Shown here: piece by piece, positions 1-64,000 of the stretch
Position numbering within the stretch: the first letter of the stretch is position 1
Layout of the letters: each line of letters opens with the position of its first letter
Source: Isurus oxyrinchus
Taxonomy: Eukaryota
Assembly: GCA_026770705.1 (NCBI GenBank)
Contig: JANJGN010000042.1
Span: 1,054,001-1,118,000 of the forward strand
Direction: 5' to 3'
DNA length: 64,000 nt
The notes under the pieces: generated by a model
The model's input: only the letters and a program-made list of their open reading frames with translations
Told to the model about the DNA's origin: nothing
The model's database searches: none
Translations under genes and position numbers: made by a program

Positions 1-279
1 GTGCGTAAATGTACATGACCAAAAGTCGAAATATCACAGGAAAAAAAAAGGAAAACAAGGAAGGTTTCTTGCATGAACACAGCTCAAACCAAGCATGCGG
101 TCTTTGTTTATCACGGGTAGGTCAATAGATTTATCACATTAAAGGCATGACTGTTCCATTAGACGTTATTTTAGTGAGAGCTGTTTATTTCATTCGGTGC
201 ACAAAGCTGACATTTAAACATGGATATCATTATCAATCTAAGACTAATCCATCGCCAATTGTTGAACATGTACGTTTAC

Positions 280-617
280 AATATGCAAGATGAACTACAG
301 CGATTCACCAAGTCTCCAACGAAAGCACCTTCCAAACATTCCACATCTACCATTTTGAAGACAACAATATACACCAAACGCATGATAACAGTACAACCAG
401 CAGGTTTCCCTCCAAGCCCCACAGCATCCTGACTTGAAACTATATCGCCATGCATTCACTGTGGCTGAATCAATGTCTTGTAAATTTGTTGCTAACAGCA
501 GTGTGTGTGTACTTGCATAAGATGGACTGCTGAGATTCAAGGAGCCACCTTCACAAGCACAAATAGTGAATGTTCACAATTGATGGCCTTGCCAGCGAAG
601 CCCACACCCCATGAAAG
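280..617 (+). mobile_element. Degenerate 3' end of a shark non-LTR retroelement (LINE/SINE-shared tail)
   Basis: Ends in GGCCTTGCCAGCGAAGCCCACACCCCATGAA, the same family tail seen at 20660-20760 and, inverted, at 20371, 24700, 25205, 45170 and 63680. Boundaries are approximate. Confidence 0.55.
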
Positions 618-833
618 TACAATTAAAACAAACAAAATAGTATGAAAAGCAATCAGCTTGTATGGAAACAAACTGAACATGGTGACCGTGAAGTATCTTC
701 ATTTTTAGTCAGCCGATCTGTCCACATTAATTGGATGCAGATTCGACTAGTGTGACTGTGACTGTAGACATAGAAGTCATAACCTAACCTATCGCAAACC
801 CTAAGCTAACCACATTGCTAATGGTCTATCACT

Positions 834-874
834 CCGCCCTATGCAAATCCGCCCATCCTCTTGATGTTTATAAG
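834..874 (+). promoter_or_regulatory. IgNAR V promoter: GC box - octamer - GC box - TATA
   Basis: CCGCCC 834-839, perfect octamer ATGCAAAT 841-848, CCGCCC 849-854 and TTTATAAG 867-874, about 95-125 bp upstream of the leader ATG. This is the usual position and orientation of an IgH V-promoter octamer. Confidence 0.8.
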
Positions 875-966
875 GTCGGTGTTCTGCTACACACCGTTAC
901 ACAGAACAGTTGGTGTTGAGGTCTATAGTTCGTTCTGCTTATGTTTTCCACACTGGTGAAGAAACA

Positions 967-1009
967 ATGAATATTTTCTGCCTTTCGCTCCTTTTAACCT
1001 GGTTACCAA
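967..1009 (+). CDS. IgNAR: IgNAR leader exon (signal peptide MNIFCLSLLLTWLP)
   Basis: ATG at 967, 14 hydrophobic codons resembling known IgNAR leaders (MNIF...LP), and a phase-1 donor A|GTAAGT at 1009/1010. Confidence 0.93.
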
Positions 1010-1151
1010 GTAAGTGCTGTTCGCTAAAAAAGAGTGTACAGTAACTGGTTAAATTAGTGTGGCTGCGCCCGTATTGTGTAATTTGCCTTTGCCTTTAAAT
1101 GTTTTCATTGTTTCAGACCCGCAAGTTATTTAATATATTTTCTCCATTCAG

Positions 1152-1423
1152 GTACCTTCAGTATTAGAGTGGACCAAACACCAAGAACGGCAACGAAAGA
1201 GACAGGCGATTCCCTGACAATCAACTGCGTCCTAAAGGATGCTAGCTGTAGCTTGTACTCTACATCATGGTTCCGGAAAAACCCGGGATCAACAAATTGG
1301 GAACGGATAACCATTGGCGGCCGATATGTTGAATCAGTCAACAAGGGAAGCAAATCATTTTCCCTGCGAATCAATGACCTGACAGTTGAAGACAGTGTCA
1401 CGTTTTACTGCAGAGCTGAAACT
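1152..1423 (+). CDS. IgNAR: IgNAR V (VNAR) exon, type II-like, germline configuration
   Basis: Acceptor TTTTCTCCATTCAG| at 1151 is in phase with the leader. It encodes (S)[90 protein letters not shown]. Canonical Cys22, Trp36 and Cys83 are present, CDR2 is absent (the VNAR hallmark), and there is an extra Cys29 in CDR1. Confidence 0.97.
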
Positions 1424-1461
1424 CACAGTAATGAGTTTGAACTTCTGCTCATACAAGAACA
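1424..1461 (+). other. V 3' recombination signal sequence (23-type, 22-bp spacer)
   Basis: Heptamer CACAGTA 1424-1430, 22-bp spacer, nonamer ACAAGAACA 1453-1461. Confidence 0.9.
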
Positions 1462-1651
1462 CCCTCGGATCTTCTGGTGATTAAAATAGGAACTGCTTCG
1501 TTTTTTCACTCAAACGTTGCACTCACAGATTCCCATCTGAGACCGGCGGAGTTGTGTAAATAACTGGTGATATTTTCAAGATCAGAAATCTCCGCAGTGA
1601 GAATGAGGATTTGAAGTGCGGTTGTTCAATGTACAGCCCCGCATGTGAACC

Positions 1652-1734
1652 TATTTGTGCGCTGGGCTGTACCACTGTGTACATACTATAGCTGCCACAG
1701 CAATCGAGAAGACGGTTCCTGTAATACACAAACT
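1652..1734 (+). other. IgNAR: IgNAR D1 segment (coding 1680-1695, TACATACTATAGCTGC) with 12-RSS / 23-RSS
   Basis: 5' side: TATTTGTGC-12 bp-CACTGTG (1673-1679). 3' side: CACAGCA (1696-1702)-23 bp-ACACAAACT (1726-1734). Confidence 0.9.
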
Positions 1735-1922
1735 ACCAGCAGAGATTATGTTTTAAAAGTGAGAACAGAGTCATCATATCTCAACGGGTTTAGCAGCAAG
1801 TTTTCGGTTTCTCAGTGATTTGGATGGGTTTAGTTATAAAAGGCTTAAAAGAACAATGTTGTGTTGTGTATACAGATAGTGTATACATCAAAACTGAGAG
1901 CGTTGCATTACTGCACGTGCGA

Positions 1923-2008
1923 CCTTTTTGCACTGATCCCTATGACTGTGTGGCTGGTGTGACGATGTGCCACAGTGATGAATCCTGGATTCGCATAATA
2001 CACAAACT
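1923..2008 (+). other. IgNAR: IgNAR D2 segment (coding 1951-1970, TGGCTGGTGTGACGATGTGC) with 12-RSS / 22(23)-RSS
   Basis: 5' side: CCTTTTTGC-12 bp-GACTGTG (1944-1950). 3' side: CACAGTG (1971-1977)-22 bp-ACACAAACT (2000-2008). Confidence 0.92.
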
Positions 2009-2321
2009 TCCCCACACCTCTTAAGCAAAGCGAACAGATATCACTTTCTGAATGGCTAAGATATCTCATGACTAAATATTTATTATCTTCGTCAGACAGT
2101 GCCTGGTATTTTAAAGGCTTTTTTCTAGCTATTTAGGTGGTTATTTTATAAATTTTATAAATGTCATCTTCATAATGGAACACTTTACATTCGCCAGGAT
2201 TTTTTAGTGGGTGAGAATTATAGACATCTAAGGGATCCTAACATAAAGGCAACGATTTACCACATTTTTCAATCAATTTTTTGAACACCTGAAGGATTTA
2301 TTGTAAAGTTTTGGAGAATGG

Positions 2322-2389
2322 ATTTATTGTGTTGGAATGAATTGATGTGTAACTGCTATGACACAGTGACTCGGGCCACAGCACAAACC
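2322..2389 (+). other. IgNAR: IgNAR D3 segment (coding 2350-2361, TAACTGCTATGA) with 12-RSS / 12-RSS
   Basis: 5' side: ATTTATTGT-12 bp-TGATGTG (2343-2349, a divergent heptamer). 3' side: CACAGTG (2362-2368)-12 bp-GCACAAACC (2381-2389). Confidence 0.87.
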
Positions 2390-2704
2390 TCCCCGACAGT
2401 TATTTACTTTACTGCTCGTGAATATGGCTGAATAATCTACTTTCTTACACTTGATCTCTTGCTGCACAGAGGTTGAAATCAATTCCTGATCGACTTTTGT
2501 TTGGAATCTATCCGCATTCCCAGTAAAATTGAAACACTGGATTGTCTTTTTCAATGTTACAAAAAGCCCCATTGCTCATACGAACTATCGGCACGGACAG
2601 AAACGGACAGAAAATAAAGTTTTATTAAGGAATAAAAAGTATGCAACATGTCCTTGGATCCGTCTTGCTTTGGAATATTTATTGCTAAATTCTTCTTCGT
2701 TGAT

Positions 2705-2743
2705 ACTTTTTGAACTGGGCTGACTGGGAGCTGACTGACTGTG
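2705..2743 (-). other. J 5' recombination signal sequence (23-bp spacer)
   Basis: ACTTTTTGA 2705-2713, 23-bp spacer, GACTGTG 2737-2743. Confidence 0.88.
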
Positions 2744-2791
2744 ACTATAACAACTACGATGGGGCTGGCACGGTGCTGACTGTGAACTCTG
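2744..2791 (+). CDS. IgNAR: IgNAR J segment (YNNYDGAGTVLTVNS)
   Basis: VNAR FR4 motif Y-D-G-A-G-T-V-L-T-V-N (GxG) and a phase-1 donor G|GTAAGT at 2791/2792. Confidence 0.95.
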
Positions 2792-3469
2792 GTAAGTGAC
2801 CTTTCTTTCTAATTTGTTAATAAGATTTTGTACATATAGGATAAGAAGAATTAATGTTCTCATTCAAATCGGCTGAAGCAGGTTTGTGATGTTCGCAGCT
2901 CTTTCCAGGACCTGATTGGTTTGACTGTCAGTCAACTTCGAACGGGCTTAGAACTTTGTTATTTCAAAAGGTATTTCTTTCGAGAATCTAGTGAAATTGG
3001 TTTTAGGTTTATAACTTATCTGTCACATAACACTTAAGATAGTTGTTTAGAAAGATGGTGATGTTTTAAATACTTAAAACGGAACCGGATTTGCAAAGTT
3101 CCTCCTTACTGAGATGTTCCTTCACAAAGTAGAGGCAACAATTCTAATCCGAAAAGTTAATACAATGTTGCAGTGAGGAATGGTTTCTGAAAGCAAATAA
3201 ATGATGCGTGCTATTATTTTGTAAAACACAGCTTACGATTTATTACTCCCTCTAAACCTTTTATCGTTCTCTATGACAAAGATTTACGTTAATATCGGAA
3301 CAGAACCTTAAAAATCTGTTGTCCATTCGCACCTGGAGATTTGTGACTTTTGATTTAAGGGCACAAGTCAGTGACCTAGAAAGTGACTCACTGGGCATGA
3401 CACTGGTCTGTCCAAGTGGCGTTAAAGGTGCGCTAGAAATTGAGAAACCTATTTTACAAGCGCCAGCTT

Positions 3470-3540
3470 CCCCCACCAGCCCCCCTCCTCCCACCCCCCG
3501 ACCCCCCCCCCCCCCCCCCCACCCCCACCACCCCCCACTC
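3470..3540. repeat. Poly-C / C-run tract (G-quadruplex-forming on the - strand)
   Basis: CCCCCACCAGCCCCCCTCCTCCCACCCCCCGA(C)19ACCCCCACCACCCCCC. Confidence 0.85.
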
Positions 3541-6199
3541 GCTTGACGTGGACTACAATGTCATCGTTTTAATTTCTCATCAAGGAAAAATGACAGTGAA
3601 ACCAGTCGAGTTTCCTAAAGGAGATTGAAATGTTCTGTGAACTTCAATGGAAATTAGACAGTATAAGGTGAAACACTAACTAGCGATTCGCTATCAGGTT
3701 GTGTTGTATTACCAACGACAACCAATTTCAGCTCTGGACTGCAATGATATGGGAATCATGTTTCCATGGAATCCTGTATCCTAGACCTGTATTTCAGCTG
3801 ATAGCGGCGCTCTGTGTTTATGATTAGGAGGAACAGCAGAGAGCTTTGAAACAACAGCAGGTTACAATGTTCCAATTATATTCTCTTTTAAATTCGATGC
3901 ATGGAAATAAAGTAAGAGCTGCTCCCCAACCACCCCCTCCCTGCCCCTTTATTTAAAGCTTTATTGAGAATGGTGAAGCTTTTTCTAACACTTGGTATGT
4001 TATACCGTTCATTGCCTTACTGTATTTGAAGAAGAAATTTGTTAATTTGGGATCTGAGGGCTGGAAATCCGTCCCTGGTGGTAGTGCAAAGACGGGCGGT
4101 TTTGGCTCGGCCTCCTGTTTAAAGCAGCATCTGATGTTATGTTTCACTGACTGCAATGGGCGTTACATCAGGCACTGCACATAATAGCTGCCGATCCGCT
4201 TCTGCCCGATTTGCGCCATTGGCAGAGATGAACCTTTAGCCCATTAACACTGAGAAGGTAGGGGTGAGATGCAGACTGGACTAGGAGCATTGCTGAGGTT
4301 GAAGGGAATCGCTGCATAGATGGAACAGTCATTAATAGAAAAGTGCAATATTCTATGAAAGCTGAAAAATAAAACACGTGGCGATAAACTGGTATCGCTT
4401 CCATTACCTGGAGTCATACAGGTTGTTCCACCCATAGAATTCCTTCTCTCTGCAACTGATGCTCCCCAATTTAAGCTACGTTAAAACTGTTAACTTTCCC
4501 TTGAGCTGTTACAGGACCGATAAAGCAGGCATTCATTTATTGACATAAAAATGTTTTAAACCCTTTATCAAATAGTGTAAAGAGGAAGATTAAATGCTAA
4601 TTGCGGTTCCCTGAAGTCGGAAAAGGAGGTTTTGTGGCTTAATATCATTCCTTGCCTTTACTGACAAATCAACGGGTAAAACGTTGGTTGCAACATATAC
4701 TTCAATAATATTCACATTCTCAACATCAGAGGGAAATAATTTTATATAGTTTTTTTTCCAACTTGGCAAATGATTGTTAATTTAAGACTTGCATTGGCCA
4801 TAATTATGCAGCTGATTAAATTGTTCACTTCCTCATCCCCATTTCCGCACTCCATCTTTTATTTTTGCAGACACGTATCAATTTTTACTCAGTTTTGTAC
4901 ACTTTCATCAACTGTAATTTGTGATACATTTTATTTTTCTCCGAATTTTCCATTTTTTTAGGCTGCCTATATAATCTCCTATAAAAATCCTTCCCAACTT
5001 TGCCCATGTTATCTTCCCGACATATCTGAAGAATGATTGTTTGCAATTTTCACTCGAACACATTCAAGTCCATAAATAATGGTAATTGCCTTCACCTTTA
5101 TGACTCCAGAAGATGACTTATCATTATTTGCTCCACCCTTATCCTGTGTATTCCTTTACCACTGCTCAAATAATTAAACTGCATTGCTAACACTCCATAC
5201 CTCTGGCACAGGTTCAGTCCAAAGATATTTGGAAGTTTCTCGATAAATCATCTGCTCTTTGTCTGTTATCGATATTTTAGGCTATGTGCCATCAATTACC
5301 TCTTGCAGTTTCTTATTTTTTTTTTCCAATTTCAACTTAACGTTCTCACATTTGAACTCCTCCACACCATGCCCTTCTAACATTCAATCTTTATGAAAGT
5401 ATTTTATTTTCAGTCGAGGCAAACCCCGTGTTTATCCTTGCGTTTTTTTATTTTTTTCATCTTCCCGAAGTAAATCTCATTCTTCATCCATTTTCAAATC
5501 GTATCTTCCCATTTGTCTTGTGCCACTGTGTAACTAGTTTCTTATTCTTACTGGTTAGCCAAGGAACGTTTTGTGGCAACGAATGACACGACAGTAATGT
5601 ACTGTTCTCATATCGCAGTGAGAGAGCCCAAAAGATCCAATATAGAGAGAGGACTCTAGGAATAAAAACCGCCCTTTATTTAATGCTAATTCCTGTAAAC
5701 TACTAATATTAAGGCAGAACTGCATGAAAAATCCTCCCAGAAAATTAGAAAAAATACATATAAAATTGTGACACATTTTCAATGATATGTTAATGGACCT
5801 GACACAGGATGATTGGAATCATAAATTGATAGTTAAAACCACAAACGTATAATAGATCTTTAAAGAGAAAATGGCTCGGTACAGGGTAGACACATTTCCA
5901 TGAAATGAAAGGGAAGAACATCAAACTGGAATTCCATGAATGACTAAACGTAGAAATGAATATGAAGCAGAATCGCAATGCTTATGGGAAATGTATGTTT
6001 CATAAGTACAGAAGCAAATTGAGCATATAATGTAAAGGGCGAACGAGAAAAACAGAATAATAGTGGCAATGTATGTGAATATATATATGCCTTTAAAATA
6101 AAAGGCAAACGCAAAGTGTTTAATAACTTCTTTTATGAGCACCTAAGCAGTAGGATTGTCAAAGGAAGTGTGAGGATAATTAGGCACCGAAACCTATAT

Positions 6200-8175
6200 T
6201 GTTCTGGCGGTAAAGGGCGTGGCAGAGGCAAAAATAAATAGTTTACTTGTGCCTTCACTGAAAAAGTTGCTTAATTCTGTCAATGTCACAGTAAGTTGGG
6301 GGCACTAAGGAAACTGAAGTGATTCAATATATTTAAAAACGTTACTTAAATGTTAGCAGCGCTTAAAGAAGAAAAAAATCACATGGACGGATGGAATGCT
6401 GATAGAAGCAAGTGATGAAACAGTTAAAGCTACCACCACAGCCTTCAAACCTCCTTAGATATGACAGTGGTCCTGGAAGACTGGGTGTTCCAAAATGTTG
6501 TACCCGGGCACACAAAGCGGAGAACTTGAAAAATGCAGCCAATCAGCCCAGAAGTAGAAATGTGGAAAACTGTACAGACAATAATGCGGCGAAAATTAAT
6601 TGGTACTCTCAACTACAGTTCATTAGTTACAAGCAAACGGAGTTTGTTAAAGGAAAATTATGTTTAACTATCTTGGATGAATTTTTGATGGTGTAAGCAG
6701 AGACGGTTGTTGAGCTCAGTGCAGGTGATGCTGAGTATATGGACCCACAAATATTGTTTGCTTAAGCATCAAAACTAAAGTCCACGGGGTTAAAATGGAG
6801 GCGACAGGCTGAATACAAGATTTGGGAAGGGATAGAAGTCACCGAATAATGGTTCTGAATTATTGTTTCTGATTGGAAGAAATTGCCCGTTGTCAGCCCG
6901 GGGCGGTATGAGAACTATTGTTCTTTCTGGTACATATTAATGACCTGGACTCAGGGATACGGGGCAGAATTTCAAAGATTTCAGATGGCATGCAATGTGT
7001 AAATATAATGAAGAGCTAACGTAGTCTGACTGGTCAACTGGGTTGATGCATTGCAGGTTCTGTTAAATGCAGGGAAGTGTTGTGGTATAGGTTTTTGATG
7101 GATGAATGAGAAATTGTAACAAAAACTAAATAATCAGTTCTTAGTCGGTGGAGAAGGGGACTGGAATCGAGCGACCTGGGGCCGCATGCACAGTGATCTT
7201 GAAGGTGGCAGACATTTGCAGTTGTTTCATAAAGCATAAGGTAATAAGGTTATGCTAAACTTAAAATAATGTCAGGAAGAAATATTAATCTATGCAATGT
7301 AATTGTTTTTTTTTAAAATAGGGGTTTAGTCTGTGTGTGTTAATTGGACTAAAGGCAGCTTGCCTGCCTGCTTTGATGTATAGTAATTTTGAGATGTAAA
7401 CAGTATGCTAGGGTGCATTTGCATTTTGTTGAATGCAGCATTCGAGAAGCAGAGCGAAAACTTGCACTAAGCCAAGAGAAACAAAGCAATGTCTATATTA
7501 CTAACAAAATTGGTATTGTGAAAGGCGTTCAAATGACCTGGTGATAGAATGAACAACTGCATTCAAAGGGGAAGGCTCGGTATATGCGTAAGAGTTCTGT
7601 GTGTTGAAACCAGAGTCATGTAAGGTCAAAAGCTGTAAGCCTACAGCTGCCTGCAAAGGAACCAACTTGAAAGGAAACTCATTTTCAATTCATAAGATGA
7701 AATTGCTTTGCCGGGGCTCTGGTTAAGTCTATTGGCTATTTTTGCCTTCTTGGAGATTAATTTGGAAATTTGTTATAAGTTATGTTAATAATTTGTAGAA
7801 ATGTTTATGTGTTCAATGCCTTGTTGTCTATTCATAAATGTATCATTTAGTTTGATATAATAACCACTGAAGGGTTGAGGGGGTTCATTTCTGAATTCAG
7901 AGTTGCATCTCAAACGCACCAATTGAAAATATAGATAATGACAGTTGTTTAAAGTTTCCATCTGGGATTTTAAAGGTTACCCTTTATCAACCGTTGTGTC
8001 ATAACAGTAAGAATAGTGCTTAAGAACCATTTGGAATAATGTGCCTAATTATGTGAACTGCAGATAAGGGATGATGTTAACATCTTAGCAAGGGCATAGA
8101 GGAAATAAGCTATAATAGTACATGTGACACGGGATTTAACTTATGAAGCAACTTAGATGAACTTGGATTGTTATC
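6200..8175 (+). mobile_element. Highly degenerate CR1-type LINE ORF2 remnant, interrupted by an LTR-like insert
   Basis: Remnant RT motifs (Q.EFVKGKLCLT..DEF; INDLD; PFGIMC as a decayed PHLEYC) continue on both sides of 7270-8006. Boundaries are approximate. Confidence 0.55.
7270..8006. mobile_element. Probable solo LTR (737 bp)
   Basis: Begins TGTCAGGA and ends TCATAACA (TG...CA, 6/8 terminal inverted match). It is flanked by ATAA / GTAA (near-perfect 4-bp TSD) and splits a CR1 remnant. Confidence 0.5.
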
Positions 8176-8409
8176 ATTAGCCGATGCGAACAAAAGCATT
8201 TGGAGTGAGCTGATGTGCCGCTTCATCTTGTTCCACCATTTGATGATATCATGAATGATTTGAGTGTGTCCTAAATTCTTTTTTGCTGTCGAATATGAAT
8301 CCCATTATTTCAGAAAATTTTGTTTGAAAATGTTTCCAGGTGAAGTTACAAAACCATAGTGCTCCATAAACATGAAAGGTAAAACAGGTTATCGATAGCA
8401 GTTAACAAA

Positions 8410-9345
8410 CAAAACTTGGACTTACATTATCTTCAGCGCAATGAAACTTCCCAATGCACTTCAGAGGAGTCTTAAAAGCCAAACCAATGAGATACGTAAG
8501 GTGATAATTAGGAGAATGGCTAATGTTTGGTTAAAAAAAACGCTGGATAAGGGGTGAAGTTTAGAGAGGGAATTCTAGTGCTTCGGTCCTTAGGGCGGGC
8601 AGGGGTGCAATTAAAATCAGAGAAGCTTTATTTGGCAGGCCCACATTTTTGGAAACTTACGTAGCTGGATGACTTTACAGGGTGTGGGATGTTCAAGATC
8701 ATGGATGGATGGGAATTTAAAAATCAATGTTTTGGTTGAACGGGGCACAATGCCATTCAGCAAGCAGAAGGTGATTGGTGAATGGTACTTAACGTGATTA
8801 ATACACGGGCAGTAGTTTTCGATGACCTAAAGTTCACTGAGGATAGAATGTGGGCTATTGGCTACAAGTGCATTGGAATAGCCAAATCTAAAGGGAATAA
8901 AGGTATGAATGAAGCTGCAGCATAGATTGTGGAGAAGTTTGAGCGGAGTGGGAAGATCTTCCTGAGGTTTAAATAGACTGTCGGAGCAATGGAGCAAATA
9001 TATGGTCAGAAACTGGTCTTGGGGTCAAATAATTACACCAAAGTGGCAAAAAGTGTGATACAGCCTCAGCCATTGACAGACAGAGGGGTGGAACCGGCTT
9101 CAAGGGAATGGAATGTGCAGCTGGTTCTGAAGATCACGGCTTCAGCATTCCCGATATTTAGTTGGGCGAAATTACTGTTAATCTAGGACTGAATGTCGGG
9201 CATTAGTCTGGCAATTTCATGACATTGGAGGAGTCGATAGTGGTGGTGGTGGTGTAGAATTCAGCATCATCATCATAGAGGTGAAAATTAATGGTGTGGT
9301 TTCAGATAACATCGCCGAAGGGCAGGGTTTAAATGGGAAATGACA
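8410..9345 (-). mobile_element. Degenerate L2-like LINE remnant
   Basis: The reverse complement shows an RT-like FHLYDDD (YADD) remnant near 9265-9290 and an L2-type 3' end (...GAAGTGCATTGGGAAGTTTC...) near 8440-8465. Confidence 0.4.
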
Positions 9346-10196
9346 GAGAAAGAATCAATGTGCATTCAATATTTGACAATCACTACTTAGCAGAGCAAAA
9401 GTGAAGAAATATTAGACCTACATCACTGACAACAGTTAAGTCATAAATTAACAAGTGCTCACAATCAGCGTTTGCTGCAGGTCAACCCACAATGCCCAAT
9501 ACACGCGTTGGGACTCTTAAAGTACCAAGCACTATAAAATTGGTCTTATCGTAAAACCCCTAAATTGGGCCCGAGCCATTTGCTCTCTATGTAAGCTTGA
9601 TGCTTGTGGATCCTCCGCAGCAGAGCCTCTACCAATCAGAGCCATTTTCCAACATTCAGCAATCTTTAATGAACAAAACAAAGAGGAGCAGGAGTAGGCC
9701 ATTTGGCCTCTCAAGCCTGCCCCGTCTTTCAATAAAATGAGAACTGATCTGCCCCAGGCCACAACTCCTCTTTCTTGCCAGCTCCTCATAGCTCTCAACT
9801 TCCTGATATTGCAAAAGCACATCCATCTCCTCTTTAAGTACTTTCGGTAGCCTAGCCTCCACAACACTCTGGGGTAAAGAATTCCAGGCATTGACTACCC
9901 TCTGAGAGGCCAAATTCCGTTGCATCTCATCTTCAAATGATTGTCCCTTTATTTTCTAACCATGTCCCCTAGTTTTAGATTTCCCCAGTGGTGGAAATAT
10001 TTTCTCAACGCCTACCCTGCCAAGCAACCTCAGGATTTTGTGCATTTCACTAAGATAACACTCATTCTTCAAAACTCTAATGGATAAAGGCCGAAACTGT
10101 TTAGCCATTCTTGATAAGTCAACTCCTTCATTCCATGAATCAGCCCAGTGAATATCTTTTGAACTGCCTTCAATGCGACTACTTCCTTTCTTAAAT

Positions 10197-11884
10197 GTGT
10201 TGAATGAATACTTCTCATGCGTCTTCACAGAAGAGAATGAGGATGAAAAGTTCGAACTATTGGAGAGAGATTGCGAGGTTGTTAAGCAAATTGACATTGG
10301 GACTGACAAGATATTGGAGTTGTTGGCAGGCTTAGAGGTGGACAAACCTCCAGGTCCAGATGATTTATGTCCCAAACTGCTGAGGGGGGCAGGTATCTGG
10401 CCCAAATTTTTAATTCCCCTATGGCCATCGGGGATGTGCCTGAGGACTGGAGAACAGCGAATTTGGTTCCGCTATTGAAGAAGGGGTATGGAGATAAGCC
10501 AGAAACCTACACACCAGTGAGTCTCACATCAGTGGTAGGGAAACTATTGGAGAAAATTCTGAAGGATAGAACCGACCTACATTTGGAGAGGCAAGGCTTG
10601 AACAGGGATATTCAGCATGGCTTTGTCAGAGGGAGGCCATGCCTAACAAATTTGCTTCACTTTTTTGAGAAGGGGACCAGGCGGGTAGATGAGGGTACTG
10701 CTGTTGATGTAGTTTATGTGGATTTCAGCAAATCCTTTGATTAGTTCCCACATGGGAGACTTATACAGAGGGCAAATGCGCATGGGATACAGGGTAATTT
10801 ATAAGGTGGATTCAAAATTCGCTTAGTTGTCTGAGACAGAGGGTGATGACACAGGGATGCTTTAGTGACTGGAAACCAGCGTCCATTGGCGTACCACAGG
10901 GATGTGTGCTGGGTCCCCTTTTATTCATCATTCATATAAACGGCATATAAGACTATGTGGGGGGTAGGATTAGTGAGTTTTCGGATGGCACAAAGATTTC
11001 CCAGATGTTTAACAGTGAGGTAGGGTGTCTTGGGTAACAGGAATATATGTAAAGGATGGTCAAATGGGCAGATAAGTGGTGGATGGGATTTAACCCTGAA
11101 AAGTATGAGGTGATACGCTTTGGAAGGAGTAATTTGACAAGGAAGAATTCAAATGAAAGGCACGACAGGAGGAAGTTCTGAGGAACAAAGGGGCCTTGGC
11201 GTGTGTGTCCCTAGATGTCTGAAGGCGGAGCGTCATGTTCGTCGGGTGGTGAAAAAAGCATATAAGACACTTGCCTTTATCAATCGAGGCCTAGATTACA
11301 AAACTAGGGAGGACATCTTGGAGAAGTATAGAACCTTGGTGAGGCCACAGCTGGAGTAACATGTGCAGTTCTGGTCTCTCCATGATTGCAGTGGAGGAGG
11401 TGCAGAGGAGATTCACCAGGATGATGCCTAGGATGAAACATTTAAGTTATGAAGAGAGGTTGTATGGACTGGGTTTGTGGTCGTTGGAGCAGCGAACATT
11501 GAGGGGCGTTCTGATCGAGGTGTACAAGATTATGAGGTGCATATACAGGGTGGATAGGGAACAGCTGTTCTCCTTAGTTGAAGGGTCAGTCACGAAGGGA
11601 CATAAGTTCATGGTGAGGGGCAGGAGGCTTAGGTGGGATGTGAGGAAAAACATTTTTACCCAGAGGGTTTTGACATTCTGGAATGCGCTGAATTGGAGGG
11701 TGGTGGAGGCAGGTTGCCTCACATCCTTTAAAAAGTTCCTGGATGAGCACTTGGCACATCATAACATTTAAGATTATGGGACATGTGCTGGTGAATTGGA
11801 TTAGGTAGGTAGATCTCACGTGTCGGTGCAGACTCGATGGGCCAAAGGGCCCCTTCTGCACTGTGTGATTCAGTGATTCTCTGA
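10197..11884 (+). mobile_element. 5'-truncated CR1 LINE (RT remnant, frameshifted)
   Basis: Motifs PGPD, PEDWRTANLVPLLKKG, PVSLTSVVGKLLE, QHGFVRGRPCLTNL, VDVVYVDFSKSFD, LVRPQLE. 3' microsatellite tail (TGTGATTC)n-like. AAAT target-site duplication at 10193-10196 / 11885-11888. Confidence 0.9.
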
Positions 11885-12068
11885 AAATCAGGAACCAAAA
11901 CTACAGACAGTGCTCCAGGTGCGGCCTCAACAAGGCCCTCCACATTTGTAAAAATACTTCCTGTTTTTACACTTTAACTCCCTAGCAATACAGACCAAAA
12001 TCCATTTGCCTTATTAATCACCTGTTGCACCTGTTTGATAACTTTGTTTTTGTGCTTCATGTGCAATG

Positions 12069-13448
12069 TTGTTCCACCGGTGAGTGGTATGGAAATTATT
12101 GGAGAAGATTCTTTGTGACAGGATGTACTAGCATTTGGATGCAAATGGGTGTATTAGTGAGAGGCAGCATGGTTTTTGAAGGAAAGGTCGTGGTCTCACT
12201 AACTTGACCGAGTTTCCGAGGAAGTGACAAAGATGATCGACGATGGAAGGGCGGTGGATTCTATCTACATAGATTTCAGTAAGGCCTTTGACAATGTCCC
12301 TCATTGCAGACTGGCACAGAAGGTAAAGTCGCACAGCATCAGATGTGAGTTGGTAAGATGGATGCAGAATTGCCTTGGTCATAGAAGACAAAGGGTAGCA
12401 GTGGAAGGTTGCTTTTCTGAATGGAGAGGTGTGATCGGTGGATTTCCACAGTGATCAGTGATGGGACATTGGTTGTTTGTAGGATATGTAAATAATTTGG
12501 AAGAAAATGTTACTGGGTTAATCAGTAAGTTTGCAGACGACACTAATTTTGGAGGAGTTGCAGATAGTGAAGAGGATTGTCAAAGGATACAATGGGATAT
12601 AGATAGGTTGGAGACTTGGGCGGAGAAATGGCACATGGAGTTTAATCCCGACAAATGGGAGGTATTGCCTTTTGGAAAGTCTAATACAGGTAGGAATTAT
12701 ACAGTAAATGTCAGAAACTTTGAGTGAATCGACGGGCAAAGGGATCTGGGTGTACAGATCCACAGGCCACTGAAAGTGGCAACACAGTTGGATAACATAG
12801 TCATGAAGGCATATGGCATGCTTGCCTTCATCAGCAGGGTTATTGAATCTTAAAGCCTGGAAGTCATGCTGCAGCTGTATAGAACCTTGGTTAGGCCAGA
12901 CTGGGATTATTGCTTGAAGTTCTCGTCACCACATTACTAGAAGGATATGGAGGCGTTGGAGAGGGTGCAGAGGAGGTTTTGCAGGATGCTGCTGGTCTGT
13001 AGGTTATTGTATATGAAGAGAGGTTGGAGAAACTCGGATTGTTCTCATTAGAGCAACAGAGATTGAGAGGCGACTTGATAGAAGTTTACAAAATTATGAG
13101 TGGCATGAACAGAGTAGATAGAAGCTTTTTTTCCCAGGGTGGAAGAGTCAATTACTAGGGGACATATATTGAAGGTGAGAGGAGAAAACTTAATAGGAGA
13201 TGAGCAGGGCAAGCTTTTTACCCAGAGGGTAGTGAGTGTCTGGAATTTGCTGCCAGAGGAGGTGGTGGAAGCAGGTACGATAGTGGTGTTTAAGAGGCAG
13301 CTTGACAAATACATGAATAGGATGGGAATAGAGGGATATGGACCCCGGAGTTGTACAATGTTTTAGTCTGACAAGCAGTATGATCGGCGCAAGCTTGGAG
13401 TGCCGAAGGTCCTGTTCCTGTGCTGTACTTTTCTTTGTTATTGGTTCT
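12069..13448 (+). mobile_element. 5'-truncated CR1 LINE (RT remnant)
   Basis: Motifs VDSIYIDFSKAFDNVPH, ISKFADDT, WAEKWHMEFNPDK, FTQRVVSVWNLLPEEVVEA. (TTCTTTG)-like tail. Confidence 0.88.
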
Positions 13449-15183
13449 ATAACTACCAGATCCGTCTCTGCTGCACGTTTTTGGAGCATCTCTCAATTTA
13501 AATAATAGTCTGACTTTTGCTTCTTCCTACCATAGTGCATAACCTCGCACTTTTCTGCAGTAAGCTATATCTGCAAGTTTTTCCCACTTACTCAACCCAT
13601 CTATATTCCCTTGCCAATTGATTATGCGTTCATCACAACATGCCCTCCCACCTATTTTATATTGTCTGCAAATTTGGATATATCACACTCTGCCCCGACT
13701 CCAAGTAATTAATATTGATAGTAAATAATTGAGGCCCTTGGACTGAACTTTGTGGTTTTTCCACCTGAAAAAAAACATTAAATACCGATTCCTTATCTTC
13801 CCTGTGATAGTCAATCCTTAATCCATGCTAATGCATTACCCGCAATACGTGAGCTCCTGGCTTGTGCGTCTGTTTTGTTATGCGGTATAAATATGTCATT
13901 TCCCCTGAGAGTAAAAAATTTCTTGCGAACTATCCTGATGAGTGCAAGACGAAAATCATCGACAGAAAAATCCTTTTTTCAGCAATATTTGAATTGTTAT
14001 TCAAGACCTGACTTCCTTTATGACAATATTCCCATTCTCATGTGTTGCTTGTAACAGGCTGAGTGGGAGCAGATATGGAGCTGACTGCAAGAATGTTGGG
14101 TGGCATCCTGTTTTTCATTCTGCTGGCCAGCAGATATAAGGGGTCCATTAATATTTAATTTAACACCACTGCAGCCACCTCCATACCTGCTCCCAGGCAG
14201 CTTTCATAAGCAGAAATATAACATGCAAGCAATAATGGTGCATTAGTTTCATACCTGCTCCGACTGATCCCTTTCTACCAATGTACTTCTTTTAAAATAG
14301 CTTGAGGAAAGTTCCAATTTCCATAGCTACCTGCAACAGGCATTGGTGATAAATCATTAAAATAAATTTCAAATGCGTACTACCGGTTTGTGGATTCCAT
14401 CCTGAGCAGTCTCCACGCCCGCTAATATCGGCCCTAAATAAATAAATAAACAGCTTTCTAAGTTCACAGCCAAATTTCCATTATTACAGGGTCGGGTTGG
14501 ATGAAGGACATGGACTTTTGCCGAGCCCTTGGAAGCGAAATGCAACTTCCTGATTAGAGCATAAATTGACTCCCAATAGTTGCAGTTCAGTTCCCTCCCG
14601 CTTAAGCGGTGACCTTCTCATATGTGCGCCGATATGACGGAAGGAAATTCCAGGCAATTGTATTGTATTATGTGAACGGGTCGGTAAAGCTTCAATTGCT
14701 GTTATTAAGATAATAATAATATTGATAATCTCTAATCTGTCTGCCATTTGTGTTGCACCCGGTGCAGACTAGGGCCGTGAGTCATTCATATTATCTTAAG
14801 AATCTGGCCTCTATTTTAGGTAAGATTTCAGGTGGTGTCACATTCCATTGCATTGCTACGATAATAATAGAAATGACAATTAACAAAGCGCAAATATTCC
14901 AATAAATAATTGAGGAAAAAGTTGAATTTCTATTGTGTCTTCCAGGTCCTCAGAACACCACATAGCGCCTTACAAACTATGAGATTATTTTTGAAGCGCA
15001 GGCACCATTGTCCTGTAAGAAACCCGGCAGTTAATTTGCTCATACCAAACTCCTATAATGAGCCTGTGACTGCAATATCTGATTTAGATTTTGGCCAAGG
15101 GATGAATACTGGTGGAGATATGTTGGAAACGATTTATCGTACTTTTAGTAAAGAACTAAGATGTTTTTTTTTTCTAATTTTAG

Positions 15184-15498
15184 GGCCGACTCCTCCAATA
15201 ATAAGTCTCTTCTACCTCGAAAATTCCGAACTGAGAGCAAAGGGTTTTGTGCAGCTGCTTTGCCTCATCAGGGAGTACAAGCCAGAAAGCATTGGGGTGA
15301 CCTGGCAAAAGAACGGAAATAGCATAGACTCTGGCTTTACCACTACGCCCCCAGCTAAATCATCGAAAGGAGACTTCAGCTCCACGAGCTTCCTGAATGT
15401 GCCTCTTCGGGAATGGAGCAGCGGTTCCGTGTACAGATGCCAAGTGACCCATTCCGCAACCAACAGTAACAAGCAGAAAGAAATTCGATCAACGTCAG
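15184..15498 (+). CDS. IgNAR: IgNAR constant domain C1 exon
   Basis: Acceptor TTTTTTCTAATTTTAG|. Encodes (G)PTPPIISLFY...VQLLCLIREYKPESIGVTWQKNG...DFSSTSFLNVPLREWSSGSVYRCQVTHSATNSNKQKEIRSTS. Phase-1 donor G|GTGAG. C1-set Ig motifs. Confidence 0.96.
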
Positions 15499-15934
15499 GT
15501 GAGGAAATGGAACCAGTTCATACGGTTTGCAGATGTCAAACATGGTTACTTTATTAGCATCTGATTAATTGGGATTGTTATTGCAATAATTTATCATTTC
15601 GGATTCAAGGTCCTGGAACAGGCAACACTGAGTGTGATCAGTGACAGAGCAAGATGCAGTGAAACACTACAATAAAATTTGCTGGAAGATTTCAGCAGCA
15701 TTGACCAATGCATTTGATGGTGCTCTTTCAAAAAGGTAGTGAGTGTCATGAACGGCCAAATGGTCTCCTGCTGCTCTCTCGCATTCTGTATTGCACCGGC
15801 AATGCCTGAAGTTCAGGATGGTGCTCATAGTCGGGCGAATTTTGCAAAATTCTTTTCCATGGCGCCTTCTGATGAATGTTATGCTCTGGTTAATGTGCAC
15901 ATTGAGCATAATCTTGCTTTGAGCATTGAGCATA

Positions 15935-17195
15935 TTGACTTCTTTGAAAATGTGACAAGCAAAGTGGGCAATGGTGATCCTGAAGATGTAATATATCTGG
16001 ACTTCCAGAAGGCCTTTCTTAAGGTGCCACACAAAAGATTAATACACAAAATAAGATTACACGGTGTTAGGGGTAACACATTAGCTTGGATAGAGGATTG
16101 GCATAACCAACAGAAAGCAGAGATTCGGGATAAATGGGTCTTTTTCTGGATAGCAAGCTGTAACAACTAGTGGTGTGCCCCGCGGTTCGGTCCTTGGGCC
16201 CCAACTATTTACCATCTATGTTAATAACTTGGATTCAGAGATAGGAGATACCATAACCAAATTTGCAGATGACATCAAAATAGGTGGGAAAGTAAATTGC
16301 AATGAAAAAGAAATAAATTTACAAATTGATATGGACAGGTTAGGTGAATAGGCCGAGATTTTGCAGAGGGAGTTTAACGTGGATAAGTGTGAGGTTATCC
16401 ATTTTGGTCGAAAGAATAAAAAGGCTACTTATTGTTTAAATGGAGAGAAACTTCAGAATCCTTCAGTGCAGAGGGATCTGGATATCCTTGTGCATGAATC
16501 GCTGAAAGGTAGCATGCAGGTACAGCAGGTAATAAGGAAGGCAAATGGAATTTTGGCATTTATTGCTCAAAGCATAGAATATAAAAATAGGGAAGTGTTT
16601 GTTGCAAGTAGGCAAGGCATTGGTGAGACTGCACCTGGGGTATGGTGCACAGATTCACCCTTACTTGAGGAAGGATATAGCTGCACTGGATGTGGTTCAG
16701 AGGAGGTTCACTCGATTGATTCCAGCGATGCGAGGCTTGTCTTAAGAGGAGAGATTGAGCATTTTAGGCCTATACTCGCTAGAGTTTAGAAGGATGACAG
16801 GAGATCTAATTGAGGTATATAAGATGCTAAAGGGGATAGACAAAGTAGACATGGAGCGGATGTTTCTCTTTCTGGGGCTTTCTAGAACAGGAGACCATAG
16901 CTTTTGTCTAACGGGTGGTAGTGTTAAATCAGAGATGAGGAGGAATTACTTTTCTCAAAACGTCGTGAACATGTGGAATTCACCACCTCAGAGTACAGTT
17001 GATGCTGGGACGCTGAATAAATTTAAGGAGGAGATAGACAGATTTTTAATTAGTAATGGGTTTAAAGGTTATGGGGAGAGGGGGGAAATTGGAGTTGAGG
17101 CCAAAATGAGATCGGCCATGATCGTATTGAATGGCGGGGCAGGCTCGAGGGGCTGAATTGCCAACTCCTGCTCCTCGTTCTCATGTTCTTATAAC
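15935..17195 (+). mobile_element. 5'-truncated CR1 LINE in the C1-C2 intron
   Basis: Motifs DVIYLDFQKAFLKVPHKRL, KFADD, FNVDKCEVIHFG, YFSQNVVNMWNS. Tail TTCTCATGTTCTTAT. Confidence 0.88.
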
Positions 17196-18307
17196 CTATT
17201 TTGATATTATGATAAAAAAAAATGTTGACACACCCTACCCACTGAATTCACCAAATTTCTGCAGGCAAAATAGAACAGAGAATTACAGCAAATGGATATA
17301 TTTTCAACACAATCTGTCAAACTGTAAAGCCTCATTCAGATAATCGTTCCAATTGTCAGAGTGGATTCTATTTGCTGCTGAGTATCGGTACCAAAATGTG
17401 CATGTAAGATGAAACGGAAGAATGGAGCAGAGAGAAAGCAAGGGCAGAGAAATAGACAATGGAATTAACCTGTCACTGGCAGGAAGTTCCGGATCAGTAG
17501 ACCCCAGCACTGCCAGCCACAGAATCGGGGTGAGGTGTGGGGGCTGGGCAAGGTTTTTGGGGGGGTGCAGAGCAGGGGAGGTTGGTGGTTGGATCACATC
17601 CCCGCCAATCGCAGCAGCCCCTGAATCAGGAGTAATAATTGGCTTGATCCGGACTTGTGTCTCGAACTCAGGTGGATGTTCCAACTCAGGGACCTGCTAG
17701 CCAAACTGACTGGCTGGCAGCGCTATTTACCCAGCAACACCAGCGGCAGCAGTGGGCAGGTCTGGGGACACAACAAGTCCACTGCGTCTGAATCTCGGAT
17801 TCCAGGGTCATGTAAGTGTTGGGTGTTTCAAGGCTGACAAGGGAGATGATGCCGGGTGTGTGCAGATATGATTAAGTAGTCCTTATGGAGAGGCTGGGGT
17901 GGAAGGAAGCGAGCATCCGCGGTTGGAAGTCTTTGGGAGGGCGTCCGATGTAGAAAGGGCATGTTGGTGCTAGGAAAGTGTGATGGAGGGTAATGTCCTT
18001 GGGACGTGTCGTCCAATGTAGAAAAGGGGTGACCCAGGCCACACCTGAGGAATGGTGGAAGGGGTTTTGCCTGCTGGGGGTGACTCACAGCGCAGCACCC
18101 CCTTCATGATCATGGGTCCCTCCACCAGGCACTGAGAGCCTTGAAGGCGACCTTCCTCCTTACAGGTTAAAACGTCCTGCATGCCACGTGTTGACATGTC
18201 TGCCCACAGATTGTCACTGATATAAAAATTATTGTTAATAAGTAGAATTGTCAGCATTAAAGCCTCCTCGTGATTTTATTTTTTTTGTTTTTGTTGCTCA
18301 CTTGTAG

Positions 18308-18613
18308 ATATCACAGTACTTCTCAGAGATCCCACAGTTGAAGATATTTGGATCAATAAAACTGCCATCCTAGTGTGTGAAGTGGTGTCCACAGCTCCCA
18401 ATGAGGTTGTGATCTCCTGGAAGGTGAATGGAAAGGTGAGGGCTGAAGGTGTTCAAATCGAAACCGGTACCCAAGATGGTAACCAGTACCTGACCATCAG
18501 CCGCTTGACAAGCAGCGTGGAAGAGTGGGAGAGCGGGGCTGAATACTCATGTTCAGCACAGGACAATCTATCATCGACTCCGGTATCAAAAGGCACACGA
18601 AAGAAACAACGAG
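18308..18613 (+). CDS. IgNAR: IgNAR constant domain C2 exon
   Basis: Acceptor ...CTTGTAG|. Encodes (D)ITVLLRDPTVEDIWINKTAILVCEVVST...SWKVNG...EEWESGAEYSCSAQD...TRKKQR. Donor G|GTAAG. Confidence 0.96.
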
Positions 18614-18700
18614 GTAAGCTTATACATGCCTACATATATATATATACGTTTACCAATGGCAATGAAGTTAAGACTAACAGTGGTTGAACTTTTGTTACAG

Positions 18701-19018
18701 TCGAGCCAGTGGAGCCAAAGCTCCGGCTCTTGCCTCCATCACCAGAAGAAATTCAAAGCACCAAAGCCGCAACCCTCACTTGTTTGATAAGAGGATTCTA
18801 CCCGGACAAAATAATAATTTCCTGGCAGAAGAACGGAGCTGCTTTGAGGTCGAACATCAGCAGTTTCCCCACGGCCCTTGAACAGGACCAGACCTTCAGT
18901 TCAAAGAGCCTCCTCATTTTACCTGAAGCGGAATGGAAGTCAGGAGCAAGATACACCTGTGCCGCCTCACACCCACCTACACAATCCACAGAAAATATGA
19001 CCATCAGCAACACGAAAG
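18701..19018 (+). CDS. IgNAR: IgNAR constant domain C3 exon
   Basis: 87-bp intron from C2 and acceptor TTTTGTTACAG|. Encodes (V)EPVEPKLRLLPPSPEEIQSTKAATLTCLIRGFYPD...EWKSGARYTCAASHPP...ISNTK. Donor G|GTAAA. Confidence 0.96.
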
Positions 19019-20370
19019 GTAAAAACAGTTTCTCAGATTGCATTTCCACATTCAAGGTTTGTACTTAAATTGACAGCAACACCGAAGAACCACCACACTA
19101 GCAAGTACATTCCTCCAGGTTGCAGGGACTAAATAACGTATGGGAACCAATTAATGTGGCCTGATCTCCCAGACAGCACAGAGATGGTACAGTGCTCAGC
19201 ACTCAATATGTCCGCCTCCACAAGCAATTTGAGAATCCAGTGATGATAAGGGGAAGGATAAGAATGTCTGAGACTTAACTTCTCAGTTTTCTGGAAATGA
19301 GCGCTTTATTTAGATGGTGCTAAGCACACCTTAAGGGACACTCTGTTCCACAAAGTGGGGTTAAGACTTTGCGCGGTCCACTTCCCTGTTTCATTTCTTT
19401 TTTAGAAAACTACAACAGTGACTGCTTTTCAGCAGTGAGTTCAGAACCAGAAGCAGCCAGTCACCAGGGAGTTGAACAATCGAAGCCGTTTTGTATGTTT
19501 CTAGTCTTGAAAGCTACTGCAACAAATGCATTAGAGGTCACAGGCCTGGGCAAATAACGTCCTCATGGACTGAACCTAATGAAGTGACAATTTATTTTGA
19601 TCAATTTAATCTCCTCTGATCAACATTTTCATTTCCGGCGGTGTAGTATTTTTTAAGTGAAGGCTAAAAAAACCCTGCACAATAATTGCCCAGCGCCTCA
19701 GTGATTGGCTGGGAATTCTCAGATTTCCCAGGAAGCTGGAGGTACTTTGCTGAGTTCGTTGATATTGACCTTTGGTGTCTGGTAATTGGCCTCGGTATCT
19801 CTTCGTTTGTGCAGTAGGAATGGTCATTGGTTTGATTCCCAATCTACGGTAGCTACCGATGTGCCAGTTTGGAATGAATGTTAAAATTGGATGCGATGCA
19901 TTCAGGGCATAATAAATTGCTGATATTTTCTGCCTATGTGGGTTCATTGGGAACAACCATTAGCTGAGGTTCGAGAGGTGATGAACAGAACTCAATAGTG
20001 AGCAGTGGCAATAACAGGGCAAATACTTCGACTGACGGAGCCCCAGACTCTTAAAGCTCGAGCTCCATCTGATCGCTGAGCACCTATGCACTGTAATGTG
20101 AACCAACTCATAATAATGTTCCCTCAATGAGGCTGTTTTTCATCACTGGGTTAACCACACTGAACCGGTGACTCTTGGAAGGTACAGTGGTCCGGGCGTA
20201 TCTGGTAACAGGTGAGGGACCCTTTCTTTGCTCCTCCTACGGCCTGAGTGGCCATCGTCGGAGTCGACATGTTTGGACATCTGCTGATGGCAAGAGTCGA
20301 CTGGGCTGTGATGCATTCTCGGTAAAATAGGCTGCTGATGCACTCTGTCCCTGCTGACCCACTCATAACG

Positions 20371-20760
20371 GGATGTGGTCTGCGCTGGCTGGGCCAGCAC
20401 TTACTTCCCATCCCTAGTGGCCCGTGAGAAGGTGGTGGTGAGCTGCATTCTTGAACCGCTCCAGTCCACGTGGTGTAGGTTTACCCGCAGCGCTGTTAGG
20501 AAGGGAGCTTCAGGATTTTTATCAGACAACAATGAAGGGAAGGCAATATATTTCCAAGACACAATCCTGAGTTGGAAATATATTTGTCGTTTGCTTCACT
20601 GCCGCTGGTCAAAATCCAGGAACACCCTTCCTAACAGCATTGTGGGTGTACCAATAAAACATAGACTGCAGTGGTTCAAGAAGGCAGCTCACCACCATCT
20701 TCTCGAGCGCAGTTATGGATGGGCAACAAGTGCTGGCCCGGCCAGCGAGGCCCACATTCT
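20371..20760. repeat. ~390-bp imperfect palindrome formed by two oppositely oriented retroelement 3' ends
   Basis: 20371-20557 is the reverse complement of 20572-20760 (for example CGCTGGCTGGGCCAGCACTT / AAGTGCTGGCCCGGCCAGCG, and AATATATTTCCAA / TTGGAAATATATT). The loop is 14 nt. Confidence 0.85.
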
Positions 20761-21269
20761 CTGCATGATAAACAATCGACATTTGACAGAGATACTCAAA
20801 GTGACCTTCCCTGTTAGATCTTATACCAGAAAATAATGTTTATGTGATACAGTTAAATGTCTCATGTTGGTTCAAATAGTTACAAGGAAACCGTTAGAAA
20901 ATAATCTAAAACATCCCATTTTCTTTGCTGGAAGGATGATCTGAGCTTTGCAATGTTGAAATCTGCCCCTTTAAAACTTGGGGACATTTTTTGTCAATTG
21001 GTTGCAAAATTCCTTCTCGTTGCCACGTTTTATCCTGTTTAAACTCATTGAGATGGCTCGTTTTATTACACTGTCATTATTATTTTATAAAATTTCCTCA
21101 TTCCCTCCAAATATTTTCTTTTGCTGCCAAATGAGGAGAGACAATATAAACTAAAGGCTGCAATTCCGAACGCGTTGCAAGTACAGGGATACGTGGCCTT
21201 ATACCTGTACAAATCATTGATGAGCGTGGGGAAGCTGGAGATAATGGTTAAACAATGAGAACCAGGGCT

Positions 21270-21700
21270 GTACAAACAGAGGCAGAGAGTTCCAAAACAA
21301 GGAGATTATGTTCAAGCTTTATTCCAGTTTAGGTCAAATCAGTATTTTATAATGTGTCCATTTCTGGGCACCACAAGTTAGCAAGAATATGAAAAGTTTC
21401 GAGAGACTGCAGAAAGGGATTGTGAGAATTATTCCAGGGTTACGGGAATCAGTTACGTAAGGAAGGGCTGTTCTCTTTGGATAAGAGGAGGTTGAGAGGA
21501 GATTTGTTAAGTGATTGATTGCCAACAGGCAAGTAAGTGGTCACATCTGACAGTCTGGATAAATGTTGGTCTTTCAGGGAATCAAGGAATATGTGCAGTG
21601 GGTGGGGAGCTGGAGATAGAGGCGAAGGTCATGCTTGTAATGAATGGCCGGCGAGCCTTCAGGGATCGAATGGCCTGCTGCGGCTCCGATTTCTTACGTT
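21270..21700 (+). mobile_element. Short degenerate CR1 3' fragment
   Basis: Remnant of the YCVQFWAP / ERVQRR region (TGTGTCCATTTCTGGGCACCA) and a CR1 3' UTR-like end. Confidence 0.55.
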
Positions 21701-22477
21701 TTTATTTCCCTGACCAGAAGCAGAATTTTATTTTTTTTAAAACTACCCCACCGCCTCCCTCCCCCGCCCCATTTTTGTTGGTAAACCTGTTATTGCTCTC
21801 AGTGCACGGATAGTATAGAAGGCCTGTCCATTGTTACTAATTTAAAATTTGTGTACTTCTGGGTCAGGTATATCATGGTAAACCTACACATTTCCTCACT
21901 TTACATTCTGCAAAACAATTGCTTAAACTCAAAATTCCAGCGGCAGTCCTTCCAAACTGGATGATATTTCACTCTCTCTAAAACATTAGACTCTCCAATT
22001 GAGTGAGTGAACTTGGTGTCAAATCATGCAGAACGTCTATAAAGTTTTGCTCAGGGCACGCGTCCGCCCTTTGATCAGTCCTGGGAAAATTAACTAAACA
22101 TTGGGTCATAAATAGAGGGAACTTTTAATTACGTTACATGAGTGGGAAAAGAATCGGGCACCTACAGGCCACTAGACAGCGTTCGACCTCCAGAATCAGC
22201 GCAAATACAATCAAATATTCAGTCCCTGTCAGAGTAATCGGCGAGCCTGGAAAGAATTGCAGTGAATATTATTCAGAACATGATCCATGGAAGCCATAGG
22301 AATGAAAACAATAAGTCTAGGAGAGCGCAGCATCATGTTATCTCAACCAGCAACAGGATAATAACAACTCAATCACTTTTCAGTAAGTACTGGTTCACAT
22401 TTTCTAGCATTCTGCAGTGTTTGTCGTCCGTGATTTCAACATGAGAGTTTGAAACAACCGTTCGCTTTTCTTTCCAG

Positions 22478-22798
22478 CTGATTGCCCTGAGTCAGACATT
22501 TCTGTCAATATATTGAACCCTCCGTTTGAAGAGATATGGGTTCAAAAGACAGCGACCATTGCTTGTGAAATCCTTTACAGTGATTTAGAAAGCGTCAGCG
22601 TGTCCTGGCAAGTGGATGGGAGAATGAGAACGGAAGGAGTTGAGACCCAGAATCCTGAGTGGAGTGGAAGCAATTCGGCCATCGTGAGCAAACTGACGGT
22701 CACTGCGGCAGAGTGGGACAGTGGGGTGGAATATGTCTGTCTTGTAGAAGGAAGTGAATTACCAACACCAAAGAGACGCTCAACCAGGAAATTAAAGG
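22478..22798 (+). CDS. IgNAR: IgNAR constant domain C4 exon (includes the unpaired inter-chain Cys in ADCPE)
   Basis: Acceptor CTTTTCTTTCCAG|. Encodes (A)DCPESDISVNILNPPFEEIWVQKTATIACEILY...SWQVDG...EWDSGVEYVCLVEGSELPTPKRRSTRKLK. Donor G|GTAAG. Confidence 0.96.
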
Positions 22799-23242
22799 GT
22801 AAGCACAGATAACACTCGTTCAGGGACTGGTCCAATTGCCAATGGCCCCAAACGAAAATAAAAAGCAGGCCAAACGTTAAATTCTAGTATAATCAATGAA
22901 ATACAGTCCCGGGTCCAACCAGTCACCACGTTGATGAAAACTATGGTAAAGAAAATGTAAGAAATCTGAAACTGCTGCACCCCAAGTCCAACAGTGTCAG
23001 CATTTCTTTAAAATGCTTTCCCCAACGCTATGGGGAAAAAAATAGGGCCACAATGCAAACAATAAAAAGAAAAAATATGAATGAGAGCCATGTGCAAGGA
23101 AAAAGATTTTTAAACCTATGAGATAGGAAATATTCCACATTTCCAAACATATGGTACTTCTAAGAGAAGAAAATGTATAGTGAAGACCAAATAATAGACA
23201 GAGTCAGTTTAAAAAAATATTTGTATATTTCTCTCTTTACAG

Positions 23243-23625
23243 TTGGCACAATGATTAGTCCCAAAGTCTACATTCTGTCTCCGTCAGAGGATGAGATCGA
23301 CACTGAGAATACGGCAACGCTGGTGTGTCTCGCCACCGGTTTTTATCCTGCTGAGATTTACATCGCTTGGATGGCCAATGACACCCTTCTGGATTCAGGT
23401 CATCCGAGCCAACTGGAGAGTGAGAAGGGAAATGGTTCCAGCTTCTTAGCCGGCAGATTGAGACTCACCGCAGCCGAGTGGAACACTGGCACCACTTACT
23501 CCTGTTTAGTGGGCCACCCGTCCCTCGAGAGGAATTTAATCCGAAGTATTAATAAATCCCACGGTAAACCTACTTTAGTTAATGTTTCGCTTCACCTAAC
23601 TGACAGTGTTAAATCGTGTACATAA
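23243..23625 (+). CDS. IgNAR: IgNAR C5 exon plus secretory tailpiece (internal donor at 23563/23564 for the membrane form)
   Basis: Acceptor TTTCTCTCTTTACAG|. Encodes (V)GTMISPKVYILSPSEDEIDTENTATLVCLATGFYP...EWNTGTTYSCLVGHPSL...INKSH G|GTAAA, followed by tail KPTLVNVSLHLTDSVKSCT* with an NVS sequon and penultimate Cys. Confidence 0.97.
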
Positions 23626-23850
23626 CCCGCCATGATTGACCAGGCCTTTCCTGTAGAAATGTCACCGCTGTGAGGTTCCTAATTATTTCAACATTGGAAT
23701 CAACAAATCTCCCAAACATCTGACCTCACAATCACCCTCCAGGGCAGCGAATGACTGTTCGCATTTTATACAAGTTGCCATATTATCAAAAACTCATGAA
23801 GGGTTTAGTGATGCATGGTTAGTTTGTCTGTATGTGGCACAACTGATTGC

Positions 23851-23856
23851 AATAAA
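23851..23856 (+). terminator. Poly(A) signal of secretory IgNAR mRNA
   Basis: First AATAAA after the secretory stop (225 nt downstream), followed by a GT/T-rich element (GGTTTGTCTGTGTG) about 35 nt later. Confidence 0.75.
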
Positions 23857-24679
23857 AGCAAAATGAAAATTGGCTGCCTTGCTTATTCATGGTTTGTCTG
23901 TGTGTGATATCTTCGTGGTGATCATTAATGCTTTGAAGCAAATGTATAAGATATATATGCTCTAATACCCAAAATGTGCAACACCCGTCTGTTCCTCCAC
24001 TTTTAGAAATACTTGGTGTGCTTTCAAGCAGATTACACAAAGCATCAGCGTTCTTTCAGAGTTACTGTGATTTACTCTTTCGCAATAAGGTATTTACCTA
24101 GAGGGCGGATTGAATAAATTGGAGGAAGTTACGCTCAACCTATATAGTGACAACATTCACCAAAACTGATTTTTGAATGGTTTCACTCTGATAAATCAAT
24201 TCCAGCCAGAAAAACACCTAACATTGAGAGTCTTCTAGCTTCTGACTATTTACTCATCTTCCATGTTTCAACCCGATGATGCCCCTCAACCACATATTTC
24301 TAAATCGCAATTCTTTATCCCATTTGGCCACTGACAAAGGGCTACCTCACTGCCCATTCTCTGTATTCTCCACCGCCTCTCACTTTTCCGCTGCATGTCT
24401 AGACAGTCAATATTAAGCGAGTACAGGTTGTCTCCTCGAGAATCGCAAAGCTATCATCTTTGAATCCCGCCATACACTCCATCTCCACATCTTCACTTTC
24501 AAACAAGAATCATCCAAAATTATTGAGCCGTTGGCCCAATTCACGACATGTCCCCATTTAACCATTACTCTTGTGCTGGCTCCAAGTCAAATAACTACAC
24601 CGTTTGAAAATTCTTATTCCTGTTTTTTAAATACCTGCATGGCTTTTCTCCTCGATCAACTGTTTTTTTTTAAAGTATT

Positions 24680-25420
24680 CATTCGGCTAGTTTTTGGGTC
24701 GCTGGCAAGGTCATGTTTTGTCTCTAATTGTCCTAGAGAAGATGGCGGTGACCTTTTCTCTTGAACCATTGCAAACCACGTGGCGTATGACACGCACAAT
24801 ACTGTAGGGGATTACAGGATTTAGACCCAGAAATAATGATGGAATGATGATTTAGTGGCAAGTAAAGATGGTGTGCAACTTGGAGGAGCCTTTTCAGATG
24901 ATCGTGTTCCTACGCATCTGCTGTCCTTTTCTTTCTAGATTGTAGTGGTTCCGCGCTTGGAAAGTGCTGTCAAAGTAGCGTTAGGGAGTGGCTGGAGGGT
25001 CTCTTATAGATGGGTCACACTGTTGCCACTGTGCGTCGGGAGTGAAGAAAGAAATGTTGAAAAAGTTTAACATGTTGCCGACCAAGCGGGAAACTTTATG
25101 CTGGCTATTGCTCCAGTCAGCCTGCCCTCCCGGATCCCCACGTGCCTCCAATTCAGATCTCGTGTGCATGCTCAATTTTCTTTATTTTGTCCTAATTATT
25201 TCATGGGATGTCGCTGGCAAGGCCAGCACTTGTTGCCGAATTGCCCATGAGCTGATGTATTTCTAAGTCATGGTGGAGGACAGCTTAAAAGTCAATGAAA
25301 CTGGCATGGTCCATGTACGGATTTCAGATTTCCTTCCGTCAGGGGCATTAGTGAAGCAGATCTGGTTTACAGCGTTCGGTGGCAGTTTCGTGGTCACCAT
25401 TACTAAGGCGATTTCTACTA
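24680..25420 (-). mobile_element. Two degenerate retroelement 3'-end fragments
   Basis: The GTCGCTGGCAAGG.CA family tail occurs at ~24698 and ~25210, the same family as 20371-20760 and 45170. Confidence 0.5.
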
Positions 25421-28400
25421 TTACTTGTTCACTGACATCACCGTTAGGCCACCAGCTCCCTATATCACTTATAGAATATGGGTGTCAACTGCCCAAACAC
25501 TAAGCTCTACACATGCATCGTTAAACCTGTGCGCTGCTTTTACCTATCTCTGCTACTTCAAGAAGCACATTAAAGAAACGATATTTTACAAAGATTTGTT
25601 TACTTGACCTGATTGGATCTTCCTTCACTTGGCATCAGGTGCTGTCTGATTTTGCTCCTGTAAAACACCTCGAGGCTTTTTCCCCACGTTTCTCGTGCTG
25701 CAAAGCTGCAACTTGATGTTGTTGTGCAATGAATGATCGATTTGTATAATTTCCAAAGATCGCATTCGGAGATACGCATTGATTTGAAATTATCCCCGTA
25801 TTTTTATTTTTAATCATAGCGGACATCATTAACATTTCCCTGGCTTCTGAATCAGAAGGTTGTGGATTAATCTCCTTTCCACAATTCTGGCACTTGATCG
25901 AGGCTCATATTGCAGTCGAACGGTGTGAAGGGTAGTGAAGTCTCAGTGCTGCTGTGTTTCATTTGAAAAGCATATTCTTGACCCGATCCGATAGTTCCGG
26001 CGCATGTTGAAGACTCCATGCAGAATTGCAGGAGCAGTGATATCTTCCAGAGTCTGTTATCTCTATTATATCCAGACACAGCATTATATAGACTGGCTTC
26101 CTATTTGCTCCTTTAGTTTTTTTCGGGGTGTTATTTTAGTTTAACGTGCTGTGGACTCAAACACTAAAGTATTTAAATTTTTGAAAAAGTATTATTATTT
26201 CCCCATGAAGTATTTGGGAAATTCTGAATCAGTGAAAGGTTACCTATGAAGCAGGGCATGACTTTGTTGCCACCATCGTCAACCTTGCTCAGCTCACATA
26301 ATTTAGCACACAATCTGTCCGTATGTCCAATGCGAAGCGGAGGCACCAAGAACTGATTTTTCAAGGAGAATCTCAGTCTGCAGTAAATCAACTGGTCGCA
26401 TTCGTGTTGCCAATAGTTACCCTGTTTTTTCTTCCCCCTTGTTTACGTGCATCAGGCCGCTATTCATTGTGCCCTGTTGAAAAATACACTGAAATTAAAG
26501 GCGCAGATCAGAGAGTTGGTTGGTAGGTCTCCTTACCAGGCAGTCCACAAACATCCTCGGAATCTGAAAAAGACCCAATAAAGTTTCGATGGGCAAACAA
26601 AAACATGTCAACCAGGGATCATTGCACAATTCACCTTCTGGACAGTGCATTCTGTTATACTGGGTTTACTAAGTGAGAAACAGAGCAGGGGTACAATACT
26701 TCATCCATTGTTGATCTGAAATCTCAGCCATGTCATCGAAAAATGTATGCATGGCCATGTAGAGAATATATGCCCAGGTGACTGTATTGATGTACCTGCC
26801 CAGAGTTAAGCAAATGTTGCTGAGTCTCTGAACCTCCAGTAGTTGGAGCTGCTCTTTTATGTCTTGTGGGATCACTCCGTGCTGGAAAACATCTCGCTGA
26901 GTAAAGGAAGCAGTCTTCTAAAGGGTCTGGCATCTATCGATGTTGGATGCTCATAGAGTGGCAGTTATCCAGGAAAAGAAGGAGGCCATTCGGCCTATCT
27001 ATCTGCCAAGTGTTTGGTGAAGCTGTGGATATTACACGTAATATCCCCTACTTGGCACACGTTCAAGTGCAATAGGTAAGTGAACACAACTTATATCCGT
27101 GTCCTGCACAATGTCAGTCTTTGAATTATCTCGGTACTATTCAGTTGCGTTGACTCGAGTCCGGTTGAACAGCTTAAACAGCTGGTCTTACTCCAGTACA
27201 GATATTTCTGTAGATTGCCTGATCCTACAATGCTTCATCAGCTCATATATATGAAGGGCTCATAGCCTGGTAGAATTCAAGGTAGAGTAGGTATTGTAGG
27301 ATCGACAATTTTTTCGAATTGTAAAATTGGAAGGTCTTGTTTGGTTGTTTAGAAAACGAGGCTTGTCTATCATTCAACTCTCATAGAGGGGAAACAAGCA
27401 TTTGATGAGAACGATGAATTTGGTAAAATATGACAATGTTTATTCTTTTGGTGCAGGGACACATAAAATTACGATGCTTCTGCATTCACTTAAGCCACCT
27501 GCGCTCAATACAAATCGAAAAATCAGCCAGTGGGATAGCTTGCAGAATTAGAGAGTTAGTAGTGACACGTTCAGGGGATTGAGGGAATTGTTAATGTCAC
27601 CTTTAACCAGGCGCTCACAGTTCTACCCCACAGGGTAACCATCCCTATGGTGCTATTGTGACATAATGCTGGAGCTGCCATAGGGAAATATACGACACAA
27701 TGTATTACAGAATTCACAGGACCTTAGTAACCGTGTAACCAGAGAATTGTAAACATAATATATCGCGATAGTCATAGCAAAGATGTTGATACTGCAATGC
27801 TGACGTCATCAATAACAATCCAATCTGATGACATTGGGTAAAGAGTAATGCTGCTGTTCCGATTATACTGTCAATATATATGCACCTTAACCGGTTTAAA
27901 TACTGTGAAATCATTTGTTTCTACCGACGAATGATCTTTGCCGTAAAATGTCAATACCTCCTGAGAGGTGAACATAAACTGTGCCGATGAGGTGCAGCTG
28001 AATCTTGAGTTGAAATGTGACTCCGCCCTCATTTGCCTGATGATCTCCTGGTTAGTGTAGCCTGTGAAATGCAAGTGATTCGAGCCTGAGTCCACCTTTC
28101 TATTCAGATCAGTGCCGAATTCGCCTTCTAAATAGATTTTTGATTATTTTGGTGTTAGCGGCTGCTAAAAGAGTAAAAATAAACTTCAGTCACAGGTGAA
28201 TGATCATTTTTCATGGAACGGTGCAAATAATGCAAACATTATCATTTAAAATAACTCCTCTATCCAAGGTGCGCTGTATGACCTCGATTTTCACCCCCAA
28301 CAATCATACCGTGTTTTCAGAAAATTACTTCAATCGACTTAAGGTCTTTTCATGTGCCCTGCCAGCTGCCGCCTTTATGTTATATCGAGTCTATATTCAA

Positions 28401-28440
28401 CCTGATCTCATTTATAACACAGTCCGTTTATTTATTCTAG

Positions 28441-28598
28441 AACTCCCTCAAATAATGGAAGGTATGGACGACCAATTAGTAGAGGAAGACGGATTAGAAA
28501 ACTTCGATGAGGATGTAGGCACTGCATCAACAGTAGTCGCTTTCGTCACTTTGTTCATTCTAAGTATGATATACAGCTCGTACGTGACAGTCCTTAAG
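28441..28598 (+). CDS. IgNAR: IgNAR transmembrane exon TM1 (functional copy)
   Basis: Acceptor TTTATTTATTCTAG| is in phase 1. Encodes (E)LPQIMEGMDDQLVEEDGLENFDEDVGTASTVVAFVTLFILSMIYSSYVTVLK, an acidic spacer plus the antigen-receptor TM (CART) motif FxxLFxLSxxYS. Phase-0 donor AAG|GTAAAG. Confidence 0.93.
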
Positions 28599-29170
28599 GT
28601 AAAGATGGTTCACAGTAGTATCGAGAAAATGTGTAAATTTATTCAGCAGTTGAGCTTCTTACTGAGATATAGCAAAGATACAGATGAACTAAAGATTTCA
28701 ATATTTGCATAATTTCAACCTTTCCCACAGTGTCAGGTTGAGTTTCATTACTAATTTCCATCTACATATTTTATAAGCCTCCCTATTAAGAAGATTGAGG
28801 AGAAGACTTAATGCATAGTAATATTATTGCCACATTAAGGAGCGGAATATGTCAATAATGAAAAAAAGTGCATTGTTTCTAGATTCTGGATCTTTAAGCT
28901 AATGATCAGAAACAATTGGTGATGTGATGACAAATCTCATGTATTGAGCATGAGGTTTCTGAAGTCATGCGAAGTTTTGTCTGAGAGAAAGGGGAAAGCA
29001 CAAGCAAAGCATTTGCATGGAAACCTGGATCACTGTAAAGAGTTGAAGAAAGTATTGATTGCAAATTGATGGTTGATGGATCAATGTGAATAGATGAGAA
29101 AATCACTTATTATGATTGCTGGGAGGTGGGATACAGTGGGGTTGAGGAAAGCTCTAGCTCACAATGATGT

Positions 29171-30874
29171 CTTCACGGTGGAAGACATGAGTAACCTCCC
29201 CAAAGTTCAAGAGAGTCGGAGGGTGGGGTGGGGGGGGGGGGGGGGCAGAGGTGAGTATGCTGCCATTACCAAGGAGAAGGTGCTTGGAAAACTGAAAGTT
29301 CTGAAGGTGGATAAATCACCTGGACCAGATGGATTACACCAAAGAATTCTGAAGGAGATAGCTGAAAAGACAGTGGAGGCGGTTGTTCGTGATCTTTCAG
29401 GAACCACTCGAGTCAGGGAGGGTCCCAGAGGACTGGAAAATTGCAAATGTAAGCCCTCTGTTTAAGAAGGGAATGACGCGAAAGATGGGAGATTACAGGC
29501 CAATTAGCCTGACCTCGGTCATTGGTAAGATTTTAGAGCCCAATATAAAGGTTGAGATTTCAGAATACTTGGAAGTGCATGGTAAAAGGGCAAAGTCAGT
29601 ATGGTTTCATCAAGGGGAGGTCATGCCTGACAAATCTGTTAGAATTCTTTGAGGTTGTAACGAGTAGGTTAGACAAAGGGGAGCCAATGGATGTTATCTA
29701 CTTGGACTTCCAGAAGGCCTTTGACAAGGTGCCGCACAGGAGGGTGCTCAATAAGATAAAAGCCCATGCTGTTAGAGGCAAGCTACTAGCATGGATAGAA
29801 GATGGTTGTCTGGCAGGAGGCAGAGAGTGGGGATAAGGGGATCCTTCTCAGGATGATGGCCGGTGACTAGTGGAGTTCCACAGGGGTCAGTGTTATGACC
29901 ACAACTTTTCACTTTATACATTAATGAACTCGATGAAGGAACTGAGGGCATCCTGGCTAGGTTTCCAGATAATACAAAGATAGATGGAGGGACAGGTAGT
30001 ATTGAGGAGGCGGGGAGGCTGCAGAAGGATTTGGACAGGTTAGGAGAATGGCAAAGAAGTGGCAGATGGAATACAACGTGGGGAAGTGCGAGGTCATGCA
30101 CTTTGGTAGGAAGAATAGAGGCATAGACTATTTTCTAAATGCGGAGAGAATTCAGAAATCTGGGGTGCAAAGGGATTTTCTTAAGGTTAACTTGCCGGTT
30201 GAGTGGGTAGTTAGTAAGGCAATTGCGATGTTGGCATTTATTTTGAGAGGACTAGAATATAAAAGCAAGGATGTGCTGCTGAGGCTTCATAACGCTCTGG
30301 TCAGACCACATTTAGAACATTTTGAGCAATTTTTGGCGCTGTATCTCAGGAAGGATGTGCTGGCCCTGGAGAGGGCCCAGAGGAGGTTAACAAAAATGAT
30401 CCCAGGAATGAAAGGCTTAACATATGCGGAATATTAGAGGTCTCTGGGTCTATACTCTATAGAGTTCAGCAGGATGAGGGGGGATCTGATTGAAACTTAC
30501 AGAATACTGAAAGGCCTGGATAGAGTGAACGTGCGGAGGATGTTTCCATTAGTAGGAGAGACTAGGACCCGAGGGCACAGCATCAGAGTAAAGGGAAGAC
30601 CTGTCAGAACAGAGATGAGGAGAAACTTCTTTAGCCAGAGAGTGGTGAATCTATGGAATTCATTGCCACAGAAGGTTGTGGAGGCCAGGTCATTCAGTGT
30701 ATGTAAGACCGAGATAGATAGGTTCTTGATTGGTAAGCTGATCAAAGGTTGCAGAGAGAAGGCGGGAGAAATGGTTGAGAAACTTATCAGCCAAGATTGA
30801 ATGGCGGAGCAGACTCAATAGGCCGAGTGGCTTAATTTCTGCTCCTATGTCTTATGGTCTTATGGTCTTATGGT
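29171..30874 (+). mobile_element. Relatively young 5'-truncated CR1 LINE present only in copy A
   Basis: Motifs KSPGPDG, PEDWKIANVSPLFKKG, YRPISLTSVIGKILE, DVIYLDFQKAFDKVPH, FFSQRVVNLWNSLP. Tail (TCTTATGG)3. Flanked by TGT/TGT. The empty site is at ~47681-47683 in copy B. Confidence 0.93.
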
Positions 30875-31249
30875 TGTGAGGTGAATCACTGTGAAATGAT
30901 TAGGATAGTGTAACATATGAAATGATGGGAAATGGATCACTGTGGAGAGATGAGGAAAGCAGTCACTATGGAAGAATAGGAGGTGATGTGGCCGTTGGAG
31001 AGATGAAAACAAACATTGACTATGGAAGATTACCAAACAGGAACACTGTTAACAGGTGAGAAGGGAATTGACTACGGAAAGAATGAAGAAAATGTTAGGT
31101 TTTCAATCGATAAGCAAATAATACAAATTGGTTGGCACAAAAATCCACAATCATAGAAAAATGAACTATAGATCTGGGCTTCAATTTTAGCAAATGACAA
31201 CAGTTAAGGTTAGGATTAAACCGAAGAGGAAAGATTATGTCAAGAAGAA

Positions 31250-34200
31250 GACAAAGGGAAGTTTGTGGCGCTCACCATCCTCCTTCATTCATTCAGATAG
31301 TGGCTGATCTGTGTTTTAGCGAATTAAGCATACCTTGCCGTCATGTTTATTAATATGCCTAACTAACAAAGCTCTGTCAAACGCAGTTAAATTGGAATCC
31401 AACCTCGACATTTAAATTTCCTTTTAGGCTGTGGGGAAAGTCTTAGATTGTGTCCAGCCAATGTGTAAAGAAGTGCTCCCTCGATTCGTCCCTGAAGTAG
31501 CCAAATCTACTTTTAAGTTTTTTTTTCATGTTGTTGTCATATGGTAGATTTTTGTTTTTAAATTATTACTATATTAACAGCCATACCAAGTAATTATTTA
31601 AGCAACTAAAGTAGTTCATCCTGTAATATTCAAGGCAACACAATCCAAATGTGAAGATCATGTTAGCATAATTTTAACCGTTTTATAACCGGTGTCTTTC
31701 TGGTGAATCCCTGTTCCATCCCTGCACGCACTTCCTGATGTGGGCTTCCCAGAACCGAACACAGTAACGAAAGCTTTGTACAACAGAGAAAATAGGTCTA
31801 CTGCTTTGTATTCCACCTGCCCCACGCGTGGGATTAAAGCAAACTGTCCATTTGCTTCTTTACTTATTTGTATTTCTTTCCCACTAACTTTAAGGATTTC
31901 TGTAGTTGTAAAGCTAATTATTCCAGATGTTCTATAGTTTTAATCGTCTCATTGTTAGAAAATAACAATCGTATATCTTCCTTAGTTTCAGACTAGATGA
32001 CCTCAGGTTTCCACAGGCAAATTTACCTATCATTGTGCAGAGCCTACCCCAATCCCCCATTGATTTAATATTAGGAAGACCGTTTGTGACTTTCTGCTCT
32101 TTGCTGTGCTGCTTAAGTTAGCATTGTCAGCTAACTGAGATGTATGGCTCTCTATTCCGTCTTCACAAACCACTGACAAGCATCACAAAAAATCTACATC
32201 CCAATTCAGAGGACTCCCTTGCAGAGATAATTAGCTGACTATTCTAACACTGGAAGCTCTTTCCATTATTTACTAAAATCTACTCATAATAGTTTATATT
32301 CCAATATACCAGGTTTTCCAGTGCCAATACATAACTGACATTTTTATTCCTGGTGCCATTCCAGTAATTCTCATTGCTGTTGTCACTAAGCCTTTACATC
32401 CTGCAGGGTAGTGGTCAGAACTGGAGGCAATACTGATCCATAGTTGGTGGAATATTCCCCACCTCTGGCGCGAGGGGAGCTGACGTGTAGGTCAACTGCA
32501 TAATGTTATCCTATTTTTGGACAGGGCGTGTCATTGATAAGCTCCCATTCCCCTGTAACTAGACCCATATCAAAGCAGAACTGGAACGTTGTGTCCAGAC
32601 TATCTGTAATTGTAATCCTACTTCACTAATCTGTTTCGGATGTATCCCATCCAGCTGGGTGAATTTTTCACTTTGCGCACTGGCAGAACATTATCTTCTT
32701 CCCCTGCATCTGTGTTTCTCCTCTCTGTTTTGTCTTTCCAGTGTCACCTCCTGATTGTAACATTTGCAGCGTTATCTTCTTCCCTGAAGACATATGCAAA
32801 GTATTAAATTAGTCCCAAAGTCGGTCCCTCTGCCTCCAGAACAGAGTTACCTTTCGCTTTCTAATCGGATCACTCTTACTTTGGCTACACGTTTTCTCTT
32901 TACAAGTTTAGAACAGAGGTTTAGACTCACCTCTCTGTTACCAGATAATCTATTGCGAAATGCTCTTTGCCACTTTTACATAAGCTCTTATCACTACCTT
33001 CGTGTGCTTTGTGAAAATAAACTATAACCACTCAGAGAGCCTCCTTTTGTTAATTTAGTGTTTTGCTTTCAGTCTTTCATTTCAATCCATTTGGAGCACG
33101 TCACCTTTCCATTCAACGAAATTAACGCCACCTCCGTTGAATATTGTCACAAATGATTAGTCCTACGAATCCATATGTACTTTAAACATAATAATATTAT
33201 CAGTCGTTTCCCATATTATCTCCGTCTGCTACATGATTCACTTAATTCCTTAGAGCTAGATTCGCCACCGCTTCCTTCCTTGCTGGGAGGTAAAACACAG
33301 TGACCACGAGAACAATCTTCTCTACATTGCAGGAGTTCCTCCATGTCTTTTTGTTTGATACTGTTTCATTCAGCCTCATATAATAAATGATGCCCCCTAT
33401 CGCCAATACGCTGAATGCCTCGCAAATTTCTGTGATGTTCCTGTAGTTTTGCTCCTCCATTTCCTCCCCACTATGTTGTGGTCCATAGTATACACCTAGC
33501 ACCTAATAGTCTTTTCTGCTATTCATCAGTTCTACTGAAACAAATTCCGTGTTTGAACTCTCAAGTGCACCAACACTTTCTCGTACTTAAAAAATATATT
33601 TGATAAAAGTACCACCCTCCCTCCTTTTTCCCTTCCTCATCTTACCTCAAAGCATTGTCGACATGATTACAAAATTGTTATTTCTTCCTTCATCTCACCT
33701 AGTTCTCTGTTATTGCCGTTACAACATAATACTATATGGCCTCTCGTGCCTGCAGCCCAATGATGTTAATTAAAATTTACCGGGAATTAACACACATGGA
33801 CACAACGTGATCGTGGATTGTTTTGCAATTCTTCTTTTATTAACCCTTCTAACTCGGAGCTGTACTTCAATCAAATCCAGTTTGTGTATTTACGCTCTCT
33901 GCAACTTTTCTCTGCCCTCTAATTCTTCATCTGCTGGGTGGGGAATGGACCACCTCTGCCATTCTCATTTAAACCCTCCGCCACGATTTGGTTATTATTT
34001 CTGCGACGGCATTGATTCCAGTCCTCTTTGTGTGCAAGGTGGCCACCTTGTTCAGGTCCCAGCAACCCCTCAAATGGCCCCACTGGCCCCATATTTTGAA
34101 GCATCTTCTGAACAGTTTCACCACTCGTACATTAACCTGATTTATGTTGCTGCTCTTGCACTAACTGTTCTGTAGCACTGGGGATAATCGGGGGATTGCC

Positions 34201-34720
34201 AACATGAAGGTTGTGCGCTAGGTGCTGAAACTATTTCGGTCTACCTCAATCCTTTCCCTACCTGTATCATTGGTTGAAACATGGACAGTGATATTTGGTC
34301 ATTTTCCTTTCCTTCTCAAAATCTTCTTCATCCACTCAATGATGTTACTGACTTTGGCACAATTGAGGTAAAGTGTAACTCATGTTGGTGGTGGCAGAAA
34401 CGCCGGCCAATTCTGTGGAATATCAGGTTTCCTAACAAACTGCAATCCTCCACTTTGTGATTCACTGACGTGTTTCAATCTCGCCCATAGACACGTGGAT
34501 GATTACTAGACAGCTCTACTCAAAGCCCTGCAAACTGATTTGAATATGTAATAACCCTGGAGGATTCCTGCACTGTGAGCATTTCCTTAACCTATCGGAT
34601 GGCCAACCATTTACAAACATCCTGAACACTGGATCGGCAGGATGACAACCTCCTGTAATTAATGCACTTCAGGAGATTCTGAGGCCCGCAGTAACTCCAG
34701 CTGCTCCTCGGTTAATGTAC
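31250..34720 (-). mobile_element. Old, long degenerate CR1 LINE (ORF1 esterase, endonuclease and RT remnants); paralog at ~48070-51570
   Basis: The reverse strand gives VHVSTNDTGRERIE (ORF1 esterase, VHVGTND-like), LGVYYGP (endonuclease) and DGMHQK/WKLINNVP (RT region, seen in copy B). Boundaries are approximate. Confidence 0.65.
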
Positions 34721-35506
34721 ACGAGTTGTTTGAGTTCCATTGTACCTTACTCATGTTTATTATTTTATTCATGTTGGAAACATGATGTTTATTTATGAAT
34801 ATTGATCCGGGAAATTTTGGTGCTCTCTACTGTGGAACTGTGAACCGAAGTCCCGTTTGCTTACTCAGTCAGAAGCAAACGATCCTATGACACTATTTTG
34901 AAGAAAGGCAAGGAAGTTCTCCCCAGTGCTCTGGTAAACAAATCACTCAATCAACATCATGGAAAGCAGATTATCAGGTCATTATCACATTGAGCTTTCT
35001 GGTAGATTACTGTGTGGAAATGGACTGCCACGTTCCATACATTACAAAACTGATTACAGCTCAGGAGGATTTCACTGGCCAGAAAGCGTGCTGGACGTTC
35101 TGAGGTAGTAATAGCGCTCCATAAATTTGGTTTTTCCTTTTTTACTCAATATTTCTCTCACTTATCTATAATGATTTTCCAACTGTCTATCTGCTTATTT
35201 ATCTATCATTTTGAATAAAGACTTATTCCATAGATTGCACGTGGTTTTATACCCCTCTGTATAATCCAGTAGGAGAGCGACATTTTGGTAGAGCTGGAGA
35301 CAATGGATATGTCTGAAATTAAACAAGTTGATAAATATCAAAATCTGAAAACTTACACCTTCAAGTGTGAACATTTTTAAGTTTCTCTCTCACACTTGAT
35401 ATGTTTCACTCATCTTTCTAGCTTTCCATCTCTTTCCGACTAACCATCTCCCAGCCATCTATCTGTTTATATCTGTATGTATTTAGTAATATTCCTCTCA
35501 TGCATG

Positions 35507-35522
35507 CACACACACACACACA

Positions 35523-35567
<45 letters not shown>

Positions 35568-35585
35568 ACACATACACACACATAC
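35507..35585. repeat. (CA)n microsatellite; shorter paralog at ~52384-52406
   Basis: Read directly from the sequence. Confidence 0.95.
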
Positions 35586-36790
35586 TAGAAAATATGTGGC
35601 ATTCCACAGGGAGCATCGGGAGCAAGTAATGCTTTCACATGTAGAAAGCAAAGGATCATTAGAGCAAGGATATTATTCAGTTCACATTCCAAAGTCATTT
35701 CCTCAGTCCTTATTTCCCCCATGGCGTTGCAAATTCATAAATGCACATTTACAATGTAGATTGCGAACATTCGCTTATTAGGTAGTGATTACAAACAGAA
35801 ACTAACAACAATGTTTTTTCAGCATGCCCGTCCTCTCTGACAATGCTGTCGATCGCATTCTATACTTCAACCAACTGCACTTCTCACCTCCCAAAACTTC
35901 AGTAGGTTTAACCATTCAGCTACAATATTGTTCATGTAACATCAACGTATTTTCTAAACCTTACGTCATGATCCATGATATTAAAATGGGAATGCATATA
36001 CTTACTCACCTTGTGAGATTATACTGCAAAGCAATTCACTGGAATTCGAAGGAACAGAGGAGAGTATATACAATCACTGACAATACTAACCGAGAGGGTG
36101 CATTAGACTTTGAACAGAAAATGGCATTACAATAAAAAGCAGTTTAATTTAGCTTGCGGGTAAATGAATGACAATTTGTGTGCACGTATAAACTATGTGA
36201 GGACCTGATTTAGATGCGTAGGGATAGTCAACGGTAATAATGTGGAAATGGGAAAGCTCTGAACAGATACACAGGAACAACAAAAAAATGTTGACCAGGT
36301 CAATATTTAAGGGAAAGGTACCGGGTGATCAAAATACTGATGCGATGGCATTTCCCTGGTGCAAACATATTGATTAAGCAGCATTTTTTTTTAAAAGACC
36401 ATCGTTCAAATCTCATTTGGAATGCAATGTTCAGATCAATGGAACTGCAGATGGAGTACATTTGGTGCGCTAGGGATCAAGCATTGATTCGTCACATTTG
36501 TTTCCGAAAGTTATATAATTATTGTGGAGTATTTAAAATCAGGTAACAAATAATTCACTTTTCATTTATAAGATCGAGAAGACACACGACAAGTGAGATT
36601 ATCTGCACTTAGGGTCCTGAATGTTGATTGTGGGGGGTAATAACCCAAACCCGTAAAGCTCCTTATCTTTCATGATAGTTATCCAAAGTATTGTTGTTGT
36701 TGTATACCCCGGACTTGTCAGTTGAATTGCACATCATTTTTCTCATTGCGGTACTCACTAGTTTTAATGCTATGCTTTTTTTCACTGCAG

Positions 36791-36799
36791 GTGAAATAG
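36791..36799 (+). CDS. IgNAR: IgNAR TM2 exon coding part (VK*), giving the cytoplasmic tail KVK
   Basis: Strong acceptor GCTTTTTTTCACTGCAG| followed by GTG AAA TAG, in phase 0 with TM1. KVK is the canonical membrane-Ig tail. Confidence 0.85.
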   Translation: MK

Positions 36800-37080
36800 C
36801 AACTGCTTGACCAGTGGTCACTTCAGCTTTATATTCAAAGCTTGTTGACGAAGATCCCTTGGGGCCGGATTGTGTGAGTCTATCAGCGTTAGCAGCTGCT
36901 CCATTACACCACTTCACCTTGTGGTTGCACAATAGTCTCAGCCAATCCGTGGCAACTCTGCTTAATTTGCTTCTATTAGCTCATAAATTAACACTTTCTT
37001 TCTTAAGCAGCAGAGCTAAATAGAATTGTGCATCATTACAACAACCCTGTATGTTCAGCAAATCCCACAGAATCAATTAA

Positions 37081-37086
37081 AATAAA
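37081..37086 (+). terminator. Poly(A) signal of membrane IgNAR mRNA
   Basis: ATTAAAATAAA (overlapping ATTAAA and AATAAA) ~280 nt after the TM2 stop, with downstream TATGTGTT and TGTTTGTTT elements. Confidence 0.72.
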
Positions 37087-37904
37087 TTGAGAAGAAAACA
37101 TTGAATGCCGCTATGTGTTAGTACTACTTTTGAAATAGTATGTTTGTTTCCTGTCTCAATCATTTGTTGAATATTTCATGACAATTTGAATTTGAAAATT
37201 AACAAGAAAAACGCCCTTACCACGTCCGTGAGCTCGCAGACAACCCACCAGGCTTGTCGAACCTGCCCTTGTCCTAGGATGAGTTAAGGCTCGCCGGCTG
37301 TTACAGAAGATCAAAGCATTCACTATAGGAAATGAAAACACGTATGTGAATAATACCAAAAATACATCGTTGAAAGAAGATATGCAGCAATACTAAGCAT
37401 TCATCTGGTCACGGCTTATACTGAAAATCCCATTTTGTTAAGGAAAGACTTTCTCCACTGGCAAATGTTCCAGAATTGTTAATAGACCATATCTGAATGT
37501 GGAAATGATTTAATTAGTGTTGCGTAACTGAGGAAATTTTAAAAACGTTTTGTGCATATCTCACATACAGCTCCCAGAGGAGCACAGCATTGCATCTTTG
37601 CTTACCAGCGCCATGCGAGTAACAGAGACATTATTTTCAGGCACAGTCGCACGGGCTTACATCCTTGTAGAGACCCAATGGAAACTAAAGGCAGACCTGA
37701 CTGATTGTTAGCTACACAGATTCCTGAAAAATATTTTTAAAAACAAAACCCTTGTTTCAACACATGTTTGTGGATTCCTCTGGAAGTTTCTTGCTCTGAG
37801 ATCGCTGATGCCTCCAAATCAATTCCTCTGAAGATCTATTTCTGGCCAATTTTTTAAACATTTTTGAAGAAAATCGTTAAGGGCACAAGAAGGAAGAAAC
37901 CATA

Positions 37905-39350
37905 TCACTGAATCACAAAATCATAATGGCACAGAAGGAGGCCATTCGGCCCATCGTGCCTGCACCGGATCCCCAAATGAGCATAACGAACTAGTGTCAT
38001 TGTCCTGCCTCTTCCCTGTACCCCTGCCTATTGTTTCTATTCAAATAAATATCCGATGCTCTCTTGAACCTCCACTGAACCTGCCTCCACAATACTCCCA
38101 GGCAGCAACTTCCAGACCCGAACCATTGTTTTGTGAAAGTGTTTTCTCTCACGTCGCATTTGCTTCATTTGCAAATCACTTTAAGTCTGTGTCCTCTCGT
38201 TCTTTATCCTTTAACGGCGGCAAAAGCTACTCTTTACCTAATCTATTCAGTTTCGTCGTGATTTTGAACATCTCTATCAAATCCCCTCTTAGCCTTCATC
38301 TCTCCAAGGAAAACGGTCCCAACCTCTTTAATCTATCCATATAGCTGAAGATTCTCATCAATTCTTTTAAAACTCCTCTGCTCTGTCTCCAATGAGTTCA
38401 CACCCTTCCTATAATTTATCGCCCAGAACTGTACACAATACACCAGCTGAGGCCTAGTGAGTGCCGTATACAAAATCAGCTAACCTCCGTGCTCTTGCAC
38501 ATTATGCCCCTATTAACAAAGCCCAGTGTACGATCTGCTTTATTAACTGCTCTCTCCACCTGTCCTGCCACATTCAACTATCTATGCACATATACACCCC
38601 AGGTCTTTCTGCTCCTGCACCCTCTTTAAAATTTATCCCTTATTTTATACTGCCTTTAAATGTTCATCCTATAAAATACATTTCACACTTTTCTGTGTTA
38701 AATTTCATCACCTACCTCCGCAGTCCATCAACTTGACCATCTCCTCTTGAAGTTCTGCACTGCCCCCTCGCTGTTTGCAACACTCCGAAGCTGAGTATCA
38801 TCCGCAAGCGTTCAAATTCTCCCCTGCACACCAAGATTTAGATCGTTAATATATGTCACGACAAGCAAACGTACCAATGCCGACCCCTGGGGAACTCCAC
38901 TGCAAACCTCCCTCCAGCCACCAAAATATCCATTGACCATTAGTCTCTGCCTCCTATTTTTTTCACATAATTTTGGATCAAAGTTGTTACTGTCCCTTTT
39001 ATTCCATTAGCAATAACATTTCTCACAGATCTGTTGTTTGGCACTGTATCAAATGCCTTTTGAAAGTCCATGTACACCACATCAACAGCATTACCCTCAT
39101 TGACCTTTTCTGTTGCCTCTTCAAATAACTCCAGCAAGTTCTTTAAACACGATTTCCCCCTGAGAAATCCATGCTGGCTCTTACTTATGAATCATTATTT
39201 TTGCATGTGACTGCTAATTCTATCCGTAATAATTTTTTCTCTAGAATCTTGCCCACCACTGAAGTTAGGCTGACTGGTCTGTAATTTGTGGGCTTATTCT
39301 TACAACCTTTTTTGAACATGGGTGTAAAGCTTGCAATTCCACAGCCCTTT
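37905..39350 (-). mobile_element. Degenerate CR1 LINE; paralog at ~54720-56160
   Basis: Minus-strand ORF contains NLLELFEE...VDVVYMDFQKAFD. CR1 3' end near 37910-37960. Confidence 0.8.
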
Positions 39351-40374
39351 CCATGAAACATCGTTGCCCAAATTTAGAAGGTGAATTCTCTCCATTATAC
39401 AATTTCAGATACAAACACTGATATTTGATGTTCTCAACAATTAAGACGTAAGTTGAGTGACAATTAAAATATATACGGATATGGTTTTTTTTCATTCATT
39501 TAGATCATGGCTGATGTGCACCTTTACCTCGTTGTTCTGCATTGGCTCAAGATCCCTTGTTGACTTTATCTGTAATGGCAATCTTTGCAGTGATTTGTCT
39601 AAATGAAATGTTAGAAACATTGGGAACTTATGCCCATTGCTAGTCATGTGGAGATTGCATGTTCTCAACAATACATTTAATATTCATCTTTGTTTAAATT
39701 GTTGCTATGATGTTATTATTTAGTCACTATTTTATACTCTGTATATGCAAAGGTTTGAAATATAATAAAATAAGCTGTGTGATTCTAAAATTCACCGTTG
39801 TTTTTCTTAAAAAAATCTGCGTGTCCCGCCTTTATTTCTAACGAGTGTTTTGCTTATGCACTTTGTTCAAGTTTCCGTTTGCACCACTTATTAGGTTAAT
39901 GAAACTCACCCGCAAATATAATTAATTCTAACACATCAAAAATAGAAATAACGAAAGATGCAATTCAATGGAACAATGAGCTTATTAACCCCCATTTATT
40001 ATTGCAGCTACTTAATTGAGTAGAGCAACATAGGCTTGGGTGGATAAAGAGAACTTGGGAAATAATCCCGAAAATTTATTATGTCCAATTATTCTGCAGC
40101 ATTTCAGATGCTTAAACACAGTCCACATATATTCTTATTGATTGAGTATTCTTAGCAGCTATGTTCTGATAATTATTTTGTTGAATTAACAGTCAGCAAT
40201 TTACTAAAGTGAGGTTTGTAATTCAATACATTTAGATTTTTTAACAGCATTCTGTGGGAACACGGCTTGAGATGAATAGGCGGTTGTGCAACAAGGAACA
40301 AGAGCTAAGTCCCGAACTTGGAGCAGATGGGAATTTTTGATTTATTAATGGCAAGTGGTGCCTCTGGTTACACC

Positions 40375-42470
40375 AGTTATTATTGACCATCCCTAATTGC
40401 CCTTGAAAGGTGGTGATGCGCCGCCTTAATGAAATGCTGTTGCCCACATGGTTTACATGTAAAAACATTTATGTCAGGAAGGCAGTTAGAGGGCTTTGGG
40501 CCAGCACCATTGATAGCAGGCAACATATTTCCAAGTCAGGGTGGCGTGTGGTTTGGAGGGGAACTTGCAGTCGGTGGTGTTCCATTTCATCTACAACCTT
40601 TGTCCTTCAACGTGGTAGAGGTCACGTGATTGCATCGTGCTGTCGATGGAGGCTTTGTGAGTTGCTGAAGTTCATTTTGTGTGGTACATACTGTGGTCAC
40701 TATCTGTCTCTGACTGAGGGCCTTAATGTTTAAGGCGGTGGATAAGGTGCCATTGAAGGGGGCACCATTTCCTGGATATTGCTGCGTTTCCTGAGTGCTG
40801 TTGGAGCTGCATCTATCTGGGCAAGTGGACAATATTACATCACACTCCTGCCTTGTGCTTTATAGATCGTGGACAGTTCCTGGGGGGTAATGAGGTGAGC
40901 TTTTCACTGCAGAGTTCCTAGTCTGTGAACTGCTCTTTTCGCCACATTATTCACCTGGAAGTACAGTTCAGGTTCTGTCCAATAGTAATCCCCACAATGT
41001 TGATATTGGGGGGAATCAGTGATAGTCATGTCATTGATTGTCAGATGGAAATGATTAGATTCTTTCATGCTGGAGATGACCATTGCCTGATAATGGTATC
41101 GAACGAATGTTAGTTTCAACTTATCAGCCCAAGTGTAGATTTTGTCCTATTCTTGCTGCCCAAAGCCAGGAGCTGCTCCAGTATCTATGGTGCGGATATT
41201 CATGTTGAACCTTGTACAATCATCACTAACATCCCCACTTCTGACCTTATGATGGAAGGAAGGTCATTGATGAACCATGGGAAGATTTTTGGTCCGAGGA
41301 CACTACCTCGTGGAACTCCTGCAGGAATATCCTAGGACCAAGATGACTGACCTTGAGAAATGACAATGATCTTTTTTGCTAAGTATGACTCTCACCATTT
41401 TCCCATTGACGACAGTTATTTTAGGCTCCTTAATGGCACACCCTGTCAAATGATGCCCTGACGTCACAGCAGTCATTCTCACCTCTTGAGTTCAATTCTG
41501 GTTCATATTTGGATCAAGACTGTAATGGCGTTCAGAGCTGAGTAGCGATGATGTACCCCAAACTGAGCGTCAGCGAGCACCTCTGTATTACACTGTTGAA
41601 AGCACCTCCCATAAAATTGTTGATAACCAAGAGTAAACTGATGGCGTGGTAAAACTGGCTGTGTTGGTTTTGTCCCTTCTTTTTGTGCACACTCTAAAAT
41701 AGGGCAATGTTCTACTTTGCAAGGTAAATGTCACTGTTCCAAATACACTGGAACAGCTTGGCTAAGGGTACAGCTTATTAAACAGGAAAAGATTTCAGCA
41801 CGATTGTTGGAATGTTGTGAGGGCCCGAAACCTTTTGCATTTTCGAGCGCCTTCTGCAGATTCTTCACGAAGTAGCGTGAATCCATTTGGCTGAAAACTG
41901 GCTCTTCTGATGATGCTGAGCTCAAGAGCAGGGAAATTGGGCATCCACTGGGCATTTCTAGCTGAATATGTTTGCAAATTATTCAGCATTGTATTTTGCA
42001 CTTATGATTTGGGCCCACCGATTATTGGTGATGAGGATATTCATGAATTCTCATCGTCTTGTTAGTTGTTGACTTATCTAAGCACTTTTATGACTGGATG
42101 TGGCTGGACTGCAGACCTTCAATATGATACGTTGGTTGTGGGATCCCTTACCTCTCTCGCTTGCATGCTGTTTCTGCTCTTTGGCAATCAAGTATCTTGT
42201 GTTCTCCCTTCGCCATGTTGACACCTCTACATTAGGCCTGCCTGATTCTGCCCAACTCATGCCCTCCTCCACTCTTCATTAAACCAGAGTGGATCCACTG
42301 ATTTGACGGTAGTGGTGCAGTGGGCTATTTGCAGGGCCTCGAGATTATACATTGCTGTTGAATAGAATTCCACTGCTGCTGATGGTCCACATTGCCTCAT
42401 GACGCCCAGTTTGAAGTTTCAAGATGTGTTGGAAATCAATCCCAAAGAGCACGGTGGTAGGTGCCATACA
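40375..42470 (-). mobile_element. Degenerate non-LTR retroelement (RT remnant); paralog at ~57185-59285
   Basis: The copy B minus-strand ORF reads KALKTAKVSGPDNIPAIALKSCPPELAVPLAKLFQCIWNTGIHP, a LINE RT N-terminal motif. GVPRGSVLGP (a PQGS motif remnant) lies near 41290-41320. Confidence 0.75.
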
Positions 42471-42999
42471 ACAGGAATATCTCCGCTAAGTGTTTCTCAA
42501 GATAGAATTCAGATTAGCAGTCACTCTCTGATATGAAACTTAGGTGTGCTTGTTAACAGGCATAGTTAACAGAAACGCCTATGTCACTTCCAGTTATCAG
42601 TCAGCCAACTGAAAGTTGCTACCTGAATAGATGTTATTTACTGGAGCAGACAGCTGACTTAGCAGTTGCATCTTGGTTTGCGCCATCTGCTCTCTCGAGA
42701 GAATTATACAGTGTGAGATGTCAAAGTGAGATGACAAGGCTTGCCTGCGACGAGGAACAAAAGCCAATTTGGGAATTTGGTTTAAGTGGGAAATCGGTGC
42801 AAAGGAAGAAGGAGGTGCACTTTTTGTACCATTCTGGGGCCTTCAGTAGCAGGTAGGTTTTTTTCTGCCAAAAATCTATGGGGGATAACTTGCTACTAGT
42901 TTAGCTGTATCAATTAGTATATAATTGATTTGTTCATTAAATAAGATTATTCAGCCATGACAGTCATACTGGCGTGCTTTAATTCAAAAACATCAGAAT

Positions 43000-45155
43000 C
43001 TGTGGAATGATTGCAATCCCAAAAAACTAAATCTGTGGCAAGAGATTTCGCCTCTGATCTATTGAGCAATGTTTTGGTTTCTGCGACACACAGATACCAC
43101 AACCAAGAAGATTGGTAACACAATTATGTGGGCTCTTTTATTTCATGGGGTGAAACCACATGCACCAATCTCTGCAAGTGCGCTGACAGGTCCTGTCCCT
43201 CGAGCTGCTCATACCTTCAGCGTGATGATTAATTGAGCATGTACATCGCAAACTCTCTGATAGTGTACAGTAGTTATAGATAGGCTCCTTAAAGGCATTT
43301 GACCGCAAGCAGAAGCCAGAGACCCAGACTTTGTGTAGCGTCTGGGAGGGGGATCGCTATCCAGACATTGTGTTCCAGGAACCTCTCTCAGCCCTTTAGG
43401 CCAAGTAGAAAGTTAGAGTCTTGCAATTACCAGAGACAGCGGATTATGACTGTGAGATAGGCAGGGATCAGTATGCCGTAGATACTGATGGTGGGTTCAG
43501 AGCCCTTGAATTTGCCCAAGAGACAGATGTGCTTGTGGCCTACTTGAATGAGCAGAAAGACGGCATTCATGGGGAAGCGGCACAAGCACCCATTAAAGAT
43601 AGGATTGTTCAATTGGCACAGGCTGTGCTGAAACATGGCTGTTGGCAGTGTCATGGTGAACTGTATAACTAGGGTTTCTGTTACTTTGTCAAATGTACGG
43701 TGGGAGCAGAGTCTGTGTGAAGGGAGATATAGAAATATGAAGATAAAAGTCAAGGCAATGGAACAAACTAAAAACCAGCAGAGCAGATCAGGAAGGTGCA
43801 AAGAGTTGAACAGTAATCCTGCATCAGAAAGTGAAAAAATAACATTCAGGCAATAGTCGCCGACATTAAACTAAATTATCCTTGTCAGGATACAGAAATA
43901 CACTCACAATACGATAAGTCGATGAACTATTGTCACAAATCGAGATAAACAACTAACAGCTATTCGTCAATACAGAAACAGAGCTGCACGGTGACTAAGG
44001 TTGTAGTATAAGTATTCCAGGCTACGCAATATGTTTCAAATGCAGACTGAATTGCCAAGCGGTACTGATAGTAAATGATGGCATAAGGACCTTAGTGAGC
44101 AAGGGCCTTGGATCAGAAGATCATGCAGTGGAATCTGGTTAGGTGAATATTTTGGACAAAGAGAGTCAGTAAACCCTGGTGGGAGTAGGTTATACATCCA
44201 CTAGGAGAACCTAACAGTTGCAAAGAGCATTAAACAAGAAATTATCGGAACCTGTCACAAAGGCTATTTAATAAAACTGGGGAATTTTAATCCTCATAAA
44301 AATAAGGCATAACAAATTGACAAGGGTCGTCAAGAAGATGATTATTTCTTGGAACAATGCTTCGCGGAAAATGGGACATTATTAAAGATCCACTGGGAGC
44401 TGCTGATCGTTATGCATTTAACTTCCACGTTAAGCTTGAGAGCGACATATTCTACCAAACCATAACATTCAATTTAAATAAAACCAATTATTTAGGAATG
44501 AGGAGAGGACTGAGTAAGTGTGGTTGGGGTAAACGAATTACAGTTATGGTAGTAAATAAACAGTGGGAACAATTTCAAGGAACAATTCATATTTTTGGAC
44601 AAAATTCATTCGATTGTAAAACCAAAAACTCAACAAGAAAAATCACATCCGAGTATTACTCAGGAAGTAAAGATGGTATCAGATTAAAAAGAAAAACGTA
44701 TAATGTTGCAAAGAGTGGGAGCAAGACTGAGGATTAAGCTGTATTACAAAGAATGAAAGGATCAGCCAAAAGTTGTTAAAAAGGGGGGAAAGCATTCAAT
44801 TGCAGAGCACACTAGACAGGAGCATAAAACAGATTGTAAAAACTTTCACAAGTTAAAAAATGAATGTAACTGAAGTAAACACTTACTAGTGTCAGGGGAA
44901 ATTGTTACCGGGAATGACGAGATGGCAGGGAAATTGCACAGAGAGGTGGTGAGTACCTTTACAATGGAAATTACAAGATGCTCACCAGGAATATAAGTTA
45001 ACATAAGTGCTTATAAGAGTGAATAAATTAAGGTAATTTATATCAACAGAAAAATTACTGAAGACAAAAAAAACGGAAATCCGCCAAGTTCCCAGGGCCT
45101 GATGGCATTTAACTTGGGCGCCTAAAAGTGCCAGAGACAGTGGATTCCCTGGCAT
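43000..45155 (+). mobile_element. Degenerate CR1 5'/endonuclease region; paralog at ~59810-63660
   Basis: Remnants such as (I)RDKSMN, ETELH, IPGY, GNFN and FNLNKTNY, plus a KFPGPDG-like motif near 45085-45105. Boundaries are approximate. Confidence 0.5.
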
Positions 45156-45164
45156 ATACTTTTC

Positions 45165-46489
45165 AGTCACAGGATCTGGGTTTCGCTGGCTTGGCCAGCA
45201 TTTATTGTCCATTCCTAATAGCCCTTGAGCTGGTGAGCGGCTTTGCAGCCATGTGGTGTAGGTGGACCCACAGCTTATGTGCTTGGAAGGTGCTGTCGAA
45301 GGAGTCCTGTTGCATTCCTGCAGTGCATCTAGTAGATGATGCACACAGATGCTACTGTGCTGTAGGGGGTACATGTTCGCACATGTGATGCCAATCAAGT
45401 GGGCGGGTTTGCCTGGATGTTCTCCAGCTTCTTGAGTGCTGTGAGAGCTGCACACATGCAGGCAAGTGGAGAGTATCCAATGGCACTCCTGAGTTGTGCT
45501 TTGTAGATTGGTGGACAGACTTTGCGGAGTCAGGAGGTGAGATTCTCGTCCCAGGATTCCTAGCCTGTGGCCTGATCTTGTAGTCAAAGTATTTATATGC
45601 CAGTTCAATTTCGGGTCAATGTTAACCCCCAGGATGTTGATACCAGCGGGATTCTGCGATAGTAATGTCATTGGTAATGATTGGTGGCTAGATTCTCCCT
45701 TGTTGCAGAGGGACATAGCTTGTCATTTGAGTAGCACGATTGTTAGTTGCTACTTGTCAGTCCAAAACAGGTTACGGTACAGGTCTTGCTGCATTTGGAC
45801 ACGAACTGCTTCAGCATCAGAGGAGTCGCGAATTGTGTATTTACATTGTGGAATCATCAGCAAACACCCCCACCTCTGACCTTATGATGAAAGGAAGGTC
45901 ATTGATGAAGCAGCTGAAGGTGGTTGGGCCGAGGTCACTATCCTGAGCAACCCAGTGTTGTAGATGAACTAGCACATAGCTTTGCTAGTGGCCTGGCAAG
46001 TTTTGGAGTACGAGTCATCAGTACCATTGACGGAATATTTTCCTGGACCGTCGCATTTGTACAATTCTATGCCTTCAGCCTTTTCTTGAGATCACGTGGA
46101 GTGAATCAAATTGGCTGAAGACTGGCATCTGTGATTCTGGGGACGTACAGACGAGTCCAAGGTGGCTCATCCACTCGGCAACTCTGGGTGATGATTGCAA
46201 CAAATGCTCCAGCAGTATCTATTGCACTGATGTGCTGGGCTCCTCCATCATTGAGGATGGGAATGTTTTTGTAGCCTCCTCCTTCAGTGAGTTGTTTAAT
46301 TGTCCACCGTGATTCACAACTGCATGTGGCAGAACTGATCCATTGGTTGCGGGATCGCTTAGCTCTGCCTATCACTTACTGATTATGCTGTTTGGCATGC
46401 AAGCAGTCCTGTGTTATAGCTCCCCCAGGTTGACACCTCTTTTTTTGGTGTGCCTGGTTCTGCTACTGACAAGACCTCCTAAATTCTTC
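45165..46489 (-). mobile_element. Degenerate non-LTR retroelement truncated at the duplication junction
   Basis: Minus-strand ORFs INILGVNIDPKLNWHIN and WTIKQLTEGGG.KNIPILNDGGAQHISA. Similarity stops abruptly at 46489. Confidence 0.7.
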
Positions 46490-46944
46490 TGTGACTCCGC
46501 CCCATTTTCCTGATGATCTGTTAGGTTATTTAGCCTGTGAACTGCAAGTGATTCGAGCCTGAGTCCACCCTTCTATTCAAATAGGGGCCGAGTGAACCTT
46601 CTGAATAGATTTTTGATTATTTTGGTGTTATCGGCTGCTAAAGGAGAAAAACTAAACTTCAATCACATGGGATTGATCATTTTTCACAGAAACGTGCAAA
46701 TGATGCACACATTATCATTTAAAATCACTCCTATGACCTAGGTACCCTGTATGACACCCAATGTCACCACCCAACAATCATACCCATTTTTTTGGAAAAT
46801 TACATTAATCGACTTAAGGTATTTTCATGTTCCTTTACTTTGACTTCCAATGCAGCATACCCCTGCCAGCTGCCGCCTTTGTGTTATATCTGGTCTATAT
46901 TCAACCTGATCTCATTTATAACACACTCCATTTATTTATTCTAG

Positions 46945-47103
46945 AACTCCCTCAAATAATGGAAGGTCTGGAAGACCAATTGGTAGAGGAAGACGGATTA
47001 AAAAAACTTCGACGAGTATTTAGGCACGGCATCAACAGTAGTCACTTTCGTCACTTTGTTCATTCTAAGTACGATATACAGCTCATATGTGACAGGCCTT
47101 AAG
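46945..47103 (+). pseudogene. IgNAR: Duplicate IgNAR TM1 exon with a +1 frameshift
   Basis: Acceptor identical to copy A. Differs by 13 substitutions plus one extra base in the A7 run at 47000-47006. The frame-corrected reading is ELPQIMEGLEDQLVEEDGLKNFDEYLGTASTVVTFVTLFILSTIYSSYVTGLK. Donor is AAG|GTCAAG. Confidence 0.85.
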
Positions 47104-50100
47104 GTCAAGATGGCTCGCAGTAGTATCGGGAAAATGTGTAAATTTATTCAACAGTTGAATTTCTTACCGAGATATAGCAAAGATACAGATGAAGAACTAA
47201 ACATTTCAATATTTGCATAATTTAAACCTATCCCACAGCGTTAGGTTGAGTTTCATTAGTAATTTCCATCTATATATTTTGTAAGCCTCCCTATTTTGAA
47301 GATTGGGGAGAAGGCTTAATGCATAGTAATATTATTGCCACATTAAGCAGAAGAATATGTCAATGATGAAAAAAAAGATGCATTGTTTCTAGATTCTGGA
47401 TCTTTAGGTAATGACCAGAACCAGTTGGTGATGTGATGGCAAATCCCTTGAAGCATTGACCATGAGGTTTTTGAAGTCACGAGAAGTTTTCTCTGAGAGA
47501 AAGCAGAGCGCACAAGCAAAGCATTTGCATGCAAACATGGATCACTGTAAAGAGATGAAGAAATTATTGATTGCAGATTGATGGGAGATGGATCAACGTG
47601 AATCGAATGGAAAATCATTTATTATGATTGCTAGGAGGTGGAAAACAGTGCGGGTTGAGGAAAGCACTAGCTCACAAGGATGTAAGGTTAATCACTGTGA
47701 AATGATTAGGAAAGCGTACCCTATGAAATGATGGGAAATGGATCATTGTGGAGACACGAAGAAAGCAGTGACTAGGGAAGAATAGGAGGTGATGTGTCCG
47801 TTGGAGAGATGAAAACAAACATTTACTATGGAAGACTACCAAACAGGAGCATTGTTAATAGGTGAGAAGGGGATTGACGGAAGGAATGGAGAAAATGTTA
47901 GCTTTTAAATTGATCAGCAAATGATACAAGATGAAGGTCGGTTGGCCCAAAAATCCACAATCATAGAAAAATAAACTATAGATCTGGGCTTCAATTTTAG
48001 CAAATGACAACAGTTAAGGTTAGGATTAAACCGAAGAGTAAATATTATGTCAAGAAGAAGACAAAGGGAAGTTTGTGGCGCTCACCATCCTCCACCATTC
48101 ATTCAGATTGTGGCTGATCTGTGCTTTAGCGAATTAAGCACATCTTACCTTCATGATTATTAATATGCCTAACTAACAAAGCTCTGTCAAACGCAGTTGT
48201 AAGCATTTAAATTGGCATCCAACCTCCACATTTAATTTCCTTTTGGGCTGAGGGGACAGTCTTAGATGGCATCCAGCCAATGTGCAAAGAAGTGTTCCCT
48301 CGATTCGTCCCTGAAATACCAAACTCTACTTTTAAGGTTTTTTTTCGTGTTGTTGTCATATGGTAGATTTTTGTTTTTAGTTTATTACTATATTAACAGC
48401 CATATCAAGTAATTATTTAAGTAACTCAATTAGATCACCCTGTAATCGTCCAGGCAACACAATCCGAAGGTGAAGATCATGCTGGCATAATTTTAACCAT
48501 TTTGTGACCGGTGTTGTTCTGGTGAATCTCTGTTCCATCCCTGCAAGCACTTCCTGATGTGGGCTTCGCAGAAGTGAACAAACTAACGAGAGCTTTGTAC
48601 AACTGAGACAAGGTATCTACCCCTTTGGATTCCAACTACCTCATGCCCAGGGTTAAAGCCAACTATCCATTTGCTTCTTTAATTATTTGTATTCCTTTCC
48701 CACTAACTTTAAGGATTTCCGTAGTTGGAAAGCTAATTATTCGAGATGTTCTACAGTTTTTATCGTCTCATTGTTAGAAAATAACAATCGTCTATCTTCC
48801 TTAATTTCAGACTAGATGACCTCACGTTTCCATAGGGAACTTTACATATCGTTGTGCAGAGCCTACCCCAATCCCGCATTGATTTAATTTTAGGAAGACC
48901 ACTTGCGACTTTCTACTCTTTGCTGTGCTGCTTAAATTATCATTGTCAGCAAATTGAGGTGTACGGCTCTCTATTCCGACTTCTCAAACCCTTGACATGC
49001 ATAGCAGATAAAGTACATCCCAATTCAGAGGCCCCCCTCCCAGAGACAAATAGCTGGCAATTCTTGTGCTGGAAGAACTTTCCATTATTTACTAAAATTT
49101 ACTCATAATCGTTTCTATTCCAACATACTAGGTTTTCCAGTGCCAACACATAACTGAATGTTTTATTCCTGGTCCCATACCAGTAATTCTCATTGCTTCT
49201 GTCGCTAAGCCTTTTCATCCTGAAGGTTAGTGCTGAGAACTGGAGACAAGACTGATCTGTGGTTCCTGGAATATTCCCCACCTCTGGCGCGAGGGGAGCT
49301 GACGTGTAGTTCAATTGCATAATGTTATCTTTTTTTGGACAGGGTACGTTATTGATAAGCTTCCATTCTCCTGTAACTAGGCCCATATCAAAGCAGAACT
49401 GCAACGTCGTGTCCAGACTATCTGCAATTGTAATGCATACTTCACTAATCCGTTTCTGATGCATCCCATCCAACTGGGTGAATTTTTCACCTTGTGCACT
49501 GGCAGAACATTAACTTCTTCCCTTGCATCTGTGCTTCTCCCCTCTGTTTTTATTTTCTTTCCAGTGCCACCTTCTGACTGTGACATTTCCAGCGTTAATT
49601 TCTTCCCTGAAGACTTTTGCAAAGTATTAACTTAGTCCCTACGTCGTACTCCCTCTACCTCCAGAATAAAGTTAACTTTCGCTTTCTAATTGACTCAGCC
49701 TTATTTTGGCTACATGTTTTCTCTTTACATGTTTAGAACAGAGGTTTAGACTCACCTTTCCATTACCTGATAATCTATTGCCAAATGCTCTTTGCCACTT
49801 TTTACATGATCTCTTATCATTCCCTTTGTCTGCTTTATGAAAATAAACTATCGCCACTCAGAGAGCCTCCTCTTGTTCATTTAGTGATTTGCTTAGTCTT
49901 TCACGTCAATCCATCTGGAGCACGTCACCTTTCCATTCACCAAAATTAACGCCACTTCCGTTGAATATTTTCACATATGATTAGTTCTTCTACAAATCCA
50001 TATGTACTTTAAACATAATGATATTATCATTATTTTCCATATTATCTCCGTCTGCTACATGCCTCACATAATTCCTTAGAACTAGATACGACTGCTTCCT

Positions 50101-53100
50101 TCCTTGATTGGGGGTAAAACACAGAGACCATGAGAACTATCTTATCCACATTGTACGAGTTACTCCATGTCTTTTTGTTTGATACAGTTTCATTCAGCCT
50201 CGTATAATAAATGATGCCCCCTATCGCCAATACGCTGAATTTCTCACAAATTTCTGTGACGTTCCTGTAGTTTTGCTCCTCCATTTCCTCCCCACTATGT
50301 TGTGGTCCATTTTATACACCTAGCACCTAATAATGTTTCTGCTATTCATCAGTTCTACTGAAACAAATTCCGTGTTCGAACTCTCAAGTACACCAACACT
50401 TTCTAATGCTTAAAAAGTATATTACGTAAATGTTCCACCTTCGCTCCTTTTTTTTCCTTCCTCATCTTTCCTCAAAATGTTGTCGACATGATTTCAAAAT
50501 TGACATGCCTTCCCTCACTTCCCCTAGGTCTCTGTTACTGCAGTTACAACATAATGCTACGTGGTCTCTCGTACCTACAGCCCAATGATGTTAATTAACA
50601 TTTACCAGGAATTAACACACATGGGCACAATGTGATCTTGGATTGTTTTGCAATTCTCCGTGCACCAACCTATCTAATTCGGAGCTGTTCCTCAATTAAA
50701 TCTAATTTGTTTCTTTACGCTCTCTGCAACTTTTCTCTGCCCTCAAGTTCTTCATCTGTTGGGTGGGTGGTGTTGGGGGTAGGGGGTGGTGGTGGTGGGG
50801 TAGTGGAGTTGGATGTGCCTTCTCTGCTATACTCATTTAAAGCCTCCACCACGATTTGATTAATATTCCTGCGATGGATTGATTTCAGTCCTCTTTGTAT
50901 GCAATGCGTCCACATTCTTCAGGTCCGAACAGCCTCTCAAATGGTCCCATTGGCCCCATATTTTGAAGCATCTTCTGAACAGTTTCGTCATTCGTACATT
51001 AACCTGGATTATTTTGCTGCTCTTGCACTAACCGTTCTGTAGCACTGGGGATAATCGGGAGATTGCCAACAGGAAGGATGTGCTCTAGGTGCTGAAATTA
51101 TTTCGGTAGAATCTCAATCCTTTCCCTACCTGTATCATTGGTTGAAACATGGACCGTGACTTTTGGTCATTTTCCTTTCCTTTTCAAAATCTTCTTCATC
51201 TACTCAGTGATGTAACTGACTTTGGCACAATTGAGCTAAAGTGAAACTTATGTTGGTGGTGGCAGAAGCGCTGGCCAATTCCCCGGACTGTCAAGTTCCC
51301 TAAAGAACTGCAATCCTCCACTTTATGATTCACTGACTTGTTTAAATCTGGCCCCTAGTGACGTGGATGATTACTAGACAGCTCTACTCAAAGCCCTGCA
51401 AACCGATTTGAATATGTAACAATCCTGGAGGATTCCTGCACTGTGAGCATTTCCTTAACCTATCGGATAACCAACCACTTACTAACCTCCTGAACACTAG
51501 ATAGACAGGATGACAACCTCCTATGATTAATGCACTTCAGGAGATTCTCAGGCCCACAGGAACTCCAGATGCTCCTCGATTAGTATACATGAGTTGATTG
51601 ATTTCCTTTGCACCTTACTCATGTTTATTATTTTATTCATGTTGGAAACTTGATGTTTATTTATTAATTTTGATCCGGGAAATTTTGCTGTCCTCTGCCG
51701 TGGGACCGTAAACAGAATTCCCGTTTGCTTCCTCAGACAGAAGCAAAAGATCCTGTGACATTATTTCGAAGAAGGACAGGGAAGTTCTACCCGAAGCCCT
51801 GTTAAATATTTATCACTCAATCAACATCATGAAAAGGAGATTATCAGGTCATTATCACATTGAGCTTGCGGAGTTTGTTTTGTGGAAATCGACTGCCATG
51901 TCCATACATTACAAAAGTGATTACAGCTCAGGAGGATTTCACTGGACAGAAAAGGCGCTGGACGTTCTGATGTGGTGAATAGTGCTACATAAATGCAATT
52001 CTTCCTTTTTTATTAATATTTTTCTCTCTCTTATCTATAATGATTTTCCAACTGTATCTATCCACTTATTTAGCTATCATTTTGAATAAAGACGTATTCC
52101 ATGGTTGCACTTGATGTTGGACCCCTCTGTATAGTCCAGTAGGAGAGTGACACATTGATACAGAGTTGGAGACAGCGGACATGTCTCAAATTAAACAAGT
52201 TGCTAAACATCAAATTCTGAATAATTACACATTCAAGTGTGAACATTTTTTTTGTTTCTGTCTCACACTTGATATATTTCACTCATCTCTCATTTTTTCC
52301 ATCTCTCTTTCCGACTAACCATCTCTGTACCTGTCACCTATCTGTTTATATCTGTATGTACTTAATAATATTCCTCTCATCTACACACACATACACACAC
52401 ACACACCAGAAAATCTGTAGCATTGCACAGGGAGCATTGGGAGCAAGTATTGCTTTCACATGAGGAAAGCAAAGGATAATTAGAGCAAGGATATTATTCA
52501 GTTCACATTCCAAAGCCATTTTCTCAGTCCTTATTTCCCCCATGGCATTAAAAATTCCTAACTGCACATTTGCAATGTAGATTGCGAACATTCGCTTATT
52601 AGGTAGTGATTACAAACAGAAACTAACAACAATGTTTTTTCAGCATGCCCGTCCTCTCTGACAATGCTGTCGATCACAGTCTATACTTCAACCAACTGCA
52701 CTTCTCTCCTCCCAAAACTGCAGTAGGTTTAACCATTTAGCTACAATATTGTTCATGTAACATCAACATATTTTCTAAACCTTACGTCATGATCCATGAT
52801 ATTAAAATGGAGAATGCTTATACTTACTCACCTTGTGAGACCATACTGCAAAGCAATTCACTGGAATTAGAAGGAACAGAGCAGAGTATATATACAATCA
52901 CTGACAATACTAACCGAGAGGGTGCAATAGACTTTGAACAGAACATGGCATTACAATAGAAAGCAGTTTAATTTAGCTTGCCAGTAAAAGAATGACAATT
53001 CTTGTACACGCAAAAACCATGTCAGGACTGACTTTGAAGCATAGGGATAGTCAAAGGTAATAATGTGGAAATGGGAAAGTTCTGAACAGATACATGAGAA

Positions 53101-53618
53101 TAAAAGAATTTGTTGTCCAGGTCAATATTTCATTGAAAGCTAGCGGATGATCAAAATACTAATGGGATGGCGTTTTTCTGGTCCAAACATATTGAGTAAG
53201 CAGCAATTTTTAAAGAAACACTATCGTTCAAATTTCATTTGGAATGCAATGTTCCAATCATAGGAACTGCAGATGGACTACGTTAGGTGTGCTAGGAGTC
53301 AAGCAATGATTCACGAGTATCGTCATATTTGTTTCTGAAAATTGTATAATGATAGTGGGGTATTTAACATCCATAACAAATAATTGACTTAAAGATCGAG
53401 AAGACACACAAGTGATATTCTCCATACTTAGGCTTCTGAATGTTGATGGCGGGGGGTAATTCCCAAACCCAGAATGATTGTTATCTTTCACGATAGTTAT
53501 ACATAATATTGTTGTTATTGTTGTTGTTGTATACTCCGGACGTTACAGTTGAACTGAATATCATTTTTCTCATTGCGGTACTCACTGGGTTTTAATGCTA
53601 TGACTTTTTACACTGTAG

Positions 53619-53627
53619 GTGAAATAG
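53619..53627 (+). CDS. IgNAR: Duplicate IgNAR TM2 exon (VK*), sequence-intact
   Basis: CTTTTTACACTGTAG|GTGAAATAG, paralog of 36791-36799. Whether it is used is unknown. Confidence 0.6.
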   Translation: MK

Positions 53628-53907
53628 CAGCTCTTTAACCACAGGGCCCTTCAGCTTTTATTCAAAGCTTGGTGGCGAAGTCCTCTTGGGGACAGATTGT
53701 GTGACTCTATCAGCATTAGCAGCTGCTCCATTACACCACTTCACCTTGTGGTTGCTGCATAGCCTCAGCCAATCCGTGGCAACTCTGCTTAATTTACTTC
53801 TATTAGCTCATAAATTAACACATTTTTTCTTAAGCAGCAGCGCTAAATAGAATTGTGCATCATTACAACAACCGAGTATGTTCAGCAAATCCCACTTAAT
53901 CAATTAA

Positions 53908-53913
53908 AATAAA
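53908..53913 (+). terminator. Duplicate membrane-form poly(A) signal
   Basis: AATAAA within a ~70-bp block identical to 37071-37140. Confidence 0.6.
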
Positions 53914-56900
53914 TTGAGAAGAAAACATTGAATGCCGCTATGTGTTAGTACTACTTTTGAAATAGTAGGATTGTTTCCTGTCTCAGTCATTTTTAAAATA
54001 TCTTATGACAATTTGAATTTGAAAATTAACAAGAAAAACGCCCTTACCACGTCCGTGAGCTCGCAGACAACCCACCAGGCTTGTCGAACCTGCCCTTGTC
54101 CTGGGATGAGTTAAGGCTCGCCAGCTGTTACAGAAGGTCCAAGCATTCCCTTTAGGAAATGGAAACACACATGTGAATAATCCCAAAAATACATTCTCGA
54201 AACAAGATCTGCAGTAATAATAAGCACTCATCTGGTCACCACTTATATTGATAATCTCATTTTGTTAAGGAAAGACTTTATCTACTGGCATTTGTTCCAG
54301 AATTGTTAATAGACCATATTTGAATGTGGAAATTATTTAATTAGTGCTGCGTAGCTGAGCAAATTTTCAAAACGTTTTGTGCATATCTCATATACAGCTC
54401 CCAGAGGAGCACAGCATTGCATCTTCGCTTACCAGCATCATGCAAGTAACATAGACATTGATTTCTGGCACAGTCGCACGGGCTTACATCCTTTTAGAGA
54501 CCCAATGGAAACTAAAGGCAGACCTGACTGCTTGTTAGCTACATAGATTCCTGAAACATATGTTTAAAAACAAAACCCTTGTTTGTGGACTACTCTGGAG
54601 GCTTGTTGCTCTGTGATCCCTGATGCCTCCAAATCAATTCCACTGAAGATCTATTTCTAGCCAATGTTTTAACACGTTTAAAGAAAATCCGTTAAGGACA
54701 CAAGAAGGGAGAACCAATATAACAGGATCACAAAATCATAATGACAAAGAAGGAGGCCTTTCGGCCCATCGTGTCTGCACCGACTCCCCAAATGAGCATA
54801 ACGACCTAGTGTCAGTCTCCTGCCTTTTCCCTGTACCCATGCGCATTGTTTCTATTCAAAACAAATATCCAATGCCTTCTTGAACCTCCATTGAAACTGC
54901 CTCCTCTATAATACCAGGTAGCACCTTCCAGACCCAAACCACTATTGCCTGAAAGTGTTTTCTCCCACGTCACAGTTGCTTCATTGTCCTCTCGTTCTTT
55001 ATCCTTTAATGACCAGCAACAGCTTCTCCTTATCTAATCTGTTCAGGTTCCTCGTGATTTTGAACATCTCTATTAAATCTCCTCTTAGCCTTCATCTCTC
55101 CAAGGAGAACAGTCTGAACCTCTTCAATCTATCCACATAGCTGAAGATTCTCATCCGTGGAACCATTCTTGTAAACCTCCTCTGCACTCTCTCCAATGTG
55201 TTTACATCCTTCCTATAATGTTGCGCCAAGAACTGTACATAATGCTCCAGCTGAGGCCTCGCGAGCGTCATATATAAAATCAGCTAACCTCCGTGCTCTT
55301 GTACATTATACCCCTATTAGCAAAACCCAGTATACCGTTTGCTTCATTAACTTCTCTCTCCACCCTGTCACATTCAACTATCTATGCTCATATACACCCG
55401 AGGCCTTTCTGCTTCTGCACCCTGTTTCCAATTTTATCCCTTATTTAGACTGTCTGTAAATAGTCATCCTATAAAATACAGCACTTCACACTTCTCCGCA
55501 TTGAACTTCATCTGCCACCTACCTCCCCAGTCCATCAACTTGGCTATGTCCTCTTGAAGTTCTGCACTGTCCTCCTCGCTGTTTACAACACTCCCAAGCT
55601 GAGTATCATTCGCAAGCATTCAAATTCACCCCTGCACACCAAGCTCTGAATAATTAAAATATATCAGGACAAGCAAAGGTCCCAGTGCCGATCCCTGGGG
55701 AACTCCACTGCAAACCTCCCTCCAGCTGGTACAATATCAATTGACCATTAGTCTCTGCCTCCTATTTTTTTCACATAATTTTGCATCGACGTTGTTATTG
55801 TCCATTTTATTCCATGGGCAATAACTTTTCTCACATGTCTGTTGATTAGCACTGTATCAAATACCTTTTGAAAGTCCATACACACCACTTAAACAGCATT
55901 ACCCTCATTGACCTTTTCTGTCGCCTCTTCAGATAACTCCAGCAAGTTCGTTAAACACGATTTCCCCCTGAGAAATCCATGCTAGCTCTTGTTTATCAAC
56001 CATTATTTTTGCATGTGACTGCTAATTCCATCTGTAATAATTTTTCTTTCCAGAATCTTGCCCACCGCTTAAGTTAAGCTGCCTGGTCTGTAATTACTGG
56101 GATTATTCTTACCACATTTTTTGAACAGGGGCGTAATGCTTGCAATTCCACAGCCTTTTCCATAAAACATCGTTGCCCAAGTCTAGAAAGTGAATTTTCC
56201 TAATTATACTATTTCAGATACAAACACTGATATTTGATGTTCTGAATAATTACGACATAAACTGAGTGAAAATTATAACATATACGGACAGGTATTTTTT
56301 TTTTGCATTCAGTTAGATCATGGTTGATCTGCACCTTAACGTTGTTGTTCCACATTGGCTCAAGGTCCTTCGTTTACTTTATCTGTAATGGCAATATTTG
56401 CAGTGATTTGTCTAAATGAAATGTTAGAAACATTGGGAACTTACGCCCGTTGCTAGTCATGTGGAGATTGCATGTTCTCAACAATACATTTAATATTCAT
56501 CTTTGTTTTATATGTTGCTACAGTGTTATTATTTAGTCATTATTTTATACTCTGTACACGCAAAGGTTTGGAATATGTGTGATGCTGAAATTCACCGTTG
56601 TTTTTATTTTTTTAAAAAACGAGTGTTCCATCTTTATTTCTAACATTTGTTTAGCTCATACAATTTGTCCAAGTTTCTGATTGCTCCAATTATTAGGTTA
56701 ATGCAACTCACCTGTAAATATCATTAATATAAAACATCAAAAATAGAATAACGAGAGATGCAATTCAATTGAACAATGAGCTTATTAACCCCCACTTATT
56801 ATTGCAGCTATTTAATTGATTAGAACAACATTATCTTGGATGAATGAAGAGAACTTTGGAAATAATCTGGAAAATTTATAAGGTCTAATTATTCAGCAAC

Positions 56901-59900
56901 ATATCAGAAATTTAAACAAGGTCCACAAATATTCTTTAGGTAATGAGTATTCACTCTTAGCAGCTATGTTCTGATAATTAATTTGTTGAATTAACAATCA
57001 TCAATTTACTGAAGCGACGCTTATGATTCAATATAGTTAGATTTATTAACTGCATTCTGTGGGAACATCACTTGAGATGAATAGGCCGTTATGCAACAAG
57101 GAATGAGAGCTTAGTCCTGAACTTGGAGCAGCTGCGAATTATTGATTTATTAATGGCAAGTTGGCTTCTCTGGGTTAAGCAAGTTATTATTGACTATCCC
57201 TAATTGCCCTTGAAAGCTGGTGATGCGCCGCTTTAATGAAATGCAGTTGCCCACTTGGTGGATGTGCAAAAACATTTATGTCAGGAAGGCAGTTAGAGGG
57301 CTTTGGCCCAGCAGCATGGATGCAACAGCAACATATTTCCAAGTCAGGGTGGCGTGTGGTTTGGAGGGTAACTTGCAATCGGTGGTGTTCCATTTCATCT
57401 ACAGACTTTGTCCTTCAAGGTGGCAGAGGTCAAGGGTTTGTTTGCTCTCGATGGACGCTTCGTGAATTGCTGAAGTTCATTTTGTGTTGTATATGCTGCT
57501 GTCACTACCTGTCGCTGATGGAGGGAGTAAATGTTTAAGAGGATGAATAAGTTGCGATTGAAGGGGGCTCCATTTCCTGATGTTATGGAGTTTCGTGAGT
57601 GCTGTTGGAGCTGCATTTATCTGGGCAGTGGACAATATTCCATCACACTCCTGTCTTGTGCCTTGTAGATCGTGGACAGTTCTTGGTGGGGGTGAGGTGA
57701 GTTTCTCACTGCAGAGTTCCTAACCTGTGAACTGCTCTTTTCGCCAAATTATTTATCTGGATGGTACAGTTCAGATTCTCTCCAATAGTAATCCCCACAA
57801 TGTTGATATTGGGGGTGTCAGTGATAGTAATGTCATTGATTCTCAGACGGAAATGAGTAGATTTTCTCATATTGGAGATGACCATTGCCTAATAATCGTA
57901 TCGAACGAATGTTAGTTTCAAATTATCAGCCCAAGTCTAGATGTTGTCCTATTCTTGCTGCCCAAGGCCAGGAGCTGCTTCATTATCTGTGGTGCGGATA
58001 TTCTTGTTTAACCTTGTACAATCAATAGCGAACATCCCCACTTCTGACCTGATGATGGAAGGATGGTCATTGATGAAGCAGCGGAAGATTTATGGGCCGA
58101 GATCACTACCCCGAGGAACTCCTACAGGAATATCCTGGGACTAAGATGTTTGACCTTCAAAAACCACAATGATCTTCTTTTGTGCTAAGTATGACTCTTA
58201 CCAGTTTCCCATTGACACCAGTTTTTTGAGGGCTCCTTAATGCCACACTCGGTCAAAGGATGCCCTGATGTCAACAGCAGTTATTCTCATCTCACCTCTT
58301 TTGTTCAATTCTGGTTCATATTTGGTTCTAGAATGCAATGGCGTTCAGAGTTGAGTAGCGATGATGCAACACAGACTGAGCGTCAATGAACACCTCTTTG
58401 TGACACTGTTGAAAACACCTCCCATCACTTTGTTGATAACCAAGAGTAAACTGATGGTGGGGTAATTGGCCGTGTTGGATTTGTCACTTCTTTTGTGCAC
58501 ATGCTAAAAATAGGAAATGTTCTACTTTTCGGGGTGTATGCCAGTGTTCCAAATACACTGGAACAGTTTGGCTAGGGGTACAGCTAATTCTGGAGGACAA
58601 GACTTCAGCGCAATTGCTGGAATGTTGTCAGGGCCCGAAACCTTTGCAGTTTTTAGAGCCTTCAGCAGCTTTTTCATGAAGTGGGGTGAATCAAATTGGC
58701 TGAAGACTCTCTCTTCTGATGCTGCTGACCTCAAGAGCAGGCATAGTTCAACCATCCACTGAGCATTTCTGACTGAAGATTGTTGCAAATGATTCGGCTT
58801 TGTCTTTTGCACTGATGTTCTGGGCTCGCCTGTTATTGGTGATGAGGGTATTTATGGATTCTCATCGTCTTATTAATTGTTGATTTATCCAAGCCCTTTT
58901 TTTGACTGGATGTGGCAGGACTGCAGACCTTCAATATGACATGTTGGTTGCACGATTACTTACTTCTCTCGATCGCATGCTGTTTCTGCTCTTTGGCAAT
59001 CAAGTATCTTGTGTTCTCTATTCACCATGTTGACACCTCAATTTTAGGCCTGCCTGATTCTGCCAAAGCCATGCCCACCTCAACTCTTTGTTCAACTAGT
59101 TTGGATCCACTGATTTGATGGTAGTGGTGTAGGGGGCTATTTGCTGGGCCCCGAGGTTATAGATTGCGGTTGAATAGATATCCACTGTTGGTGATGGTCC
59201 ACATTGCCTCATAGACTGTCCAGTTTAAAGTTGCAAGATGTATTGGAAATCAATCCCAATAACACGGTGATAGGTGCCATACAACAGGAATCTCTCTGGT
59301 AAGTGTTTCACAAGATAGAATTTAGATTAGAAGTCACTATCTGGTATGAAACCTAGGCATGCTAGTTAAGAAGCCTAGTTAACAGAAACGGCTATGTCAC
59401 GTTCAGTTAACAGTCAGCCAACTGAATGTTGCTACCCGAATAGATGTTATTTACCAAAGCAGAAAGCTGACTTAGCATTTGCATTTTGGTTTGAGCCATC
59501 TGCTCTCTCTCTTTCGAGAAGTATACAGAGTGAGACGACAAAGTGAGATCACAAGGCTTTCCTGCAACGAGGAAAAAAAGCCAATTTGGAAATTTGGTGT
59601 AAGTGGGAAATCAGTGCAAAGGGAGAAGGAGGTGTCCTTTTTGTACCATCTGGGGCCTTCAGTAGCTGGTAGGTTTTTTCTTCTGCCAAAACGCTATGGG
59701 GCATAGCTTGCTATTAGTTTAGCTGTATCGATTAGTATCTATTTTATTGGTTAATTAAATATGATTATTCAAACATGACAGTGATGCTGGTGTGCTGTAA
59801 CTCAAAAACATCAGAATCTGTGGAATGATTGCAATCCTGGAGAACTAAATCTCTTCGAGTGACCTCACCTCTGATCTGTTGAGCAATGTTGTCGTTTCTG

Positions 59901-60559
59901 CGTTACACAGATACCTCAACCAAGAGGATTGGTAACACAATTATGTGGGCTTTTATTTCAAGCAGTGAAACCACATGCGCCTATCTCTGAAAGTCCCTTG
60001 ACAGGTCCTGTCTCTCCAGCTGCTCATATCTTCAGCGTGATGATTAATTGAGCATATGCATCACAATCACTCTGATGGTATATAGTACTTTTAGATACGC
60101 TCCTTAAAGGCATTCCAAAGCAAGCAGCAGCCAGAGTCCCATATGATGTGTCGAATCATGGAGGGGGGATTAGTCCCTGGACATTGTGTTCCAGGAGGCA
60201 CTGTCACCCCTTTATGTCAGGTAGAAAGTTAGAGTCTTTCGATGACCAGAGACAGCGGGTTATGACTGTGAGATAGGCATGGATCAGGATGCTGTGGATA
60301 CTGATGGGAGGTTCTGAGCCCATGAATTTGCCCAAGAGACCGAAGTGCTTGCAACCTATTTGAATGAGCAGAAAGACTGTAGTTTGTAGAACAAAGTGAG
60401 GATGGCTCCAGGGTGCAGGAAAGCATTCAATGGGTGTGGGGTGGTAACGGGCTGCGGAGTAGGGTAGTGGAAATAAATGTAGTACTGCCTGAGCGATGTA
60501 CAGTTAGGTGTAGACGCTGTCATTTGCAGCTGCGGCTTGAAGCTCAGAAGGTTGTGCTT

Positions 60560-61810
60560 AATCGTTGAGGGAGTAACATGTGCTGTCGATGTAGGGGAAC
60601 TGGTGAGTGTTCTGTACTTAGATTTGCAGAAGACATTTGATAAAGTGCTAAATCAGGTGTTATTGCGTAAAATAAAAGCACTCATGGTAAAGGGATAACA
60701 TTTTGGCATGGGTAGAAGATTGACTGGCTAACGGGAAGAAGAGAGGAGGCATATATGGGCCCTTTCAGCTTGGCAGGATGTATCGAGTGTTGTGCCACAG
60801 GGGTCAGTGCTGGCGGTTCAACGATATATAATTTATATAAATAACTTCGATGAAGTGATGGGTGGGAATGTTGCCAAATTTGCTGATGCTGCAAAGTTAA
60901 GTCAGAAACACAGTTGTGAAGAGCACATAATGAGGCTAAAAATACAAATAGATTAACTGAGTGGGAAAAGATCTGGCAAATATACTATAACGTGAGAAAA
61001 TGTGAAATTGTCCATTCTGTCAGGAAGAATAAAAGACAGGCACATTATCCAAATTTTGAGAGACTGTAGAACTTTGAGGTGCAGAGTGGTCTGGGTGACT
61101 TAGTGCCTGAATCATAAAAGGATTGTATGTAGCACATCAGGTAGTTAGGAGAACTAATAGAATGTTATCATTAATTGGGAGGGAATTGATCACATAAGTG
61201 GGGAGGTTACGCTTCAGTTATGCAGGACACTAGTGACACCACACCAGGAATGCTGTACACAGTGTTCATCACGTTTTTTTGAGGAAGGCTGTAAATGTGT
61301 TGGAAGCATTTCAGAGAAGGCTTACCAGGCTAATACATGGAACGGGAGGGTTGTCTAATGAGGATATGTTGGAAAGGCTAGGCTTGTATCCGCTGAAGTT
61401 TAGAAGAGTAAGAGGTGACTGGGCTGAAACATAGAAGGAACTGAGGGGTCTTGACAGAGTGTATTTGGAGAGGATGTTTCCTTTTGTAGGAGAATCCATA
61501 ACTCAAGGTAACTGTTAAGAAAAAATGAGTCGCCCATTTCAAATGGAGGTGATTCGATTATTAATTTCTCCAAGGGGGTCGTACGTCTTTGGTACTCTTT
61601 TCTGGAAAAGGCCTTAGAGGCAGCGTATTTCAACATTTTAATGGTTAAGGTGGACAGATTCTTGGAAAGTATGGGGGTTTTAGGCAATCTCGGGTAGGTG
61701 GGCTGCTGTTTTGAGGTTATTATCAGATAAGTCATGGTCTTATTGATTGGCAAAGCAATTTCGAAGATCAAATAACCTTCTCCCGCTCCTTATTCTTACG
61801 TTCGTATAAC
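60560..61810 (+). mobile_element. Degenerate CR1 LINE within the copy-B-only segment
   Basis: Remnants LYLDLQKTFDKV, VPQGSVL, KFADAAK and a CR1 3' end (CTCCTTATTCTTACGTTCGTAT). Confidence 0.75.
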
Positions 61811-64000
61811 TGCTCGTTTCCAGGGTGAGGGACACTGCCTCGCAGCTTCAGGCAAATGTGAAGTTTCGGGGATGGGGGATGGGGAAAGGGGGAGATCCAG
61901 TTACTGTGGTAGAATTAGGAATCAAGTTCTTCTAAGAGAGCAGTTAGAATTGAAATTAAAATGCAGAACGTCAAAGCCATTCTGACCGACATGATATTAG
62001 CATAGGTTCAAACAGAATAGATAATTCATCTCCTGGCGCAAAGAGTGGTGTGTGAATAAGGGGTTTCAATTCATGGGGTTGCGGCACAAGCACTCACTAA
62101 AGACAGGATTGTTCAATTGGCACAGGCTGTGCTGAAACATGGCTGGTGGCAGTGTCATGGTGAACTGTATAACTAGGGTTTCAGGTAGATCGTCAAATGT
62201 AGTGTGGGAGCAGAGTCGGTGTGAAGGGAGATGTAGAAATATGAAGATAAAACTCAAGGCAATAGAACAAACTAAAAACCAGCAGAGTGGATCAGGAAGG
62301 TGCAAAGAATTGAACAGTAATCCTGCATCAGAAAGTGAAAAAATAACGGCAATAGTAGCCGACATGAAATTAAATTATCCTTATCAGGTTGCAAAAAAAA
62401 AAACACCCACAATACGATAAGTCGATGAACTATTGTCACAAATCGAGATCAATGATTAACAGCTATTCTTCAATACAGAAACATAGCTGCACGGTGAACA
62501 AGGTTGTGAAATAATATTCCAGGCTACGCAATATTTCTAAAATGCAGACTCAATTGCCAAGGGGGACTGATAGTAAATGATGATATAAGGACCTTAGTGA
62601 GCAAGGGCCTTCGATCAGAAGATCATGTAGTGGAATCTGGTTAGGTGAATATTTTGGACAAAGAGAGTGGTGGGAGGAGCTTATACATCCACTAGGAGAA
62701 CCTAACAGTTGCACAGAGCATTAAACAAGAAATTGTTGGAACGTGTCACAAAGGCAATTTAATAAAACTGCCGAACTTTAATCCTCATAAAAATAGGGCT
62801 TAACAAAGTGACAAGGGTCGTCAAGTAGATGCATATTTCTTTGGAACAATGTATTGCGGAAAATTAGACACAGTTAATTATTAATCTCATTGTTAAAGAT
62901 TGGCCGGAACTTGTGACCGTAATGCATTTAACTTCCAATTTAAGCATGAGTGTGACATATTCTACCAAACAGTTGCATTCAATTTAAACAAAACCAATTG
63001 TTTAGAATGGGGAGAGGGCTGGATAAGTGTGGTTTGGGCAATATAATTACAGCAATGGAAGCTAATAAACAGTGGGAACCATTTCAAGAATAATTCAGAT
63101 TTTTCGAAAAAAATCATTCCATTGAAAAACCAAAAACTCAGCAAGAAAAATCACATCCGAGTATTAAGCAGGAAGTTAAGATAGCATCAGATTAAAAATA
63201 GAAACTTATATTGCTGCAAAGAGTAGGAGCAAGGCTGAGGATTGAGATTGTATTACAAACCATGAAAGGGTCAGCTGAAAGTTATTAAAAAGGAGGGAAA
63301 GTATTCAAAGTCAGAGCAAACTAGACAGGAGCATAAAAACCGATTGCAAAAACTTTGACAAGTTAAAAAAAATAAAAGTAGCTGAAGTAAACACCTACTA
63401 GTGTCAGGGGAATTTGTTATGGGGAATGACTAAATGGCAGAGTTACTGAATACATCAGTTGTGTGCAGTGCACAATGGAAATCACAAGATGCTCACCAGA
63501 AGTATTGGTTAACATAAGTGCTTTTAAGAGTGAATAAATTAAGGTAAGTTATATCAACAGAAAAATTACTGAGGAAAAAAACCCGGAAGTCCGACAAGTT
63601 CCCAGGGCCTGTTGGCATATAACCTGGGTGCCTAAAAGTGCCAGAGTCAGTGGATGCCCTGGCATTTAATTTTCGTTCACGGGATGTGGGTTTCGCTGGC
63701 TGGCCAGCATTTATTGCCCATTCCTAATTGCTCTTGAGCTAGTGAGCGAGCTTCTGGAAACTTGGCATTCTGTGTGGTGTAGGTGCACCCACCGTGCTGT
63801 TAGGGAGGGAGCTCGAGGTATTTCACCCAGCGACAGTGAAGGAAAGGCGATATATTTCCAAGTCAGAATGGTGAGTCATGTGGAAGGGAACTTCCAGATG
63901 GTGGCGTTCCCCTATATCTGGTTCCCTTGTCTTTCTAGATGGCAGTGCCTATGTGCTTGGAAGATGCTGTCGAAGGAGCCTTGTTGAATTCCTGCAGTGC

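What the first reader, a model, noticed from the sequence alone, without database searches (positions are those of the whole stretch)
28016..64000. Head-to-tail duplication of the entire IgNAR membrane-exon cassette (TM1, TM2, poly(A)) behind a single V-D-D-D-J-C1-5 unit
Seen: an ~18.5-kb unit starting 425 bp upstream of TM1 is repeated directly, so one IgNAR transcription unit is followed by two TM1/TM2/poly(A) sets. No V, D, J or C exon is duplicated. The copies differ by 13/158 substitutions in TM1 and by two ~1.7-kb copy-specific segments, which is too much for a haplotype mis-assembly. Established: shark Ig genes multiply as whole clusters, and IgNAR membrane forms arise by splicing to TM exons. 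Inference: this is either a local duplication offering alternative 3' ends for the B-cell receptor, or the 3' relic of a second cluster fused in by unequal exchange.
Basis: partly seen in the sequence, partly recalled or inferred. Interest (0 to 1): 0.75.

Follow-up and report, generated by a model that had tools for sequence, protein, structure and literature searches.

The report
Dead spare antibody anchor in shark
A shark antibody gene is followed by an old second copy of its membrane-anchor exons, but that copy carries a frameshift and is likely a dead leftover of ordinary gene duplication; a spliced RNA that likely runs backwards across the region is the more interesting by-product.

Summary
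The duplication is real. An intact V-D-D-D-J-C1-5 IgNAR unit is followed by copy A (28,016-46,489) and copy B (46,490 to past the window end), 12.3% diverged. It shifts the frame, removes the membrane helix and stops at 47,100. A read-derived contig holds this frameshift letter for letter, beside an intact A-type contig of similar depth. A second species has B-type DNA about 4% from B and lacks the extra A, so the duplication is roughly three times older than that species split and the frameshift younger. The one spliced TM1-TM2 contig listed is A-type. The junction is blunt, which argues against unequal exchange; no listed contig bridges it. Verdict: an orphan, decaying membrane cassette, a known kind of debris in shark Ig loci. 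Local duplication versus relic of a second cluster is unresolved. New in passing: RNA contigs show an intron with opposite-strand splice ends across TM1-TM2, pointing to a spliced antisense RNA. The scan's earlier findings held nothing similar.

The parts
967..1009 (+). IgNAR leader exon 1
   Evidence: ATG, GT donor; joins V in frame
1152..1423 (+). VNAR exon, open, followed by an RSS with 22-bp spacer at 1,424
   Evidence: Pfam V-set; RSS scan; 74% to Triakis IgNAR, 85% to the basking shark model
1680..1695 (+). D1 (12-spacer RSS 5', 23-spacer RSS 3')
   Evidence: the 5' nonamer has 4 mismatches
1951..1970 (+). D2 (12 / 22)
2350..2361 (+). D3 (12 / 12); the 5' RSS is weak
   Evidence: 3+3 mismatches on the 5' side
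2744..2791 (+). J segment with 23-spacer RSS
15184..15498 (+). C1
   Evidence: Pfam C1-set; in-frame splice
18308..18613 (+). C2
18701..19018 (+). C3
22478..22798 (+). C4
23243..23625 (+). C5 with secretory tail (penultimate Cys); internal donor after 23,563 for the membrane form
   Evidence: 83% to Triakis IgNAR against 56-65% to IgW
28016..46489 (+). Copy A of the repeated unit
28441..28598 (+). TM1-A, intact, 158 nt
   Evidence: 92% to a basking shark TM1; an A-type spliced RNA contig (record 30)
29165..30871 (+). A-only LINE fragment, likely inserted after the duplication (short tandem-repeat tail, near-match target duplication)
   Evidence: Pfam RVT_1
36791..36799 (+). TM2-A coding part (VK-stop); 3' UTR follows, AATAAA at 37,076
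37221..37321 (-). Likely exon of a spliced antisense RNA, copy A; minus-strand donor after 37,221; no ORF
   Evidence: record 31 (4 differences from B = the 4 A/B differences)
28057..28164 (-). Likely next antisense exon, copy A; acceptor before 28,164; far end unknown
   Evidence: mapped from the joint seen on B coordinates
45170..46489 (.). High-copy repeat cut off at the junction
   Evidence: contig depth about 1e6 in X1 over 45,600-46,481; related copies at 40.6-42.3 kb and 57.4-59.1 kb
46489..46490 (.). A/B junction: blunt, 0-1 nt microhomology, no N gap
46490..64000 (+). Copy B of the repeated unit (continues past the window)
46945..47103 (+). TM1-B, 159 nt, frameshifted by an extra A in the run at 47,000-47,006; stop at 47,100-47,102; donor +3 A to C
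   Evidence: contig X1 record 3 identical over 46,949-47,344
53619..53627 (+). TM2-B coding part, intact; AATAAA at 53,903
54048..54148 (-). Copy B of the antisense exon; donor intact; acceptor at 46,637 intact
   Evidence: joint 46,637-54,048 with CT..AC ends in X20
60381..62068 (+). B-only segment, mostly a LINE fragment; insertion in B or deletion in A not decided

Best explanation
Copy B is an old, 12%-diverged duplicate of the IgNAR membrane-exon region whose TM1 exon is frameshifted, so it is likely a dead orphan, likely made by one local tandem duplication, while copy A likely supplies all membrane IgNAR. Shown: the repeat, the frameshift, B-type DNA without the extra A in a second species, and an A-type spliced TM1-TM2 contig. 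Inferred: a non-homologous break joined a repeat at 46,489 to the C5-TM1 intron at 28,016. The new copy sat behind A's terminal exon and poly(A) signal, so transcripts would rarely reach it; without selection it gathered amino-acid changes and then the frameshift. Odds: B makes no membrane anchor in this species 0.9; B has no role at all about 0.8; origin by local duplication rather than deletion of a second cluster about 0.6.
For: Frameshift and stop. Helix lost: hydropathy -0.27 against 2.13. Present in reads: X1 record 3, 396 bp, 0 differences, depth 186.7, beside an A-type contig at 226.4; the two add up to the total depth 413.1 at TM1. Decay: 8 non-synonymous and 5 synonymous changes, dN/dS 0.43; against the two basking shark TM1 copies, 7 of the 8 fall on the B side (two-sided p 0.07). 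Age: 6 of 8 listed contigs of organism B differ from window B by 98 of 2,349 bases (4.2%), where A and B differ by 12.9%; ratio 3.3 after correction. Both of its TM1 contigs lack the extra A and have the A-type base at 47,001, 47,020 and 47,044. RNA: X22 record 30 joins TM1 to TM2 with 6 and 27 differences from B, where A differs by 6 and 29; both X20 contigs at 47,013 carry the A-type base. No C or V remnant before TM1-B. Incomplete IgNAR clusters are known: 3 of 7 in bamboo shark (PMC8692893).
Against: TM2-B, both its acceptors, its AATAAA and both antisense splice sites are intact. 3 of 8 listed X20 pieces (records 18, 20, 23) are clearly B-type intron sequence in a run guessed to be RNA, so B may be transcribed in organism B (or DNA was carried over). 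The 7-to-1 bias is not significant alone. In organism B the B-type TM1 is intact at the four sites shown, and what lies upstream of it is unknown. Only two RNA runs were laid, both contigs, tissue not on record; contigs drop rare forms. The junction is not bridged by a listed contig. X1 may be the sample behind the assembly, so it is not independent biological support. The layout cannot tell local duplication from a cluster relic.
Confidence: 0.55

Rival explanations
1. B is the 3' relic of a second full IgNAR cluster; a deletion removed its V-D-J-C1-5 and the spacer, and the orphaned TM exons then decayed.
For: Shark Ig genes multiply as clusters, and bamboo shark has three incomplete ones (PMC8692893). 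The basking shark model XP_078391649.1 has a second TM1 upstream of its V, in the same reading direction, so tandem TM-bearing units exist in a relative. The frameshift and at least three amino-acid changes arose after the split from organism B, as expected if the orphaning were recent.
Against: It needs two events, not one. The one informative TM1 residue groups B with the basking upstream copy and A with the basking downstream copy, and the basking upstream copy also looks worn (8 changes from A, including Phe to Ser in the helix), which fits an old orphan better. The intron read-through comparison is a tie. No homology at the junction, so not by unequal crossover.
Confidence: 0.27
2. B is dead as an anchor but kept for regulation: it carries a second copy of an antisense first exon and nearby control elements.
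For: Spliced contig with minus-strand GT-AG ends (X20) and a break at the same donor in X22. The antisense exon differs by 4 of 101 bases and the 139 bases next to it by 8, against 12.3% overall. Identical runs of 103 and 98 bp were reached in 2 of 1,000 column shuffles, both together in none.
Against: Constraint on A alone would already halve the divergence (runs then expected with p about 0.04 and 0.015 in chosen windows). For the 35.7-kb block gene conversion fits better: organism B's second contig differs from B by 37 where A differs by 24. The X22 antisense piece is A-type. The Ets-IRF-like motif (recalled consensus) at 37,328 is broken in B and occurs 6 times in the window.
Confidence: 0.08
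3. B gives functional alternative 3' ends: either TM1-A spliced to TM2-B (same protein, other 3' UTR), or C5/C3 spliced to TM1-B giving a soluble chain with a basic tail and a Cys near its end.
For: Acceptors of TM1-B and TM2-B are intact. The new stop lies 1 nt before the last exon junction, so by the recalled 50-nt rule it would escape nonsense-mediated decay. The shifted frame has a Cys four residues from its end.
Against: A transcript would have to skip TM2-A and four AATAAA/ATTAAA motifs within 3.2 kb after it. The frameshift is absent in organism B, so the tail is young and unconserved. The TM1 RNA contigs seen are A-type.
Confidence: 0.05
4. Assembly error: B is real DNA from elsewhere in the genome, joined here by mistake (a false haplotype duplication is excluded).
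For: The left side of the junction is a very high-copy repeat, and no listed contig bridges it.
Against: No N gap. The two sides share no overlap that could mislead an assembler. A and B both stand in X1 at similar depth and in a second species.
Confidence: 0.05

Closest known systems
Incomplete IgNAR clusters of the white-spotted bamboo shark (PMC8692893; section read, figure not seen)
   Same: Partial IgNAR units without V lie near complete ones in one locus.
   Different: Those are described as spatially distant; which exons they keep is in a figure I could not see. Here only TM1-TM2 and flank are kept, abutting the intact cluster's own flank.
IgNAR membrane forms with three or five C domains (PMC5192425, PMC4279169, passages; P0040 is a 3-C example)
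   Same: C3 or C5 splices in frame to TM1-A and TM2-A.
   Different: Known variety comes from the choice of donor into one TM cassette, not from two cassettes.
Basking shark gene model XP_078391649.1 (LOC144673922)
   Same: Closest named relative; two TM1 exons in one model, one well kept and one worn.
   Different: The extra TM1 lies upstream of V and is open in frame; its DNA context could not be read here.
Ig pseudogene clusters of nurse shark IgM (groups 6-8, G2C; PMC2435157, passages)
   Same: Dead copies beside live clusters, as in birth-and-death evolution.
   Different: Those are whole clusters with V; here a membrane cassette alone.

Membership tests
IgNAR cluster (unit at 967-37,081) | One short V, three D and one J with 12/22-23 RSS | tested here: met
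   two of the 5' D signals are weak
IgNAR cluster (unit at 967-37,081) | Five C domains, secretory tail with terminal Cys, TM exons; closer to IgNAR than to IgW | tested here: met
   (C5 83% to Triakis IgNAR, 56-65% to IgW)
IgNAR cluster (unit at 967-37,081) | Rearranges and is expressed | tested here: inconclusive
Functional Ig membrane cassette (copy B) | TM1 in frame with C, with a hydrophobic helix, spliced in frame to TM2 | tested here: not met
Functional Ig membrane cassette (copy B) | Found in spliced mRNA | tested here: inconclusive
   no B-type TM1 RNA contig among those shown in two runs; contigs cannot show absence
Incomplete IgNAR cluster / pseudogene fragment (copy B) | No V, D, J or C of its own | tested here: met
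   within the window
Incomplete IgNAR cluster / pseudogene fragment (copy B) | Disabling lesion that is not an assembly error | tested here: met
   X1 record 3 identical across the A run
Product of unequal crossover (non-allelic homologous recombination) | Long homology shared by both sides of the breakpoint | tested here: not met
   0-1 nt; no match of 26,000-28,015 to the junction's left side
False (haplotype) duplication of an assembly | Near-identical copies, confined to one assembly | tested here: not met
   12.3% divergence; both types in a second species
Tandem duplication (as opposed to cluster relic) | No relative in which the second cassette has its own V-C5 | not testable with these tools
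   no genome held; shark genomes are not among the searchable collections
Known structured RNA family (antisense exon) | Rfam match at gathering score | tested here: not met
   0 matches in the window; one chance-level hit, E 0.55, in 35.5-37.7 kb

The most novel reading that the evidence does not exclude
Shark IgNAR clusters carry a spliced antisense RNA that starts just behind TM2 and runs back across the membrane exons, a regulatory layer not found in my literature searches. The duplication copied its start site and both splice sites; copy B lost the anchor but is kept as a second antisense or enhancer module, and in the related species B may still be a working second membrane anchor.
Probability: 0.1. 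Interest if true: 0.65.

Novelty: new member of a known kind. Interest (0 to 1): 0.32.

Why it matters
As it stands, modestly. It dates a partial Ig-cluster duplication and catches its decay between two species. It also warns annotators that orphan TM exons produce fused gene models, as in the basking shark record. The antisense splice (about 0.8 likely real, function unknown) gives a testable handle on how shark Ig clusters control membrane versus secreted forms or cluster exclusion, about which little is known.

Tried and rejected
No genome of this window is held, so no third copy or flank beyond 64,000 could be sought. The look-up of sequencing runs listed no RNA holder on record; this is no evidence on expression. 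TM1 protein searches were thin: 1 hit of 21 candidates, 0 of 1, 1 representative. tblastn with the first 285 residues of the basking shark model, its receptor-like part, found nothing in the window, so that model's upstream TM1 could not be tied to B by context. A four-sequence comparison of TM1 has one informative residue, and the intron read-through is a tie; no tree was built. Pfam named 1 of 7 repeat ORFs; the family of the repeat at the junction is unnamed. Rfam: nothing. Motif scan with recalled consensus sites: no canonical octamer, kappaB or MEF2 site near TM2; one Ets-IRF-like site in A, 6 in the window, so weak. Contig depth over the antisense exon was high in X20 (bin mean 798), but the tool states that contig depth does not measure expression, so it is not used. 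A joint for TM1-B to TM2-B was not among the 15 joints shown (91 hidden). Earlier findings: one unrelated note on mutually exclusive exons, none by sequence. No structure or complex prediction was run; it would not bear on the question.
Full report
The gene. The window holds one intact IgNAR unit on the + strand: leader, V, three D, J with recombination signals of 12, 22 and 23 bp spacing, five C1-set exons that splice in one frame to a secretory tail, and TM1 and TM2. C5 is 83% identical to Triakis IgNAR and 56-65% to IgW proteins. The closest named relative is a basking shark gene model, 85-95% identical in V, C1, C4 and C5, so the source is likely a lamniform shark (inference). No genome is held for the window.

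The repeat. Self-comparison shows a direct repeat, 28,016-46,489 and 46,490 onward, still homologous at the last base of the window. The copies differ at 12.3% of 15,342 aligned columns, fairly evenly. Each has one segment of about 1.7 kb of its own; A's is a LINE fragment with a reverse transcriptase match. No leader, V, D, J or C remnant lies beyond C5.

What was missed. TM1-B is one base longer: a G-to-A change and an extra A make a run of seven A at 47,000-47,006. The frame shifts before the helix and stops at 47,100; the best 19-residue hydropathy falls from 2.13 to -0.27. A run of A is a classic place for assembly errors, so I laid public contigs on 45,600-54,400 at 90% likeness, 4 of the 24 runs listed. 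In DNA run X1 (same species, about 88% read) one contig equals B over 46,949-47,344 with no difference, and a second is A-type; their depths, 186.7 and 226.4, add up to the total at TM1. The frameshift is therefore in the reads, and no third TM1 at 90% or more is seen. X1 may be the sample behind the assembly.

Age and decay. Organism B, another species, holds a quarter of the sampled words of the stretch. Of its 8 listed contigs, 6 are 3.3-5.1% from window B (98 of 2,349 bases) where A and B differ by 12.9%; records 10 and 14 were left out as A-type, and record 15 is the least clear of the six. The duplication is thus about 3.3 times older than this species split, if rates are equal. Both TM1 contigs of organism B lack the extra A and have the A-type base at three amino-acid-changing sites, so these lesions are younger than the split; the other sites were among 503 rows not shown. 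Of 13 substitutions in TM1, 8 change a residue (dN/dS 0.43); 7 of the 8 fall on the B side when the basking shark copies are used for polarity (p 0.07).

Expression. Two runs guessed to be RNA were laid. X22 (same species) has one contig joining TM1 to TM2 and the 3' UTR; its difference counts match copy A (6 of 6, 27 of 29). In X20 (organism B) both contigs at 47,013 carry the A-type base. No B-type TM1 RNA contig was shown, but contigs drop rare forms and tissues are not on record. Against a wholly silent B: 3 of 8 listed X20 pieces are clearly B-type intron sequence, 4 are ambiguous and 1 is nearer A; unspliced RNA and DNA carry-over both fit.

How it arose. The junction is blunt: a high-copy repeat is cut off on the left, the C5-TM1 intron starts on the right, and 0-1 nt is shared. 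The 2 kb before 28,016 has no match left of the junction. That argues against unequal crossover and for a non-homologous break (inference). A local tandem duplication and a whole-cluster duplication followed by deletion leave the same layout; only relatives can tell them apart. The basking shark model has a second, worn TM1 upstream of V. It shares one residue with B, and the intron comparison ties. I favour local duplication at about 0.6 because it needs one event. No listed contig bridges the junction, so a mis-join keeps about 0.05.

The antisense splice. X20 has one contig joining 46,637 to 54,048 (29 letters on the short side) with CT..AC ends, absent from both DNA runs; X22 has a contig that breaks at the same place and is A-type. 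On the minus strand both copies have a consensus donor and a pyrimidine-rich acceptor. The exon has no ORF and no Rfam match, and it is better conserved between A and B (4 of 101) than its surroundings. I read this as a spliced antisense RNA starting just behind TM2; strand is inferred from the splice ends, and level and function are unknown.

Comparison with what is known. IgNAR lies in clusters of V, three D, J and C exons, and membrane forms have three or five C domains (PMC5192425 and PMC4279169, passages). In bamboo shark 3 of 7 clusters are incomplete (PMC8692893, passages and section 26; figure and supplements not seen, and the figure may show TM-only remnants). Nurse shark IgM has pseudogene clusters (PMC2435157, passages). 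PMC12227049 and PMC5278576 (passages) added nothing on TM duplication. Searches found no report of a duplicated IgNAR TM cassette, and searches 41 and 50 none of an antisense RNA there; the library lacks most subscription journals, including Rumfelt et al. 2004, which I saw only as a reference entry. The 50-nt decay rule and the motif consensus sites are recalled.

Verdict. A real, old, decaying partial duplicate: a new member of a known kind, interest 0.32. The antisense RNA is the lead worth following.

Noticed in passing
window 37,221-37,321 to 28,164 (copy A) and 54,048-54,148 to 46,637 (copy B), minus strand: One contig of RNA-guessed run X20 (organism B) joins 46,637 to 54,048 with CT..AC ends, a canonical intron on the opposite strand with a good donor and pyrimidine tract in both copies; a contig of X22 (organism A) breaks at the same donor with 30 unplaced letters. 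No ORF. Strand is inferred from the splice ends only.
   Followed up: partly
window 35,650-36,150 / 52,470-52,980 and 37,070-37,320 / 53,900-54,150: Two blocks of low A/B divergence (about 4-6%) with identical runs of 103, 98 and 70 bp; gene conversion fits the first, constraint or conversion the second.
   Followed up: partly
protein P0002 (basking shark XP_078391649.1), residues about 283-335 and 1,023-1,075: The model fuses a receptor-like fragment, a worn TM1, then V-J-C1-5 and a second TM1: likely an annotation artefact caused by an extra TM exon upstream of the cluster.
   Followed up: partly
window 46,580, 46,688, 46,788 and other sites in copy B: Run X1 differs from the window at full depth at several sites, with the base that copy A has at these three; either another individual or haplotype, or errors in the window.
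   Followed up: no
window 47,952-48,245 and 51,774-52,067: Raised contig depth in both DNA runs (2,058 and 3,755 in X1): short repeated elements inside the TM1-TM2 intron, not identified.
   Followed up: no
window 37,076-37,249: The A-type TM1-TM2 contig of X22 runs about 170 bases past the first AATAAA and overlaps the antisense exon, so the real poly(A) site may lie further on.
   Followed up: no
window 2,792-15,183: The J-C1 intron is 12.4 kb and holds several LINE fragments; V has one extra Cys in the CDR1 region.
   Followed up: no
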